DNA of 49,616 nucleotides from an archaeon (GTDB lineage Archaea; Nanobdellota; Nanobdellia; SCGC-AAA011-G17; VGLX01): positions 1-49,616 of the forward strand of contig JAZDEN010000032.1 in NCBI GenBank assembly GCA_043808805.1, given 5' to 3'. The notes beneath the pieces are model-generated. The model did not search any database. It saw only the letters and a list, made by a program, of their open reading frames with translations, and had not been told where the DNA came from. Positions 1 through 49,616 of the stretch are shown here, piece after piece (positions within the stretch are counted from its first letter, which is position 1; every line of letters begins with the position of its first letter). Position numbers and translations under genes: made by a program.

Positions 1-351
1 CTTACATATAAACTGATACACATCCTTAAAACTGTGCGGACTTCAGGCCTTTCTCTGCTCAATACCATCAACAGTATTCTTGACTTCGCAAGGTCGGAAG
101 ATGGCAAACTCCAATTGGCATCCGTGCCGTTCAAGCTTGAAGAAACAATCAAAGCGATGTATTTCCACCTAAACACACAATACACTCAATTAATGGGAGA
201 GGGATTCTTCCCACAAAACGGTGCAGTAAAACTGGACAGGCTCAAAAACTACAAATTAAGGCCTGCGAAGAAACCTTTTAATTTTGTAAGGCCCATAGAC
301 CTGACAATAGTACCAAAAGATTTGTTCGAGAAAGAAGTTGTGTTTTTATGA
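1..351 (+). CDS. histidine-kinase DHp-like fragment, 5' partial (open from the window edge); no ATPase part, possibly a gene remnant
   Basis: Frame 1 is open from nt 1. 'SGLSLLNTINSILDFARSEDGKLQL' resembles the second DHp helix of HisKA domains (..LL.LINDILDFSKIEAGKLEL..). The remaining ~60 aa show no N/G1/G2 ATPase boxes in any frame. Confidence 0.35.
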   Translation, partial: LTYKLIHILKTVRTSGLSLLNTINSILDFARSEDGKLQLASVPFKLEETIKAMYFHLNTQYTQLMGEGFFPQNGAVKLDRLKNYKLRPAKKPFNFVRPIDLTIVPKDLFEKEVVFL

Positions 352-355
352 TTAA

Positions 356-811
356 TTAAAATGAAATAACCTTTGGGTTAGAGAAGAATTCTTCTTTCTT
401 AAGTTCTTCAATTATGAAAAAGGTCTTCAGTTCTAAGATATTAAATGTTTCTTCAATCTTTTCAATGAAAGACTCCTGCTCCTGCATATTCTTGAAAACC
501 ACCTCAATGATGAAATCATAACCATTGTTCACTTTGTATATGGAGTTCACGTTGAAAGACTTAACCAGGTACTCTTTAAGCTGCTCCCTATGCTCCTTGT
601 TAACCTTGATTAGAATTGTAGAAACAGTCGGGAAACCAAGCTTGTGAAAGTCTATTAGGATTGTAGGCCTTTTTATCACACCACTGATATTTTCCCTTAA
701 CTTGTCAAAAATAGTGGAAACAGGGATTCTTGTCTTCTTGGACATCGAGGTTAAGGATTCTCTTCCATTGCTTCTCAGGTTTGAGATGATTAAGAGATCG
801 GATTGTTTCAT
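356..811 (-). CDS. Lrp/AsnC-family transcriptional regulator
   Basis: 151 aa. N-terminal HTH ('LTSMSKKTRIPVSTIFDKLREN') followed by an alpha/beta RAM-like C-terminal domain. Size is typical for the family. Confidence 0.75.
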   Translation of the reverse strand: MKQSDLLIISNLRSNGRESLTSMSKKTRIPVSTIFDKLRENISGVIKRPTILIDFHKLGFPTVSTILIKVNKEHREQLKEYLVKSFNVNSIYKVNNGYDFIIEVVFKNMQEQESFIEKIEETFNILELKTFFIIEELKKEEFFSNPKVISF

Positions 812-964
812 GTTATACCATCCATACTTACTATTATAAATAACTGCGGTAAAACGTAGTTAAAACATAAGTAACATTCACTTCAATAAACAGTTAACTT
901 TAACTTAACTAAAAGGTTAAATAAAAAAAGAAAACTTTATAAGATATGACCACTCCGGAGTTGC

Positions 965-1804
965 ATGGTTTCCGTACCATTATTCTTTAACAACAAAAGA
1001 ACTGTAAAATCAAATGTTGTAGAAGTACTTCTCGAGAAGAATAAACTCAGGAAAATGGAAATATTTCGAGAAATTAAAAAGAGAGGTAATAACATAACTT
1101 TCCACGCAGTTAACAAATCAGTTAACGAGCTATCTGAGATAGATGTCCTAAAAAAATATGAGAGAGAATATGGAGTGAATCCTGAATGGATAAACCAGCT
1201 ACACGACTTCACCGAAAAGGCCAGAGTAAAATTCCTTGATGAAAACGGATCAGTACTTTATGGCATAAAAGACATAAAAAGAGAGGGAGGGATAACCACA
1301 ATAACCTTTGACAACATATATGACATGGACAAATACTACAAGGGCTTACATGAATACTACTACTCAAAACTAAAGGATGATGAAATTGTTTGTTTGACTT
1401 ACGACCACCAGTGGTGGCATATACTCTACCCCCAACAGGACTATGAACTGAATGAAGCAAATAAAAAATTCTACTGTGTAAGCACTAACAATACTTCACT
1501 TGATATTGCTGGGATTAATTTCAAAAGATTACTGGGAATGAATGTTGTAATAAGGAAACAAGGAATACAATTCAGGAATACTTCTGTTTATGGAGCAGTG
1601 GTGATACAAACTATAATAGGTAAGAACCTGAATGATTCTCTTGATAATTATTTTAGTAAAACTAAAACAATACAACATTTGAGTGCATCAAAGAGGTTTG
1701 TTGATGAGGTACTTAAGAAAAAAGGGAAGGTTATACTGATAATAAATCAAAATGCGGATTTGGCTGAAGAAGTAAGAAACCATGTTCTTGGATGTTTTAG
1801 TTAG
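965..1804 (+). CDS. hypothetical protein, possible N-terminal winged helix
   Basis: 279-aa ATG ORF. 'VEVLLEKNKLRKMEIFREIKKRGNNITFHAVNKSVNEL' looks wHTH-like. Nothing else recognised. Confidence 0.5.
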   Translation: MVSVPLFFNNKRTVKSNVVEVLLEKNKLRKMEIFREIKKRGNNITFHAVNKSVNELSEIDVLKKYEREYGVNPEWINQLHDFTEKARVKFLDENGSVLYGIKDIKREGGITTITFDNIYDMDKYYKGLHEYYYSKLKDDEIVCLTYDHQWWHILYPQQDYELNEANKKFYCVSTNNTSLDIAGINFKRLLGMNVVIRKQGIQFRNTSVYGAVVIQTIIGKNLNDSLDNYFSKTKTIQHLSASKRFVDEVLKKKGKVILIINQNADLAEEVRNHVLGCFS

Positions 1805-2885
1805 GAGAAATTTGCAATACTTTTTTTAGTGTTAGGACTTTGTTACCTTTACTTAACTGTTCTGCATTCACAGAATAACTTTTTATGTATGAGAGACAGC
1901 TCTTTTTTTCTCTGGGCATATTCTCATAGTAAGATAAACTCTTTTTTTGTTTTTCTGCTCTTGCTAAATTATGATTGATTGCTTCTTCCGAAATGGGCTG
2001 TTGTTCTATCTTTTGCTTTAACCTCTCAAAATGATTTATATCCCCATAAATCAAAGTACCACTAAATAAAGGATCAGTTGTGCTTATATTAAATTTTTTA
2101 ACTAACTCCTCTAATTCGTCTTTGTTAATATGGAATATATCCAACCACCCGTTAAAGTAATTCTGAGATTTGTCATCTGAAACTATAAAAAGGTCTATAT
2201 CCTTATCAGGCTTTTGAGATCCGTACAAAATTATAAAATTAACATCCTTGAAATGACCATCATATAAATGTTTAATAATTCCGACTACCTTATTACCATC
2301 ATAGAATTTTGGGAAGCCAAGCTGTGACATAAAACCAAATCGGGTTAATCTTTGTTCTTGTTCTCTGAAATAATCTATAAGGCTTTGGTAATGCTGGAGG
2401 AAATTTCTTCTTTTTTCTTCCCAGGTACCATAGTTTCCTGTTCCTTTACATAACATTTCTTCTAACCACATAGCAAAACCTTCATAATTCCATACATTAT
2501 GTTTTGTTAAGCCTAAAGGCTGAATATTAGGATTAACTTCACCATAAAGAAACTCGTTAGGGTCTTGACTTTTTTGTAATATACCTACTAAATCTTTTCC
2601 AATTCTTGAATGTTCACAAAATAAACCATGACCAAAGAATTCATGAAACAAATTAGTGGTAAGGGTCGTGCTGTTTTCACATAAGTAAGCCTTATAACTT
2701 TGTGGAACATACACACCTGGATGTTCTTTTTTTAAATTAGGTAACGTATCCTTATTTATATGGTAGAACTCTAACCATTCTTCTTCAGAATAAATTTTAC
2801 ATTGAGATTTTTCTGTCTTTAAATTAAATTCGTAGCTGATAAAATTAGAAGCTTCATTAATAATTGAGTCTAAAGAGATTACCAT
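1797..2885 (-). CDS. hypothetical fusion protein: N-terminal HExxH (zinc-peptidase-like) region + C-terminal minimal nucleotidyltransferase domain
   Basis: 'LFHEFFGHGLF' is an HExxH motif, with 'EGFAMWLEE' downstream as a possible third ligand. 'ILYGSQKPDKDIDLFIVSDD' matches the GS..DxD pol-beta-type NTase signature. The gene is low-GC with atypical codon usage. Confidence 0.6.
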   Translation of the reverse strand: MVISLDSIINEASNFISYEFNLKTEKSQCKIYSEEEWLEFYHINKDTLPNLKKEHPGVYVPQSYKAYLCENSTTLTTNLFHEFFGHGLFCEHSRIGKDLVGILQKSQDPNEFLYGEVNPNIQPLGLTKHNVWNYEGFAMWLEEMLCKGTGNYGTWEEKRRNFLQHYQSLIDYFREQEQRLTRFGFMSQLGFPKFYDGNKVVGIIKHLYDGHFKDVNFIILYGSQKPDKDIDLFIVSDDKSQNYFNGWLDIFHINKDELEELVKKFNISTTDPLFSGTLIYGDINHFERLKQKIEQQPISEEAINHNLARAEKQKKSLSYYENMPREKKSCLSYIKSYSVNAEQLSKGNKVLTLKKVLQISPN

Positions 2886-2897
2886 GCTATAAGATAA

Positions 2898-3128
2898 TTA
2901 TTTTTTATTTATTTTGTTAAGTTCATTTATAATACTGTCAATTTCTTCTTTACTATCACAATGGAATTGAATATCTAATGATTTTTTTAAATCTGGGCTA
3001 TGTGAGGCTACATAAAAACTTATTTGCCCTTTTTCCCTTGAAATCCATTCTAGATATTCATATACCCCCTCATAGACCAAGTTCTCGTTTATGTCATAAA
3101 TTTTTATTTTCATTACTAATACTCCCAT
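2898..3128 (-). CDS. hypothetical small protein (71-76 aa)
   Basis: The ORF start overlaps the end of the upstream gene. An alternative ATG at 3113 (MKIKIYD..) lies 2 nt after the upstream stop and is preceded by GGGAG. No family recognised. Confidence 0.45.
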   Translation of the reverse strand: MGVLVMKIKIYDINENLVYEGVYEYLEWISREKGQISFYVASHSPDLKKSLDIQFHCDSKEEIDSIINELNKINKK

Positions 3129-3616
3129 GGCTTTGGAATCTTTTTCTCATCAAATGGAAACTCTATTGGTCTTTTTGTTTCTTTAAAAACTTGTGCATAA
3201 ATGTCATATGCTTCGTTCCCGTGCCTTCCTGTATAATCACCCCTACCAAACTGTAAGTGGTTATCAGGTAAACCATCATGGGCATGCCTATCTATCCTCA
3301 TTAGAGGGGTATCAATTTCTGGTCCCATGAACTTAGTTGTTCCTTTACCAAAAGATAAACCCATAGGGTCTGGAGGATCCCATTTTGGTGGAGTAAACGG
3401 TTCTGGGATTGGAGAAGACATCTCTACTTGTTTGGCATGGAACGATTCTATTTGGGCGGATATGCTTGGAGCCCAAGGACCAGAAACAGGTATAAAAACT
3501 TCTGGTGGCTCTGGTGTAAACAAAGCAATAGTTTTAGTTAAGTACTGATCTATTGTTCTTCTAGAACCTGTTTTATTTTCATAAACTAGAATTTGCTCAA
3601 GCAAGGTTTGTTGCAT
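3116..3616 (-). CDS. hypothetical Pro-rich protein (166 aa)
   Basis: The ATG at 3616 is preceded by GGAG and by a consensus BRE/TATA at 3662-3675. No motif recognised. Confidence 0.5.
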   Translation of the reverse strand: MQQTLLEQILVYENKTGSRRTIDQYLTKTIALFTPEPPEVFIPVSGPWAPSISAQIESFHAKQVEMSSPIPEPFTPPKWDPPDPMGLSFGKGTTKFMGPEIDTPLMRIDRHAHDGLPDNHLQFGRGDYTGRHGNEAYDIYAQVFKETKRPIEFPFDEKKIPKPWEY

Positions 3617-3661
3617 TCATTTCAGCTCCTATCACCTTGCCTAATTGTAATAATCACCTTC

Positions 3662-3675
3662 TATATAAACCTTTC
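3662..3675 (-). promoter_or_regulatory. archaeal BRE/TATA promoter core (GAAAGGTTTATATA on the minus strand) for the 3616->1797 operon
   Basis: The motif lies ~45 nt upstream of ATG 3616, with GGAG in between. It matches the same 14-mer found at other loci. Confidence 0.5.
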
Positions 3676-3704
3676 TATATGTAACTATTATAAAGTCGTA
3701 ATAT

Positions 3705-4463
3705 TTACGCCTGCTCAAGTAATCCCTTCTCATACTTCTCCCTAACTATAGGAAGAGCAGTCTCCATCAAAGGGTAGAACTCAGTATTCTTAGCAACAGC
3801 CACCGAAGCAATAACATCAGGATCAACGTACTTCTTTATTGCCTCTTCAACAGAACTAACAGGATGAGAATTCACAAGATTATCAAAGTCCAGAGAACTT
3901 CCATCCTTCCCAGCCTTAGCTGAAATCCCAAAAACATGATAGCCAGTAGGATTCAAACCTGAAGGTATAATAACATGGCCCTTACTAAGATAAATACGCT
4001 CACCATCAAAAAGCTCATTAGGAAGAACCTCCAATTGAATATGCTTCAACAAACAATCTTTCATGCTATCAAAATAAACAACCTTCTCTTCAATAACAGG
4101 AATCTTGCTGTTAAGCATATCAATCATTCTAGTTAATTCATTCTCATACACCTCAAACCTAAATGTGTTACCAGACAAGCCAAGCTCCAACTTAGCCAAA
4201 CCATAAAATCTCTCATTCGGCTTTTCCACATGTTTTTTCCGAGAATCCTTCAAACACTCATGCATAACATCCCTCACACCCATCAGAGTTGTATGGATGG
4301 CATGGGCAATAGTTATGTAAGGAGACAAAAAGTTTGACTTAGCAGCATTATCAAAAGTTTCCTTGTTAAACTTAATAACCTCCTCAAGGTCCTCAATAGA
4401 ATGATGAGACTTCCTCATACTCAAACCACACATACCCATGTTATAATCTTTTAACCTATCCAT
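3705..4463 (-). CDS. hypothetical protein (252 aa)
   Basis: The track ORF starts at a TTG (4475), and the first ATG is at 4463 (MDRLKDYN..). Codon usage is G/T-ending like other minus-strand genes. No motif recognised. Confidence 0.5.
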   Translation of the reverse strand: MDRLKDYNMGMCGLSMRKSHHSIEDLEEVIKFNKETFDNAAKSNFLSPYITIAHAIHTTLMGVRDVMHECLKDSRKKHVEKPNERFYGLAKLELGLSGNTFRFEVYENELTRMIDMLNSKIPVIEEKVVYFDSMKDCLLKHIQLEVLPNELFDGERIYLSKGHVIIPSGLNPTGYHVFGISAKAGKDGSSLDFDNLVNSHPVSSVEEAIKKYVDPDVIASVAVAKNTEFYPLMETALPIVREKYEKGLLEQA

Positions 4464-4564
4464 TTCTAACCTCAATAAGCAGCCAGAATAGAAAGACAGC
4501 CTTTTTTAAACCTTATGTTTTTCCAAAGACAACAATTTTAAACACCAAAGGATTAACAACAAAA

Positions 4565-4771
4565 ATGCAACACAAACTCAAAGTAAAGGCAAACGCAAAA
4601 GAAAACAAGATAGAACTAAAAGACAACACCTATTCCGTCAGCATAAAAGAAAAGCCAATAGAAGGAAGGGCAAACAAGGCGATAATAAAACTCTTCAAAA
4701 AAGAACTCAACAAGAACATCAGGATAATAAAAGGGCTAAAAAGCAATGAAAAAATTATAGAAATTCAGTGA
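4565..4771 (+). CDS. DUF167/YggU (UPF0235)-like small protein
   Basis: 68 aa. 'IEGRANKAIIKLFKKELNKNIRIIKGLKSNEKIIEI' fits the conserved ..G.AN.ali.fla..l......i..G..s..K.i.i pattern. Confidence 0.55.
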   Translation: MQHKLKVKANAKENKIELKDNTYSVSIKEKPIEGRANKAIIKLFKKELNKNIRIIKGLKSNEKIIEIQ

Positions 4772-5016
4772 TCAAGCTCGTAAAGGGTGACCATCTCTTC
4801 CTCAAGGTCAACAAGACGAAGGATCCACATCTTCCTCAAGTCCTTCTTCCTTATAACATGATTGAACTGGTAGACCATGTTCTTGCTCTCATCCTCAACA
4901 ACAGCCTCCCTGCCCTTCATAAAACGGTACTTCCTAAGCAGATGTCTCTCCTTCTTATCGTCATCCAGGACATCCCACCAATCAATCATAAAGAAATTTT
5001 TCCCTTCCATAGCCAA
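4765..5016 (-). CDS. hypothetical protein (83 aa)
   Basis: Minus-strand ORF with host-like G/T-ending codons. The overlapping plus-strand ORF 4768..5040 looks non-protein-like. Confidence 0.4.
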   Translation of the reverse strand: MAMEGKNFFMIDWWDVLDDDKKERHLLRKYRFMKGREAVVEDESKNMVYQFNHVIRKKDLRKMWILRLVDLEEEMVTLYELDH

Positions 5017-5047
5017 CCTCGTGCAACCCTAAGATGCTGATAGATAT

Positions 5048-5341
5048 TTAAACTTTTTGCTTAACGCAGCTCAAATGAAGGTATGTAGCGGTATTGCTGT
5101 TAGGAACCCTCTCAATGAACATAAGCTCCTCCTCATTAAAATAAATCGGCTTCTCACACGAATAACAGGTATGACCAAAAAGCTCATTCCCAAAAGAAAT
5201 TAAATGCTCCTTCTCCATCCTGAAAACCCTAAGGTTAACATGCTTCTTCCTCCGCTCAATCTCCTGAAGGACAACGTCCCTGATACTAGACAAACGCTCC
5301 GCATAAGGCTTCACAATCCTGTAATCAACCTGAACTATCAT
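5048..5341 (-). CDS. hypothetical protein (97 aa), possible Cys/His metal site
   Basis: Contains 'HTCYSCE...HLSC'. Its start overlaps the stop of the upstream gene by 4 nt (5338-5341), which suggests an operon. Confidence 0.4.
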   Translation of the reverse strand: MIVQVDYRIVKPYAERLSSIRDVVLQEIERRKKHVNLRVFRMEKEHLISFGNELFGHTCYSCEKPIYFNEEELMFIERVPNSNTATYLHLSCVKQKV

Positions 5342-5826
5342 TTCATAGTCAAAAAAGACTCAATACAATGAGAAACAACCTTTCCAGAAGAGGCGTCAAG
5401 CTTAACATTAAGAAGCTTGAGAGTAGAAGTAAGCAAAGTAATATTCCAGGTAACCTTATTGTCAAGATTCTGCAGGATTGCAATCGTCTTGGTGAAGAAC
5501 TTATCACCAGGATACTGCTTAGAAACAAAATCATTAACCAACTTAACAGCCTCATCAAAACCCATCTTTACCTTATCAACATGAAGCTCAGAAATCTTAG
5601 TCCTATCATCCTTGAAGGCCTTATCAACAGGCATGACCTTGATTCCCTTATCAGAAACCTCAAGAGTGGTAATCATCTCATCCTTCGGATTGTAGAAATC
5701 AAACTGCCAGTTGCCCTCAGAGACAAAAAAACACGCATAGAGGAACGCTGACTTGTTCTTGCTCTTGAAATCCTTCAACTCCTTTGAACCTAGAAGTTTT
5801 TTGTAAGAATCATCCAGATTAAGCAT
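5338..5826 (-). CDS. hypothetical protein (162 aa)
   Basis: The track ORF extends to 5883 and would overlap the divergent gene at 5866. The internal ATG at 5826 (MLNLDDSYKK..) removes that overlap. Confidence 0.45.
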   Translation of the reverse strand: MLNLDDSYKKLLGSKELKDFKSKNKSAFLYACFFVSEGNWQFDFYNPKDEMITTLEVSDKGIKVMPVDKAFKDDRTKISELHVDKVKMGFDEAVKLVNDFVSKQYPGDKFFTKTIAILQNLDNKVTWNITLLTSTLKLLNVKLDASSGKVVSHCIESFLTMK

Positions 5827-5865
5827 AAGAATTATAAAAGGAGGCAATATAAAAACCTTACCAAA

Positions 5866-6951
5866 ATGAAAGTTGTAATACAAAAATGCGAAAGCTACGA
5901 AGATGCTGAAAGAGCAGTAGAGGAAGGACTGGAAAAACTAGGCGGGATAGAAGCCTTCATAAAAAAAGGAGATAAAGTCCTGATAAAGCCAAACCTACTC
6001 GGGGCGAGAAAACCCGAAGACTGCGTAACAACACATCCAGAAGTTGTAAGAGCAGTGATAAGACAAATCAAGAAGATAACAGACGAAATAACGATAGGAG
6101 ACTCGCCGGGATTCGTAGGCAACGTAAGAGGATGGGAGACTGTCATCGAGAAAACAGGCATGAAAAAAATAGCAGAAGAGGAAAATGTAAAACTGGAAGC
6201 ACTGAAAACACCAAAAGAGGTTGAGAGCAAGGAATGGATAATAACAAAGAAATTAATGATAGCAGAAGAGACGATGAAATACGACAAGATAGTGAACGTG
6301 GCAAAGCTGAAGACACACAGCCTGACAGTATACACCGGATGCGTAAAGAACATGTTTGGGATAATACCCGGAAGACTGAAGTCAGGAATGCACACAAAAT
6401 TTCAAGACCCATATAACTTCTCAAAAATGCTGCTTGACCTTTACATGGTTAGGAAGCCGGACCTGAACATCATTGACGGAGTCTACGGGATGGAAGGAGA
6501 CGGCCCAGCATCAGGAGACGTAAGACACTTTGGAATAATAGGACTAAGCCAGGACGCACTCGAACTCGACTACGCAATAACCAAAGACACAAAACTCGAA
6601 ATACCGATGATAAGGATAGCAGAAGAAAGAAAGATGATAATGAAAGTTGAAGTAGAAGGCGAGTTCAAAACAGAGATAAAAAAACCAAGCACAGGAATAC
6701 TAACCAGTTACGTGCTGCCGATAGCAGGCAACGTAAGAAATAAATTAACATCAAAGCCTGCGCTGACACAAGAAAGATGCACAAAATGCGAGAGCTGCTA
6801 CAAGATATGCCCTGTCAAGGCAATAAGCATGAACCCTTATCCAGAATTTGATTACTCAAAATGCATAAGATGCTACTGCTGCCATGAGATATGCCCAGAG
6901 AAAGCAATCTACCTCAAAAAAAGCATTGTCCAGAAACTACTTAGGAGATGA
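5866..6951 (+). CDS. DUF362-domain protein with C-terminal 2x[4Fe-4S] ferredoxin domain
   Basis: Two CxxCxxCxxxCP motifs ('CTKCESCYKICP', 'CIRCYCCHEICP'). The N-terminal 'GDKVLIKPNLL' region is DUF362-like. Confidence 0.75.
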   Translation: MKVVIQKCESYEDAERAVEEGLEKLGGIEAFIKKGDKVLIKPNLLGARKPEDCVTTHPEVVRAVIRQIKKITDEITIGDSPGFVGNVRGWETVIEKTGMKKIAEEENVKLEALKTPKEVESKEWIITKKLMIAEETMKYDKIVNVAKLKTHSLTVYTGCVKNMFGIIPGRLKSGMHTKFQDPYNFSKMLLDLYMVRKPDLNIIDGVYGMEGDGPASGDVRHFGIIGLSQDALELDYAITKDTKLEIPMIRIAEERKMIMKVEVEGEFKTEIKKPSTGILTSYVLPIAGNVRNKLTSKPALTQERCTKCESCYKICPVKAISMNPYPEFDYSKCIRCYCCHEICPEKAIYLKKSIVQKLLRR

Positions 6952-8652
6952 AGAGGCATGCTCATGAATCTCACTCAACAAATCGTTAACGAAAGTATAG
7001 ATCTTAACATCATGCGTGACCTTACCATCAAGAGTTCTTATTGCCAAATTCCTTGAATCAACCTCCTTATCACCAACAGTAACCATGTAATTAACCTTCC
7101 TGATCTGGGCATCACGAACCTTCTTGCCAATCGTCTCAGGCCTGTCATCAATCTCAACACGGACACCATTAGCTTCCAACTCAGCCTTAACCTCATTCGC
7201 ATACTTAACACTCCTATCAGTAACAGTCAGTATCCTGACCTGCATAGGAGCGAGCCACAAAGGCAGCTTGCCAGCATAATGCTCAAGCAGGATAGCAATG
7301 AACCTCTCAATCGAACCGAGAATAGTACGGTGGATCATCACAGGGCGGTGCTTCTTACCATCCTTCCCCTCATAAGTAAGGTCGAATTTCTCAGGCATGG
7401 CAAAATCAAGCTGGATGGTAGCGCACTGCCAGGTCCTCCCCAACGAATCCTCGATATGGAAATCAATCTTAGGACCATAAAACGCACCGTCACCAGCATT
7501 AACCTTGAACTTGATGCCAGTGTCCTTCAAGGCAGCCTTCAAGGCATCCTCAGCAGTCTTCCACATCTCAGCAGTGCCAATAGACTTCTTAGGCCTAGTC
7601 GAAAGCTCAAGATGGTAGGGAAGCTTGAAAATCTTATACATGCGATCAGCAAGATTTATGACCCTAATAACCTCATCCTTAATCTGCTCCTCCATGCAAT
7701 AGATGTGGGCATCATCCTGCGTGAAGGCACGAACGCGGAACAAGCCGTTCAAGACACCTGAGAGCTCATGCCTATGCACAAGACCCAGCTCAGCCATCCT
7801 TAATGGGAATTCACGATACGAATGAAGGCCTGTGTTGTAGATCAGAATACTTCCAGGACAGTTCATGGGCTTAACAGCATAATCCTGATTGTCAATCTTA
7901 GTGAAGTACATGTTATCCTTGTAATGATCCCAGTGGCCGGACTTCTCCCACAGCCTCCTGCTCAGGATCATAGGCGTGGAAATCTCGATGTAACCCTCCT
8001 TCTTGTGCTCCTGCCTCCAGAAGTTAATCAGCTCATTCCTGATGATCATACCCCTAGGATGGAAGAACGGAAAACCAGGACCCTCCTCATGCATGCTGAA
8101 AAGGTTAAGTTCCTTACCAAGCCTTATATGGTTACGCTTCTCAGCCTCCTCCCTGTTTTTTAAGTAAGCATCAAGGTCCTCTTTTGAACCGAAAGCAGTG
8201 CCGTAAATACGCTGCAACATGGGATTCTTGGAATCACCACGCCAGTAAGAACCGGCAATCGTAAGAAGCTTGTAGGCCTTAATCTCCTTCGTAGACTTGA
8301 CATGAGGACCCTTGCAGAGGTCATAAAAATTACCGCACTGGTATAGGGTAATCTTACCCTTCAACTCCTTGAGAAGGTCAAGCTTGTAAGGCTCATCCTT
8401 GAGCATTTTTTGTGCCTTCTGCTTTGTAACATCAATCTTCTTGAAAACCAGATTCTGGTCAATAAGCTCATCCATCTTGGTCTCAATCTTCTTCAAATCC
8501 TCAGGAGTGAAGCTCACATTGCCAAAATCATAGTAGAAACCATCCTCAATAGCCGGACCAATGCCCAATTTGGCTTTAGAGTACAGCAATTTGACAGCAT
8601 AAGCCAGTATGTGAGATGTACTGTGCCTTATCTTCTCTAACTTACCATCCAT
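6937..8652 (-). CDS. thrS: threonyl-tRNA synthetase, bacterial-type N2 editing domain, no TGS domain
   Basis: 'HSTSHILA' and 'CKGPHV' are tRNA_SAD/editing motifs. The class II core includes 'FRVRAFTQDDAHIY', and an anticodon-binding C-terminus is present. The real start is taken as the ATG at 8652 (MDGKLEKIRH..), because the upstream 63 codons of the ORF are Phe-rich junk. Confidence 0.9.
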   Translation of the reverse strand: MDGKLEKIRHSTSHILAYAVKLLYSKAKLGIGPAIEDGFYYDFGNVSFTPEDLKKIETKMDELIDQNLVFKKIDVTKQKAQKMLKDEPYKLDLLKELKGKITLYQCGNFYDLCKGPHVKSTKEIKAYKLLTIAGSYWRGDSKNPMLQRIYGTAFGSKEDLDAYLKNREEAEKRNHIRLGKELNLFSMHEEGPGFPFFHPRGMIIRNELINFWRQEHKKEGYIEISTPMILSRRLWEKSGHWDHYKDNMYFTKIDNQDYAVKPMNCPGSILIYNTGLHSYREFPLRMAELGLVHRHELSGVLNGLFRVRAFTQDDAHIYCMEEQIKDEVIRVINLADRMYKIFKLPYHLELSTRPKKSIGTAEMWKTAEDALKAALKDTGIKFKVNAGDGAFYGPKIDFHIEDSLGRTWQCATIQLDFAMPEKFDLTYEGKDGKKHRPVMIHRTILGSIERFIAILLEHYAGKLPLWLAPMQVRILTVTDRSVKYANEVKAELEANGVRVEIDDRPETIGKKVRDAQIRKVNYMVTVGDKEVDSRNLAIRTLDGKVTHDVKIYTFVNDLLSEIHEHASSSPK

Positions 8653-8912
8653 TTCACAAGAAATAGAACAAGCAAATATATAAAAGTAACGCCGAGAAAA
8701 AAAAGGCATAAAAAGGCCTGATGGGTATTTGTAAGGAATAAAAATGGTTTCAAGCCCAAAAAACACGAAAAAACAAACACAAAATGGAAAAATGATATAA
8801 AAAAACACATTACTCCGAAAAAAGACAAATAAAATGGACAAAAAGTAAAAGAAAGGTTTTAAAGCCTTCTTCGCGAAATTTCTGTGGGATAGAAAATCAA
8901 AAAGTGAATCTA

Positions 8913-8929
8913 GAAAAAAGAAGAAAAGG
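8913..8929 (-). terminator. oligo-T tract after the small acidic ORF
   Basis: The minus strand reads TCCTTTTCTTCTTTTTTCT directly after the TAG at 8932. Confidence 0.35.
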
Positions 8930-8931
8930 AC

Positions 8932-9072
8932 CTAAAAGTCCTCGTCCTCTACATCTTCATCAGCATCAGCATCGTCATCATCGTCATCGCCCTCATCATC
9001 ATCAGTGTCCTCGTCGTCCGCATCATCTTCCTCGACATCCTCATACTTCAATAATAAAAGTTCGTCAACCAT
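8932..9072 (-). CDS. small, extremely acidic protein (46 aa), unknown function
   Basis: Hand translation gives MVDELLLLKYEDVEEDDADDEDTDDDEGDDDDDDADADEDVEDEDF*. A GGAGGT lies 5 nt upstream of the ATG. A TATA-like 'AAAAGTATTATAAAT' lies further upstream, and an oligo-T tract follows the stop. It is below the ORF-track length cutoff. Confidence 0.55.
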   Translation of the reverse strand: MVDELLLLKYEDVEEDDADDEDTDDDEGDDDDDDADADEDVEDEDF

Positions 9073-9224
9073 TTTTCTACCTCCTGAAATTGGTTGCTAT
9101 GAGTTAATGCATTGGATTTATAATACTTTTGCTTTTCCAAAACATATGAAGCAGAACAATCCTCGAGAAAAATGAGGATTAGCCATAGCAAAATATATAA
9201 ATCAGTAATCCCAACCAACAAGTT

Positions 9225-11081
9225 ATGAAAAAGAGGCTACTAATTTTGATAGCGCTAATGCTAACATTAACACCACTAGTGACTGCAGAGATAATACTGA
9301 ACGGCGTCAACAACATAATGTACAATAGAGGTGACCAAATAACAATTTCTGGCTACGTCCTGAGGGGCGATAATGCTGACGGAACACTTGACTTCAGCAT
9401 GGCATGCGGCTCAGAGAAATTCCCACTAACAAAAAGAGTGGTGGGCAACACAAAAACACCACAAGACTTCACACTGCCAGTCATAACCATACCCGCAACA
9501 GCAGAAGGGTCATGCAAGATCAAGACAGACATGATAGGAAGCGGGGGAATAATACTCGAATCACAGGAAACAAACACCTTTGTTGTCACAAAAGCAATGG
9601 AGGCAAAATTCCAATTCAGCCCAACACAGCTCCAGCTCGGAAAAAGCCTTGCAATAACAGGAGACATACAAGGGGCGGGCAACGACAAGAAAATAACAGG
9701 AGTTGCCGAGATATACATGATTTCTGAATCAGGCGAGAGATTCTACGCAGGAACAACAAGCATAGCAGACGGAAAGCTAGACTACACATACGTAACATCA
9801 CCGATACCTGCGGGAAAATACACCATACAGATAAAAGCAAAGGACATGTACGGCAATGAGCATTTATTTGAAAACGTAGGATCATTCAACCTCGTAAACG
9901 AGGTCTACATCTTCGCAAAACCAACAAAGACAGAAGTCGAACCAAATGAAAAAGTGAAGATAATAGGAGAGGTAAAGACAGTCCTGCAAGAAGCAGTGCC
10001 AGAAGCAAGCGTAAAGATAACCATGGAAGAGAACGAATACATAGCTGACATAAAAGACAGCAAATTCGAATACGAGATGCAAATACCCGCAACCATGAAA
10101 AGCGGAAGGCACAAACTCAAATTCTTCGTAGAAGACAATTATGGTAATACAGGAACAACAGACGCCAACATATACGTCAAACCTGTGCAGACAACACTCA
10201 AACTGCAAACCAACAGGAACACATTCCTACCAGGAGACACAGTAGAGATAAGCTCAACAGTGTACGACCAGGCAGGAGACGTAATGACAAAGATGATCAA
10301 CGTCGACATGACAGCACCTAATGGAGACATAGCACCACTGGAAAGCATAGGAAGCGGACAAAAGGTAAGCTTCAAGATACTGCAATTCGCAACACCAGGG
10401 ACATGGAAAGTAGGTGCAAAGACAGAAGTCCTAGACGCAACACAGGAAATAGACATAAGCGAAGTCAGGAGCATAGACGTAAGCCTAGACAACCAGACAA
10501 TAGTCATATGGAACAACGGTAATGTCGAATACAGCGACCCAGTAGTCATAGACCTGAACAACGGAGAATACAAGATAACAAAGAAAGCCGTGATAAAGCC
10601 AGACGAAAAGATACTAATAGATTTGACAAAGGAAGCGCCAACAGGACAGTATGACATATCCATAACAGGAGGAGCGATAGCGACACCAAAGAAATTCCAG
10701 GATGTAATCATACTAGGGAAGAAAACAAAATCAGCAAACACAATTTACTACTTCCTCATAGCCGTGATGGTCGGGGCACTAGCATACCTGCTGCTCTTCA
10801 AGAAGAGAGACATAGTAAAGAAACAGATAAGGGAAGACAGGGAAAAGGTAAGGGCACAGAAGACGCTTGAAAGGATAAAAGAGATGAAGTCCAAGGAAAA
10901 GCCCAAATTCTACCCCAACAGAGAAGCAAACATACAAGACTACAGACAACAAGTGCTGAAAGAGATAAAAGAGACTGAGAAGAAAGACCAGGACAGGAAG
11001 AGGTTCAGCTACAGGGACAACGGAATGGGTGAGAGCAACCAACCACCAAAGAAAGGCGGCCTATTCAACATGTTTGAATAA
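9225..11081 (+). CDS. secreted, membrane-anchored surface protein with repeated beta-rich (Ig/CARDB-like) modules
   Basis: N-terminal signal peptide 'MKKRLLILIALMLTLTPLVTA'. About 480 aa of beta-rich repeats follow, then a C-terminal TM ('IYYFLIAVMVGALAYLLLF') and a Lys/Glu-rich cytoplasmic tail. Confidence 0.65.
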   Translation: MKKRLLILIALMLTLTPLVTAEIILNGVNNIMYNRGDQITISGYVLRGDNADGTLDFSMACGSEKFPLTKRVVGNTKTPQDFTLPVITIPATAEGSCKIKTDMIGSGGIILESQETNTFVVTKAMEAKFQFSPTQLQLGKSLAITGDIQGAGNDKKITGVAEIYMISESGERFYAGTTSIADGKLDYTYVTSPIPAGKYTIQIKAKDMYGNEHLFENVGSFNLVNEVYIFAKPTKTEVEPNEKVKIIGEVKTVLQEAVPEASVKITMEENEYIADIKDSKFEYEMQIPATMKSGRHKLKFFVEDNYGNTGTTDANIYVKPVQTTLKLQTNRNTFLPGDTVEISSTVYDQAGDVMTKMINVDMTAPNGDIAPLESIGSGQKVSFKILQFATPGTWKVGAKTEVLDATQEIDISEVRSIDVSLDNQTIVIWNNGNVEYSDPVVIDLNNGEYKITKKAVIKPDEKILIDLTKEAPTGQYDISITGGAIATPKKFQDVIILGKKTKSANTIYYFLIAVMVGALAYLLLFKKRDIVKKQIREDREKVRAQKTLERIKEMKSKEKPKFYPNREANIQDYRQQVLKEIKETEKKDQDRKRFSYRDNGMGESNQPPKKGGLFNMFE

Positions 11082-11528
11082 GACCACATCTTTTTCAATT
11101 TCTTCTTCTTTTAATTTTAATTTCCTAAGCTGAGAAACAAGAGCATCAAAACCCTTAGCGCGCTTAAGGATAGAGAAAGCAAAAGAAGCATCCTGCTTTG
11201 AAACACGCAACACCTCAGGAACAACCCTCCCAATGTTAGTGTGATGCAGAGAAGTAATCGAAATGACAGAATCAAAAACATGATCCTTGAAGGGAAGGCA
11301 TTCTGCCATGCCGCAAACACGCATACCAGAAGACTTCTTCAGCAGACCAAGAGAAGGATCAAGCTGAACCAAATCCTTAAAGAACCCACGTGAAAGGCCA
11401 CTGCCAGAGCCTATGTCAAGAACAAGACCTTTGTCCTTAATTTTTTCCTTGACCACTTTGAGCTTGGCAAGCTGCTCCTCAGCATAAAGCTCATCATAGC
11501 TATCAGCGATTTGGGAATAATAATCCAT
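11061..11528 (-). CDS. class I SAM-dependent methyltransferase
   Basis: Motif I is 'VLDIGSGSGLS'. The start is taken at ATG 11528 (MDYYSQIADSYDELY). 'MAECLPFKDHVFDSV' is the post-I/II region. Confidence 0.75.
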   Translation of the reverse strand: MDYYSQIADSYDELYAEEQLAKLKVVKEKIKDKGLVLDIGSGSGLSRGFFKDLVQLDPSLGLLKKSSGMRVCGMAECLPFKDHVFDSVISITSLHHTNIGRVVPEVLRVSKQDASFAFSILKRAKGFDALVSQLRKLKLKEEEIEKDVVLFKHVE

Positions 11529-11565
11529 AAAAAAAGGAGGTTGTAAGAGCTTTAAAACAATTTCC

Positions 11566-11581
11566 AAAAGGTTTATATATA
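11566..11581 (+). promoter_or_regulatory. BRE/TATA promoter (AAAAGGTTTATATATA) for the receiver gene
   Basis: It lies ~40 nt upstream of ATG 11621. Palindromic GTAATTAC and GTAGTTAC lie just downstream. Confidence 0.5.
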
Positions 11582-11620
11582 AGTAATTACTTTGAAGTAG
11601 TTACATATTAGGCGGTGCTT

Positions 11621-11959
11621 ATGGAAAAAATACTCTTAGTCGAAGACGAAGAAAGCATGAGACTTCTGATTACCATGGACCTCGAAGACAAAGGATTCCA
11701 AATAGAGTCGGCAAAACACGGCATTGAAGCCCTGGAAAAGCTGAAGATGAACAGCATCGAAGGGATAGTAACAGACCTTACGATGCCTGAAATGGACGGA
11801 TGGCAGCTTTGCAAAACACTGAGAGAACAGGGATGCACACTACCTATAATTGTATACACTAACAGACAAGACCACAACGATGTTACAAAATATGCAAATA
11901 AGGTAATAATAAAAAGCCCAGACAACAGCGAATTGATAAACTACCTGAAAACCCTTTAA
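11621..11959 (+). CDS. stand-alone response-regulator receiver (CheY-like)
   Basis: 'ILLVEDEE' forms the acidic pocket, 'IVTDLTMPEMDG' carries the phospho-acceptor Asp, and 'VIIKSP' carries the conserved Lys. There is no output domain. Confidence 0.8.
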   Translation: MEKILLVEDEESMRLLITMDLEDKGFQIESAKHGIEALEKLKMNSIEGIVTDLTMPEMDGWQLCKTLREQGCTLPIIVYTNRQDHNDVTKYANKVIIKSPDNSELINYLKTL

Positions 11960-11961
11960 CC

Positions 11962-12822
11962 TCACTTCTTTTTATAATCCTTAAACAGGCCGTGACGCCT
12001 GTGCTCCTTAGAGGGATAAAACCAAATAGCCCTGCTATCAGCACCAGGCCTCGAATAACAACCAAGCCTGCACACCACATTGCAATTAAGATGGCTGTTA
12101 TAAAAACAAAGCTGGGAACCAATACCAAACATAGAATCATCCAACTTAACAGCAGAAATCCTCTTCTCAGATGTTATCTCTTGGTATAATTGTGACAATG
12201 GTTTTGCAATCCTATCAGACCTTATGACATCAACACCATCAGGCAGCTCAACAACACCAGTGCCAATGCTAATCCTAACGACATGCCTGTCAACCTTTAT
12301 GGGAATCTCATACTCAGGGAAATCCCAGATACCAAACCTCACAAAATTCTTCATTATAAGAGCAGCCTTACCACGGCCAACACCATGAAACTTCTGGAGA
12401 TTCCTAAGAGTGCCATCAATAGTTCCGTCATTCAAACTCCTGGGATCGTTGCCATACTCCTGATACAACCTCATTGCATTATAACTGAGAATCTTAACCG
12501 GCTCGTTGATGCCGCCGGGCTTCTCAAGATGCTTGCTGATAATACCCTCAAGATAATCCTGCGAATAAGCATAAATCATGTCAAGCCTGACATCCTTAAC
12601 CATACCCCTCATAGCAGCATAAACCTTCTGGGCAGACCTCATGGCATCAATCGAACAGGAAAAAAACAGGAAACGAGAATGACCCAGGCTACCCTCCTCA
12701 ACACCATCAGGCAGAACCACATCAGGAAGAACAAAATTAAAAACCTTCTCCTCAAGCATAGAAACGGCCTTAAGAGAAACATCCACCCCCCTCTGCTTAT
12801 TAAGAGCAAACTCAACCATCAA
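11962..12822 (-). CDS. HhH-GPD-superfamily (endonuclease III-like) protein with C-terminal Cys cluster
   Basis: 'LQKFHGVGRGKAALIMKNF' is a helix-hairpin-helix. 'IKVDRHVVRI' follows, and the C-terminus has 'C..x7..C.x3.C.x3.C'. Confidence 0.5.
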   Translation of the reverse strand: MMVEFALNKQRGVDVSLKAVSMLEEKVFNFVLPDVVLPDGVEEGSLGHSRFLFFSCSIDAMRSAQKVYAAMRGMVKDVRLDMIYAYSQDYLEGIISKHLEKPGGINEPVKILSYNAMRLYQEYGNDPRSLNDGTIDGTLRNLQKFHGVGRGKAALIMKNFVRFGIWDFPEYEIPIKVDRHVVRISIGTGVVELPDGVDVIRSDRIAKPLSQLYQEITSEKRISAVKLDDSMFGIGSQLCFYNSHLNCNVVCRLGCYSRPGADSRAIWFYPSKEHRRHGLFKDYKKK

Positions 12823-12932
12823 ACCCCCTAAAAAACTGGTGTTAATTAACCTTTCCTTGAACTAGCGTTAGTTTTAAATATATCAGAAAATATAAATCAG
12901 AGCATGAAAAAGAGGGAGGAAATTCTAGGTAG

Positions 12933-14402
12933 ATGAAACTCAAAGTAAAATACGTCAACCTGTCAACTGGAGGGCCGATAGTATCGGTGATAAACGAAGA
13001 GGACGCAAAAAAACTAGACCTATACGCACTAGACAGGGTTAAGATAAAAAGATTGAAGACAGAAAAGGAAATAGTAGCAGTGGTTGATATCTCCACAAGG
13101 GGTGTAAGGCCCGGGGAAATAGGACTATTTGATGAAACAATAAAAAAACTAGACATTCCCGAAGGGACACATGTGGAAGTTGAAGAAACAGAAAGACCAA
13201 AATCACTCGACCTGATAAGAAAGAAACTTGACGGAGCCCCGCTGACAAAGGAAGAGATGGACACAATAGTGGAAGACGTCTTGGAAAACAACCTAAGCGA
13301 ACCAGAAATAACATACTTCATAAGCGGGGCATACACAAGAGGGATGAACCTCCAAGAGGCAACGTACCTGACACAGGCAATAGTTGACAGGAGCTACAGG
13401 ATAAAACTAGACAGAAAAATAGTGCTGGACAAACACTGCGCAGGAGGAGTCCCAGGCAACAGGACAACAATGGTAATAGTACCGATAATAGCAGCATTAG
13501 GATACACAATGCCAAAAACAAGCTCAAGATCGATAACATCAGCATCAGGGACCGCGGACACGATGGAAGTTCTGGCCCCAGTATGCCTGAGCCATGAAAA
13601 AATAATAAAAACAATAAAAGAGACAAACGCATGCATGATATGGGAAGCAGCGCTAAACCCCATGGGGGTTGACGAGCTGTTCATAAAGATAAGACACCCA
13701 CTAAGCCTAGACCCGGAAGGATTATTACTATCAAGCGTCATGGCAAAGAAAAAATCAGTGGGAGCAACACATGTTCTTATAGATTTACCATTTGGAGAAG
13801 GAGCAAAGTTCACATACAAATCAGCAAAAATACTGAGAATGAAATTCATAAAGATAGGAAAACAGCTGGGAATAAAAGTAAAAGTGATACTCACTGACGG
13901 ATCACAGCCAATAGGGAACGGAGTAGGACCAGTGTGGGAGGCAAGAGACGTCCTAACAGTGCTGCAAGGAGCAGGACCAAACGATTTAAGAGATAAGTCA
14001 ATAATGATGGCAACAATACTGCTGAAGATGGCAGGACTGAAAAACGCAGAGGGAAAAGTCATAGAAGCGATAGACTCAGGAGCAGCATACCAGAAAATGT
14101 TAGAGATAATACAAGCACAGGGAGGAAGCAAGAACATCAAACTGCCAAAACCAAAATACTTCCACCAGATAATGTCAAAAAAAGCAGGGACAGTAATAAA
14201 AATAGACAACAAGCTAATAGCAAAGATAGCGAGGATAGCAGGAGCGCCAAAAGACAAAGCAGCAGGACTATACCTCAGAGTACACAAAGGAATAAGAGTA
14301 AGGAAGGGAAAAGAACTGTTCACGATATACGCTGAAAACAAAAAGAAACTTGAATATGCTAAGAAAATAGCAGAACACCACGAGGCGATACACGTATCAT
14401 GA
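12933..14402 (+). CDS. deoA: AMP phosphorylase (archaeal thymidine-phosphorylase-family enzyme with N-terminal extension)
   Basis: 489 aa. An N-terminal ~80-aa extra domain precedes a glycosyl-transferase family 3/PYNP core ('DKHCAGGVPGNRTT', 'SSRSITSASGTADTME'). Confidence 0.8.
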   Translation: MKLKVKYVNLSTGGPIVSVINEEDAKKLDLYALDRVKIKRLKTEKEIVAVVDISTRGVRPGEIGLFDETIKKLDIPEGTHVEVEETERPKSLDLIRKKLDGAPLTKEEMDTIVEDVLENNLSEPEITYFISGAYTRGMNLQEATYLTQAIVDRSYRIKLDRKIVLDKHCAGGVPGNRTTMVIVPIIAALGYTMPKTSSRSITSASGTADTMEVLAPVCLSHEKIIKTIKETNACMIWEAALNPMGVDELFIKIRHPLSLDPEGLLLSSVMAKKKSVGATHVLIDLPFGEGAKFTYKSAKILRMKFIKIGKQLGIKVKVILTDGSQPIGNGVGPVWEARDVLTVLQGAGPNDLRDKSIMMATILLKMAGLKNAEGKVIEAIDSGAAYQKMLEIIQAQGGSKNIKLPKPKYFHQIMSKKAGTVIKIDNKLIAKIARIAGAPKDKAAGLYLRVHKGIRVRKGKELFTIYAENKKKLEYAKKIAEHHEAIHVS

Positions 14403-14908
14403 TACTAACAAGAAACGAGATAATAAAAGAAATCAACAAAGGAAGAATAAAGATACTGCCATTCAACAAAACACAGATAGGACCAGCATCAATAGACCTA
14501 AGCTTAGGGGATGAGTACAGAACATTCAAGAGAAGAATATTCCCCTACAAAGTCAATGAAAAATCAAACTTCGAAGACGTGACTGTCGGGAAGAGAGCAA
14601 AAAAATACATAATACTTCAACCAAACGAATTCATACTCGGAATAACAAAAGAAAAAATAACACTGCCAGACAACATATGCGGAAGACTGACAGGAAGATC
14701 AAAATTCGCAAGACTCGGGATTGCGGTCCACATAACAGCAGACTTCGTAAACCCGGGAATAAGCAACAGACAAGTGCTGGAAATAAAAAACGTAAGCCAC
14801 CTCCCACTGAAACTAGAGGTTGGGACAAAAATAGCACAACTAGTCCTTGAAAGAACAGAAGGAAAGGCAAGGTACACGGGAAGGTATTCTAAACAAGAAC
14901 ATATATAA
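14399..14908 (+). CDS. dcd: dCTP deaminase family protein (possibly a bifunctional dCTP deaminase/dUTPase)
   Basis: 'GPASIDLSLG', 'GRSKFARLGI' and 'NRQVLEIKN' are present. The ATGA start overlaps the stop of the upstream gene. Confidence 0.8.
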   Translation: MILTRNEIIKEINKGRIKILPFNKTQIGPASIDLSLGDEYRTFKRRIFPYKVNEKSNFEDVTVGKRAKKYIILQPNEFILGITKEKITLPDNICGRLTGRSKFARLGIAVHITADFVNPGISNRQVLEIKNVSHLPLKLEVGTKIAQLVLERTEGKARYTGRYSKQEHI

Positions 14909-14954
14909 TAAACAGGAATAATAGTTATAAATAACCAAAAACGAATTCTGGGTC

Positions 14955-16322
14955 ATGAAAAATGTTGGTGTAATAGGAACTGGCTACGTCGGATTAACAC
15001 ACGGAGCCATACTGGCTGAAAAAGGGAACAACGTGATATGCTACGACATAGACCGTGAGAAAATAGAGAGGCTGCACAAGGGCCAAATACCCATATACGA
15101 ACCGGGTCTCGAGCAACTCGTAAGGAAGAATTTAGGTGAACAAAGACTAGAATTCACCACAAACAAAGACTTCTGCATAAAAGAATCCGACATACTGTTC
15201 ATCTGTGTGAACACACCACCAAAACAATCAACAGGAGGGCTGAGAAAAGCAGACCTTTCATATGTAGAACATGCTGCAAGAGACATAGCAGAAAAAATGA
15301 ACGGCTACAAGATAGTGGTTGACAAAAGCACAGTGCCAATAAGAACCGGAGAAAAAATATATGAAACACTAAAAAAATTCCATCCTCCACACAACTTTGA
15401 TGTCGTATCAAACCCCGAATTCCTAAGAGAGGGAAGGGCTGTTGAAGATTCGATGAACCCAGACAGGATAGTAATAGGAGTGATGAGAGACGGAGAGGGA
15501 AACCTACTTGAGACACCACTCGAAAACATGAGGGAACTATACCAAAACTTCAACACAAAAATAGTCGAGACCGACATATGGAGCGCAGAACTGATAAAAC
15601 TAGCAGCAAACGCATACCTAGCAAACCAGGTATCATTCATAAACAAGATAGCAGAACTATGCGCAGCAACAGGAGCAGACGTCAGCGAGGTTGCCAAGGG
15701 AATGAGACTCGACAGAAGAATAGGACAATACGCATTCCTCAACGCAGGGATAGGATTTGGAGGATCATGCTTCCCTAAAGACATAGAAAGCCTGCACAAC
15801 ATAATGATGGAAGAGCAGATCAACCCAGAATTACTCAAACAGGTTTTGGAAGTAAACAACGCACAAAAATATTATTTCCTGAAAATGATCGAGGAAGGTC
15901 TGTGGACCATAAGGGACAAACAGATAGCAGCACTTGGATTGGCATTCAAGCCTGACACAGACGACATGAGAGAAGCGCCCTCAATAGAAATAGTTAACAA
16001 ACTTAATGATGAGGGAGCAAAGGTAAGGGTCTATGACCCGAAAGCCATGGAACAAGCAAGATCACACTTCGGAGATAATGTAACATACGCAAAAAACCTA
16101 GAGGAAGCAGTCATAGGGACAGATGCAATAGTCCTAATAACAGAATGGGACGAATTCAAAAACATGGACTTAGAAAGCACCAAGAAAATGATGAACACAC
16201 CTGCCAACTTCTTTGACGGAAGAAACGTTTTTAACCCAAAGAAGATGAGCGAGATAGGATTCTACTACTACAGTATAGGAAGACCACACATAGAGCCAAG
16301 GAAAGAGAACAAAAAACAATGA
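14955..16322 (+). CDS. ugd: UDP-glucose 6-dehydrogenase
   Basis: Rossmann motif '[10 protein letters not shown]' and catalytic Cys motif '[10 protein letters not shown]'. 455 aa. Confidence 0.9.
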
Positions 16323-17266
16323 GGGTGCTAGTGACAGGAGGAGCTGGCTTCATAGGAAGCCATCTATGCGAGTACCTATTAGAGAAAGGATACAGGGTAA
16401 TATCCCTTGACAACTTCTACACAGGGCATGAGACAAACATAGACCACCTGAAAGACGACCCAAAATTCACATTCATAAGACACGATTTAACAGACCCAAT
16501 AAAACTTGAGATAGACCAAATCTACAACCTTGCATGCCCAGCATCGCCAATACAATACCAAAAAAGACCCATCAACACAAGAAAGATGGGATCATTTGCA
16601 GTAATCCACATGCTGGGACTGGCAAAAAGGACAGGAGCAAGAATACTTCAGGCATCAACATCAGAGATATACGGAAACCCGACAATACACCCACAGCCAG
16701 AAACATACTGGGGAAACGTAAACCCCCTTGGACCAAGAAGCTGCTACGACGAGGGAAAAAGATTCGCAGAAGGACTGTTCATGGACTACCACAGAGAACA
16801 CAAACTTGACACGAGAATAGTGAGGATATTCAACACATACGGACCGAGGATGTCCGCAACCGACGGAAGAGTCGTATCAAACTTCATAATGCAGGCACTC
16901 AAGGGAGAGCCGATAACTATATACGGAACAGGAAAACAGACGAGAAGTTTTTGCTACGTAAACGACCTCATAGAAGGAATGTACAGAGCTATGCAACTTG
17001 AAGACTACCACGAGCCAATAAACCTGGGGAATCCTGATGAGAGAACAATACTTGAGATAGCAGAGATGATAACAGAGATGACAGGATCAAAATCAGAGAT
17101 AATATTTCACCCGCTGCCGGAAGACGACCCAGAAAGGAGATGCCCAGACATAACAAGGGCAATAAAACTGATAGACTGGGAACCCAGAGTAAGCCTAAGA
17201 GAAGGCCTGAGAAAAACAATAGGATGGTTCGACTACAACTTCAGCACTTCTTCCTCTTCCAGGTAG
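16319..17266 (+). CDS. UDP-glucuronate decarboxylase (UDP-xylose synthase-like SDR)
   Basis: '[11 protein letters not shown]', '[13 protein letters not shown]', 'YDEGKR' (YxxxK) and '[10 protein letters not shown]' are present. The ATGA start overlaps the ugd stop. Confidence 0.85.
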
Positions 17267-17279
17267 GTTTGGAAAAAAA

Positions 17280-17762
17280 TTATTTAAAATTTTTTGTCCT
17301 GAAATAACTGTCAAATGTCTTTTTCCTAACTGAGCCAGGATTTTTTATCACAAAATCATAATCCCCCCTCAGAGACCCTGTATGGGAGGGATTGTAAACA
17401 CCGATGTTAAGATCAAGCTCCCTGTCAAGTATACCATCAGCAAGGAAGTTAGGATCTTCCTCAGAAAAAAGGTCGGCCTGCCTGTCCCAACCGCAATGGA
17501 AAAGGTATATAGCATTAAGGGCTTCCGGCTCATCTGCAAAGATATCTCTCAGGTCCAAAAAAAGATCAGCATGAGGCGCACCACCCATCTTAGCCACACT
17601 CTTACCCCTGCTCTTAAAATAATCACCCAACTTGTCAATAAGGTAGGTTTTGCCTGCATCGCCAGTACCATAAATGGCTACAAGAACAGGTCTACTGGTG
17701 GCTCTTTCAATTACAAAAATAGCCTTGTTGATTCCTTCCTCAAGACTCAATTCAATTGCCAT
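17280..17762 (-). CDS. P-loop NTPase, unknown function
   Basis: Walker A 'GTGDAGKT'. 160 aa. Overlaps the upstream gene by 11 nt. Confidence 0.55.
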   Translation of the reverse strand: MAIELSLEEGINKAIFVIERATSRPVLVAIYGTGDAGKTYLIDKLGDYFKSRGKSVAKMGGAPHADLFLDLRDIFADEPEALNAIYLFHCGWDRQADLFSEEDPNFLADGILDRELDLNIGVYNPSHTGSLRGDYDFVIKNPGSVRKKTFDSYFRTKNFK

Positions 17763-18123
17763 TTTTTACCAGAATCTCATCGACCTTTTTATAAACATCT
17801 TTAATGCTTCCAAAAGGAACGTGAAGCACGTGAGGGGTGTACTCAGCAACCTTATCAACAAGGTCCGGGCCCCCACCGGTCAAAACAAGGAAAGGTATAT
17901 CCGTTGAACTCTTGTAATGATCCAAAAAATCAAGATAACCTCTAGCATTACAGATAATAGACAATTCAGGATTTGAACTTATCATCTCCTTTATTTTACC
18001 TACATCAGCACCGTTGTGAGGACTTTCATTCCTGTAGCACACTTGGTGTTTTCCAACCTCCAAAATCCTACAGATTACAGGAACAATATCCTTTTCCAAT
18101 CCCTCAACAGCAATCCTTGCCAT
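17752..18123 (-). CDS. hypothetical flavodoxin/receiver-like protein lacking an obvious phospho-acceptor Asp
   Basis: 123 aa with an alternating beta/alpha pattern. The ATG is preceded by GGAGGT and by a consensus BRE/TATA at 18161-18175. Confidence 0.45.
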   Translation of the reverse strand: MARIAVEGLEKDIVPVICRILEVGKHQVCYRNESPHNGADVGKIKEMISSNPELSIICNARGYLDFLDHYKSSTDIPFLVLTGGGPDLVDKVAEYTPHVLHVPFGSIKDVYKKVDEILVKNGN

Positions 18124-18160
18124 ACAACCTCCATTTGACAGACAATTTTGTGCAAAGCTG

Positions 18161-18175
18161 ATATATAAACCTTTC
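18161..18175 (-). promoter_or_regulatory. BRE/TATA promoter (GAAAGGTTTATATAT on the minus strand) for the 18123->17280 operon
   Basis: It lies ~40 nt upstream of ATG 18123, and GGAGGT precedes the ATG. Confidence 0.5.
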
Positions 18176-18284
18176 TATATATAACTACTCATGAGTAGGT
18201 ATAAAATGGGTGTATATTGCCCTCTGAGCCGGAAATGGACCTACCGAAAACTATATAAAACGAGTTTTTTGAGAGTTATGTACA

Positions 18285-18926
18285 ATGGCAGAGAAAATCG
18301 AGATTCTAGTTGAAGGTGGAAAGGCATCACCAGCACCACCGCTGGGACCAAAGCTCGGCGAACTAAAGATGAACGTAAGCCAGGTCATAGCAGACATAAA
18401 CACCAAGACAGCCGACTTCAAGGGAATGAAAGTTCCGGTAATCATAGAAATACAGAAAGACAAGTCATACACAATATCAGTTGGAACACCACCAACATCA
18501 CAACTCCTGAAGAAAGAGGTAGGAATAGAACTCGGCTCAGGAGAACCGAACAACATCAAGGTTGCAAACGCATCCATAGAGCAGATAATAAAAGTAGCCA
18601 AGATGAAGCAGGACAACATGTTCGTAAAAGACCTTAAGAATGCGGTCAAATCAGTCGTAGGATCCATGGTATCAATGGGAGTACTAGTAGAGGGAAAAGA
18701 CCCCAAGATAGTCATAAAGGAAATAGACGAGGGAAAATACGACAAAGAGATAAAAGAGGGAAAGACAGAGATGAACCCTGACAAGGCAGCAAAGTTTAAG
18801 GCAGAGACAAAAGACCTGCAGGAAAAGGCAAAGAAAGAACTTGAAAGAAGAAAAGAGGCTGCAGCAATGGCAGCACAACCAGCAGCAGCACCTGCTGAAG
18901 GCGAGAAAAAAGAAGCCAAGGAATAA
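18285..18926 (+). CDS. rpl11: ribosomal protein uL11 with ~50-aa Lys/Glu/Ala-rich C-terminal extension
   Basis: 'GGKASPAPPLGPKLG' is the L11 N-terminal signature, and 'GTPPTSQLLKK' is also present. The core appears to end near 'KEIDEGKYD'. Confidence 0.9.
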   Translation: MAEKIEILVEGGKASPAPPLGPKLGELKMNVSQVIADINTKTADFKGMKVPVIIEIQKDKSYTISVGTPPTSQLLKKEVGIELGSGEPNNIKVANASIEQIIKVAKMKQDNMFVKDLKNAVKSVVGSMVSMGVLVEGKDPKIVIKEIDEGKYDKEIKEGKTEMNPDKAAKFKAETKDLQEKAKKELERRKEAAAMAAQPAAAPAEGEKKEAKE

Positions 18927-18962
18927 GTTTTATAAACCCCAAAAATTGAGTTATATTCGCGT

Positions 18963-19070
18963 GGGGCTGTGGTGTAGCTTGGTTCAGCACTTAAGGTTTG
19001 GGACCTTAAAACCCCGGTTCAAAATGCTTGCAAAGGGGCAACCCAAAGAATGAAAGTCCGGGCAGCCCCA
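18963..19070 (+). tRNA. tRNA-Pro(UGG) with a 33-nt intron in the T-loop (19024-19056, position 59/60)
   Basis: Acceptor GGGGCTG/CAGCCCC plus discriminator A. D-stem GTGT/GCAC. Anticodon arm TAAGG-TTTGGGA-CCTTA. T-stem CCCGG/CCGGG encloses 40 nt, and removing 19024-19056 leaves the canonical T-loop TTCAAAT. Confidence 0.7.
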
Positions 19071-19084
19071 TCACATACCAAAAA

Positions 19085-19294
19085 ATGGCAACCAAAAAAA
19101 TATTAACAACAGGAAGATTCGGCGTAAGATACGGAAAGAAGGTCAGACAGAAAGTCATAGAAATCGAAAAAAAACAGAAGGGATGGCAAAAATGCCCCCA
19201 CTGCAGAAAAAACAGGGTAAAAAGAGTTGCCAAGGGAATATGGCAGTGCAGAAGCTGCGGTATCAAGTTTGCCGGAAGGGCATACGAGGTGTAA
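19085..19294 (+). CDS. rpl37ae: ribosomal protein eL43 (L37Ae)
   Basis: 'GRFGVRYGKKVR' plus the zinc ribbon 'CPHC...CRSC'. The start is the ATG at 19085, because the TTG-extended track ORF would overlap the tRNA. Confidence 0.9.
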   Translation: MATKKILTTGRFGVRYGKKVRQKVIEIEKKQKGWQKCPHCRKNRVKRVAKGIWQCRSCGIKFAGRAYEV

Positions 19295-19295
19295 C

Positions 19296-19433
19296 ATGAA
19301 ATCCTACAAATGCTTCGATTGCGACAACATAGTCAAGATGGAATACCTCAGAAAGAAGGTAAGATGCCCCAAATGCGGGAGCAGAATTCTATACAAACAA
19401 AGATCAGCAGAAGCAAAGGTAAAAGCGAGGTAA
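19296..19433 (+). CDS. rpoP: DNA-directed RNA polymerase subunit P (Rpo12)
   Basis: The 45-aa product MKSYKCFDCDNIV..VRCPKCGSRILYKQR has a CxxC..CxxC zinc ribbon. It lies directly after L37Ae, as in the conserved archaeal cluster. Confidence 0.75.
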   Translation: MKSYKCFDCDNIVKMEYLRKKVRCPKCGSRILYKQRSAEAKVKAR

Positions 19434-19436
19434 AAA

Positions 19437-19784
19437 ATGCAACTAAACAAGGAAACAGAGGAAAAGATTGGACAGTTGCAGCTGATGGAACAGAACATGC
19501 AAAACATAATAATGCAGAAGCAAGCTTTCCAAACACAACTATTCGAGATAGACAACGCACTAAAGGAACTGGAAAAAACAAAAGATGATACGTATAAAAT
19601 AGTAGGGCCGATAATGGTAGCCACAAACAAAAAAGAACTCAAAGACGACTTACAATCAAAAAAGGAAATTCTAGAACTAAGGATAAAAAACCTGGAAAAA
19701 CAGGAAAAAAAGATAAAAGACGAGGCAACGCAGATACAAAGCGAAGTCATGAAAAAGCTCAAACAAAAGGGAGGTGGAGCCTGA
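19437..19784 (+). CDS. pfdB: prefoldin beta subunit
   Basis: 115 aa with coiled coil - beta hairpin ('YKIVGPIMV') - coiled coil. It follows L37Ae-RpoP. Confidence 0.8.
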   Translation: MQLNKETEEKIGQLQLMEQNMQNIIMQKQAFQTQLFEIDNALKELEKTKDDTYKIVGPIMVATNKKELKDDLQSKKEILELRIKNLEKQEKKIKDEATQIQSEVMKKLKQKGGGA

Positions 19785-20032
19785 TGACCCAAGAAATGGA
19801 AAACGTAATAGCACTGCTCTGCCAGATAGAAGAAGACCACAGCGTACCAAAAAACATAAGATGCAGGATAAAATGCGCAATAGACGTGCTGTCAGAAGAA
19901 GGCAAAATAGTGGGCGTACAGGCCAGCAAGGCTCTTGAAGAGCTGGAAGCGGCATCAGACGAAACTAACCTGCCAACATACACAAGAACACAGATATGGC
20001 AGGTCGTAAGCCTATTAGAGAGTACTAAATAA
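19784..20032 (+). CDS. UPF0147-family small archaeal protein
   Basis: Contains 'DHSVPKNIRCRIKCAIDVL' and 'ASDETNLPTYTRTQIWQVVSLLE', the ..D.sVPrNIR.. / ..DpN.P...Rt.iW.. pattern. Confidence 0.6.
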   Translation: MTQEMENVIALLCQIEEDHSVPKNIRCRIKCAIDVLSEEGKIVGVQASKALEELEAASDETNLPTYTRTQIWQVVSLLESTK

Positions 20033-20046
20033 AATATAAATCATAG

Positions 20047-20063
20047 AAATCTTTATATATATA
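20047..20063 (+). promoter_or_regulatory. TATA-box promoter for sepF
   Basis: 'AAATCTTTATATATATA' lies ~40 nt upstream of the start. Confidence 0.4.
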
Positions 20064-20100
20064 AGGGAATACCTTAACAAAATGAAAAACGGAGGTCGTG

Positions 20101-20520
20101 ATGATGAAAGAGACATTCTATAAAATCAAGGAGAAAATCCTTAGAGGCGCCAGTTTTGACGATGAATACCCTGATGAATTCGGAGAAGATTACCTGGAGA
20201 TTGACACTGAAAAATTAGGGAAGACCGCAAAAGCAAAAATCATCATAAGACCGTTCGTAATAAAAGAATTTGAGGATGTAAAAGCCACACTTGACGCCCT
20301 AAGAGAAGGATACACTATAGCCCTTGTAAACATAAGACCTCTGAAAGACAAGGACATAATCGAACTGAAAAGGGCTGTCAACAAACTGAAGAAAACATGC
20401 GACGCAATAAATGGGGATATCGCAGGATTCTCAGAAGACTGGATTGTGGTAACACCTTCGTTCGCGCACGTGTACAGGGGAGAACCACCCTCACAAGCAA
20501 AAACAGACGAAGTGAAATAA
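20101..20520 (+). CDS. sepF: cell-division protein SepF homologue (DUF552)
   Basis: 'IIIRPFVIKEFEDVKATLDALREGYTIALVNIRPL....DIAGFSEDWIVVTP' has the SepF core topology. GGAGGT lies 4 nt upstream of the ATG. Confidence 0.7.
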   Translation: MMKETFYKIKEKILRGASFDDEYPDEFGEDYLEIDTEKLGKTAKAKIIIRPFVIKEFEDVKATLDALREGYTIALVNIRPLKDKDIIELKRAVNKLKKTCDAINGDIAGFSEDWIVVTPSFAHVYRGEPPSQAKTDEVK

Positions 20521-20602
20521 CACCTTCACTATTTCTTAAATTTTTATTATTAACCATAAAAAACAAAAAACTTAAAAGCAAAGAAATTTTTTAAAATGTT
20601 GA

Positions 20603-21327
<725 letters not shown>

Positions 21328-21331
<4 letters not shown>

Positions 21332-22695
21332 AAAAAATAATGGTGATGATGATATTCTTAATATGCGCAACATTCACAACAGCAATAACACAATCATACC
21401 CTGAAGAAAACCTAAGCAGAACAGAAACCTACATAATAGAATCACCAATAGTCAAGGTAACACAACTAAAATACGAACCCTACCCCGTAGAACCAGGAAC
21501 ATACTTCACAATGTGGCTGAGAGTTGACAACATAGCAGACGAGGATGCAGAAAACGTGCAAGTAGAGGTTGTTGACAACTACCCATTCAAGATAGAAGGA
21601 GAGAAAACAAAGACAGTAGGAAAACTGGGAAGAAGACAGTCATCAGTCATATACTTCGAAAAGATAAGAGTGGATGACAAAGCAATAGAGGGAGACAACG
21701 AGATAGAAGTAAGGATAAACATGGGCGGGGGATACAAGAAAGAGTACAGCATACAAAAACTCAAAGTCAAAGTACAACTCGTAGAACCAGTACTCTCACT
21801 AACCATAACATCCAAACCGGAAAGAATACCACAAGGAGGGGTGTCAAACGTCAGCGTTGAAGTACAAAACATGGACAACGGCATGATAAAAGACATCAAC
21901 CTCAAACTCGTGCTTCCATCAACATTCGTGCCAGTGGGATCAACATCAGAAAAGAAAATACAGAGATTGAACCCAGGAGAAAGCAGCTCAATAGAATACC
22001 AACTCATGGTACTTGCAGACTCAGAAGCAAAAGCATACCAACTTGAGATAGACGTATCATACTCAGACCAGACAGGAACGAGATACAGCAAAAACGAAAC
22101 ACTCGGACTCATGGTAGGAGCAGAACCAGCATACACTTTGAATTTAGAAAGCTCAGACACATTCCAATCAGGAACCAAAGGGAAGGTAACAGTAAGCATA
22201 TCAAACACAGGACCATCACAGCTGAAATTCCTAACACTTGAAGTCCTTCCAAGCGAGGATTACACCGTATTATCAACAACAAAATCATACCTGGGTAATT
22301 TAGACCCTGACGACTTCGAAACATCAGAATATACAATATATGCTGGCAAGAGCGGCGACGTCCCAATCAAACTAAAAGTAAGCTACAAGGACAGCTACAA
22401 CAACGAAAAGCAAGATTTAGGAGAAGTTCAGCTGAAAGTGTACTCATCATGGGAGATGAGAAAGTACGGACTGGGGACAGGAGGAACCGGATTACTAACT
22501 TGGATAATCTACATACTACTCATAATATTTGTGTACCTAGGATTCAAAGAGTGGAGAAAAGAGAGAGACGTAGGAAGAGCGATGAAGAATGCACTTAGGA
22601 GGATGATACTCGGATTCATAAACCTCCTGAGACAACTCAAATGGAGCAACCTGAAAAGGATACCCAGGAGAATAAAACTCTTCCTACAACAATGA
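21328..22695 (+). CDS. secreted beta-rich protein (CARDB/COG1361 S-layer-domain-like) with C-terminal TM anchor
   Basis: Has a signal peptide and repeated modules of the '..V.V.N.....A.NV.V......PF' type. The C-terminal TM is 'LLTWIIYILLIIFVYLGF' followed by a basic tail. It is translationally coupled on both sides (ATGA overlaps). Confidence 0.6.
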
Positions 22696-23879
22696 TAACA
22701 GACTACCTACACTTCGCATACGACAGCATAAGCCACAGAAAACTAAGGTCATGGCTAACAATCATAGGAATAATAATAGGCATAGGGGCCATAGTTGCCC
22801 TCATATCCATTTCTCAAGGACTTGAAAACGCAATAACAGAACAATTCGAGAAACTGGGAGCCAACAGACTTTACGTAGCAGCAAAAGGATTCACAGGACC
22901 AGGAGCAACAGTAGAAGGACTAACTACTAAAGATGTTGACGTCATAAAACAAGTGGGAGAGGTAGACTGGGTCAACCCCTACATGTTCATATCTGACGAG
23001 GTAGAATTCAGCAGGGAAAAACAATTCATCCAGCAGATAGTCGCCTTCCCCGCAGAAGACGTCATGAAAAAATACCAAGACACAGACATAAAGGTAGCCG
23101 AAGGCAGAGTTTTCATGAATGGCGAAAAAAAAGTCGCAATGATAGGATGGCTATTTGCAAAGGACAAATTCAAAAAAGACATAAAAGTCAACAACAGGAT
23201 AACAATCAAGGGAGAAAAATTCACAGTCGTAGGGGTACTGGCCGAAGTGGGAAATTCTGAGGACGACAACATGGTTGTCATACCAGAAGAAGACGCACGC
23301 GTACTGTACGAAAGACCAAACCAGGTTGACATGATAGAGATAAAACTCAAGGAAGGAGTTGACATACTCTTCGTAGCTGAAAAAATAAAAAGAAGACTTG
23401 AGCAAGCAAGAGACAATGACAATTTTGAAGTTCTTACACCTGAACAGATACTAGAACAGATAGGAAGCCTCCTAAGCATAATACAGGTAATACTGGGAGG
23501 AATAGCCGCAATAAGCCTAGTAGTAGGGGCCATAGGAATAAGCAACTCAATGTACACAAACGTGCTTGAAAGAACAAAAGAAGTGGGAATAATGAAATCA
23601 ATAGGGGCAAGAAACAAGGACGTAATGATGATATTCTTAATAGAGGCAGGACTGGTAGGACTAATAGGAGGGGTATGCGGTGCAATATTCGGGAGCCTAA
23701 CAGCACTCGCAACCGGCGTGATAGCAGATTCACAGGGATTTGGATTACTAAAAATAATAATAGACTGGAAACTCATAGCATTCTCAATACTATTCGCGGT
23801 CGGGATAGGAATGATAGCAGGGGTTTTCCCAGCAAGACAGGCCGCAAAACTAAAACCAGCTGAGAGCCTGAGGTACTGA
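22692..23879 (+). CDS. ABC transporter permease (MacB periplasmic domain + FtsX)
   Basis: The start is taken at the ATG overlapping the upstream stop. One N-terminal TM, an extracytoplasmic domain of ~230 aa, and three C-terminal TMs are present. The protein ends in 'PARQAAKLKPAESLRY'. Confidence 0.85.
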   Translation: MITDYLHFAYDSISHRKLRSWLTIIGIIIGIGAIVALISISQGLENAITEQFEKLGANRLYVAAKGFTGPGATVEGLTTKDVDVIKQVGEVDWVNPYMFISDEVEFSREKQFIQQIVAFPAEDVMKKYQDTDIKVAEGRVFMNGEKKVAMIGWLFAKDKFKKDIKVNNRITIKGEKFTVVGVLAEVGNSEDDNMVVIPEEDARVLYERPNQVDMIEIKLKEGVDILFVAEKIKRRLEQARDNDNFEVLTPEQILEQIGSLLSIIQVILGGIAAISLVVGAIGISNSMYTNVLERTKEVGIMKSIGARNKDVMMIFLIEAGLVGLIGGVCGAIFGSLTALATGVIADSQGFGLLKIIIDWKLIAFSILFAVGIGMIAGVFPARQAAKLKPAESLRY

Positions 23880-23880
23880 G

Positions 23881-25065
23881 ATGATAAAAGACTACTTCAT
23901 GCTAAGCCTAAGCCACATAAGAACTAGAAAATTAAGGGCATACCTAACAATACTTGGGATCATAATAGGAATCGCAGCGATAGTGGCATTGATAACAATA
24001 TCACAAGGACTGGAGAATGCGGTAGTAGAACAATTCTCAAAAAGAGGAACACAAGACATAAGAGTAATCCCAAAAGGGTTAAGAGCAGCGCCAACGGTGT
24101 CCAACCTCATAACCACAAAGGACGTTGATACAGTAAAGGGAATTGTGGGCGTTGATTACACATTTGAAATAATAATGACAAACTCCAATGTCGAGTTTGG
24201 CAATGAAAAAAAATTCTCAAGCATAATAGCATACCAAGCAGACCTGATCGAGACTGTTTTCAAGGACCAGGACGTTAAACTCGAACAGGGCAGGCTTTTC
24301 AAGGAAGGGGAATCAGGAGTCATAATAGGCAAAAAAGCAGCAGAAAACAGGTTTGACAAAGACATCAAACTAAGAAACAGCCTAACAATAAACGGAAAAA
24401 AATTCAAAGTAGTGGGAATACTAGAGGAAATGGGCATAGCAGAGATAGACCAAGCAATAATAATACCCGTTGATGTGGCTAGAGAGGTCTTTGACAAGCC
24501 AAAAGAACTAAGCGCAATACTCATACACGTTGAGGACGGGGTTGATGTAGAAAAAGTAGCAAAAGACGTAAAAACAAAACTCAAGAGAGCAAGAGACAAC
24601 GATAACTTTGATGTCTTCACACCAAAAGAGCTACTCAACCAACTAAACACAATACTAGGAATAGTCGAGATAGTGCTTGCCGGAATAGCAGGAATCAGCC
24701 TCGTAGTCGGAGGGGTCGGGATAATGAACGCCATGTACACCAGCGTCATGGAAAGAACCAAGGAGATAGGAGTCATGAAAGCAATAGGAGCAAGAAATTC
24801 TGACATACTAACAATGTTCCTAATAGAATCAGGACTCATGGGATTCTTAGGAGGGCTTGTAGGAGTGATACTAGGAAGCCTAACCGGATTCCTATTCGGA
24901 AAAATAGCATCACAACTTGGATTCGGACTGCTGCTGATAAGGATAGAATGGACACTCCTGATATTCGCACTAGTATTCGCATTCGTGGTAGGAGTGATTT
25001 CAGGGACTCTACCGGCATTCAGGGCAGCAAAACTAAAGCCAGTCGACGCATTGAGGTATGAATAA
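23881..25065 (+). CDS. ABC transporter permease (MacB/FtsX-type), paralog of the preceding gene
   Basis: Same architecture as the preceding gene. The protein ends in 'PAFRAAKLKPVDALRYE'. Confidence 0.85.
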   Translation: MIKDYFMLSLSHIRTRKLRAYLTILGIIIGIAAIVALITISQGLENAVVEQFSKRGTQDIRVIPKGLRAAPTVSNLITTKDVDTVKGIVGVDYTFEIIMTNSNVEFGNEKKFSSIIAYQADLIETVFKDQDVKLEQGRLFKEGESGVIIGKKAAENRFDKDIKLRNSLTINGKKFKVVGILEEMGIAEIDQAIIIPVDVAREVFDKPKELSAILIHVEDGVDVEKVAKDVKTKLKRARDNDNFDVFTPKELLNQLNTILGIVEIVLAGIAGISLVVGGVGIMNAMYTSVMERTKEIGVMKAIGARNSDILTMFLIESGLMGFLGGLVGVILGSLTGFLFGKIASQLGFGLLLIRIEWTLLIFALVFAFVVGVISGTLPAFRAAKLKPVDALRYE

Positions 25066-25080
25066 GAAAGGTTTATATAT
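25065..25080 (+). promoter_or_regulatory. BRE/TATA promoter (AGAAAGGTTTATATAT) for ppsA
   Basis: It lies ~42 nt upstream of ATG 25122, with AGGTG as the RBS. Confidence 0.5.
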
Positions 25081-25121
25081 CTCGAAGACAAACTTTCAAT
25101 AAAATAAAAAAGGTGCAAAAA

Positions 25122-27464
25122 ATGGAGGACATAGCCTGGTTCAAAGAGCTTTCTAAAGACGACATCCCACTAGTAGGCGGAAAAGGAGCAAACCTCGGAG
25201 AGATGTACAATGCAGGGCTACCAATACCACCAGGATTCGCAATAACCTCTGAAGCGTTCAGAAAATACATAGTCGGAAACAAGATAGACCAACAAATATT
25301 CCAGATACTACAAAACACAAATGTTGACGAAAATGACCAACTCGAAAGGGCATCAACCCAGATAAAAAACATAATTCTCAATATAGACATGCAGGAAGAC
25401 CTGAAATCAGAAATAAAAGAGGCATATGAAAACCTGAACGTGAGCGAAGAGGTAATAAAATTCGGCGGCCAGCCACTAGACATAATAAAAAGCGGAAGAG
25501 AACAGGCATTTGTCGCTGTAAGAAGCTCAGCAACAGCAGAAGACCTGCCACAGGCATCATTCGCAGGACAGCAGGAATCATTCCTCAACATAAGAGGAAC
25601 AGCAAACCTACTCAAAGCAGTTCAGAAATGCTGGGCATCACTGTACACACCCAGAGCAATATACTACAGGGTGAAGAACAACTTCCCACACGAGAAAGTC
25701 CTGATATGCGTCGTGGTCCAGAAGATGGTAAAATCAGAAAAATCAGGGGTCATGTTCTCAGTAAACCCAGCAACCAGCAACGAAGATGAGATAATGATAG
25801 AGTCAGGATGGGGACTGGGAGAGGCTGTCGTGCTGGGAGCAATAAGCCCAGACCAATACATAATAGACAAAAAAACAATGCAGATAAAAAACATAATAGT
25901 AAGAGAGCAGACGTGGATGTACGACCTTGACACAAACATGGGGCAGACCGTAAAGAAGAACGTGCCCGAATACAAGAAGAACAAGCAAAAACTAAGCGAG
26001 ACAGAGATAAGAAAACTAGCGGATTACGCAGTAAAGATAGAACAGCATTACGGAAGAGCGCAGGACATGGAATACGCGATAGAAAACAACAACATATACA
26101 TAGTGCAATCAAGACCCGTAACAACGCTGAAAAAACCACACAAAGAAGAGGTCGAAGAAACAGAAACAGAAGTTCTAGTAACGGGATTGGGAGCAAGCCC
26201 AGGAATAGGAATAGGACCTGTCAAGCTAATAAGGGGCATGGACGAACTAGGCAAGATCAAGAAAGGAGATGTTATGGTCACAAGAATGACAAACCCCGAC
26301 ATGGTACCAGCGATGGAAAGGGCAGTGGCAATAGTAACAGACGCAGGAGGAACAACATGCCACGCAGCAATCGTAAGCAGGGAGATGGGAATACCATGCA
26401 TAGTAGGGACAGAGAAAGCAACACAGATACTAAAAGATGATGAGATAGTAAGCGTCGACGGAACAAGAGGAAAGGTGTTCAAGGGAAGAATAAAAGTAGA
26501 AGAGAAAAAAGAAGAAGAACACACCCACAACGGGGAATTTGGGGAGATGATGGCACCAGTAGAAACAGTCACCGAGATAAAAGTCATAATGGACCTGCCA
26601 GAATTCGCTGAAAAAGCAGCTGCCACAGGAGCAGACGGAGTAGGACTACTAAGGAACAACCTGATGCTAGCAAAACACGGCGAACATCCCAGTTACATGA
26701 TAAGAAACGGAAAAAAAGACAAGCTAGTAGAGACGATAGTTAATGACGTAAGCAAGATAGCAGAGGCATTCAGGGACAAGACAGTATGGTACAGGACATT
26801 CGACGCACCAACCGACGAATACAGGCACATGAAAGGCGGAGAGGACGAGCCAATCGAACAGAACCCCATGATGGGATGGAGAAGCATAAGAAGGGGACTC
26901 GACGAGGTAGAATTATTGAAGGCCGAATTCGAGGCAATTAAAAGGATACACGACAACGGACTCAAAAACGTCGGGATAATGCTTCCTTTGGTGATAAGCG
27001 TCGATGAGATAAGAAAATCAAAAGACATACTAAGAGAGGCAGGACTGGAACCGCAAAAAGACATAGAATTCGGGATAATGGTGGAGACGCCAGCTTCTGT
27101 TCAGATAATAAAGGAGATATGCGAAGAGGGAATAGACTTCATAAGCTTCGGAACAAATGACCTGACACAGTTCACACTCGCAGTAGACAGGGACAACGCA
27201 AAGGTTGCAAAGCTGTACAGCGAGAAACACCCAGCAGTCCTGAGGCAGATAAAATATGTAATAGACACGTGCAAGGAATACGACGTCGAGACAAGCATAT
27301 GCGGACAGGCAGGATCAGACCCTGAGATGGCAGAGATACTCGTAAAGATGGGAATAGACAGCATAACAGCAAACGTCGATGCGGTGCACAAGATAAGGAA
27401 CATAGTGGCTAGGATAGAGAAAAAGCTAATTCTAAGCTCAGCCAGAAGAGACTACAAAATTTAG
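25122..27464 (+). CDS. ppsA: phosphoenolpyruvate synthase
   Basis: N-terminal 'GGKGANLGEM', phosphohistidine swivel 'GGTTCHAAIVSREMGIPCIVG', and PEP-utiliser TIM domain 'FISFGTNDLTQ'. Confidence 0.95.
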   Translation: MEDIAWFKELSKDDIPLVGGKGANLGEMYNAGLPIPPGFAITSEAFRKYIVGNKIDQQIFQILQNTNVDENDQLERASTQIKNIILNIDMQEDLKSEIKEAYENLNVSEEVIKFGGQPLDIIKSGREQAFVAVRSSATAEDLPQASFAGQQESFLNIRGTANLLKAVQKCWASLYTPRAIYYRVKNNFPHEKVLICVVVQKMVKSEKSGVMFSVNPATSNEDEIMIESGWGLGEAVVLGAISPDQYIIDKKTMQIKNIIVREQTWMYDLDTNMGQTVKKNVPEYKKNKQKLSETEIRKLADYAVKIEQHYGRAQDMEYAIENNNIYIVQSRPVTTLKKPHKEEVEETETEVLVTGLGASPGIGIGPVKLIRGMDELGKIKKGDVMVTRMTNPDMVPAMERAVAIVTDAGGTTCHAAIVSREMGIPCIVGTEKATQILKDDEIVSVDGTRGKVFKGRIKVEEKKEEEHTHNGEFGEMMAPVETVTEIKVIMDLPEFAEKAAATGADGVGLLRNNLMLAKHGEHPSYMIRNGKKDKLVETIVNDVSKIAEAFRDKTVWYRTFDAPTDEYRHMKGGEDEPIEQNPMMGWRSIRRGLDEVELLKAEFEAIKRIHDNGLKNVGIMLPLVISVDEIRKSKDILREAGLEPQKDIEFGIMVETPASVQIIKEICEEGIDFISFGTNDLTQFTLAVDRDNAKVAKLYSEKHPAVLRQIKYVIDTCKEYDVETSICGQAGSDPEMAEILVKMGIDSITANVDAVHKIRNIVARIEKKLILSSARRDYKI

Positions 27465-27551
27465 GCTCCCTAAGGCCTGGGAAGCCCGAAATCAAGGGTC
27501 CAGGAAGGCCAAATTCAGGGCTCCTAGCGCCTGTAGAGGCCAAAAAACAGG
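27465..27551. repeat. GC-rich degenerate ~11-nt periodic tract between ppsA and the next promoter
   Basis: The tract reads GGCTCCCTAAG GCCTGGGAAG CCCGAAATCAAG GGTCCAGGAAG GCCAAATTCAG GGCTCCTAGC GCCTGTAGAG GCCAAAAAACAG. It contains a possible hairpin CCTGG..GCCC-loop-GGGT-CCAGG. Confidence 0.5.
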
Positions 27552-27566
27552 GAAAGGTTTATATAT
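27552..27566 (+). promoter_or_regulatory. BRE/TATA promoter (GAAAGGTTTATATAT) for ORF 27606
   Basis: It lies 40 nt upstream of the ATG. The leader resembles the one at 27844-27909. Confidence 0.5.
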
Positions 27567-27605
27567 TAGTTATTACTAATACATAGTAACAAATAGGGGG
27601 TTAAA

Positions 27606-27839
27606 ATGAAAACAATTCAATGTCCCGGATATGAAAACATAGGAAATTTCAAAACACCTATCGTAGATTATCATAATCCTGAAAGCATGAAAACAGCAAC
27701 TCTCGACGTGTTCGTAGAGAAAAGAACCCAAGAGGTTTTTGTAGGAGACAAGAAGCCGCAACTTAAACTAGAAACATTTATTAAGTCAACAGGCAAGACT
27801 CCAGAGGTTACTTACTACGATCTGGCACAGAGGGTGTAA
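27606..27839 (+). CDS. hypothetical small protein (77 aa)
   Basis: Has its own BRE/TATA (27552-27566) and a GGGGG(T) RBS. No family recognised. Confidence 0.5.
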   Translation: MKTIQCPGYENIGNFKTPIVDYHNPESMKTATLDVFVEKRTQEVFVGDKKPQLKLETFIKSTGKTPEVTYYDLAQRV

Positions 27840-27843
27840 AACA

Positions 27844-27859
27844 GAAAAGTTTATATATA
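27844..27859 (+). promoter_or_regulatory. BRE/TATA promoter (GAAAAGTTTATATATA) for ORF 27910
   Basis: It lies ~51 nt upstream of the ATG, with AGGAGG as the RBS. Confidence 0.5.
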
Positions 27860-27909
27860 AGAATAACTACTAATAAGTAACAAATAATCATATTCAAAGG
27901 AGGTTAAAA

Positions 27910-28296
27910 ATGGCAGACGAAAACAAAAAGAAAGACACAATTGAAGATGTTTTAAAAGATTTGAAGAGTCCAGGAACTCTTAAAGAAGACTCTGAAAAAT
28001 TCATCAAAAGATTAAGCACTTTTAACGCCGGACCATCCGCCTATGCAGTAGGCAGTGCTCATGCTGAAGCCAAGATAGCTTTAGACGGTTCAGACAGCAC
28101 TGATGACATAGAAGAAGCACTGAAAAACTACAACCAAACAGTTGCCTTCCAAGGCGGTATGGTAGCACAGTTGATGAACCCTAAATACAAGGATTTAATC
28201 GACAGCCTATCTGTTGAACAAAGATACGGATTCATGGCAGGAACTAGCGCTACATACGCAGGCGTAATAACTGGACAAAAACGTAAAAGGAGATAA
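27910..28296 (+). CDS. hypothetical protein (128 aa)
   Basis: Has its own BRE/TATA (27844-27859) and an AGGAGG RBS. The C-terminus is basic (KRKRR), and an oligo-T terminator follows. Confidence 0.55.
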   Translation: MADENKKKDTIEDVLKDLKSPGTLKEDSEKFIKRLSTFNAGPSAYAVGSAHAEAKIALDGSDSTDDIEEALKNYNQTVAFQGGMVAQLMNPKYKDLIDSLSVEQRYGFMAGTSATYAGVITGQKRKRR

Positions 28297-28300
28297 ACTC

Positions 28301-28318
28301 CTCTTTTTTCATTTTTTT
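28301..28318 (+). terminator. oligo-T archaeal terminator (shared by convergent genes)
   Basis: 'CTCTTTTTTCATTTTTTT' lies immediately after the stop at 28296. Confidence 0.45.
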
Positions 28319-28322
28319 AAAT

Positions 28323-29162
28323 TTAAAATTTCTGAGAAAAAATCCTTTTCTCGATGAACTTTCTCATCTCATTCACAAAAGCAACAGTCCTCTCCCTGTA
28401 AACATCATATTCCCTGCCCTCAACATCCTTAACCTGCCTGTGAACAATCTGCTTAAAAACAAGGTAGTTATCCCTCATGATCTTAGAATACTTACCCTTC
28501 AACAGGCCACGCCTAACCATCTTCTCATCAAGCATGTCAGCAATATGATCAGGAGACGGGGGAATCTCACCCAGACACATCAAAGCAGCGTGAGCAGCAT
28601 CAACAGAGGCCCAATACAAGTCAACCATAGCAGACAGGATGTGATCCCTCGACCTGCCGACAGAGGCAGGAGCCATGGTGAAATAGTTGTAGATGGACTC
28701 CTTAGTAGGCCTGATCCTCCCGTTATCAAGCAAGGACTGCAACGGGTCAAAAATGCCTGTGTCAATCAGAGCCATACCATAACGCAAGATATTAATCGCA
28801 ACTGGGTCACCAGCACGCACATACTCCCAGAACGAACTCAAACGCATGGACTGGATGTGCAAACGCTCACCGTCCTTCATATCAGAGAGAACCTTCTCAA
28901 CAATAATCCTGTAAGTCTGGACCAGGTCACGAGTAAGATTAATGCTGACATCATCAATGACTATCAGCACGTCAATGTCAGCCTCCTTCGCAAGCTTCTC
29001 CTTCTTCGCAACAGAACCGAAAAGAACAAGTGACTTTATAAAGGGACCAAACTCCTTGTAAACCCTACCTGCAAAATCCCGAGCAATATCAAACTCTTCT
29101 TTGGGATAATGAATATCAATGTTCCTCTTTCTTTTCTCAATCCTGAACTCCATCAGTATCAA
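28323..29162 (-). CDS. nucleotidyltransferase-domain protein with helical (HEPN/KNTase-C-like) C-terminal domain
   Basis: 'LVLFGSVAKKEKLAKEADIDVLIVIDD' is the GS..DxD signature. It begins 9 nt after the stop of the upstream gene. Confidence 0.7.
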   Translation of the reverse strand: MILMEFRIEKRKRNIDIHYPKEEFDIARDFAGRVYKEFGPFIKSLVLFGSVAKKEKLAKEADIDVLIVIDDVSINLTRDLVQTYRIIVEKVLSDMKDGERLHIQSMRLSSFWEYVRAGDPVAINILRYGMALIDTGIFDPLQSLLDNGRIRPTKESIYNYFTMAPASVGRSRDHILSAMVDLYWASVDAAHAALMCLGEIPPSPDHIADMLDEKMVRRGLLKGKYSKIMRDNYLVFKQIVHRQVKDVEGREYDVYRERTVAFVNEMRKFIEKRIFSQKF

Positions 29163-29171
29163 CCCCTTTTT

Positions 29172-31019
29172 TCATTCCAAACCAATCCCAGACCAGAAAG
29201 GACCTGTCTTCTCAACACCCCTGTACTCGTCAGACGGAGCATACTTGCCTACGATATACTGGGGAGACCTAGTCCTCCCAAAATACGAATCCTCAATATC
29301 AGACCACTTAAAGCTGCGATAGACAGGAGAGCTGGCAAGAGAGCCCCAAGCACCTGTCATAGCGGTGTAAAGCTGGTCCTGCGCCTGAGCACCGGGCTCA
29401 GCAATCATAGGACCAATATCAGCATCCTTAATCTTCTTTATGAAATCCTTAATAGGAGCACTACCCATACCAGGAGTTAGATGCTCATCGTAATAACCAA
29501 AGTTATCCGAAATGTGAACGTGACCTATAATACCCTCCTTAGCAAGCTTCTCAGCCTCCTTAGTAACCCACTTGTTGAAACGCTTATCATAGTCATTCCT
29601 CGACTCACCCTCATCACGCTTGAAATACTTCTTCCAGGTATTCGCGTGACCAACATCAAAAGTAGCCTTGATATGGTCTTCAGAAACCCTCCTCGCCTCA
29701 GACTCTGCCATACCACGCTCCTTAACAAGACGGTCTGTCATCTCCTTCCTTGAATTAACAATAAGCTCCCTCAATTCCCTCGGATGACTGCCATACTGGC
29801 CAGACTCAGGAAGAAGATTCTCAGGAGCCACAAAAAGAGGCTTCTTCAGCTTCATCTCATCTTCGACATCATAAGCGTAAATACCCACACGAGCAAGATT
29901 CTTAGCAGACTCCTTCTTACCATACTCCTCAAGCGGGACAATCTCACCAATCTGCTGCTCGGCCATAGCCCTCTGCTGACCATAACTAACAGCAGAATCC
30001 TCCAACTGTTTGAGATGCAACTCACGAGATTTAACTGCTTTGTTAAGATATGAAATAGGATCATCCAAAAACTTCATGTACTGCTCACTATTCGGTGGGG
30101 GGGCACCGCCTTGTATCTCCTTAACAGCCTGAATAGCCTGAAACTTTGCCAACGGAGGATTCTCCTTTAACACATCGGTTATCCTCCCTCTAATCTCCTT
30201 AAGATAACCAAGCTTCTCCTTGTCCTCATTATAACTATGAGACCATCTCCTCTCCTCAGAACTAAGCCTGGTAAGCTGCTCCGCGAGAATCTTCTGCTTG
30301 TAAAACTCCTTAGCAGCAGTCTGAGAATCCTTAATCCCCTCTTCTTTCTGAAACTGACCAAAATCAACCATCTTGAACTTATACTGCTCATTCTCATATA
30401 TGGGCTCGCCCTTATGCTCACCCTCCTTATAAGTCTGCAATATAGGAATCTTCGTATCCTTTGTCAAACCAGCCTCAATCCTACCGGTACGACTGTTAAC
30501 AAGATAAACAGGGGCCTTCTCCCTCTCACCAGGATACATCTCAAACTCCTTGTACTTCTCAGAAACCTCCCTCGGGAACTCATCGCTGTGAAAAACAACA
30601 GGACCACCACCAGCAACATCAGCAGCAAAATCAATAGTACGCTCCATCTCATGGATAGAACGCTCAGCAGCCTCAGGAGTAAATGCATTACTTCTCGCAT
30701 CCAAACCCGACAAGCCAGAAAAACCAAGAGATGCGTGAGTAGAAACAACAACCTCATTTATCTTCGAAAGCTGCCTCATAGCCTCCCTCTTATCCTTACC
30801 AAACATCTCAGGAGTAGTCTGATTACCACCAAGGGAACCTTTAGCCGTACCAGTAAAACCAAGCTCAACAGCATGAGCACCAGCACGGATTCCTGCCTGC
30901 AAATTATCAAGAACATCAGCCATACCAAGATAAGAAACACCAATGTCCTTTGCACTAATATCGAGATTATCAGCTGACTGCCTGTCCAGAGAATGCCAGT
31001 AATCAGAGGTAAATGCCAT
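29172..31019 (-). CDS. xylose-isomerase-like / Endo IV-like TIM-barrel protein interrupted by a ~290-aa charged insertion
   Basis: The N-terminal part has 'AHAVELGF', 'STHASLGF' and 'VVFHSDEF'. The C-terminal part has 'FDVGHAN' and 'GHVHISDNFGYYDEHLTPGMGSAPI'. A long Lys/Glu-rich segment with no motif lies between them. Confidence 0.6.
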   Translation of the reverse strand: MAFTSDYWHSLDRQSADNLDISAKDIGVSYLGMADVLDNLQAGIRAGAHAVELGFTGTAKGSLGGNQTTPEMFGKDKREAMRQLSKINEVVVSTHASLGFSGLSGLDARSNAFTPEAAERSIHEMERTIDFAADVAGGGPVVFHSDEFPREVSEKYKEFEMYPGEREKAPVYLVNSRTGRIEAGLTKDTKIPILQTYKEGEHKGEPIYENEQYKFKMVDFGQFQKEEGIKDSQTAAKEFYKQKILAEQLTRLSSEERRWSHSYNEDKEKLGYLKEIRGRITDVLKENPPLAKFQAIQAVKEIQGGAPPPNSEQYMKFLDDPISYLNKAVKSRELHLKQLEDSAVSYGQQRAMAEQQIGEIVPLEEYGKKESAKNLARVGIYAYDVEDEMKLKKPLFVAPENLLPESGQYGSHPRELRELIVNSRKEMTDRLVKERGMAESEARRVSEDHIKATFDVGHANTWKKYFKRDEGESRNDYDKRFNKWVTKEAEKLAKEGIIGHVHISDNFGYYDEHLTPGMGSAPIKDFIKKIKDADIGPMIAEPGAQAQDQLYTAMTGAWGSLASSPVYRSFKWSDIEDSYFGRTRSPQYIVGKYAPSDEYRGVEKTGPFWSGIGLE

Positions 31020-31057
31020 GTTAAAAAATATATTTCAGAGTTTTATTAACTTTTCCA

Positions 31058-32488
31058 TTACCAACTCAACATACTATGAGTCTTCTTGTAAACATCATAA
31101 AGCGTGTAAACATGCTCAGCAACAACCTTAGCAGCGATATCCTCCTGCTCACGCTCATAATAAGACAACTTCTTCTTATTCCCTGAATCCCACTTAAGAC
31201 CGCCAAACAAATCACCAAAACCCTTTATAACAGATGTGAAAGGGCTTATAACATCCTTCATGTAAAAAGTACCTGAAGACTTCTTATCTTCAGCATCCTT
31301 GACAATCTCACCAGCCTCAATAAGATAATTCTTCAACTCATCACCCAGAGAATCAAGAGAAGAGTCAAGAGACCTCAACAACTCCAGGTCCTCAAGCTCC
31401 TTACCCTTCTTGTAACCCTCAAGCTCTTCAGGAGTCAGAACAAAACCCTGAATGGTTATCTCAGTACGGCCCGCGTGAACAGCAGCCCTCTGAAATTCCT
31501 TCTGGAAAGCCATCTCAGGAAGCGTAACAAACCTAAACAAGACACGAATACAGGGAATCTTCTCAGTGAACTCACGCTCAACCATACCCCTATCAGTCAG
31601 CAACTCATAAGTCTTCTTGTAAGCCATCAACTCAAGCTGAATAAGACTGGTCTCAAAGGCAGAAACCATCTCAGGAGCGTTGCTCTGCTGCAACTCCAAC
31701 CTCTGGATGTTCCTCAAAAAAGGCTTAACCCACTTTATGTACATCCTCATAGACTGATAATGCTGGTTCAAGGCCTTCAACCTGAAATTCTTACCCCACT
31801 TCAACTCCTGGTAGGTCTTCTCCTTCCAGATGTAATACTCAGTAAGCTTATGCTTCAAAACACTACGAACACGAGAGTTGATACCCTCATCCTTCAACGA
31901 ATTAACAGCCCTATCAACACCAGCGCTGCCGTTGATAGGGTTAATCTTGAAAAAAAGATCGGGAATAATCACAAAACCGAGCTTACGAGACAAACCAAAA
32001 ATAGATGTTGCATTCTCAGCACCCCCCTCAACAACAGTAGTCCAGATATTCTTCAAAGCAATCTCAGCAGCCTCATCACCCTTAAGGCTCTTCACATAAT
32101 ACTCTAACCTCTCATCCATAATCCTAAGCTCACGAACCATCTGAAAAACACTCTTAGTCATACTACCAATAGTGGCCAGATACTGGGAGACACGCTCCTG
32201 CTGACGCTGCTTCCTCTCCTCAGCAGCACCAAAAAAAGTAGACATCTCAGTCGCAGAAAAAACATCAGAGGTCTTCTCAACCACATAACCAAGACCGTTC
32301 TCATGCTGCAGGAAATTAACAATCCAGAAATATGAAGGCTCAGCAGACGAGCCCATCTGCTCAACAATAAGCTTCTGCTGCTTACTGGGCTTTATATCGG
32401 AACCCAAAACCCTAGGCTTCTTAGGAGCCTCCTCACCAGGCCCCAATACACTGCCCAAAGCATTCTTGAATAATTTACTCTTAGCCAT
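31058..32488 (-). CDS. hypothetical protein (476 aa), apparently mostly helical
   Basis: The start is taken at ATG 32488 (MAKSKLFKNALG..), preceded by AGAGGT and a TATA-like 'AAAGATTTATAAAT'. No family recognised. Confidence 0.55.
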   Translation of the reverse strand: MAKSKLFKNALGSVLGPGEEAPKKPRVLGSDIKPSKQQKLIVEQMGSSAEPSYFWIVNFLQHENGLGYVVEKTSDVFSATEMSTFFGAAEERKQRQQERVSQYLATIGSMTKSVFQMVRELRIMDERLEYYVKSLKGDEAAEIALKNIWTTVVEGGAENATSIFGLSRKLGFVIIPDLFFKINPINGSAGVDRAVNSLKDEGINSRVRSVLKHKLTEYYIWKEKTYQELKWGKNFRLKALNQHYQSMRMYIKWVKPFLRNIQRLELQQSNAPEMVSAFETSLIQLELMAYKKTYELLTDRGMVEREFTEKIPCIRVLFRFVTLPEMAFQKEFQRAAVHAGRTEITIQGFVLTPEELEGYKKGKELEDLELLRSLDSSLDSLGDELKNYLIEAGEIVKDAEDKKSSGTFYMKDVISPFTSVIKGFGDLFGGLKWDSGNKKKLSYYEREQEDIAAKVVAEHVYTLYDVYKKTHSMLSW

Positions 32489-32579
32489 GTTACCTCTTTT
32501 TATTAGGTAGATGAATCGATAATTTATAAATCTTTTCACACAGAAAAACTTATTAACCATATAAGGCACTCAACAGAAT

Positions 32580-33080
32580 ATGTTTCCCGGGAAAGAGACG
32601 AGATTAAAAATATTCGCAAACAGGGTGATCCAAGAAGGTCCTTTTGACATAAACCTCATATATAAGAACCTCAAAGAGTGGTTTGACAGCCACAAATACG
32701 GGTACCACGAGCTTGAGAACACAACAAGCTTCAAGCCGAAAGGGGCTGAGATAAAGCTCAAGATGAGGGGAGAAAAAGAGGTAACCGAATACTACAAATT
32801 CTCAATAACCGTAGCATTCCTCATACTCGAGACAGAAAAAATAAAGATAGACGGAAAGGTCCTTGACAACGGAAAGCTTGAGGCAAGAGTAGAGGTTTTT
32901 ATGGAAATGGACTACAAGAAAAAATTCGAAAAATCAAAATTCGCAAAATTCATAAGATTCGTCTACAACAACTACATAATAAAACAGCAGATCTCCTCAG
33001 AATATGGGGGAAAAGCATACGGGGACGGAATGAGCCTATTTGACACCATAAAAGACACAATAGGACTGTACACACAATAA
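32580..33080 (+). CDS. hypothetical protein, paralog A of a tandem triplet (166 aa)
   Basis: Shares 'FD...LY..L..WF....Y', '.I.L...G.K.V..YYKF.I.V.F' and 'KFIRFVYNNYI' blocks with the next two genes. Confidence 0.6.
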   Translation: MFPGKETRLKIFANRVIQEGPFDINLIYKNLKEWFDSHKYGYHELENTTSFKPKGAEIKLKMRGEKEVTEYYKFSITVAFLILETEKIKIDGKVLDNGKLEARVEVFMEMDYKKKFEKSKFAKFIRFVYNNYIIKQQISSEYGGKAYGDGMSLFDTIKDTIGLYTQ

Positions 33081-33093
33081 AAAAAGAGGATAG

Positions 33094-33597
33094 ATGGCAG
33101 ACACAGAAAAAATATGGGTGACACCTCCGATGCCCGGAGGGATAAAAGTAAGACACGTAGGTTACCTAGACCTTGGAGCATTCTACACATGGCTACAGAG
33201 ATGGTTCGACTTCAACGGTTACTTCGGGGGGGACTTCGAGAGATTCTACGAAGAACACATAGACCAGGGAGGAAAGAAAATAGAGATAAGATGGGCTGGA
33301 AAGAAAAAGAAAAACCCGTACTACACATACAACATAGAGGTCATATTCCTGCTGGTTGCAGTGAACAAGGTAGAGGTACAGATGGGAGAGAAGAAGATAA
33401 AGATAGAGAAGGGAGACTTCGAGATTAGAATTGGAGGGTATGTCGAAAAGGGAATGAAAGGAGCAGGATTCCTGAGGAACATATACGAGAACATAGTAGC
33501 AAAGAAAAACGTAGACCTCTACAAGAAAGAGTGTTACGACAAGGTTTACGGGCTGCAGGAAGACATAAAAAAATACTTCAACCAATACGTACAATAA
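33094..33597 (+). CDS. hypothetical protein, paralog B of a tandem triplet (167 aa)
   Basis: 'LDLGAFYTWLQRWFDFNGY', 'KIEIRWAGKKKKNPYYTYNIEVIF' and 'FLRNIYENIV' align with A and C. Confidence 0.6.
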   Translation: MADTEKIWVTPPMPGGIKVRHVGYLDLGAFYTWLQRWFDFNGYFGGDFERFYEEHIDQGGKKIEIRWAGKKKKNPYYTYNIEVIFLLVAVNKVEVQMGEKKIKIEKGDFEIRIGGYVEKGMKGAGFLRNIYENIVAKKNVDLYKKECYDKVYGLQEDIKKYFNQYVQ

Positions 33598-33634
33598 AAA
33601 GATTTAAATAAAAAAAAGACAAAGGAATAATCAA

Positions 33635-34126
33635 ATGCCAGAATTCGACTATGTGCTAGGACCCCTGAAGGTTTCACAAGAAGCAACCTTCGACATGAAA
33701 GAACTGTACAAACTGGGAAGGGCCTGGTACAGCAAGCACGGCTACGACTTCTACGAAAAAGAATACATATCCTCATTCAAGGAAGAGGGAAAGAACGCAT
33801 CCATAAAATGGGAAGGCGACAAGAAAGTTGACGACTACATCAAATTCCACGTGGACGTAAGAGTCAAATTCAAGAACCTAAGGGAAATACAGGGAAAGAA
33901 AAAGATCATGAACATAGGAGAGGCAAGCTTCAGCGTAGAGTCATACATAGAAAGGGACTACGAATCAAACTGGGATGTCGGATTCATGACCAAATTCATA
34001 AGAGGAGTGTATGACACATTCGTGATAAGGGGAAAAATAGACAAAGACAAACAAAGACTGGCGAGCGAAGCAAACGAGCTATACCATGAGATAAGGACAT
34101 TCCTGAAGGTACATCAACCCCGATAA
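33635..34126 (+). CDS. hypothetical protein, paralog C of a tandem triplet (163 aa)
   Basis: 'FDMKELYKLGRAWYSKHGY', 'ASIKWEGDKKVDDYIKFHVDVRVKF' and 'KFIRGVYDTFVI' align with A and B. Confidence 0.6.
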   Translation: MPEFDYVLGPLKVSQEATFDMKELYKLGRAWYSKHGYDFYEKEYISSFKEEGKNASIKWEGDKKVDDYIKFHVDVRVKFKNLREIQGKKKIMNIGEASFSVESYIERDYESNWDVGFMTKFIRGVYDTFVIRGKIDKDKQRLASEANELYHEIRTFLKVHQPR

Positions 34127-34171
34127 TTCTAAAACAAAAGGTATATAAAAACAAGGTTTCCCCGTAAGAAA

Positions 34172-35476
34172 ATGAAACAGGGCAGAATAACACCCTACAT
34201 AGCAGCAGGACTGATATTCCTAGGCAGCCAAGCATACGCCCAGACTGTAAAACAACAATTCTTCGACACAGTAATAGAATACGCACAGAAACAAGGGCTC
34301 AGACTAAATAAGCTCAATCCCCAAAATATAGAGATAAAAGACGAGGTGAAAAAGGACGGCGAGAAGGTATACGGCACATTCAACAAGATAACAAGAAAAA
34401 TAGAGATAATAAAGTCAAAACTTGAAAACATAGCAACGATAGGGATACATGAAGCAGCACACGAGAAGAAATACGACCCTACAAGGGAAACAGAGCTTTG
34501 GTTCGAAAAAATACCCTACAAAGTGGAAAAAACAGAAGAGGGTTATACAGCAACAGCAGACCCCAAAAGAGTTCAAGAAGGCAAGATAGCAAAAGGGCTG
34601 GAAAAAGTCATAATCAGGGAAGGATCCAGAACACCAATGCTGTATGATGACAAAGGAAAGTTCCTAGCATCATTCGAAATAATCAAGATAATAGGAGATG
34701 ACACAAAAACATTGAGAATAATGACAGCAGAACACCCCATAAACGGGGTGCAAGGGAAGTTCTACTACGAGAAAGAAAACAACGAATTATACTACATACC
34801 ATCCGACGTGATGGGATTCCAGAACGAGATAGTAGCAAGGCTATACGAACAGATATTCAGCGGGTACTACGTAGGAAAAGTGGAAAATCCCACAACCACC
34901 CAGGACAAAACCCAACTTGGAAAATCACTCACATACCTAACAACACTCTACACTCTGACACCCGAACAACAAAAGATGTCAAAAAACTCCGAAGAAGCGT
35001 ACAAGAGAATAAACGAAATGGCACTCATAGGGATAGTAGACAAGACAATAGAGGTAGGAGGGAAAGACTTCAAACAGATGATGGAAGACCTACAAGACAA
35101 CCAATTCGCAAAAAACATAGCACTGGCATCAGTCCTCATGCCCGAACACGACTTCAAAGCATTACTGGACATATACGACTCAACAAACAAGGAAGAGATA
35201 AACAAGCTCATGAGCCAATACAACAAAGAACTCCAAGAAACGAGAAAGATAGGGAACATATCTGAAGAACAGGTAATGCTTGAATACATAAAAAGATTCA
35301 ACCTCAACGAAAACGAAGCATGGTATGTAATGGCAAAAACAAGAGCGAGAAGCTTTGACGAAATATTCAGAAGCCAAGAAAAACTGAAACACATAGAAAA
35401 AATAAAACAGGCAAACCTCGAAAAGATGATGGAACAATTCAAGGGAAAAGAGGAAAGCATAACAAAAGGTTTATAA
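34172..35476 (+). CDS. secreted hypothetical protein with an HExxH motif
   Basis: Signal peptide 'ITPYIAAGLIFLGSQAYA'. 'IGIHEAAHEKKY' is an HExxH motif near residue 93. The rest is not recognised. Confidence 0.55.
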   Translation: MKQGRITPYIAAGLIFLGSQAYAQTVKQQFFDTVIEYAQKQGLRLNKLNPQNIEIKDEVKKDGEKVYGTFNKITRKIEIIKSKLENIATIGIHEAAHEKKYDPTRETELWFEKIPYKVEKTEEGYTATADPKRVQEGKIAKGLEKVIIREGSRTPMLYDDKGKFLASFEIIKIIGDDTKTLRIMTAEHPINGVQGKFYYEKENNELYYIPSDVMGFQNEIVARLYEQIFSGYYVGKVENPTTTQDKTQLGKSLTYLTTLYTLTPEQQKMSKNSEEAYKRINEMALIGIVDKTIEVGGKDFKQMMEDLQDNQFAKNIALASVLMPEHDFKALLDIYDSTNKEEINKLMSQYNKELQETRKIGNISEEQVMLEYIKRFNLNENEAWYVMAKTRARSFDEIFRSQEKLKHIEKIKQANLEKMMEQFKGKEESITKGL

Positions 35477-35499
35477 TAAAAAAACAACACAAAAAAATA

Positions 35500-35943
35500 A
35501 TGAAACTAAAAAGGCTCATAACCTCAGCCATAATCGTAATAATAATTGACCAACTGACAAAAATACTTCTAACAAAAAAACAATACAACATCTTCGGCAT
35601 CAACCTGATAAACTACACAGAAAACACAGGAGCCGCATTCAGCATACTTGAAGGCTACAGATGGCTCTTCATAACAGTATCATCCATAGCTATCATAATA
35701 CTCCTTTACTATGCAACAACGCTGGGACAAGAAGAAAAAAAACTGGAAATCCCACTGGGAATACTGATAGGAGGGATGGCAGGCAACCTAATAGACAGAA
35801 TACTTCTCGGTTACGTAAGAGACTTCATAGACCTACAGATATGGGCCATCTTCAACCTAGCAGACACAGCAGTATTCATGGCAATAATAATACTATGCGT
35901 TTATCTGATAAGAAAAAGCTTCAGGAAGACTACTTATCACTGA
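35500..35943 (+). CDS. lspA: lipoprotein signal peptidase (signal peptidase II)
   Basis: 'NTGAAFS', 'GGMAGNLIDR', 'VRDFID' and 'IFNLADTAV' are present, with 4 TM segments. Confidence 0.8.
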   Translation: MKLKRLITSAIIVIIIDQLTKILLTKKQYNIFGINLINYTENTGAAFSILEGYRWLFITVSSIAIIILLYYATTLGQEEKKLEIPLGILIGGMAGNLIDRILLGYVRDFIDLQIWAIFNLADTAVFMAIIILCVYLIRKSFRKTTYH

Positions 35944-37123
35944 CTATTTCTATAACATCACCCGGATTAAGAAGATGGTCCTTACCAACAGTACGCTTAG
36001 TCTTAACATCAATAGCCCTGATGAAATGCTGACCCAAATCAGTGTGTATGGTATAAGCAAAATCAAGAGCAGTGCTGCCAGGCTTCAAGAGGAAACAGTC
36101 AGGCATGACACGACCGTCCTTATCCTCAAGCTTGCCAATACCACCTGGAAAGACATAGATGTAACGCAACAAATCAAGAACAGCAGAATTCAAAGCTTTC
36201 TGGACGCCGGTATTACCAACCTTCTTCAGAACACCCTTCTCAATAAACTCCAACGCCTTAGACTGCTTATCATTCAACTCGCCAACAACCTCAAAATGAT
36301 CATCACCCGGAATGTAATTAATCATCTTATGACGAGCAGCCTCCTTCAAGGCAACCTCAGCATCAGCACCGCAAGGAACAATAATCAAGTCAGGGAACTG
36401 CTTAACCAACTTCTGGTAATTATCAAAGGCGCCGTCGATGTCAATCTTGTTAGCCACGATTAACATGGGCTTCGTCCTCTTCCTCAGGTGATGGGCAAAT
36501 GTAAACAGGTCTCCGTCCGACCAATCAGCAGTCTTTTTGTCAATGAGATTCAGGCCTATAAGAATATCCCTAATCATAAACTCATCACTGCCTATCCCTG
36601 AAAACTGCTTGTTCAAAGCCTTCTCGATCTCAGCATTTGTCTGGGTGACAGACCTGGAAAAACGAGCCCAAGTCTTCTTAAGTATGTTAAGATACCAATA
36701 GTCAAGCTCAGTCTCCAAGAATTTTATATCCTCAGCAGGATCCCTACTACCTGGAGAAACAGGCTCACCCTTCTCATTAGTGCTGCCGGCCGCGTCAATA
36801 ACATGAATCAAAGCATCAGCCTGGTTAAGGTCATTAAGAAACTCCAAACCCATACCCTTGCCCTCATGAGCACCTGGGACCAATCCAGCCACATCAATCA
36901 TCTCAACAGGAACAAAACGCTGATTGTTTATGCAGAAGCCGTGACGAGGATTGCACTGAACATTGAATAACTTGTCAGCACAGTCAACACGGATAAAACC
37001 AACACCGGAATTGGGCTTAATCGTAGCGAACGGATAGTTGGCTATGACAACATCAGCCAGGGTAGCTGCCTTGAAAAAAGTGCTCTTACCCACATTAGCC
37101 TTACCAACAACGCCAATAATCAT
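35930..37123 (-). CDS. Obg/YchF-like GTPase with C-terminal TGS domain
   Basis: G1 'GKANVGKST', G3 'DVAGLV', G4 'ANKID'. The C-terminal 'GDVIEI' is TGS-like. Confidence 0.85.
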   Translation of the reverse strand: MIIGVVGKANVGKSTFFKAATLADVVIANYPFATIKPNSGVGFIRVDCADKLFNVQCNPRHGFCINNQRFVPVEMIDVAGLVPGAHEGKGMGLEFLNDLNQADALIHVIDAAGSTNEKGEPVSPGSRDPAEDIKFLETELDYWYLNILKKTWARFSRSVTQTNAEIEKALNKQFSGIGSDEFMIRDILIGLNLIDKKTADWSDGDLFTFAHHLRKRTKPMLIVANKIDIDGAFDNYQKLVKQFPDLIIVPCGADAEVALKEAARHKMINYIPGDDHFEVVGELNDKQSKALEFIEKGVLKKVGNTGVQKALNSAVLDLLRYIYVFPGGIGKLEDKDGRVMPDCFLLKPGSTALDFAYTIHTDLGQHFIRAIDVKTKRTVGKDHLLNPGDVIEIVSDK

Positions 37124-37148
37124 AAAATCAGAGAAGGAAAAAGGGTTT

Positions 37149-37856
37149 TTAATGTTTTTTAATCTTCAAAACATCCTTGTAAACAGGACACAGCGCAAAG
37201 TCAGAGCCCCGGCCATAAAACCTCTTCGCATGCTCAACGAGCAAAGCATGATATTCCTGATAAACAACCAAATCCTTCCTTATACCCTTCTCAAAAAACC
37301 CCTTAACCTCATCGTAACCAGCATCCCTGTCTACAAGACCCAAATTCGAGAACACCCTCTTTGTGTAAGCATCCACAACAAAGGTTGGGACGTTAAATGC
37401 ATAAAGCAGCATGGAATCTGCTGTCTCCTCACCAATCCCCCAAACAGACAACAACTCATCACGAGAAGGCACCTTTCCATCGAGATTTATGTAAAAATCA
37501 GAGAACAACCTAAGCTTCTTAGCCTTCTGGTTGAAATAGCCAGCAGGCCTTATTGCTTTGCAAAGCTTTTTTTCATCAATGCCCCTCATTGATAAGGGAG
37601 TCAACGCACCTATCGACTTTAAATTCCTAATCGCCTTCTCAGTCTGGGCCCAACTCGTATTCTGCGTCAGGACGGCACCAACACAGATCTCAAACCTCTC
37701 AGAATCATTTCTGGGAAATGAATAATCACCAGGATGATAGCCTGAAGATGAACCAGTCTTAGTGGGATTAACACCTTTATGGCTGGCCAGAGGCCACCAA
37801 CCCTGAGGCCCATAACAGGAATAAAGAAACTTGTAGACTTTCATGACATCATTCAT
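37149..37856 (-). CDS. endonuclease III-related HhH-GPD protein (COG2231-like)
   Basis: Contains 'AVLTQNTSWAQTEKAIRNLK' and 'LLSVWGIGEETADSMLLYAFNVPTFVVDAYTKRV'. The start is taken at ATG 37856 to avoid overlapping the upstream gene. Confidence 0.7.
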   Translation of the reverse strand: MNDVMKVYKFLYSCYGPQGWWPLASHKGVNPTKTGSSSGYHPGDYSFPRNDSERFEICVGAVLTQNTSWAQTEKAIRNLKSIGALTPLSMRGIDEKKLCKAIRPAGYFNQKAKKLRLFSDFYINLDGKVPSRDELLSVWGIGEETADSMLLYAFNVPTFVVDAYTKRVFSNLGLVDRDAGYDEVKGFFEKGIRKDLVVYQEYHALLVEHAKRFYGRGSDFALCPVYKDVLKIKKH

Positions 37857-37893
37857 AAGAAAAAGAGGATAGGGCACTTGTAAATAAAACTTT

Positions 37894-38868
37894 TCAAATA
37901 CTAGGACCTTTTGGGATGTGAACCTTAGTCCCTTTAGGCACGAAATCACTTCTGATTGCAGGGTTGACCATCTTCAGGTCGGTAACCTTCACATTGTGCA
38001 ACTTAGCAACCTTATTCAGAGGAACATCCTTACCAGCAACATACTCCCCAACCCTCAAACTCGACATAGGCTTTGCCTTGCTGAAATTAATGTTAAACCT
38101 GGAAGGATCAGAGAATATCTGCATCTTAGCGGCAACCTGAAGTATGTAGTCACGAGACTCATAAGGGATCATCGCATTCTTAACAATGTCCGCATGACCC
38201 AGAATTTTACTAAGATTATCCAAAGTCCAGGTAGGACCAGCGTTATAAGCTATAAGCCCAACAACATGATCCTTGAAATAATCTATGTACTTCTTCATGT
38301 ACTTACTCGAAGCCACTATAGCCTTAGGATCAAAACGCTCATCCACGTTGTGGTTAACGGTCAGTTCAACCTCACGGGCAGCAACAGGCATGAGACCTCC
38401 AAGACCTGCAGCACCCTTATGGGACTCCGCATGGGTATTACCCTCAGACTCCTGAGCAACATAAGCCTTAATGAAGTTGATATCATAACCAGTCTCCCTG
38501 CTAGCCTGCTCAAAATAGTCATCATAAGCAGACAGCTTTGAAAGAATCAACTCAAGCTCCTTCCTGGAATCCTCTGAACCAACCAACTTCTCAATCCTGG
38601 CCTTAACCTTAGAACCCAAATTATGCTTTGTTATACCTCTATTAAACGTCCTGTCAACCCTGTTCTCAAGAGTCTCCTCCAGCCTGTATACAGCATTCTT
38701 AGGGTTGAAGGTAAGAGCACTTGAAGGATGTATAGAGCTGGGGAGTATTAGAGTTGCTGCAAACAGAGGGATAACAAGATACTTTTTAAAAGAGCTAGAA
38801 CTATTCTTTTCTTCTACATGATTGTTACGCCAGTATGACGCACACCCATTAAAATCACTTCGAACCAT
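37894..38868 (-). CDS. membrane-anchored lytic transglycosylase (SLT domain) with C-terminal LysM
   Basis: 'AQESEGNTHAESHKGAAGLGGLMP' and 'IAYNAGPT' are SLT family 1 motifs. The C-terminal 'YVAGKDVPLNKVAKLHNVKVTDLKMVNP....GTKVHIP' is LysM-like. An N-terminal TM is present. Confidence 0.75.
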   Translation of the reverse strand: MVRSDFNGCASYWRNNHVEEKNSSSSFKKYLVIPLFAATLILPSSIHPSSALTFNPKNAVYRLEETLENRVDRTFNRGITKHNLGSKVKARIEKLVGSEDSRKELELILSKLSAYDDYFEQASRETGYDINFIKAYVAQESEGNTHAESHKGAAGLGGLMPVAAREVELTVNHNVDERFDPKAIVASSKYMKKYIDYFKDHVVGLIAYNAGPTWTLDNLSKILGHADIVKNAMIPYESRDYILQVAAKMQIFSDPSRFNINFSKAKPMSSLRVGEYVAGKDVPLNKVAKLHNVKVTDLKMVNPAIRSDFVPKGTKVHIPKGPSI

Positions 38869-38932
38869 CGCCCCCTAATACCAAGTTAAGTGGCTTGATT
38901 GGCCACTAATCATTTAAATACCTTTTGGTTCC

Positions 38933-39388
38933 CTACGGACTAAGGACCTTTATCCTGCGACTCTTCGGAACAAAATTAAGAAGTAATCCCTTGCTGATCT
39001 TACCTGAACCATAAAAGTCCTCACCATACTTAACTATAACAAGACCACTACCACCACCCAAATCAACATCCACACCCCTAATCCAGTCCTCAACCTGACC
39101 CTTCGACAACTCAACAACATTTCTCTTAGCAAGGGGACCGACTATCTGCGAACCCTCAATGCTCAACCTCACACGACCATCCTGCAACTGACCAAAATAC
39201 ATGCCGACAGAATTAACCCTCAACTTGGAAAGGTCAAGACCGGCAAAACCCTTATCGACCAAGAAAACCTTGTCATCAGCACCAAGAATAAAGACATAGT
39301 CCAGCTTCAAATCCTTAATTAAGAAATCCTCTTCCAATGATTTGACAACCCTCTTAACTTCCTTCTTATTAAGAACCTTGATATTCAT
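38933..39388 (-). CDS. Nip7-like PUA-domain protein (ribosome biogenesis)
   Basis: 151 aa. Contains 'RLSIEGSQIVGPLAKRNVVEL' and a C-terminal PUA-like 'GLVIVKYGEDFYGSGK'. Confidence 0.5.
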   Translation of the reverse strand: MNIKVLNKKEVKRVVKSLEEDFLIKDLKLDYVFILGADDKVFLVDKGFAGLDLSKLRVNSVGMYFGQLQDGRVRLSIEGSQIVGPLAKRNVVELSKGQVEDWIRGVDVDLGGGSGLVIVKYGEDFYGSGKISKGLLLNFVPKSRRIKVLSP

Positions 39389-39476
39389 AAAAAATCCTAA
39401 TTATATAGGGCAGTACGAGTTTAATACCTTTTTGGTGTGAGAAATATTTAAATAATAAACAAAACAGTAAAACATC

Positions 39477-41111
39477 ATGGACGAAGTGATATTGAAGTAC
39501 GCACTGCAAAACGCCATCAAGTTTGACGGCAAGGCAAACGTCGGAGCAGTAGTCGGGAAGATATTCGCAGAAAAGCCTGAAACCAAAGGACCTGAGGCGG
39601 CAAAGAAAGTAGCAGAGATAGTGAAGAAAGTAAACTCGATGAGCCTGGAAGAGCAGAAGAAAAAACTTGAAGAGATAGCGCCAGAACTGCTGGAAGAAAA
39701 GAAAGAGAAGAAGGAAAGAGACATATTCGACTTCGTCCAAGTGAAGGGGAACGTAACAACAGCATTCCCACCAGAACCAAGCAAGTACCCCCACATAGGG
39801 CACGCAAAATCATTATTCCTGAACTACGAATTTGCAAAGAAACACAAGGGAAAATTCGTTCTGAGATTCGAGGACACAAACCCAAAACTCGTCAAGAAAG
39901 AACTCTACAAGGCATTCACAGATTCGTACAAATGGCTTCAGGTAACACCAGACAAAGTTGATTATTCGTCAAAACACATGAAGGAATTCTACAAGGATGC
40001 AGAGAAACTAATCAAGGAAGGAAAAGCATACATGTGCGACTGCGACAGCGAGAAGATAAGAAAACTCAGGTTCAAAGGGATAGCCTGCGAATGCAGAGGC
40101 AAAGACCCAAAACAAAACATGAGAGAATGGAAAGAGATGCCAGAGAAGAAAGAAGGGGAGACAAGCCTCAGAATAAAAATAGACATGAAACATGAGAACA
40201 CAACTATGAGAGACCCTACGATCATGAGAATAATGAAAGAGCCACACCCACTGCACGGGAACAAATACACAATATGGCCGATGTACGACTTCCAAACATC
40301 CATCATGGACGGAATAGAAGGGATAACACACAGATTCAGAAGCAAAGAATTCGAGATGAGGAACGAACTGCAGAGATGGATACAGAGAGGGCTAGGCTAT
40401 AAGGAAACAGAAATATTCGAAATAGGCAGATTCAACCTTGAGGGAGTGCCAAGCTCAGGAAGAATAATAAGGGAGATGGTACAGAAGAAAGAACTGATAG
40501 GATGGGACGACCCGAGCCTAACAACAATAGCAGCTCTAAAAAGAAGAGGATTCCTGCCAGAAGCGATAAAAGAATTCGTGCTCTCAACAGGAATAACAAA
40601 GACGGAATCCATGCACACCTGGGAAGACCTGGAGGTGTGGAACAGGAAACTCCTCGACAAAAAAGCAAATAGATACTTCTTCATAGAAAACCCAAAGGAA
40701 ATCGAAATAAAGAACGCACCGAAGATGGAAGCAAAAGTCGAACTGCATCCAGACGACAAAAAAAGGGGTCACAGGACATTCAAAACAGCAAGCAAATTCT
40801 ACATACAAGACAAGATAGAACAGGGAAAAGTTTACAGGTTCATGCATTTGTTTAATTTCAAAAACAACGAGTTCCTATCAAAAGAACACGATCCCAAACT
40901 AAACGCCACGATAATACACTGGCTGCCAGCAAACAAAGACCTAGTAAAAATAGGGGTGATGATGCCCGACAAACAAATAAAGAAAGGACTGGCAGAAAAA
41001 GATGCCAAAAAAATAAAAGTAGGGGCTGTTGTACAATTCGAAAGATTCGCATTCTGCAGGCTTGACAAAAAAGAAAAAGACAAACTAACATTCTGGTACA
41101 CACACAGATAA
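39477..41111 (+). CDS. gltX: glutamyl-tRNA synthetase (archaeal type)
   Basis: The N-terminal 'KYALQNAIKFDGKANVGAVVGK' module is as in archaeal GluRS. 'PPEPSKYPHIGHAKS' is the HIGH motif, and 'RFEDTNP' is present. Confidence 0.9.
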   Translation: MDEVILKYALQNAIKFDGKANVGAVVGKIFAEKPETKGPEAAKKVAEIVKKVNSMSLEEQKKKLEEIAPELLEEKKEKKERDIFDFVQVKGNVTTAFPPEPSKYPHIGHAKSLFLNYEFAKKHKGKFVLRFEDTNPKLVKKELYKAFTDSYKWLQVTPDKVDYSSKHMKEFYKDAEKLIKEGKAYMCDCDSEKIRKLRFKGIACECRGKDPKQNMREWKEMPEKKEGETSLRIKIDMKHENTTMRDPTIMRIMKEPHPLHGNKYTIWPMYDFQTSIMDGIEGITHRFRSKEFEMRNELQRWIQRGLGYKETEIFEIGRFNLEGVPSSGRIIREMVQKKELIGWDDPSLTTIAALKRRGFLPEAIKEFVLSTGITKTESMHTWEDLEVWNRKLLDKKANRYFFIENPKEIEIKNAPKMEAKVELHPDDKKRGHRTFKTASKFYIQDKIEQGKVYRFMHLFNFKNNEFLSKEHDPKLNATIIHWLPANKDLVKIGVMMPDKQIKKGLAEKDAKKIKVGAVVQFERFAFCRLDKKEKDKLTFWYTHR

Positions 41112-41117
41112 CCAAGC

Positions 41118-41132
41118 AAAAGCTTTAAAAAG
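41118..41132 (+). promoter_or_regulatory. BRE/TATA-like promoter (AAAAGCTTTAAAAAG) for the L7Ae-S28e-L24e operon
   Basis: It lies ~50 nt upstream of ATG 41183. The similar variant AAAGCTTT(T/A) also occurs at 45972-45990 and 49430-49445. Confidence 0.4.
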
Positions 41133-41182
41133 CCCTATTTTCACAGATAACCATACAAAAACCAATGATTATCTAGGAGGTT

Positions 41183-41530
41183 TTGAAAATGGAAACATCA
41201 AAAGAAATTGTCGAAAAAGCCCTCGAACTCGTCGAGATGGCAAAAACATCAGGCAAGCTGAAGAAGGGCGTCAACGAAGTAACAAAAGCAGTCGAAAGAG
41301 GAACTGCAAAAATAGTTTTAATCGCAAAAGACGTAAACCCACCAGAGATAGTCATGCACCTAGGACCGCTCTGCAAAGAAAAAGGCATAAAACTGATTTC
41401 TGTACAGAAAAGAGAAGAACTAGGAACAGCCGCAGGACTACCAGTACCTACAGTTGCAGTCGCAGTCGTAGAAGAGGGTGACGGAAAGAAACTGCTAAAA
41501 GAAATAATGGAAAAGGCAAAAGATGAGTGA
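41183..41530 (+). CDS. rpl7ae: ribosomal protein eL8 / L7Ae
   Basis: '[31 protein letters not shown]'. An AGGAGG RBS precedes the ATG. Confidence 0.9.
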
Positions 41531-41840
41531 AGACAAAAAATCTGAACAGAAAACTGAACAACCCCAGAAGGAACAGAAAAGAGACAGAAAGCCACAGCAG
41601 CAAGAAACCAAATCAGAAAAGGCAACATTCTCAGAAGCATACCCTGCCATAGTTGAAGAGATAGTAGGAAGGACAGGAATGAGAGGAGAGATAACACAAG
41701 TCAGGTGCAAGATAATGACAGGAAGAGATGCAGGAAAGATAATCACAAGAAACGTCAAAGGCCCTGTAAGGGAAAAAGACACACTCATGCTAAGAGAAAC
41801 AGAAATAGAAGCAAGAAAAATGACACCAGGAAGGAAGTAA
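41523..41840 (+). CDS. rps28e: ribosomal protein eS28 with ~35-aa N-terminal Lys/Gln/Glu-rich extension
   Basis: '[57 protein letters not shown]'. The ATG overlaps the end of L7Ae, and no in-frame ATG/GTG/TTG lies nearer the core. Confidence 0.85.
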
Positions 41841-41841
41841 G

Positions 41842-42018
41842 ATGCCAAACTGCACATTCTGCGGAGAGAGAATCGAGAAGGGAACAGGAAAGATGTTTGT
41901 ATTCAAAACAGGAAAAGTGGCGTACTACTGCTCAAAGAAATGCGAAAAAAACATGCTCAAGCTGAAAAGAAAAGCAAGAGACCTGAAGTGGACCAAACAC
42001 TACGAAAAAGGCCAATAA
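41842..42018 (+). CDS. rpl24e: ribosomal protein eL24
   Basis: Hand-translated 58 aa: MPNCTFCGERIEKGTGKMFVFKTGKVAYYCSKKCEKNMLKLKRKARDLKWTKHYEKGQ*. It is below the ORF-track cutoff. Confidence 0.85.
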   Translation: MPNCTFCGERIEKGTGKMFVFKTGKVAYYCSKKCEKNMLKLKRKARDLKWTKHYEKGQ

Positions 42019-42105
42019 AGGACAAAACTTATAAGCAAATAACATCACTAATACCAATAGCGACTTTCTAAAAAAACAAAAACGGTGAAGATACTAGGGG
42101 GAATC

Positions 42106-42816
42106 ATGGAAACATACCCAGAACCATACCAAAATGAAAAAGAATTTGAAGAAGAAATAGAATTCACAATCATACCAGAACGCCAGGACCAGCTAGAAAA
42201 ACTTACACAAACACCTTTAGAAGTAGGAGACCTAGTCGGGGAGAACCTGGAAAAACTAGCAAAATTCCTCCAGAACAAAGAAGGAGCAAGTGACATAAGA
42301 CTGCAAATCGAAGGACTTGCAGTAACCCTCACAGCCTACAAGCTAAAGAAAATACAGGGCGAGAGATACATCAAAAGCAGCAGATCAGTAGATGCCTTCA
42401 TAGAAGTAAGATGCCTATCGAACCTCCTAAAGGGAATAAACAGAACCCTGGAAAGCAAAAGAAAAACACCACAAGAGATAAGCGATATACTTTATAGTAA
42501 TGTAACAGAACTGATAAGGGGGGACAACATCAGCGCCAAAGACAGACAGGCATTAGACCGAGGAAGAATATACAACCTGCTGGCAAAAAGATACTTCATG
42601 AAATATGACGAAGAAAAAATCATAGAAAATTTGATAGATATAGGAAAGCTTTTTGACACCGTAAAAGGAGGCAACATAAGGAAAAAAATAGAAACAGAAC
42701 TAGCAAGGTATAAAAAAATGCCTCAGGAATCTTTAAAACAAGTTGAGACCATCGAGGTTGCAAGAGCCCTGGCACATGAGGAAGAGAGCATAAGATATGC
42801 GCTGTCAAGAAACTAA
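42106..42816 (+). CDS. hypothetical protein (236 aa)
   Basis: The ATG at 42106 (METYPEPY..) lies inside the GTG-started track ORF 42085..42816. No family recognised. Confidence 0.5.
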   Translation: METYPEPYQNEKEFEEEIEFTIIPERQDQLEKLTQTPLEVGDLVGENLEKLAKFLQNKEGASDIRLQIEGLAVTLTAYKLKKIQGERYIKSSRSVDAFIEVRCLSNLLKGINRTLESKRKTPQEISDILYSNVTELIRGDNISAKDRQALDRGRIYNLLAKRYFMKYDEEKIIENLIDIGKLFDTVKGGNIRKKIETELARYKKMPQESLKQVETIEVARALAHEEESIRYALSRN

Positions 42817-42856
42817 CAGATAAATTTAAATAACCCTCTATTTCTAGTTTTTTAGC

Positions 42857-43348
42857 ATGATACAAAAAACACTGGTCCTCATAAAACCTGACGGGGTAGA
42901 AAGGGGACTGACAGGCGAAATAATCCACAGACTAGAGAGAAAAGGACTCAAAATAATAGCCCTGAAAATGGTATGGGTCGACAAAGAACTAGCACTCCAA
43001 CATTACGATGAAGACATAACAAGAAGAAGGGGAGAAAAAGTAAGAAAACAGCTTGTAGATTTCGTAACATCAGGACCGATAATAGCAATGGTACTCGAAG
43101 GCGTAGAGGCAATAGAAAACGTAAGGACAATATGCGGGGTCACAGAACCAAAAGCTGCACAACCCGGAACCATAAGGGGAGACTTCTCACCCATAAGCTT
43201 CAGATACGCTGATTCTAAGGAAATTGTAGTAAAGAACACGATACACGCATCAGCAAACGAACAAGACGCTGAAAAAGAAATAAAACTCTGGTTCACAGAA
43301 AAAGAGATGCACAGCTACGAAAACGTACACGAGAAACACGTAAGATGA
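42857..43348 (+). CDS. ndk: nucleoside-diphosphate kinase
   Basis: Contains 'TLVLIKPDGVERGL', 'GPIIAMVLEG' and 'NTIHASA' (catalytic His). Confidence 0.9.
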   Translation: MIQKTLVLIKPDGVERGLTGEIIHRLERKGLKIIALKMVWVDKELALQHYDEDITRRRGEKVRKQLVDFVTSGPIIAMVLEGVEAIENVRTICGVTEPKAAQPGTIRGDFSPISFRYADSKEIVVKNTIHASANEQDAEKEIKLWFTEKEMHSYENVHEKHVR

Positions 43349-44235
43349 TAGAAACGATAAAAAAACTATACGAAAAACACGAGAAAAAACTCGTAGTCAT
43401 ACCAATACTACTAATAATAGCCTCACTATGGATTGTAGGCAGCCAGTATTCCAGAACAGGAGACATATTCCAGAAAGACGTAACCCTAAGCGGGGGAATA
43501 ACAGCAACAGTATACACACAGACAGACGCAAAATCAGTAGAACAAACAATCAAAGAGAACACAAACAAAGAGATCATAGTAAGGAAACTCGCTGAATTCG
43601 GGACAGACCAACAGAAAGGCGTTGTGATAGAATCAGCGGAACTCACAAGAGACGAACTCGAATCAATACTCAAAAACAAACTAAACATACAACTCACAAC
43701 TGACAATTACTCCATAGAACAGACAGGCGCAACACTCGGACAATCCTTCTACATACAAATGATGATAGCACTCTTAGTCGGGTTCGTCATGATGTCAATA
43801 GTTGTTATAATAATCTTCAGGGCAGTAATACCCTCAATGGCAGTAATACTATCAGCATTCGCAGACATGCTATGTACAGTAGCAGTGATAGACCTACTTG
43901 AAGTCAGAGTATCCACAGCAGGAATAGCAGGAATACTACTACTGATAGGGTATTCGGTAGACACAGACATACTCCTAACAACAAGGATGTACAGGAGAAA
44001 AGAAGGGAGAATAATGGATAGGATATTCAGCTCAGCAGCAACCGGACTCACAATGACAGCAGCGGGACTCGCATCACTATCATTAGGCTATATCCTGACA
44101 ACATCATTCGTAATAAAAGAAATGTTCCTCGTCCTGATAATAGGGCTGATAATAGACGTAATAATGACATACCTACTGAACGCAAGAATAATATTGTGGT
44201 ACACGGAAAAGAAAGAAGGCAACTATGGCAATTAA
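43345..44235 (+). CDS. secF: protein-export membrane protein SecF
   Basis: One N-terminal TM, an extracytoplasmic domain, and 5 C-terminal TMs ('GYSVDTDILLTTRM'). The ATGA start overlaps the ndk stop. Confidence 0.85.
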   Translation: MIETIKKLYEKHEKKLVVIPILLIIASLWIVGSQYSRTGDIFQKDVTLSGGITATVYTQTDAKSVEQTIKENTNKEIIVRKLAEFGTDQQKGVVIESAELTRDELESILKNKLNIQLTTDNYSIEQTGATLGQSFYIQMMIALLVGFVMMSIVVIIIFRAVIPSMAVILSAFADMLCTVAVIDLLEVRVSTAGIAGILLLIGYSVDTDILLTTRMYRRKEGRIMDRIFSSAATGLTMTAAGLASLSLGYILTTSFVIKEMFLVLIIGLIIDVIMTYLLNARIILWYTEKKEGNYGN

Positions 44236-45973
44236 GAGATACCTAACAGTCAGAGTATGGATCCTAATAGCAGCATTAATAATAACAATACTGGCAATAA
44301 GCTACAACCCATGGGCAACAGGTGTTGAGATAAAAACAGTAGAATCAAACAGTCAGGTAGCAGAACAGGGAATAACAACAGGAGAGAAGATACTAGAAGT
44401 TAACGGAATACCAATAAACATAATACAGGACTACCAAAGCTCTGTATCAGAATACACAACAAAAGAAAAAGAGATAGCCATAGGAACAGATAAGGGAACG
44501 TACAAATACAACGCCACAAACTCAATAGGGTTCGAATACCAGAACCTCACAATAACATCAGCAGACCTATTCACAAACCTAGAACAAGGCATGATCATAC
44601 AATCAATAAACAACGTTAGCATTGACAACTCAACACAACTGACTGAAGAGATCAGCAAGATACTCCCAACAGACAAAATAACAATAAAAACAAACAAGGG
44701 AGAATACGCATACCTGACAAGAGGAAAGCCAGAAATAACAGTAGGAGAGGCAAGAAAAAGCAACCTGAAACTGGGACTTGAACTCTCAGGCGGAACAAGG
44801 GTACTGCTTGAACCAAAATCAGAACAGGAAATAACAGACAAAGACATAGCAGACATAATCAAAGTGATGGACAACAGGCTGAACGTGTACGGCCTAGCAG
44901 ATTTAAAAATAAGGCCAGCAAACGACCTGTCAGGAAAGAAATTCATACTCGTAGAAATAGGAGGGGCAACAGCAGAAGAGGTAAGAGTCCTAATAGGACA
45001 ACAGGGAAAATTCGACGCCAAGATAGGGAACCAAACAGTATTCTCCGGAGGGAAAGAAGACATACCCTTCGTATGCAGGGATGATGGAAGCTGCAGCGGA
45101 GTAAGAGAATGCAACCAAGCAAGCGAGAATGAATGGTACTGCACATTCGAATTTGCAGTACACCTAAGCCCAGAAGCAGCAAAAAGACACGCTGACATAA
45201 CAAAAAATCTTGAAGTCGTGACAAGCACAGACGGAAGAGAAATACTAAACACAACAATAGACTTCTACCTAGATGAAAAGCAAGTTGACAGCCTCCAGAT
45301 AGGAGCAGACCTGAAGGGAAAGGAAACAACAGCAATAGCAATATCAGGACCCGGCGGAGGAACAACACAAGGCGCAGCAATAGACCAAGCAGTCAAAAAC
45401 ATGGACAGGCTGCAGACAATAATCATAACAGGATCACTTCCTTACGAGATAGAGATAGTAAAACTCGACACCATATCACCAGTGCTTGGGAAAGAATTCA
45501 TAAACAACTCACTACTAATAGGAGTGCTAGGCATAACAGCAGTAGCACTAGTAATATTCATAAGGTACAGACAGGCAAAAGTCATAATACCAATAATGAT
45601 AGTAGCAACAAGTGAGATACTCATAACACTAGGCGTGGCAGCAATGCTCCAATGGAACCTGGACTTAGCCTCAATCGCAGGGATAATAGCTGCGGTCGCA
45701 ACAGGGGTAGACGACCAGATCGTCATAACAGACGAGCTGATAAAAGGAGGAAAAGACAGGTACATAAGCTGGAAAGAAAGGATAAAGAGGGCATTCTTCA
45801 TAATATTCTCAGCCTACGCAGTAACAGTAGTGGCTATGATACCCTTATGGAGCGCAGGAGCAGGCCTGATAAGAGGATTCGCAGTAACAACAATAATAGG
45901 GCTGACTGTAGGAGTGTTCATAACAAGACCTGCATTCGCATCAATGATGGAAAAACTCCTGACAAAAGAATAA
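44225..45973 (+). CDS. secD: protein-export membrane protein SecD with enlarged extracytoplasmic region (two PDZ-like modules)
   Basis: The C-terminal TM bundle includes 'GVDDQIVITDE'. 'LELSGGTRVLLEP' is the SecD head. The order SecF-SecD is archaeal. Confidence 0.85.
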   Translation: MAIKRYLTVRVWILIAALIITILAISYNPWATGVEIKTVESNSQVAEQGITTGEKILEVNGIPINIIQDYQSSVSEYTTKEKEIAIGTDKGTYKYNATNSIGFEYQNLTITSADLFTNLEQGMIIQSINNVSIDNSTQLTEEISKILPTDKITIKTNKGEYAYLTRGKPEITVGEARKSNLKLGLELSGGTRVLLEPKSEQEITDKDIADIIKVMDNRLNVYGLADLKIRPANDLSGKKFILVEIGGATAEEVRVLIGQQGKFDAKIGNQTVFSGGKEDIPFVCRDDGSCSGVRECNQASENEWYCTFEFAVHLSPEAAKRHADITKNLEVVTSTDGREILNTTIDFYLDEKQVDSLQIGADLKGKETTAIAISGPGGGTTQGAAIDQAVKNMDRLQTIIITGSLPYEIEIVKLDTISPVLGKEFINNSLLIGVLGITAVALVIFIRYRQAKVIIPIMIVATSEILITLGVAAMLQWNLDLASIAGIIAAVATGVDDQIVITDELIKGGKDRYISWKERIKRAFFIIFSAYAVTVVAMIPLWSAGAGLIRGFAVTTIIGLTVGVFITRPAFASMMEKLLTKE

Positions 45974-46027
45974 AAAGCTTTTTATATAAGAAAAACAAAA
46001 GAAATTATCATAAAGAGGTGATAAAAA

Positions 46028-46201
46028 TTGGTTGAATGCACAATTCCTGCAATGTTTGAGTTACAAGTCAAGATAGTTCTTTACATAATGCTCGGAGGCC
46101 TAGTAGGCCTAGTATACGGCCTGAGAAGGGTACTCCTGATGGAAAGAAGAATAATAGAGCTAGAAAAAAGACTAGCAAAAATACTGGAAAGGAAGAGGTG
46201 A
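46028..46201 (+). CDS. small membrane protein (49-57 aa), unknown function
   Basis: An ATG at 46052 gives MFELQVKIVLYIMLGGLVGLVYGLRRVLLMERRIIELEKRLAKILERKR*. An in-frame TTG at 46028 lies 8 nt after GAGGTG. The ORF ends 8 nt before the pilin-like gene. Confidence 0.4.
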   Translation: MVECTIPAMFELQVKIVLYIMLGGLVGLVYGLRRVLLMERRIIELEKRLAKILERKR

Positions 46202-46209
46202 GATAGAAA

Positions 46210-46764
46210 ATGCAAAAAAGAGGAGCATTAGAACTCTCCGTTAACACCATAGTCATAGTGGTTATTGGAGTAGCATTACTCTCATTAGGGTTAATATTCG
46301 TTAGGAACACATTCGGCGGGCTGACAAAGATGTCAGACGACATATTCGGAACTGCAGACACGCAGATAGGAAAACTGCATTCCGGAGCGAGACTGACTGT
46401 ACCGACAACAATAAACGTTAAAACAGGATCAGTGGTCAGGGCAAACATATTTGTAGGTAATGATGGAACAAGATGCACAGCAAACACCTTTAAGCTAACG
46501 CTGGGAGACAGCGGTGCAAGTCAAGTATGTAACACAGGCAGTACGATATGTGCCAAGATAATTTCTAAGGACTCACTAACAATCGCACCTGGTGAAGAGG
46601 GAACGTATGTAGTTGCAGTAGCAGCCACAAAAGCAGCACCATTGTCATCAGGAAATTTAGGGACAGATGTGACAGTGGGAGTGATTGTTACCTGCGGAGG
46701 CAGCGACTATGACACATCCGCATTCACGATAAACGTGCAGAAAGGTGGGGGATTATTCAGTTAA
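46210..46764 (+). CDS. archaeal type IV pilin-like protein (class III signal peptide)
   Basis: 'MQKRGALELSVNTIVIVVIGVALLSLGLIF' is a KRG|A prepilin-peptidase-type motif followed by a hydrophobic helix. The rest is Thr/Gly/Ser-rich and beta-like. Confidence 0.6.
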   Translation: MQKRGALELSVNTIVIVVIGVALLSLGLIFVRNTFGGLTKMSDDIFGTADTQIGKLHSGARLTVPTTINVKTGSVVRANIFVGNDGTRCTANTFKLTLGDSGASQVCNTGSTICAKIISKDSLTIAPGEEGTYVVAVAATKAAPLSSGNLGTDVTVGVIVTCGGSDYDTSAFTINVQKGGGLFS

Positions 46765-46767
46765 TCC

Positions 46768-46780
46768 TTTTTATTTTTTT
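46768..46780 (+). terminator. oligo-T terminator after the pilin-like gene
   Basis: 'TTTTTATTTTTTT' lies 4 nt after the stop at 46764. Confidence 0.45.
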
Positions 46781-47252
46781 AGAATTTATCCTCAGACTTA
46801 TCTTCTTCGCCTTCCCTTCTAATAACCTTGACAGAATCAAGCTTAACAGTAATCGGAATGGGAATGGCTGATTCTAACAACTCGACAACGACCTCGTCCT
46901 TCTGGGTATCAATCCTTGAGACCTTAGCCTTCTCCCTCTTGAAAGGCCCTGAAATTATTTCAACAATGTCATTCTTCTGGATGTTAACTTCCCTCTTAAC
47001 CTGCTCAAGCATGTGCTCAATCTCAGCATACTGAACTTCCTTTGGAAGAAGACCACGAGCATAAGGAATACCCTGGAATGCCTCCTCAGCAATCTCCCTA
47101 TTCTTCGCCTCCATGAAGATGTAACCACGAAGACCATGAGGCCTTATCAGACAATAAACATCAAGACCTTTCTTCTTCGCATTCTCATAGACAAAATCCA
47201 GAACCTGCTCCTCACGGTTAGCAGTAGTCCTCAAAGCAAATATGGGATTCAT
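46779..47252 (-). CDS. spt5: transcription elongation factor Spt5 (NusG homologue)
   Basis: The NGN domain begins 'IFALRTTANREEQV', and the KOW motif is 'DIVEIISGPFKREKAKV'. It follows secE. Confidence 0.85.
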   Translation of the reverse strand: MNPIFALRTTANREEQVLDFVYENAKKKGLDVYCLIRPHGLRGYIFMEAKNREIAEEAFQGIPYARGLLPKEVQYAEIEHMLEQVKREVNIQKNDIVEIISGPFKREKAKVSRIDTQKDEVVVELLESAIPIPITVKLDSVKVIRREGEEDKSEDKF

Positions 47253-47431
47253 CTCAAAAGATCTCCAATAATGAATATAACAAAGCCTATGAAACCAATT
47301 ATCAAAATGCCAATACCGGAGACTTTGACGATAGCCTTGAACTCTTCCTTACCAGGCTTCTTGGTAACGCGAAGAACCCTGCCGCTCTCGGACAAGAACT
47401 CCTTAAACTTAATCATATAGTCTTTCATCAT
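47249..47431 (-). CDS. secE: preprotein translocase SecE / Sec61-gamma
   Basis: 60 aa. Contains 'RVLRVTKKPGKEEF' followed by a single TM. The stop overlaps the spt5 start. Confidence 0.75.
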   Translation of the reverse strand: MMKDYMIKFKEFLSESGRVLRVTKKPGKEEFKAIVKVSGIGILIIGFIGFVIFIIGDLLR

Positions 47432-47480
47432 ATTAAAAGCCGATAAGAAAAAAATTGCGAATTTAGGTATTTAAAGGTTT

Positions 47481-48608
47481 CTATTCAACGAACTCAATCC
47501 CAAGCTGAGAGCCTATCTCAGTCTTCTCTTCCCTAACATGCTTCTTAGGGCCGAAAATCTGCGGAGAGTTAACACCAGTAACGATAAGCATAGCCCTCAA
47601 AGACTTGCCAAGGTCTTCAGATATCATAGCACCCCAGATGATGTTAGCATCCTCATCAAGCTTCTCAGACACGGACTCAACAACCCTCTTAGCCTCTTCC
47701 AGGGTCATGTCAGGACCGCCAGAAACGTTAATCAACGCACCATTAGCACCGGTAATATCAACATCAAGCAAGGGATTATTCAAGGCCTTCTCAACAGCCT
47801 CCATAGCCCTGTTCTCAGTATCAGACTCACCAATACCAATCATAGCCACACCACCCTTACCCATAACAGCCTTGATGTCAGCAAAATCAAGGTTAACAAG
47901 GCCAGTCTTGGTAACAAGATCAGCAATACCCTTAACAGCATTCGTTAATATTTCATCAGCAACCTTGAAGGCAGTCTGCAAAGGCAGGTCAGGAGCTAGT
48001 TCCAATAACTTATCGTTAGGAATAACAATCAAAGTATCAACAATATCCTCCAACCTCTCCAAGCCAAGAATAGCGTTCTCATAACGCCTCTGACCCTCAA
48101 CCTCAAAAGGCAGTGTGACAACAGCAACAGTCAAGGCGCCGGTCTTCTTAGCAATGTCAGCAATCACAGAAGAGGCACCAGTACCAGTACCACCACCCAA
48201 ACCACAGGTAATGAAAACCATGTCAGCACCCAACAACTTCTGTTTGATATCATGCTCAGACTCCTTAGCAGCCTCCTCACCAACATGAGGGATGGAACCA
48301 GCACCCATACCATGAGTCAGGTCCTTACCCAGAAGGACTTTCTCATCAGCACTGGTGTAAAGCAGGTCCTGGGCGTCAGTGTTCATAGCGATGGTCTCAG
48401 CACCACCAATGCCAACCTCAGAAATACGATTAATCGTGTTATTGCCAGCACCACCCACACCAACAACCTTAATCTTAGCCTTCTGCTTCGTAAGCAGCTC
48501 CTCAAGCTCCTCATCAATAGAGGCAAATTTTCTGGGCCCCTGAAGCTTGTTAAAAGCCTCACTCTTGTTAATGTTTAAGTCGGTGTTGCTTGCAAAAGAA
48601 TCCATCAT
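47481..48608 (-). CDS. ftsZ: cell-division GTPase FtsZ
   Basis: Contains '[10 protein letters not shown]', the tubulin signature 'GLGGGTGTG', and 'NLDFADI'. Confidence 0.95.
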
Positions 48609-48691
48609 CTCACTCCTTTTCTTTAACCTCTTTATGCCTGAACAAAATTTAGAATATGTTCTATAAATACTTATCTATACTCTAAAAGTTA

Positions 48692-49405
48692 TTATTCTTG
48701 AGCAGTGTCAGAAGCGGGTTTCTTAGGCTTTTTCTCAGAAGACTCCTTCTTCTCAGGTTTCTTGGCTTCAGGCTGCTTAAACTCAAAAGATTTTATGGTG
48801 GGAATAATCTTTTTCAGGTTCTCAGACAAGCCCTTTGCAATGATATCAGGCAGGTCCAATGGAATCTTAGCAAGGCCCTCCTCAATCTTTATGTCAGGAG
48901 ACATGTTGAAATGCAACTCAAAGAAAGACTTCAGCTTCTCCAGGTCATCATCAACCTTCCTAATAATCTCAACATCATATACCAAATCATGACCTGAATA
49001 AGGATGATTGAAATCGACCAATGTTCTACCGCCACTAACACTCCTTATAACACCAACAGAATTGTTAACAGTAACCTGCAAGCCCGGAAAAGGATTTATT
49101 TTCTGCTGGATGAAAACAGAAGTGGGAACAAGACGCATCATCTTAGGATTCTTCCTGCCAAAACCCCTATCCATAGGAACCTCAACCGTGTAAACCTTGC
49201 CAACCTCCTTGCCAGCCAGAGAATCATCAAGACCCTTAACAACATCACCGCTGCCAACACATATTATAACAGGCTTAAAAGTAAGCTTAGGATTGAAGTC
49301 ATGCTCCTTGGCAACCTTCGCATCAGTAAGGTCAAAGATCTGATTATTATCCTTAAACTTACCAACATAATTAATCTCAATGAAATCGTGTAACTTAACC
49401 TGCAT
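48692..49405 (-). CDS. FKBP-type peptidyl-prolyl cis-trans isomerase (long archaeal type, Lys/Glu-rich tail)
   Basis: Contains 'DFIEINYVGKFKDNNQIFD', 'DVVKGLDDSLAGKEVG' and 'NHPYSGHDLVYDVEI'. The start is taken at ATG 49405. Confidence 0.8.
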   Translation of the reverse strand: MQVKLHDFIEINYVGKFKDNNQIFDLTDAKVAKEHDFNPKLTFKPVIICVGSGDVVKGLDDSLAGKEVGKVYTVEVPMDRGFGRKNPKMMRLVPTSVFIQQKINPFPGLQVTVNNSVGVIRSVSGGRTLVDFNHPYSGHDLVYDVEIIRKVDDDLEKLKSFFELHFNMSPDIKIEEGLAKIPLDLPDIIAKGLSENLKKIIPTIKSFEFKQPEAKKPEKKESSEKKPKKPASDTAQE

Positions 49406-49461
49406 AAAATAAAAAGCTATAAGCAAAGTATTTAAAGCTTTTTATGCAAAAATTCTAGTAT

Positions 49462-49584
49462 GCGGGAGTGCCGGAGTGGCCAAACGGGATAGCCTCAAGA
49501 TAATTGAAAAATGAGCCCAAAAGGCGATGATATAAGAAAGCTATTGGCTTAGTGCCTACGCAGGTTCGAACCCTGTCTCCCGCA
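49462..49584 (+). tRNA. tRNA-Leu(CAA) with a 39-nt intron at the canonical 37/38 position (about 49500-49538)
   Basis: Acceptor GCGGGAG/CTCCCGC plus discriminator A. 3-bp D-stem CCG/CGG. Anticodon stem ATAGC/GCTAT with loop CTCAAG[intron]A. Long variable arm TGGCTTAGTGCCTAC. T-arm GCAGG-TTCGAAC-CCTGT. Confidence 0.75.
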
Positions 49585-49616
49585 ATAAAAAACATGAAAG
49601 TCAAAAAAGTTCTGAT

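Follow-up and report, generated by a model that had tools for sequence, protein, structure and literature searches.

In the genus of a small, uncultured Woesearchaeota-like (DPANN) archaeon, the chromosome carries an extreme asymmetry of A versus T that is fixed to one DNA strand, extends genome-wide and does not reverse at the origin-like locus. The cause of this skew is mutational, and it belongs to the whole chromosome of the genus and not to one replichore. We think it probable that effectively unidirectional, or otherwise strand-asymmetric, chromosome replication stands behind it.

The asymmetry is already evident in the window, by which we mean the whole analyzed stretch of 49,616 nucleotides. 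Among the genes beyond position 3,650, all 33 on the plus strand have a positive AT skew at third codon positions (AT3; median +0.76, range 0.18 to 0.83) and all 19 on the minus strand a negative one (median -0.69, range -0.81 to -0.43), with zero overlap between the two ranges (Mann-Whitney p = 2.7e-9). Pooled third positions are A.484, C.247, G.192 and T.077 in plus-strand genes and A.083, C.158, G.302 and T.457 in minus-strand genes, and the four-fold sites amount to A.57 and T.10 versus A.07 and T.64. Every 2-kb bin of 3650-49616 has a bulk AT skew of 0.11 to 0.50, and the segment as a whole is A-rich and T-poor at silent sites of the plus strand, in genes of both orientations. The flip of codon choice with gene orientation described by a sequence-only reading is thus real and stronger than described; the codon strings it quoted lie in ppsA (25176-25202, plus strand) and ftsZ (48441-48470, minus strand), and its statement that no switch occurs inside the window agrees with the single strand sign throughout 3650-49616.

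Genes backed by Pfam or homology follow the same rule. On the plus strand (AT3 +0.50 to +0.81) these are DUF362, a response regulator, a nucleoside-phosphorylase-like gene, ribosomal protein L11 (18285-18926; PF03946, PF00298; +0.76), a prefoldin subunit (19437-19784; PF01920; +0.78), ppsA (25113-27464; +0.77; congener orthologues 80% identical) and ribosomal protein L7Ae (41183-41530; PF01248; +0.76). Their minus-strand counterparts (AT3 -0.49 to -0.81) comprise threonyl-tRNA synthetase (6937-8841; PF00587, PF03129, PF07973; -0.73), a methyltransferase, an AP_endonuc_2 barrel, an Obg-like GTPase, an HhH-GPD base-excision glycosylase (37149-37949; PF00730; -0.49), SLT, PUA, Spt5/NusG (46779-47252; PF03439; -0.55), FtsZ (47481-48608; PF00091, PF12327; -0.81) and an FKBP-type peptidyl-prolyl isomerase (48692-49426; PF22199, PF00254; -0.67).

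The axis of the asymmetry is A versus T and not A+C versus G+T. Genome-wide, four-fold sites on the A-rich strand consist of A.56, T.11, G.17 and C.15, which makes about 73% of them purines, and the bulk composition is 36.1% A, 22.2% T, 22.2% C and 19.5% G. The strand component of the AT skew is only about 0.11 at codon position 1 and about 0.03 at position 2. At two-fold sites of the A-rich strand A/(A+G) is.66 versus.22 for T/(T+C), mirrored in genes of the other strand, and the transition balance between the two ratios is about 7-fold asymmetric. The T-rich strand is accordingly G+T-rich at two-fold sites, yet its G about equals its C at four-fold sites. The apparent opposition of A/C-ending and G/T-ending codons therefore arises from two-fold codons only, and the four-fold sites hold no plus-strand enrichment of C; the sequence-only reading was right about the flip but not about silent sites being A+C-rich. 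Since unconstrained sites of one strand are about 56% A but only 11% T, codons end in A in genes on the A-rich strand (in C where only C and T are synonymous) and in T in those on the T-rich strand (in G where only A and G are synonymous). Genome-wide codon fractions in A-rich-strand and T-rich-strand genes, respectively, are.67 and.20 for AAA,.58 and.09 for GGA,.07 and.58 for GGT, and.80 and.26 for ATA. The proteins differ as well: T, I, Q, E and K are higher in A-strand genes, and S, V, D and F in T-strand genes.

Selection, be it translational, on expression level or on purine loading of mRNA, or transcription-coupled mutation or repair could in principle produce skewed codon usage, and a small orientation-linked part does exist, as the sense strand has an excess of A and G at position 1 in either gene class and the spacers contain a gene-orientation component of 0.07. 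This reading is already contradicted by the third-position composition of plus and minus genes and is very improbable. The sense-strand skew at four-fold sites changes sign with orientation at equal size (+0.67 in A-rich-strand genes, -0.67 in T-rich-strand genes), which supports the earlier view of a strand-fixed mutational asymmetry that does not stem from expression or transcription. Ribosomal-protein genes on one strand and FtsZ, Spt5 and ThrRS on the other use opposite codons, and a single tRNA pool cannot favour both sets. Intergenic spacers keep the same strand sign in all four arrangements of flanking genes, but with an AT skew of only about 0.17 versus 0.67 at four-fold sites. Even less credit is due to an assembly or binning artefact, that is two organisms or chimeric contigs: 43 of the 64 contigs are printed in the A-rich direction, probably by canonicalisation in the assembler, and contigs C2, C17 and C45 are weakly skewed, but genes of both orientations are interspersed in the same contig and share its strand sign, the proteins are intact and conserved, and the pattern recurs in congeners that were assembled independently in other studies.

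The skew also roughly doubles the number of long antisense open reading frames, a side effect that had been claimed before and was borne out by recoding, in which the same proteins were rewritten with strand-symmetrised synonymous usage. Antisense ORFs of 100 aa or more number 53 in the window, compared with 22.2 +/- 3.7 after recoding, and 545 in the genome, compared with about 280. Three such shadow ORFs on the minus strand, of 222 aa at 18251-18919 opposite L11 (with an odd position-2 excess of T), 178 aa at 19304-19840 opposite the prefoldin gene and 174 aa at 41173-41697 opposite L7Ae, were considered as genes and rejected as antisense to these conserved frames. A Pfam search with the ORF at 18251-18919 gave no match, and the plus-strand frame is L11.

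Beyond the window, we compared its genome (G000, 790 kb) with the congeners G001 and G003, together about 2.5 Mb. No reversal of the skew was found inside any of the 64 contigs of G000, each of which has one sign, nor in the 732 kb scanned of the sister genome G001, which include two 100-kb contigs. The two gene strands of G000 are used in similar number (479 versus 403 genes). Reciprocal best matches gave 1,346 orthologue pairs between the three congeners, and only one pair has opposite strong sense-strand skew. Two reversals were detected in G003 (1.0 Mb), one in C5 at about 16.9 kb and the other in C8 at about 8.7 kb, and they are the two reciprocal breakpoints of a single derived inversion. 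The alternative gene order, with uniform skew, is common to G000 and G001; an IS605 TnpB is located at a distance of about 1 kb from the C8 junction, with one gene in between. Native reversals were not detected in the roughly 2.5 Mb of the three congeners. In the relative G007, closed in a single contig of 736.8 kb, the plus-strand GC3 skew is negative at 25 of 25 sampled sites, both flanks of cdc6 included, although its skew lies on the G/C axis, as does that in the sample of G037. Strand-fixed skew was not found in the near-complete relatives G039 and G040, and so the method does not invent it.

These data have to be weighed against classical bidirectional replication of the Lobry or Borrelia type, in which every contig would fall within one replichore, the switches would lie in assembly gaps and the origin would perhaps be located away from cdc6. 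Strand-fixed skew at neutral sites is what this model predicts locally, and peaked skews are known from some Euryarchaeota and one DPANN archaeon (10.1101/808410). In addition, the genomes are fragmented: G000 is a 76%-complete MAG, and G001 and G003 are incomplete MAGs as well. Assemblers might have systematic difficulty with the regions of origin and terminus. Under a random-break model, the probability that two switches are hidden is about 0.30 in G000, 0.19 in G001 and 0.12 in G003, and about 0.007 for all three jointly, a value that holds only if the three genomes are independent. However, the only reversals seen are inversion junctions, the contigs of the three congeners join by synteny into about 6 groups, which leaves only about 6 linkage groups that could hide a switch in all three genomes, and the closed G007 is one-signed at its sampled sites around the circle. 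We regard the bidirectional model as a minority possibility, though the foremost of the alternatives, and the two replichores implied by the label 'Borrelia-like', given from the window, were not recovered in the congeners.

At the origin-like locus, the only match to the Cdc6_C domain found in each genome, the Orc1/Cdc6 gene, heads a cdc6-DP1-DP2 (PolD) operon. On its 5' side, conserved inverted TTCCTATGGAA/TTCCATAGGAA repeats and G-strings flank an AT-rich core and resemble ORB elements, and bidirectional origins usually have their repeats inverted about the core in this way. In G000 the contig stops 298 bp upstream of cdc6, which would suit a switch hidden in a gap. In G001, in contrast, AT3 does not reverse at the cdc6/ORB-like locus and keeps the same strong sign over about 48 kb on one side and 50 kb on the other, and at the cdc6 locus of G004 both sides likewise share one strong sign. 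The replication and repair genes contain nothing unusual that would set the genus apart, as it possesses PolD, PolB, EndoV and HhH-GPD, and the scarcity of UDG is common to the whole order.

If replication is indeed strand-asymmetric, each strand would hold the same replication role over the entire, or almost the entire, circle. This could be achieved by effectively unidirectional replication starting at the Orc1/Cdc6-ORB locus, or by strand-displacement or rolling-circle-like copying. The T-rich strand would then gain net C>T, A>G and purine>pyrimidine (e.g., G>T) changes, and the composition, rather than observed substitutions, points to an excess of C>T and A>G on one strand. A related idea leaves replication itself bidirectional and assumes that one strand is repeatedly single-stranded, by rolling-circle-like copying or intercellular transfer. 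A one-signed skew that continues through a canonical-looking origin with inverted ORB-like repeats would be expected here too, the spectrum fits damage on a single-stranded T-rich strand, and skew patterns of the rolling-circle type have been reported in some bacterial genomes (10.1101/808410). But the 100-kb contigs have no evident gradient, and a look at the scale of contigs revealed no obvious one along those of 50-100 kb; we hold this idea to be rather unlikely.

For the preferred reading of strand-asymmetric replication, the direction of the fork is suggested by cues that conflict. The deamination pattern would make the T-rich strand the leading one, but the orientation of rRNA and of the cdc6-PolD operon favours the A-rich strand, which is the sense strand of the operon in this genus and of rRNA in G001 and G003 (in G007 it is the G/T-rich strand); both would be transcribed head-on if the T-rich strand leads. 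The tRNA genes are split between the strands (8/4, 7/5 and 8/7). The earlier suggestion of a keto-rich leading strand with a fork moving from right to left is thus consistent with deamination of the T-rich strand at two-fold sites but disagrees with the orientation of rRNA and cdc6-PolD, and it was not confirmed.

Not all of the DNA takes part in the skew. The first 3,650 nucleotides of the window (1-3650) form a low-GC islet (GC 0.34) with AT3 of about 0 in its 6 genes, and the claim that the flip spans the whole window applies to 3650-49616 but fails here. G003 and G001 contain orthologues of the islet genes, 59-89% identical, at other places (C14 and C7, respectively), and these lack the skew too; the islet is mobile DNA or a recent arrival. 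Weak or no skew also characterizes accessory regions that have no orthologues (C17, positions 1-20 kb of C45, and C2). Amelioration is visible in these regions and in the islet, and incoming foreign DNA would begin unskewed and then drift slowly toward the resident skew.

Comparable asymmetries are known from other systems. Replichore skews of the Lobry type (Borrelia, Buchnera) and the peaked skews of some Euryarchaeota are likewise mutational in origin, independent of gene orientation at neutral sites, and affect codon and amino-acid usage. They reverse at origin and terminus, however, while a native reversal was not detected in the archaeon, the cdc6/ORB-like locus included, and they consist chiefly of G>C plus a weaker T>A component, not of A versus T. 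Their third-position skews are also several-fold weaker than the 0.67 found here. The magnitude is comparable to that of the H/L asymmetry of vertebrate mitochondria, which is connected with strand-displacement replication (reviewed in PMC3269012); there, too, the whole molecule is one-signed, genes on opposite strands differ in codons and amino acids, and the two-fold sites of one strand bear the mark of C>T together with A>G. That 16-kb organelle genome has known origins (OH and OL) and a gradient tied to the time of single-stranded exposure (PMC3269012). Its axis is G+T versus A+C, whereas at the four-fold sites of the archaeon G and C do not contrast, and a purine-to-pyrimidine bias is required in addition. 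The mitochondrial genome of Galdieria sulphuraria, with a purine-rich strand, a GC skew of 0.74 and an AT skew of 0.26, is also extreme and one-signed, and its authors inferred unidirectional or rolling-circle replication (PMC4316638). In contrast to this organelle, in which a gene-strand skew of 0.88 confounds coding and strand effects (PMC4316638), the archaeal genes are balanced between the strands.

The CPR order UBA1400 (Microgenomates Ch65, Collierbacteria, Beckwithbacteria) has a one-signed, chromosome-wide GC skew, for which the authors suggested unidirectional theta replication or an origin and terminus that lie side by side (Kadnikov et al., 2020; PMC7143001). Both are small-genome, probably symbiotic and uncultured lineages with a very large inter-strand base disparity without reversal, a near-even split of genes (449/389 there versus 479/403 here) and a trait that is common to relatives and missing in more distant kin. 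UBA1400 bacteria have a DnaA-type system, unlike the archaeon with its Orc1/Cdc6, MCM-type machinery, PolD and PolB; their axis is G versus C (15% versus 30%) without AT skew, against A versus T here (36% versus 22% in bulk, 56% versus 11% at four-fold sites) with nearly equal G and C; and their evidence comes from closed genomes, compared with fragmented MAGs and a closed relative sampled at 25 sites here. The sequence-only reading called the asymmetry unusual for an archaeon, and we would say highly unusual: unreported for archaea, the one-signed skew of this genus parallels the GC skew of CPR bacteria.

Beyond position 3,650 of the window, genes of the two orientations are completely separated by their third-position AT skew (p = 2.7e-9), which ranges from +0.18 to +0.83 in the 33 plus-strand genes and from -0.43 to -0.81 in the 19 minus-strand genes. 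Seventeen genes with a strand assignment backed by Pfam or orthology behave likewise. In bulk composition, the plus strand has a positive AT skew in each 2-kb bin from 4 kb on, with 0.3-0.5 over stretches of plus-strand genes and 0.11-0.19 over stretches of minus-strand genes. Both codon strings quoted in the sequence-only reading, from ppsA and ftsZ, were found in the window, and its claim that codon choice flips with gene orientation holds for everything beyond 3,650, but not for the first 3.65 kb, where six genes with a GC content of 0.34 show a strand skew of about zero. The window corresponds to contig C32 of the MAG G000 (64 contigs, 790 kb, 76% complete). Orthologues sharing 80% identity with the window's ppsA occur in MAGs that carry the label Candidatus Woesearchaeota or Nanoarchaeota, which indicates that the source is a small DPANN archaeon of a Woesearchaeales-like order. 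The comparison set consisted of three congeners (G001-G003) and about 35 further genomes of this order. In some relatives (G013:C8, G025:C34, G009:C62 and G015:C26) the match to ppsA is split into two or three parts within a single open frame of 1,000-1,300 aa, which suggests an intein or a large insertion.

For genome-wide composition counts each G000 contig was turned with its A-rich strand, the plus strand of the window, up. At four-fold sites, genes on the A-rich strand have A.556, C.163, G.172 and T.108, and genes on the T-rich strand A.112, C.177, G.139 and T.571; the strands thus differ in A against T (skew 0.67), while G and C are nearly balanced. The earlier description of A/C-ending versus G/T-ending codons is accurate for the appearance of two-fold codons, in which avoidance of T leaves only C and avoidance of A leaves only G, but it does not describe the four-fold sites. 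A ends 66% of the NNR codons on the A-rich strand versus 21% on the other, and T ends 22% versus 64% of the NNY codons; single codon fractions (A-rich/T-rich strand genes) are.67/.20 for AAA,.58/.09 for GGA,.07/.58 for GGT and.80/.26 for ATA. The strand pressure also leaks into protein sequences, Thr, Ile, Gln, Glu and Lys being more frequent in genes of one strand and Ser, Val, Asp and Phe in those of the other. Short intergenic spacers have the same skew sign in all four arrangements of flanking genes, with the caveat that the magnitude is only about 0.17, which we attribute to dense promoter and terminator constraint.

The many long antisense ORFs, proposed earlier as a side effect of the codon pattern, were confirmed as such by a control in which the proteins were kept and their synonymous codon usage was made symmetrical between the strands. 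Antisense ORFs of 100 aa or more then fell to about half, with 22 +/- 4 instead of 53 in the window and about 280 instead of 545 across the genome. The 53 antisense ORFs (3650-49616) also exceed the 37.5 +/- 4.2 left when each orientation is recoded with the codon usage of its own genes; a further contribution comes from codon order or context. Longest-ORF gene calling, which in three cases in the window preferred the antisense shadow to the real gene (L11, prefoldin and L7Ae), was dropped; genes were called instead by amino-acid composition, by which hydrophobic proteins may be under-called, so that the strand count of 479/403 is approximate.

A single skew sign was found in all 64 contigs of G000, and orthologous genes in the congeners G001 and G003 have the same skew; among 1,346 reciprocal-best pairs from three congeneric genomes only one shows an opposite strong sense-strand skew. 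As printed, 43 of the 64 contigs have the A-rich strand as plus strand, an excess that is probably due to the assembler picking the lexicographically smaller strand and not to biology. Weak AT skew (0.1-0.3) together with higher GC occurs in C17 (38 kb), C45 (1-20 kb) and C2 (8 kb) of G000, stretches that are almost without orthologues in the congeners and are probably partly ameliorated acquired DNA; in C17 and C45 the T-rich strand is the sense strand of nearly all genes. The unskewed islet at positions 1-3650 of the window has orthologues for three genes on C14 of G003 (16.9-19.5 kb) and for one on C7 of G001 (59-89% identity). These orthologues, which lie at other genomic positions, are likewise unskewed, so that the islet resembles a mobile element or one exchanged recently. 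Weak skew in the accessory DNA and its absence in the islet are as expected if mutational pressure acts on DNA that comes in from outside.

No skew reversal was detected in G001 (732 kb of about 800 kb, including two 100-kb contigs). In 1.0 Mb scanned of G003 we found two clean reversals and two apparent ones; the latter, in C11 and C16, were rejected as low-GC3 foreign islands. The clean reversals are sharp and lie at about 16.7-17.1 kb of C5 (L033) and about 8.3-9.2 kb of C8 (L036). By synteny, C15 of G000 joins the left side of the C8 junction to the right side of the C5 junction and C5 of G000 joins the remaining two sides, both contigs being uniform in skew. This synteny shows the two reversals to be the reciprocal junctions of one inversion, which is derived in G003, since G001 has the arrangement of G000; they are thus inversion scars rather than an origin and a terminus. 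An IS605-type OrfB/TnpB gene lies about 1 kb from the C8 junction, with one gene between. The inverted genes retain their ancestral sense-strand skew, which argues for a recent inversion, or possibly an assembly flip at repeats.

Furthermore, the skew sign does not change at the origin-like locus. Cdc6_C has a single match per genome, and cdc6 is the first gene of a cdc6-DP1-DP2 (PolD) operon. The stretch of roughly 450 bp upstream of this operon contains conserved inverted TTCCTATGGAA/TTCCATAGGAA repeats and C/G-strings (CCCCTACCCC) around an AT-rich core, an arrangement which we take to resemble an archaeal ORB/DUE origin. The conserved intergenic region (L092:9684-10172 in G001, L094:4265-4698 in G004, L076:7062-7546 in G003) is therefore regarded as a candidate oriC. 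No sign change was found there in G001, where the strong skew retains its sign over about 48 kb on one side and 50 kb on the other, nor on either side in G004; the G000 contig stops 298 bp upstream of cdc6. A classical two-replichore chromosome with its switches hidden in assembly gaps seems unlikely to us, but it keeps some weight because the genomes are MAGs with gaps, assembly may be systematically difficult at origins and bidirectional origins typically show an inverted ORB-like layout. Under random breakage the probability that both switches are hidden is about 0.30, 0.19 and 0.12 in the three genomes, whereas a miss in all three has a joint probability of about 0.007 if they are independent, and bridging of congener contigs by synteny reduces them to about six linkage groups.

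Across the order there are strand skews of various kinds that are strong or of a single sign, and this genus has the extreme A/T version. In the closed genome G007, from another family (single contig, 736.8 kb), we sampled 3-kb loci around tRNA genes and one 20-kb stretch; the plus-strand GC3 skew is negative at all 25 sites round the molecule (-0.12 to -0.56; about -0.3 in loci L145-L174), in plus- and minus-gene loci and on both sides of cdc6. The same sampling revealed no strand-fixed skew in the near-complete G039 and G040, so the method does not manufacture skew. G037, also from another family, has a strong strand-fixed skew of the G/C type: in a 20-kb sample (L020, G037:C2:62000-81999) the four-fold GC skew is +0.55 or -0.65 depending on orientation. 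The synteny of a minus-strand three-gene block of the window (28323-32569; 279 aa, a 615-aa AP_endonuc_2-like barrel and 503 aa) is kept in the distant G007 (L028, 12.4-17.7 kb).

A difference between the two strands that extends over the whole chromosome can come only from replication or from another whole-strand-specific process. The simplest reading is that each strand may hold the same replicative role almost everywhere, as has been proposed for CPR bacteria with one-signed GC skew (PMC7143001) and for Galdieria mtDNA (PMC4316638). From composition, the T-rich strand would experience net C>T and A>G changes, with a roughly 7-fold strand imbalance of the transition equilibria, and an added purine-to-pyrimidine bias, as four-fold sites on the A-rich strand are about 73% purine. 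This spectrum would fit uracil, hypoxanthine and 8-oxoG-type damage on the strand that is more often single-stranded. We tentatively propose, as a real possibility but short of an even chance, that in this genus, and probably in a wider Woesearchaeota-like set, a chromosome of roughly 1 Mb is copied one-directionally or in a strand-displacement-like manner from a canonical Orc1/Cdc6-ORB origin, so that one strand is always exposed and acquires a mitochondrion-level A/T asymmetry.

Loss of repair genes as the cause was rejected: UDG-family genes were not found in most of the order, irrespective of skew, HhH-GPD is nearly universal, and Endonuclease V is present in all seven family genomes (G000-G006) versus 5 of 34 other order genomes searched, so that no simple gene loss accounts for the trait. 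An unusual polymerase set was rejected as well, as PolD is present and PolB is present in congeners; PolB was not found in the 76%-complete G000. Judged by the damage pattern, the T-rich (window minus) strand would be the 'leading' strand, in agreement with the earlier guess. Both the rRNA and the cdc6-PolD operons would then be head-on, since the A-rich strand is their sense strand in this genus; in G007 rRNA is encoded with the G/T-rich strand as sense. Conservation of gene orientation between the genus and G007 showed no association (5/9 versus 6/6, p = 0.69) and was rejected as a guide to fork polarity, and tRNA gene orientation was dropped because the counts were too small and too balanced.

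Archaeal skews have been described as weak and as explained by translation and the orientation of genes, with little mutation specific to one strand, in a 2026 survey that does not mention DPANN, Nanoarchaeota or AT skew (PMC12999951). Peaked skews have been reported from 18 Euryarchaeota, and no other phylum, in a set of 224 archaea and, as a separate case, from one DPANN archaeon (10.1101/808410). Our literature search, which covered Woesearchaeota and DPANN, turned up no published account of an archaeal skew that is one-signed or of an extreme A/T type. The skew strength observed here is otherwise known from animal mitochondria and is the opposite of the current archaeal picture (PMC12999951). 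In practice, gene callers will choose antisense shadow ORFs in such genomes, and gene orientation biases codon-usage and composition-based binning, detection of HGT and phylogeny. Loss of skew, on the other hand, flags recently acquired DNA and recent inversions and thus offers an internal clock of genome change. As the sign is not reversed even at the cdc6 locus, the replication mode of these DPANN archaea is testable by metagenomic read depth alone. If the proposed mode is true, no cellular archaeal chromosome replicated in this way would have been known before, and the genus would be a direct counter-example to the claim that strand-specific mutation barely contributes to archaeal skew (PMC12999951).

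Follow-up and report, generated by a model that had tools for sequence, protein, structure and literature searches.

The six-gene stretch at positions 28323-34126 of the 49,616-nt archaeal DNA analysed here (the window) is a genuine lineage-specific module and not a mobile or defence element. Its conserved core is the gene of a 476-aa orphan protein (H476) followed by that of a TIM-barrel enzyme and usually then by a nucleotidyltransferase (NTase) gene, in a lineage-specific stretch of chromosome that Woesearchaeales/Pacearchaeales-type archaea inherit vertically. We propose, while giving the idea slightly less than an even chance, that the core is a lineage-specific operon for processing nucleic-acid phosphodiesters, combining an Endonuclease IV (Endo IV)-like enzyme, an NTase and a coiled-coil partner, and that it lies beside a separately promoted helix-grip-like unit possibly related to the core of H476.

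Gene content and conservation of the locus

Homolog searches returned many homologs for each of the six ORFs, all of which are real genes. On the minus strand lie the NTase ORF (28323-29162; 279 aa counted from the TTG at 29162, although ortholog alignment points to the ATG at 29153 as the start, for a protein of 276 aa at 28323-29153), the TIM barrel (29172-31019; 615 aa) and the H476 ORF (31058-32569), which encodes 476 aa (31058-32488) from the ATG at 32488; close homologs that also begin 'MAK...' support this start, and a Shine-Dalgarno-like AGAGGT (32492-32497) stands 4-9 nt upstream of it. The gaps between these genes are 38 and 9 nt, the latter widening to 18 nt with the NTase ATG start. 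Across a divergent intergenic region of 91 bp (32489-32579), three plus-strand genes of an orphan ~165-aa family follow one another: paralog 1 (32580-33080; 166 aa), paralog 2 (33094-33597; 167 aa) and paralog 3 (33635-34126; 163 aa). The ORF list thus confirms the six ORFs, their spacing, the three paralogs and the divergent region as given in a preliminary description made from the sequence. At third codon positions the AT skew ranges from -0.75 to -0.79 for the minus-strand trio and from +0.65 to +0.81 for the plus-strand trio, in each case like same-strand neighbours, which upholds that description's strand rule of codon usage and the long residence in the genome that it had suggested. The window annotation shows housekeeping genes on the flanks and no integrase, repeats or tRNA near the block; because the housekeeping flanks are syntenic and the codon bias is that of the host strand, the block is vertically inherited core DNA.

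Neighbourhood conservation across DPANN genomes, which the preliminary description had named as a check, was borne out in hundreds of Woesearchaeota-type (DPANN) archaea. At least 536 species-level genomes carry H476; their labels are Woesearchaeota, Pacearchaeota, Nanoarchaeota/Nanoarchaeia or plain 'archaeon', with some bins labelled 'uncultured Methanosarcinales'. Within the clade the protein is near-universal. In 62 of the 74 informative loci (84%), across which H476 identity ranges from 37 to 75%, the TIM-barrel gene follows H476 on its own strand less than 3 kb downstream; the two genes are separated by as little as 2-4 nt or by one small K/E-rich gene, and about 12 informative loci have H476 without a nearby TIM barrel. 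An NTase follows downstream within 5 kb in 32/56 loci and within 9 kb in 38/51 (57-75%), and only 39% of loci have paralogs close to H476, with the triplet found in a minority lineage; the single six-gene unit originally envisaged does not survive these figures. No ligase, polymerase or glycosylase was consistently found inside the operon.

Clearly unrelated housekeeping neighbours are syntenic too, namely a PEP synthase gene convergent downstream in 19/41 loci (46%) and GluRS and PUA methyltransferase genes upstream in 14-19 loci, so part of the conservation is plain gene-order inertia, which could also account for the linked NTase and paralogs. Taken to its end, this argument leaves no system, only unrelated genes adjacent through slow gene-order change in small genomes, with the TIM barrel as the clade's AP endonuclease carrying a decorative insert; paralogs and lspA being both co-directional and convergent, and the paralog family recurring in quite different contexts (L086), are consistent with such a view. 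We consider it unlikely: H476-TIM adjacency is far above that of any flank gene, it persists in loci with different flanks (L005, L017 and L039), the two genes share a strand with the minimal spacing described above, and triplet order is kept across deep divergence.

The proposed minus-strand operon: enzyme, NTase and H476

Pfam AP_endonuc_2 (PF01261) matches the TIM barrel in two separated stretches (57.7 bits against a cutoff of 31.1) and matches 28/28 of its orthologs, in agreement with the split barrel of Endo IV/xylose-isomerase type first proposed. The N-half (aa 1-~160; nt 30540-31019) and C-half (aa 396-615; nt 29172-29834) are parted by a K/E-rich, coiled-coil-like insert of ~235 aa (aa ~161-395; nt 29835-30539). 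Searched against the PDB, the family profile was closest to MJ1311 (3wqo; E 1.3e-11), in three collinear pieces that flank the insert, and residues H95, H144, E400, D455, H458, H502, D511, H513 and E541, which align with the nine metal ligands of Endo IV, are invariant or at least 90% conserved across orthologs. Every ortholog tabulated ends in a hydrophobic residue and Glu. These profile matches assign the protein to the MJ1311/Endonuclease-IV type of metal enzyme, with its barrel interrupted by a large insert, so it no longer counts among the unrecognised proteins. The deposited entry for MJ1311 calls it 'uncharacterized'.

The xylose-isomerase-like superfamily also includes sugar isomerases, epimerases and dehydratases. 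Sugar epimerases match the TIM profile weakly and carry N-R where the TIM family has D-E-H. With the insert removed, the alignment of the TIM barrel to Endo IV is collinear over 228-271 columns and statistically weak (hhalign probability 12%, E 0.0024), and the NCBIfam Endo IV model does not match. MJ1311 has been listed as the Methanocaldococcus jannaschii homolog of Endo IV, and Pyrococcus furiosus PF0258 proved to be an AP endonuclease in which the equivalents of H69, H109 and E261 matter, a paralog without these residues being inactive (PMC2770678). Since the nine Endo IV ligands are conserved in the TIM barrel, nucleic-acid chemistry, at first offered as speculation, becomes the leading hypothesis. 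The enzymatic core of the minus-strand unit would then be a phosphodiesterase of Endonuclease-IV/MJ1311 type with a trinuclear metal site, cutting or cleaning nucleic-acid phosphodiester ends such as abasic sites or 3'-blocked ends, and the ~235-aa insert emerges on its catalytic side, directly after barrel strand four.

The NTase assignment also held, with a match to Pfam NTP_transf_2 (PF01909) at 26.2 bits against a cutoff of 21, and 24/24 orthologs match both PF18765 and PF01909. The N-terminal minimal-NTase domain carries the motif LFGS...DIDVLIVIDD, and hGS...DxD is invariant across orthologs, whose mean column identity is 60%; the C-terminal domain of ~150 aa is strongly conserved and has no Pfam match, and no HEPN (Rx4-6H) signature was found in the protein. 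It is a Pol-beta-superfamily nucleotidyltransferase, its closest PDB sequence matches being an MNT-type NTase (9xbd), kanamycin NTase and HalB. The enzyme could act on a small molecule or on a protein; within the operon we propose, the NTase would work on the substrate of the TIM barrel, adding nucleotides to it or nucleotidylating it.

Weak generic matches of the NTase to the PADLOC PDC-S09 (E 4e-8, domain-level), HalB and MntA models might place the block among defence, toxin-antitoxin or mobile-element modules, for example CBASS, Hailong or an MNT-HEPN pair. The scores fall far under the family cutoffs (HalB 16.9 bits against 190, MntA 14.5 against 60), no other component matches PADLOC or PHROGs, and in hundreds of species the block sits between housekeeping flanks at one and the same chromosomal position, with host-strand codon bias and none of the mobile-element hallmarks sought around it. 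This reading is effectively refuted and we give it almost no credence.

H476 has no match in Pfam, NCBIfam, PADLOC, PHROGs, PDB or BFVD, and a Foldseek structural search of PDB and BFVD returned nothing at E<=1e-3; its homologs, at least 522 in number, have no recurring Pfam domain, and 60 family members gave no consistent Pfam match. Its AF2 model (pLDDT 75, pTM 0.55) is largely helical, as first described, but not solely so, since it includes a sheet of about seven strands. The model has a beta-alpha-beta element at aa 36-79, a basic helical hairpin insert of ~180 aa (aa 84-264; insert pI 9.9), a five-strand sheet at aa 281-351 and acidic helices, followed by a low-confidence segment with a conserved PF...F.GF..LFG motif. 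The hairpin tip is the most conserved region (LK.IW..VEGGA.N..S..GL...GF...PDLFF) and includes the protein's most hydrophobic stretch, GFVIIPDLFF; hydropathy gives no transmembrane segment, so that the protein is predicted to be soluble, and no nucleic-acid-binding fold is detectable in it. In many orthologs the N terminus is a short, Phe-rich hydrophobic run that gives way to Lys and Glu (for example MADGLFGLFKKK); this motif is missing from many others and weak in the window's own H476. In the proposed operon H476, with its basic hairpin and conserved tip, would be a partner protein, itself non-catalytic, for positioning or regulating the enzyme. Many relatives encode a K/E-rich small protein between H476 and the TIM barrel.

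The putative divergent promoters and the paralog triplet

Two promoter-like elements stand back to back in the intergenic region, in keeping with the shared promoter region suggested earlier. On the minus strand, ATTTATAAA (32523-32531) lies upstream of H476 together with the AGAGGT motif; on the plus strand, the BRE/TATA-like 16-mer CAGAAAAACTTATTAA (32541-32556), which occurs once in the whole window, ends 24 nt before the paralog-1 ATG, implying a leaderless mRNA. Both are kept at the same positions in L007, L001 and L065, and the paralog-side element also in L087 and L013; the 16-mer is found 72-81 nt upstream of H476 only in loci where the paralog operon abuts H476. We infer from this conservation that the elements are promoters, and the locus would comprise two transcription units facing away from each other, an H476-TIM barrel-NTase operon and a triplet that uses its own conserved BRE/TATA-like element and is transcribed towards lspA.

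The three small proteins share 28-29% mutual identity and 21 invariant columns, as expected of true paralogs, and their family comprises 1,604 clusters at 50% identity (E<=1e-3), with no relative recognised by profile or fold searches and no Pfam match. Of the six proteins originally called unrecognised, these three and H476 therefore keep that status after profile and fold searches, and the TIM barrel and NTase lose it. The ordered triplet occurs in five species representatives and one metagenomic contig, and copies 1-2-3 are positionally orthologous in 6/6 triplet loci, even where H476 is ~40% identical. In 6/8 single-copy loci the copy scores best against copy 3, paralog 3 being the type most often retained as a single copy, beside lspA.

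With its helical insert deleted, the H476 core aligns collinearly with the paralog family (hhalign E 7e-4 to 2e-3, probability 13-26%; reversed control E 0.31). This is below significance; the paralogs may nevertheless be distant homologs of the alpha/beta core of H476, which would explain their neighbouring position. The AF2 model of paralog 2 (pLDDT 89, pTM 0.82) combines a beta-alpha-beta4 sheet, in which two strands run to ~20 residues, with a C-terminal helix of 39 residues, an element order that is helix-grip-like, and nearly all of its top ~35 Foldseek PDB matches are PYR/PYL, Bet v1 or START proteins (E ~1.5e-3, TM ~0.2), with CERT and Cyt-type volvatoxin also matched. The plus-strand unit would encode three anciently triplicated, non-redundant helix-grip-like proteins that probably assemble into a hetero-oligomer or serve to bind a hydrophobic ligand or peptide.

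The bacterial-type lipoprotein signal peptidase II gene lspA (35500-35943, plus strand; Pfam PF01252, E 4e-32) is a conserved partner of the paralog genes, which accompany it in either orientation, and a frequent divergent neighbour of H476, lying at most 4.5 kb upstream in 41/63 loci. In 13 loci a ~107-aa 'MGLFxFFKKK...coiled coil' protein is encoded between lspA and H476. In the window a 434-aa secreted protein (34172-35476, plus strand) intervenes between the triplet and lspA; with its signal peptide (...SQAYA-Q), no Pfam match and one homolog among 85 related loci, it is lineage-specific and lies outside the conserved block.

This steady neighbour, the lipid- and ligand-binding folds matched by the paralog model, the Phe-rich N termini and ~107-aa protein, the hydrophobic hairpin tip and the weak sugar-epimerase matches together could point to a module of the membrane periphery or of the envelope and its lipids. 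In it, the paralogs, H476 and the small coiled-coil proteins would form a scaffold or lipid-handling complex at the membrane, with the TIM barrel acting on a sugar- or lipid-phosphate head group that the NTase activates, for handling host-scavenged lipids or for lipoprotein maturation with LspA. We find this improbable: the fold matches are weak, the N-terminal motif is patchy, lspA adjacency switches orientation, none of the six proteins has a transmembrane segment or signal peptide, and the matched epimerases do not share the complete set of Endo IV His/Asp ligands.

Relation to known systems

Castelle et al. (2021) described 'Module 98', a set of 51 mostly functionally uncharacterised protein families found widely among Pacearchaeota and Woesearchaeota, in statistical terms only, giving no gene cluster, structure or function (PMC8204110). 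H476 and the paralog family resemble it in phyletic pattern and missing annotation. The paralog 2 model shares the element order of the helix-grip fold (START/Bet v 1/PYR-PYL, SRPBCC), beta-alpha-beta4-long C-helix, but its strands are fewer and much longer, the family forms an ordered triplet and there is no sequence-profile match; at TM ~0.2 and E ~1e-3, it is a candidate member of the fold.

Like minimal/KNTase-type Pol-beta NTases (PF01909, PF18765; MntA, kanamycin NTase, Hailong HalB), the window NTase joins an N-terminal hGS-x(n)-DxD fold to a separate C-terminal domain, and it aligns collinearly with KNTase at aa 17-75 and, weakly, with both domains of HalB; unlike resistance, toxin-antitoxin or defence NTases, it is encoded by a single-copy core gene of high conservation. 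Endonuclease IV (Nfo/Apn1) and the archaeal MJ1311 and PF0258 (PfuAPE) belong to the superfamily of the TIM barrel (PF01261), which has the FDxGHA and HxxDN...DEHxxxGxG motifs in common with the Endo IV/MJ1311 group. Unlike Endo IV, this predicted enzyme is split by its K/E-rich insert between the H109- and E145-equivalent strands, has an extra conserved C-terminal tail and is encoded by a gene coupled to that of an orphan coiled-coil protein.

A conserved gene pair within the divergent block

All six reading frames lie where the preliminary description had placed them, three on the minus strand (28323-29162, 29172-31019 and 31058-32569) and three on the plus strand (32580-33080, 33094-33597 and 33635-34126), as do the 38-nt gap between H476, the 476-aa orphan, and the 615-aa TIM barrel, and the 91-bp divergent intergenic region. 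The 9-nt gap described between the TIM barrel and the nucleotidyltransferase (NTase) holds by reading-frame ends; 18 nt is more likely, with an NTase start at the ATG at 29153, where 'MEFRIEK' resembles the 'MKFxIxK' of its orthologs. The 476-aa form of H476 starts at the ATG at 32488, with AGAGGT 4-9 nt upstream, and close homologs begin alike. The three small plus-strand proteins are indeed paralogous, with pairwise identities of 28-29%. Six unrecognised proteins had been described; H476 and the three paralogs matched nothing in Pfam, while the NTase and the two-piece TIM barrel, so called from the outset, are recognised by NTP_transf_2 and AP_endonuc_2. tRNA and Rfam scans of the whole window found nothing, and literature searches returned no description of this cluster.

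Nearly all H476 homologs derive from bins that carry the names Woesearchaeota, Pacearchaeota, Nanoarchaeota or Nanoarchaeia, the remainder being plain 'archaeon' or 'uncultured Methanosarcinales', and the closest among the matches listed are 75-86% identical; judged by these sources, the window is a Woesearchaeales-type DPANN chromosome. Housekeeping genes flank the block (PEP synthase, signal peptidase II, a YchF/Obg-like GTPase, an HhH-GPD glycosylase, GluRS and ThrRS). The codon 'strand rule' noted earlier proved real and extreme: the third-position AT skew of all six genes fits their own strand exactly, a match that supports long residence. Downstream of ~3.7 kb, plus-strand genes have skews between +0.65 and +0.83, with five short ones lower (+0.30 to +0.53), and minus-strand genes of the same span have skews between -0.42 and -0.81.

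Across window 3700-49616 the mean skew at these synonymous sites is +0.68 for plus-strand and -0.59 for minus-strand genes; because the two are opposite in sign, plus-strand DNA has ~7 A for each T at third positions, regardless of the coding strand. The strand effect is 0.64 in the window against a median of 0.08 and a maximum of 0.45 across 59 related Woesearchaeal loci, and 0.37 in the closest relative, locus L007; one-directional replication and an unusual mutational or repair regime are both possible causes. The first four genes (window 1-3650), namely an Lrp/AsnC regulator at 356-811, a gene at 965-1804, a gene with a weak Pol-beta NTase match at 1797-2885 and a gene at 3116-3616, have no strand bias (AT3 skew ~0) and are lower in GC (0.29-0.38). 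Composition thus changes sharply near 3.6-3.7 kb; an assembly join, a replication switch point or the recent acquisition of DNA could each account for this boundary.

We carried out the neighbourhood survey proposed with the preliminary description, fetching 80 species-representative loci with an H476 homolog out of at least 536 such loci, adding seven from contig look-ups, and scanning 85 loci with iterated HMMs from the window's proteins; only loci with enough flank entered each count. The TIM barrel lies within 3 kb downstream of H476 on the same strand in 62 of 74 loci (84%), and the NTase lies within 5 kb of H476 in 32/56 and within 9 kb in 38/51, directly following the TIM barrel in 26/54. 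A convergent PEP synthase downstream of H476 occurs in 19 of 41 loci, lspA upstream within 4.5 kb in 41 of 63, and a paralog-family gene upstream in 23 of 59. Paralog copy number is one in 17 species representatives, two in two and three in five, with L087, a contig look-up locus, providing an additional triplet. These counts identify the conserved core as H476 and the TIM barrel, then usually the NTase, and the six-gene layout as a sub-lineage trait; the idea of one undescribed six-gene system is thus not upheld.

That the neighbourhood is real, vertically inherited and clade-specific we regard as almost certain. Since unrelated flanking genes are syntenic too, part of its conservation is gene-order inertia, and the same synteny speaks for an explanation in which genes merely persist side by side and form no system; we consider this unlikely, and H476 and the TIM barrel to be probably coupled in function. 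A defence, toxin-antitoxin or mobile-element identity is very improbable: PADLOC, like NCBIfam and PHROGs, returned only generic NTase-domain matches for the six proteins and none for H476 or the paralogs, HalB scored 16.9 bits against a cutoff of 190, and the locus is syntenic core chromosome.

Other neighbours vary. Most relatives carry a fast-evolving K/E-rich protein (~140-230 aa; for example L001:9509-9958, L011:3562-4077 and L013:11326-11865, with ~30 other loci) either in the H476-TIM interval or directly behind the TIM barrel, with a conserved N-terminal helix 'L..LP..ER...LKELL'; the window and its closest relatives L006 and L007 have no such gene, and their H476-TIM gap is 38-39 nt. 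Thirteen loci carry, between lspA and H476, a ~107-aa protein absent from the window (for example L003:6795-7121, L005:7548-7913 and L011:1278-1511), in which an N-terminal 'MGLFxFFKKK', resembling membrane-targeting helices of SepF, PspA or ESCRT-III, precedes a disordered stretch, a coiled coil and a C-terminal R-W; many H476 orthologs begin with a similar Phe-rich, Lys-rich motif. The window's lspA, a bacterial-type lipoprotein signal peptidase II (35500-35943, plus strand; Peptidase_A8, E 4e-32), belongs to a gene that adjoins paralog genes in either orientation. Here it is separated from the triplet by a 434-aa secreted protein (34172-35476, plus strand) with a signal peptide ending AYA-Q and no Pfam match; since only one homolog was found among the 85 related loci, the plus-strand unit acquired it recently, as a lineage-specific insertion.

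The intergenic region, aligned between the window and loci L007, L001, L065, L087 and L013, had been read as a shared promoter region. It is predicted to serve both units through two separate, abutting core promoters, one per unit. Conserved ATTTATAAA lies 35-43 nt upstream of the H476 ATG and is followed by a Shine-Dalgarno-like GAGG; on the opposite strand, conserved CAGAAAAACTTATTAA (32541-32556) ends 24 nt before the paralog-1 ATG, consistent with a putative BRE/TATA pair and a leaderless mRNA. This 16-mer is unique within the window, and the separation of promoters is suggested because it stays with the paralog operon in L013 although H476 is 2.3 kb away. Co-regulation of the two units is possible.

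The TIM barrel and the nucleotidyltransferase

The TIM barrel (29172-31019, minus strand) matches PF01261 (AP_endonuc_2) in two stretches, at 57.7 bits against a cutoff of 31.1, as do 28 of 28 orthologs (best E 8e-20). Searched against the PDB, the 28-ortholog profile found MJ1311 (3wqo; E 1.3e-11) in three collinear pieces flanking an insert of ~235 aa; D-tagatose-3-epimerases came next (E ~1e-3), and no bacterial Endo IV chain appeared at E<=1. MJ1311 is listed as the M. jannaschii Endo IV homolog; archaeal PF0258 is a genuine AP endonuclease although only 13.5% identical to E. coli Nfo, and PF1383, a paralog lacking the equivalents of H69, H109 and E261, is inactive (PMC2770678).

We compared an insert-deleted TIM profile with an alignment of seven Endo IV sequences, comprising Nfo, verified as identical to 1QTW, and six annotated nfo genes from plasmid records; the two were collinear over 228-271 columns in a statistically weak match (E 0.0024, probability 12%). 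The trinuclear site of Endo IV has nine metal ligands. In this alignment H95, H144, E400, D455 and H458 of the TIM barrel correspond to Nfo H69, H109, E145, D179 and H182, and H502, D511, H513 and E541 to H216, D229, H231 and E261; the C-terminal six ligands also aligned in a separate comparison of the C-terminal halves, and all nine residues are invariant or at least 90% conserved among the 28 orthologs. Full-length collinearity was obtained only with the multi-sequence Endo IV alignment; hhalign against Nfo singly, global or local, was uninformative.

By analogy with Endo IV topology, the insert, which begins just past the H144/E147 strand, would sit on the catalytic face. Read most economically, the TIM barrel would be a phosphodiesterase that uses Endo IV chemistry and has been reshaped by an insert specific to the lineage, and on balance we lean towards Endo-IV-type phosphodiester chemistry acting on nucleic acid. 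At the C-terminus (window 29172-29180), each complete TIM ortholog listed ends in hydrophobic-Glu (PLE, PME, QLE, GLE and others), while H476 (window 31058-31072) mostly ends in M-[LMF]-[STA]-[W/P/E], 58 of 120 having W. Termini as constant as these suggest a part in docking or at the active site.

The NTase (28323-29153, minus strand) is the best-conserved protein of the block, its orthologs having a mean column identity of 60%, and the motif LFGS(48-50)...D62-I-D64...D71 is invariant, which supplies the hG[GS]-x(9-13)-Dh[DE]h signature and third carboxylate of the Pol-beta superfamily. It matches PF01909 at 26.2 bits (cutoff 21); all 24 orthologs match both PF18765 and PF01909, 11 of them also weakly matching the poly(A)-polymerase palm model. 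Among PDB sequences it is matched best by a 120-aa MNT-type NTase, kanamycin NTase and HalB.

Two further minus-strand genes, 3-5 kb from the block, encode an HhH-GPD base-excision glycosylase (37149-37949) and a protein with an SLT lytic-transglycosylase domain (37894-38868); in L087 the HhH-GPD gene lies two genes past lspA (L087:10064-10735). An enzyme of the Endo IV type would naturally act downstream of such a glycosylase. The SLT domain is reminiscent of murein-like transglycosylases that Castelle et al. (2021, PMC8204110) noted for Woesearchaeota and Pacearchaeota.

H476, the paralog triplet and their possible kinship

H476 (31058-32488, minus strand) is an orphan in the libraries searched. 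It has at least 522 homologs, all named 'hypothetical' and with no recurring Pfam domain; Pfam searches of 60 homologs singly gave scattered chance matches, the commonest being Phage_int_SAM_4 (9/60, best E 0.028), and PDB sequence and profile searches gave nothing. Its 30 invariant columns cluster in IRELRIxDERLxYY and LKxIWxxxVEGGAxNxxSxxGLxxxxGFxxxPDLFF.

An AlphaFold2 model of medium confidence (pLDDT 75, pTM 0.55) predicts a beta-alpha-beta unit (36-79) followed by two helices of ~55 residues (84-135 and 205-264), which are joined by a small helical tip (139-199) bearing the most conserved motif; this helical insert is basic (pI 9.9). Beyond the hairpin the model places five strands (281-351) and acidic helices, then a stretch of low confidence that holds a conserved PF...F.GF..LFG motif; two helices end the chain. 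Foldseek found no match to H476 in the PDB or BFVD at E<=1e-3. The coiled-coil look-alikes EmrA, STAT and Smc5/6 had TM<0.25 in these searches, and matches to ssRNA-phage maturation proteins were at chance level; with only such matches, we rejected capsid, tail or portal origins and membership among pore-forming toxins, SPFH, ESCRT-III/PspA, XRCC4 or aaRS-like proteins.

The paralogs (32580-33080, 33094-33597 and 33635-34126, plus strand) belong to a large family: when 1.84 billion cluster representatives were searched with its profile, 1,604 clusters matched at E<=1e-3, of which 786 also reached E<=1e-10. Almost all are single-domain proteins 160-175 aa long, and the few with a source name are 'hypothetical'. 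Paralog 2 was modelled confidently (pLDDT 89, pTM 0.82) as beta-beta-alpha-beta-beta with two ~20-residue strands and a 39-residue C-terminal helix. Almost all of its top ~35 Foldseek matches in the PDB are PYR/PYL, Bet v 1 or START helix-grip proteins, weak as matches (best E 1.5e-3, TM 0.14-0.25), the best TM being 0.30, to Volvatoxin A2 (Cyt-type). Neither Pfam nor the PDB profile search, which gave one chance match, linked the paralogs to START/Bet v 1 (SRPBCC) proteins; we therefore describe the modelled fold as helix-grip-like and claim no membership in that superfamily.

In all six triplet loci, copies 1, 2 and 3 score best against the window's copies 1, 2 and 3, respectively, so the triplication is old and ordered, which in turn suggests three non-redundant subunits; single-copy loci mostly resemble copy 3. 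The family is not restricted to the H476/lspA context, since a distant contig binned as Patescibacteria (L086:5166-10103) carries a 210-aa member between an SMC/Rad50-like ATPase (954 aa) and a 467-aa orphan, which we tested and found not to be an H476 relative.

If the H476 hairpin is taken as an insertion, the modelled H476 core and paralog have the same order of secondary-structure elements. hhalign of full-length H476 with the paralog profile gave a probability of 9%, rising to 26% (E 7e-4, collinear over 136 columns) after deletion of H476 residues 84-267, in an alignment that pairs 'YFWIxNFL' with 'FYTWLQRWF'; larger alignments gave 13% (E 2e-3), with E 0.31 for a reversed-sequence control. 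A single superfamily is suggestive, not established.

Readings of the locus and comparison with known systems

In the reading that we favour, though tentatively, the whole minus-strand unit may be a nucleic-acid end or abasic-site processing module, in which H476 would act as a non-catalytic partner. A functional tie between this unit and the paralogs is doubtful. An alternative in which the block is a membrane, lipid or envelope module is improbable; a transmembrane-grade hydrophobic window is absent from all six proteins. The most far-reaching reading is that H476 and the triplet would form an undescribed superfamily limited to DPANN archaea of Woesearchaeota/Pacearchaeota type, with a helix-grip-like core split in H476 by a 180-aa basic hairpin, whose hetero-oligomer would recruit and control an Endo-IV-derived phosphodiesterase and a dedicated NTase, a clade-defining nucleic-acid or membrane-proximal system without counterpart in other archaea or bacteria; we think it a long shot, and give a similarly low chance to the orphan proteins representing a wholly new category.

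Few uncultured archaea are as abundant as Woesearchaeota and Pacearchaeota; for the majority of the proteins specific to these clades, no function is assigned. The block can now be approached as testable objects: H476, near-universal and with a conserved tip; a split Endo-IV-type enzyme; a highly conserved NTase; and a triplet, anciently fixed and with a defined predicted promoter element. Were H476 and the TIM barrel to cooperate, a universal repair enzyme would have been rebuilt in a reduced-genome symbiont lineage, and some 'Module 98'-type dark matter would gain a role; were they not to, the TIM barrel would still be the likely AP endonuclease of the clade. Fifty-one families, mostly without known function, are specific to Pacearchaeota and Woesearchaeota (Castelle et al. 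2021, PMC8204110), a statistical account in which this cluster is not described, and a 2026 preprint mentions uncharacterised Nanobdellota-specific orthologs, again without describing it.

The locus is a conserved operon of an orphan protein and a remodelled Endo-IV-type enzyme beside an ordered triplet of orphan, helix-grip-like proteins. Compared with D-tagatose-3-epimerases, which have N-R at the corresponding position, the TIM family has D-E-H; with Endo IV it shares all nine ligand-aligned residues, but the NCBIfam Endo IV model does not match it at E<=1. The NTase differs from MNT-HEPN/KNTase-type fusions in that no HEPN family is among the Pfam matches of its 24 orthologs at E<=1 and no Rx4-6H motif is visible in its conserved columns. 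The Endo-IV-type enzyme and the Pol-beta NTase are thus of known kinds; what is new is their architecture and partnership.

Follow-up and report, generated by a model that had tools for sequence, protein, structure and literature searches.

Three consecutive genes on a contig from a tiny, symbiotic DPANN archaeon of the Woesearchaeota group, read here in a window of 49,616 nucleotides (the window being the whole stretch of DNA that was analysed), encode small paralogous proteins, A, B and C. The reading favoured here, although still held only tentatively, is that these proteins are anciently diverged subunits of a single complex of the Nanoarchaeia. This complex would be lineage-specific, cytoplasmic and non-enzymatic, and would probably include the product of a neighbouring, divergently oriented gene, a protein of 476 aa termed BIG.

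The Nanoarchaeia (Woesearchaeota and Pacearchaeota) are abundant, uncultivated and host-dependent, and the genes specific to their lineages are for the most part without annotation. The module shared by these proteins is widespread, the small protein forming 1,829 clusters at 50% identity and BIG at least 522. It is also strongly conserved, and it is confined to one clade as far as source names go; it therefore likely underlies some clade-defining part of cell biology. Moreover, once the shared module is recognised, what had been four ‘hypothetical proteins’ can be treated as a single complex that is open to test and is a defined target for study. The A/B/C family itself, which is uncharacterised, is of moderate interest.

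The A-B-C triplet

The genes of A (32580..33080), B (33094..33597) and C (33635..34126) follow one another in that order on the forward strand as open reading frames of 166, 167 and 163 aa that lie 13 and 37 nt apart, as the first-pass annotation of this DNA had described. The same annotation took the products to be paralogs, and they are indeed true paralogs by pairwise BLASTP, in which A and C are 31% identical (74 bits, E = 4e-22), and A–B (44 bits, E = 7e-11) and B–C (43 bits, E = 1e-10) also match. The three conserved blocks that it had picked out reappear in the A/B/C alignment as FD..LY..L..W[FY]...GY, I.I.W.G.KK...Y..F.I.V.F and F[IL]R.[VI]Y; in the second block, A has M at the W position. 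A profile HMM of the family matches A, B and C with E values of 2.4e-43, 1.9e-51 and 4e-49, respectively, and finds no further match in the window. The expectation that these are soluble alpha+beta proteins with neither a signal peptide nor a transmembrane segment is borne out by a hydropathy scan and by an AF2 model; no 19-residue stretch of membrane-helix grade is found in A, B or C, the Kyte–Doolittle maxima being 0.64–1.17 as against 2.29 in the LspA control.

The triplication is old, since orthologs are 29–83% identical across genomes whereas paralogs within a genome are only 18–30% identical. In this regard, HMMs of A, B and C split the family into separate orthogroups, and the same order, with spacers of 1–37 nt, recurs in at least nine non-redundant genomes of Woesearchaeota/Nanoarchaeia (the window and loci L001, L007, L010, L012, L014, L020, L099 and L100), including genomes with only 29–42% ortholog identity. 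Both the age of the triplet and its recurrence in other genomes, which the first-pass annotation had respectively surmised and proposed to look for, are thereby upheld. By comparison of these sequences, each of the three orthogroups is shown to have been maintained apart from the others since before the split of these lineages. No triplet locus missing one member was seen among the loci examined; in other lineages one or two copies of the family suffice. C is the type nearest to the single-copy family members of those other lineages, which score best with the C HMM. The orthogroup of A evolves fastest, with 72% identity to close relatives and 29–41% to distant ones, and that of B is the most conserved (76–83% and 39–64%, respectively), as strongly so as BIG. 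B carries a conserved motif, EKIWVTPPMPGG.K.RHVG.LDL, at its N-terminus and a conserved QYVQ at its C-terminus, and its ATG is preceded by GAGG 5 nt upstream.

A family of single-domain proteins

The small-protein family was defined with alignment A4, as those sequences with a full-length profile match, a single domain of ~160–175 aa and the residues W31, E41, Y68 and Y126; A, B and C belong to it on all these counts, with the four residues present in each. The best 150 members listed are all 135–211 aa long, and mostly 160–180 aa, such that the profile match covers one domain, and no partner domain is found among them. Across 108 diverse members only the same four residues are conserved at 90% or more, and no conserved constellation of a catalytic type is found.

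Searches of Pfam, NCBIfam, PHROGs and PADLOC with A, B, C, BIG and a further protein of 434 aa (see below) gave nothing above threshold; the only PADLOC match was PycC (E = 0.006 over 32 residues), nothing in PHROGs fell below 0.026, and a survey of weak Pfam matches in 108 members of the small family and 62 of BIG revealed no recurring family. Profile searches of PDB sequences from alignments A1, A4 and A6 reached a best E value of 0.22. No tblastn match to B or BIG was found in 50,697 phage records, nor any homolog in IMG/VR, and a full-text literature search found no description of the family. Together with the structure searches described below, these results sustain the initial impression that A, B and C belong to no recognisable family. 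The small-protein family is new, in that it has no detectable kinship to described families or solved folds, which does not imply a new mechanism. As far as source names go, it and, almost without exception, BIG are restricted to the Woesearchaeota, Pacearchaeota and Nanoarchaeota clade.

Two assignments were considered and set aside. Membership of a known anti-phage defence or phage family finds no support in the PADLOC, PHROGs, phage-record and IMG/VR searches. A PD-(D/E)xK nuclease is likewise rejected, there being no D...(D/E)xK motif, no nuclease among the Foldseek matches and only sub-threshold nuclease-like Pfam matches, namely DUF2161 at 0.14, NA-iREase1 in 3 of the 108 members and EcoRV in one of them.

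Predicted fold

The AF2 model of C (pLDDT 80.3, pTM 0.71) has five long antiparallel strands of 12–18 residues and two helices, the second of which, at the C-terminus, spans 40 residues; the DSSP assignment is E3-19, H21-34, E38-49, E52-64, E69-86, E91-107 and H117-156, which gives the order beta-alpha-beta4-alpha. The first-pass annotation had proposed an alpha-beta-alpha layout, of which the mixed alpha+beta character stands; the three-layer sandwich does not, the modelled fold having two layers.

The C model was compared with PDB and BFVD by Foldseek and the BIG model with PDB, which gave no match at E ≤ 1e-3 and a best TMq of 0.39. The weak matches of C are mostly to Bet v 1/START-type structures, PYR/PYL or START superfamily proteins making up 11 of the top 34 PDB matches, with a best E value of 3.3e-3, TMq of 0.15–0.31 and RMSD of 9–19 Å; START and carotenoid-binding START domains are also found among the matches of the independent BIG model. 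Pfam profiles of the SRPBCC clan match none of A, B and C at E ≤ 1 and none of the 108 diverse members at E ≤ 5, and the C model does not reach the superposition (TM of ~0.5 or more, on a seven-stranded sheet) of a helix-grip fold.

The long strands also prompted a comparison with the TULIP/SMP lipid-transfer fold, which is rejected since no BPI, SMP or Takeout structure appears among the top 50 Foldseek matches. A contractile-injection or phage-tail reading (tube and sheath) is similarly discounted, there being only low-probability matches to T4 gp15, while genes for a baseplate or spike are lacking and neither phage records nor IMG/VR contain homologs.

The divergent 476-residue neighbour

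BIG (31058..32488, reverse strand) is oriented divergently from the triplet. Its start is placed at the ATG at 32488, following the lengths of its homologs (477–481 aa), the mechanical open reading frame reaching a GTG at 32569. Nearly all of the named homologs are from Woesearchaeota, Pacearchaeota or Nanoarchaeota. The AF2 model (pLDDT 74.5) predicts an N-terminal beta-alpha-beta unit, a helical hairpin (84–135 and 205–264), a five-strand sheet (281–351) and C-terminal helices; the tip of the hairpin, VEGG..N..S.YGL...GF...PDLFF, is highly conserved and moderately hydrophobic. A cytoplasmic location is predicted for BIG, which lacks a signal peptide, a membrane anchor and any hydrophobic segment at its N-terminus (KD19 maximum 1.28).

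Residues ~306–395 of BIG are probably distantly homologous to the beta4-beta5-alpha2 part of the small proteins. Alignment of the C-terminal module with hhalign gives P = 2.9e-5 and a probability of 74%, within a range of 45–74% for BIG and the small proteins, the score being 34.6 as against a maximum of 18.9 in 30 block shuffles. HMMER cross-matches between BIG and the small family reach E = 3.3e-6 and hold a constant register in both directions. G95, which is invariant in the small proteins, is aligned with G340, invariant in BIG. The similarity, which amounts to a beta-hairpin and helix module beside the long helical hairpin of BIG, extends over two-thirds of the small domain, on its C-terminal side. 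An extension of the homology to the N-terminal beta-alpha-beta unit of BIG is unsupported, as deletion of the hairpin gave a longer alignment and no gain in score. The module shared with BIG is absent from the first-pass annotation.

In having a beta domain split by a long alpha-helical hairpin, BIG resembles periplasmic adaptors of the EmrA/HlyD type, and two such adaptors, 4tko and 8zar, are its top Foldseek matches (E = 0.024–0.1, TM 0.14–0.24). An assignment of BIG as a periplasmic adaptor is nevertheless rejected, given those TM values, the lack of a signal peptide or anchor and the lack of an HlyD Pfam match.

Gene neighbourhood

BIG and A are separated by an A+T-rich intergenic region of 91 nt (32489..32579), which holds a palindromic TATA-like element, ATTTATAAAT, and is the presumed promoter region of both the triplet and BIG transcription units. 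On the other side of the triplet, between C and lspA, lies the gene of the 434-aa protein (34172..35476, forward strand), which has a hydrophobic, signal-like N-terminus and no Pfam match. This gene is accessory, being confined to close relatives of the window; it has a 456-aa counterpart in L007 and is absent from L001, L099 and L100. Next is lspA (35500..35943, forward strand; Peptidase_A8, E = 4e-32), which encodes signal peptidase II and is a syntenic neighbour of the triplet and BIG in most loci. Indeed, an LspA-like cluster adjoins BIG in 38 of 72 non-redundant loci, and in L099 and L100 the stop of C overlaps the start of lspA by 4 nt.

Behind BIG, on the reverse strand, are a xylose-isomerase-like TIM barrel of 615 aa (29172-31019; AP_endonuc_2, E = 1.9e-15), with a long K/E-rich insert, and an NTP_transf_2 nucleotidyltransferase of 279 aa (28323-29162). 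The corresponding clusters lie downstream of BIG in 39 and 23, respectively, of the 72 non-redundant loci. The two genes form a conserved syntenic run, any functional link being putative. More widely, GluRS, a PUA protein, EndoIII, lspA, BIG, the TIM barrel, the nucleotidyltransferase and PPDK are syntenic across these genomes. As the whole neighbourhood is syntenic, the mere fact that genes lie side by side is a weak sign of a functional link. BIG is linked to the small family in at least four arrangements, namely with a divergent triplet, with one copy upstream beyond lspA, with one divergent copy, or with two copies; at many BIG loci, the nearest 7 kb hold no gene of the small family. The neighbours of BIG in L017 (278 and 394 aa) were considered as kin of the nucleotidyltransferase and the 434-aa protein and proved unrelated. 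There are no tRNA or Rfam matches in the window.

A proposed complex, and the alternatives

Since BIG carries part of the A/B/C module, the four genes probably encode one complex. Its origin may be envisaged as follows. The ancestral single-copy protein would have associated with itself, its long edge strands being the probable contact, and the copies made by triplication would have become obligate, non-interchangeable A-B-C partners. These may attach to the homologous module in BIG or assemble together with it, and the hairpin of BIG would project its conserved tip; the tip could make contact with the membrane or with some other partner. The whole would be a scaffold or carrier and not an enzyme. 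The first-pass annotation had suggested a hetero-oligomer or three specificity variants; fixed copy number, fixed order and the strong conservation of B, which is 55–83% identical between genomes, are more in keeping with obligate subunits than with specificity variants that evolve fast. There are counterpoints. BIG and the small genes could lie together through local duplication only, many BIG loci lack a small-family gene nearby, the weak structural matches of C point rather to Bet v 1/START proteins, which bind ligands and usually act as monomers, and the homology of BIG with the small proteins is probable rather than certain and covers only part of the small domain.

It is possible, if unlikely, that the proteins share no function, each having an unrelated role of its own after tandem duplication in a small, slowly rearranging genome, with the similarity to BIG a relic of partial duplication. 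The strong general synteny of the region across Nanoarchaeia, the many BIG loci with no small-family gene nearby and the sufficiency of one or two copies elsewhere would all agree with such a history, which does not, however, sit easily with the retention of order, short spacers and three orthogroups at 29–42% ortholog identity, with the very strong constraint on B, its N-terminal extension included, or with the finding that none of the triplet loci examined has lost a member. A weaker alternative to the complex, which we would likewise think improbable, is that A, B and C are helix-grip-like proteins that bind or carry lipids or other hydrophobic ligands, three affinity variants acting alone or complexed. 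The SCOP TBP-like fold class, with the order beta-alpha-beta4-alpha, includes Bet v 1/START, and the modelled C shares with these proteins and with PYR/PYL a small soluble form in which an N-terminal strand and a helix are followed by an antiparallel sheet, on which a long helix at the C-terminus is packed; this order and the weak matches of C and BIG speak for a carrier, as do an aromatic content of 15–17%, near-invariant residues that are a W, two Y and one E, and the position of the triplet beside (and in two loci overlapping) a gene of membrane lipoprotein processing. DPANN cells, moreover, are thought to acquire membrane lipids from their hosts. Set against this, none of the structural matches is significant, the C model has five very long strands and one N-terminal helix in place of seven strands and two helices, none of the 108 members has an SRPBCC profile match, the adjacency of lspA belongs to a general syntenic block, and specificity variants are not typically fixed in copy number or highly conserved.

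The two-layer beta-alpha-beta4-alpha order is also that of a TBP repeat, and such repeats or paralogs are known to build larger sheets by pairing along their edges, from which it might be supposed that the exposed face of a curved sheet binds nucleic acid in the manner of the TBP saddle, the paralogs tiling a longer surface. We consider this very improbable. The likeness is one of element order in a model, and the domain is ~165 aa long as against ~90 aa per TBP repeat. A pI of 8.5–9.1 for A, B and C would suit nucleic-acid binding, but A+T-rich genomes commonly encode proteins of basic pI and the net charge is small (K+R 28–30 as against D+E 23–28). The one weak match annotated as TBP-like, the Bacteroides protein 4jhy (E = 0.045, probability 0.38, TM 0.22), is not significant, no Pfam match to TBP or to other DNA- or RNA-binding families is found for A, B, C or the 108 members, and no nucleic-acid enzymes are specifically linked to the triplet.

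Comparison with known systems

The preferred reading of A, B, C and BIG as one complex has parallels in the SMP-domain subunits of ERMES, in Sm/Lsm rings and in the subunits of the proteasome. The likeness is purely analogical, as no similarity of sequence or structure to these systems was found, and neither SMP, BPI nor Sm structures are among the top 50 Foldseek matches listed for C. A bolder version, to which only a slender chance is given, would make the four proteins a membrane-associated, hetero-oligomeric machine specific to DPANN, built on a new helix-grip-like domain and handling hydrophobic cargo, for example host lipids or prolipoproteins upstream of LspA; such a prokaryotic machine would parallel multi-paralog lipid-transfer complexes, ERMES among them, in logic and not in ancestry. 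What the proposed complex would share with all these assemblies is their logic, that is, a fixed set of one-domain paralogs together with a larger protein that bears the same module and an extension.

Three ancient tandem paralogues

The three small genes lie in tandem on the + strand of the window: A (32580-33080) encodes 166 aa, B (33094-33597) 167 aa and C (33635-34126) 163 aa, with spacers of 13 nt (A-B) and 37 nt (B-C). That they are paralogues, as had been proposed in the first-pass annotation, is borne out at these positions by pairwise BLASTP, in which all three comparisons are significant (A with C, 74 bits, E=4e-22 and 31% identity; A with B, E=7e-11; B with C, E=1e-10). The three conserved blocks noticed by the same annotation are seen in a multiple alignment of A, B and C. 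Its view that the proteins carry neither a signal peptide nor a transmembrane segment agrees with a 19-residue Kyte-Doolittle scan, which finds no signal-peptide- or membrane-helix-like hydrophobic stretch, the maximum mean being 0.64-1.17 in A, B and C as against 2.29 in the neighbouring LspA. All three are aromatic-rich (F+Y+W 15-17%) and mildly basic (pI 8.5-9.1).

When a family HMM is run over all loci fetched from related genomes, exactly three adjacent same-strand members are found in constant order wherever sequence suffices. Such triplets occur in loci L001-L005, L007-L012, L014, L019 and L020 and in two further genomes (L099 and L100), and the spacers are kept across loci at ca 1-14 nt and 36-37 nt. 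Identities are 29-72% among A orthologues, 39-83% among B and 42-76% among C, while paralogues in one genome share 18-30%. In other words, orthologues of different genomes are at least as similar as paralogues of the same genome and, moreover, HMMs made for each of the three orthologue sets split the family. The triplication is therefore older than the split of these lineages; that it is old had earlier been read from its divergence. B is the most constrained copy, the constraint taking in its N-terminal extension (EKIWVTPPMPGG.K.RHVG.LDL) and C-terminal QYVQ. In other Nanoarchaeia lineages the same neighbours are accompanied by one copy or two, single copies being C-like. The A, B and C genes are real, selected and anciently triplicated.

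Extent of the small family

A word-indexed search with C as query returns 11 proteins and a profile made from the triplet and its orthologues returns 51; searching a profile exhaustively against 1.84 billion representative sequences gives 1,829 clusters at E≤1e-3, of which 1,142 reach E≤1e-10. The 150 top-ranking of these 1,829 clusters consist throughout of short proteins (135-211 aa, most of them 160-180), and in these the profile is matched as one domain, with no partner domain listed. Not one of 108 diverse members matches Pfam, nor does any weak match recur, and searches of NCBIfam, PHROGs, PADLOC and, by sequence, the PDB are negative also. The descriptive part of the earlier annotation, including the statement that A, B and C fall outside any known family, stands. 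Across the 108 members only W31, E41, Y68 and Y126 (C numbering) are conserved at ≥90%, and no catalytic-type motif is seen. All source-named homologues belong to metagenome-assembled genomes of Candidatus Nanoarchaeia, Nanoarchaeota or Woesearchaeota, the restriction to Nanoarchaeota being based on this named subset. The small family is a large, clade-restricted one, without any described relative.

Predicted structure of C

The AlphaFold2 model of C, from a 51-sequence alignment (mean pLDDT 80.3, pTM 0.71), has the order beta-alpha-beta4-alpha, made up of beta1 (residues 3-19), alpha1 (21-34), beta2 (38-49), beta3 (52-64), beta4 (69-86), beta5 (91-107) and alpha2 (117-156). The strands are unusually long and the C-terminal helix has 40 residues. 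By element order alone, this is the arrangement of the TBP-like fold class, which in SCOP also takes in Bet v 1/START proteins. Foldseek searches with the model return nothing at E≤1e-3 from either the PDB or BFVD. The best PDB match is PYL3 (3oji; E=3.3e-3, TM 0.21), the highest TMq against the PDB is 0.37, and 11 of the 34 top PDB matches are PYR/PYL or START-superfamily proteins, a lean among weak matches to a predicted model that may be read as a hint and not as a match.

BIG and the module it shares with the small proteins

The divergently encoded protein BIG lies at 31058-32488 on the - strand, where an ATG start gives 476 aa, as in its homologues (477-481 aa). The mechanically called ORF runs 27 codons further upstream (32489-32569) to a GTG, giving 503 aa and leaving 10 nt before gene A. 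The ATG start is favoured by the lengths of the homologues and by the gene call in the database, and there is therefore a 91-nt A+T-rich divergent spacer before A, which holds the palindrome ATTTATAAAT. BIG has at least 522 homologues, the named ones nearly all from Woese-, Pace- or Nanoarchaeota; one cluster bears a bacterial name, Thermodesulfovibrionia, for which mis-binning is suspected. A longer (~233-aa ORF), weakly scoring small-family member adjoins BIG divergently in two loci (L093 6062-6763, L094 243-944) and may represent an intermediate form or one more subfamily.

BIG has no match in Pfam or by PDB sequence search. In its model (pLDDT 74.5) an N-terminal beta-alpha-beta unit (residues 36-79) precedes a hairpin of two very long helices (84-135 and 205-264), which bears small helices at the tip; then come five strands (281-351), further helices (353-391), a disordered stretch and a conserved C-terminal helix. 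Foldseek finds nothing significant for it, the top matches being EmrA-type adaptors (E=0.024, TM below 0.25). The best-conserved segment of the BIG family, VEGG..N..S.YGL...GF...PDLFF (residues 162-180, window 31948-32005), falls at the predicted hairpin tip; it is also BIG's most hydrophobic stretch (19-residue mean 1.28, under the membrane-helix threshold), and may form a membrane- or partner-contact loop.

Profile-profile comparison of the small-family and BIG-family alignments (A4 and A6) places the beta4-beta5-alpha2 part of the small domain over BIG residues ~311-391, at 45% probability and P=2.2e-4. With BIG cut to residues 272-400 the values are 74% and P=2.9e-5, at a score of 34.6, as against 12.3 for a reversed alignment and ≤18.9 for 30 block-shuffled ones. 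In HMMER searches, the BIG HMM run over 246 sequences matches small-family proteins, mostly B-type, with E down to 3.3e-6, and its positions ~305-396 are paired there with residues ~62-160 of the small proteins. In the reverse direction BIG proteins are matched by the small-family HMM at residues 313-356, and the same single register is found both ways. G95 of C, an invariant glycine in the region of the beta4-beta5 turn, is aligned with the likewise invariant G340 of BIG, and predicted secondary structures agree across the aligned region. The BIG module and the small proteins are probably homologous. When the helical hairpin is deleted from BIG, the alignment reaches the N-terminal helix with no gain in score; the attractive reading of BIG as a complete small-type domain into which the hairpin was inserted is therefore unproven.

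Genomic setting

The window genes around the triplet are ordinary chromosomal ones (pyruvate phosphate dikinase, MacB/FtsX permeases, an Obg-like GTPase, an EndoIII-type glycosylase, Glu/Gln-tRNA synthetase, an SLT transglycosylase and signal peptidase II); the window has no tRNA genes and no Rfam matches. Searches of GenBank phage records with B and BIG, and of IMG/VR with the B-type profile, return no relative. These genes and negative searches, together with the homologue names, place the locus as cellular, in a DPANN archaeon. G+C in the window is about 34-45%. AT skew is strong and persistent over 4-48 kb (about 0.1-0.5); it is highest over + strand genes (~0.3-0.5) and lower over - strand genes, yet still ~0.11-0.14, and so is partly independent of the coding strand.

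Among 72 non-redundant BIG loci (BIG identity down to 38%), LspA is a neighbour in 38 and the small family in 19, in at least four arrangements: the divergent triplet (BIG< A> B> C>), one copy beyond lspA and upstream of BIG (S> lspA< BIG>, a 108-aa gene following lspA in several), one divergent copy adjoining BIG, and two copies. A ~606-aa AP_endonuc_2 TIM-barrel protein (39/72) and a ~268-aa NTP_transf_2 protein (23/72) also recur, the run from BIG through TIM barrel to NTase being found in many Nanoarchaeia loci. In the window these two are a 615-aa xylose-isomerase-like barrel, which a long K/E-rich insert breaks up, and a nucleotidyltransferase of 279 aa, downstream of BIG on the - strand (28323-31019); in L001 the barrel has only 332 aa and there is a separate 152-aa gene. 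GluRS, a PUA protein, EndoIII and PPDK also hold their positions in many of the loci. Synteny is broad across the region, and adjacency alone is therefore weak evidence of function.

A bacterial-type signal peptidase II gene, lspA (35500-35943, + strand; Peptidase_A8, E=4e-32), adjoins the triplet in this archaeon. Between C and lspA is a gene (34172-35476, + strand) for a 434-aa protein with a signal-like hydrophobic N-terminus (MKQGRITPYIAAGLIFLGSQAYAQ) and no Pfam match. Outside the window this gene is seen in close relatives alone, as in L007, where it encodes 456 aa; L001, L099 and L100 lack it. In L099 (lspA 6495-6917) and L100 (lspA 7032-7457) the stop of C and the start of lspA share 4 nt, an overlap suggestive of co-transcription of C with lspA and of translational coupling. 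Further along this archaeal contig, on the - strand (window 37894-38868), is a gene for a protein of 324 aa that combines a hydrophobic N-terminal segment with an SLT lytic transglycosylase domain (E=5e-16). It could act against bacteria as a peptidoglycan hydrolase, reportedly the theme of a 2025 PLoS Biology paper. In the related Woesearchaeota locus L007, a primase-helicase gene of the D5_N/Pox_D5 type (12861-14117), flanked by small ORFs, lies ~4 kb downstream of the triplet; it may be an integrated mobile element, and the window lacks it.

Possible function

As to what the A/B/C/BIG module does, we infer, tentatively, that the A, B and C products would be non-interchangeable subunits of one cytoplasmic hetero-oligomer, probably with BIG as a further component. 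Pointing to this are the fixed number and order of the genes, with each orthogroup conserved separately, the very high constraint on B, the lack of catalytic motifs and of fused enzymatic domains, and the module shared with BIG. That the three proteins have independent functions, and lie together merely via tandem duplication and synteny, would accord with the broad conservation of the region; set against the constancy of the triplet, it seems unlikely.

A helix-grip-like binder of a hydrophobic ligand or lipid, towards which the PYR/PYL and START lean would point, is likewise improbable given how weak those structural matches are. The readings are partly compatible, in that a hetero-oligomer could bind lipid too. 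A TBP-like nucleic-acid binder, suggested by the order of the predicted elements, is very improbable. A, B, C and BIG make up a new uncharacterised clade-specific protein module, not a member of a known family. DPANN genomes commonly hold dark families of this kind; the present module stands out in being widespread, highly conserved, defined as a four-gene paralogous module and directly testable.
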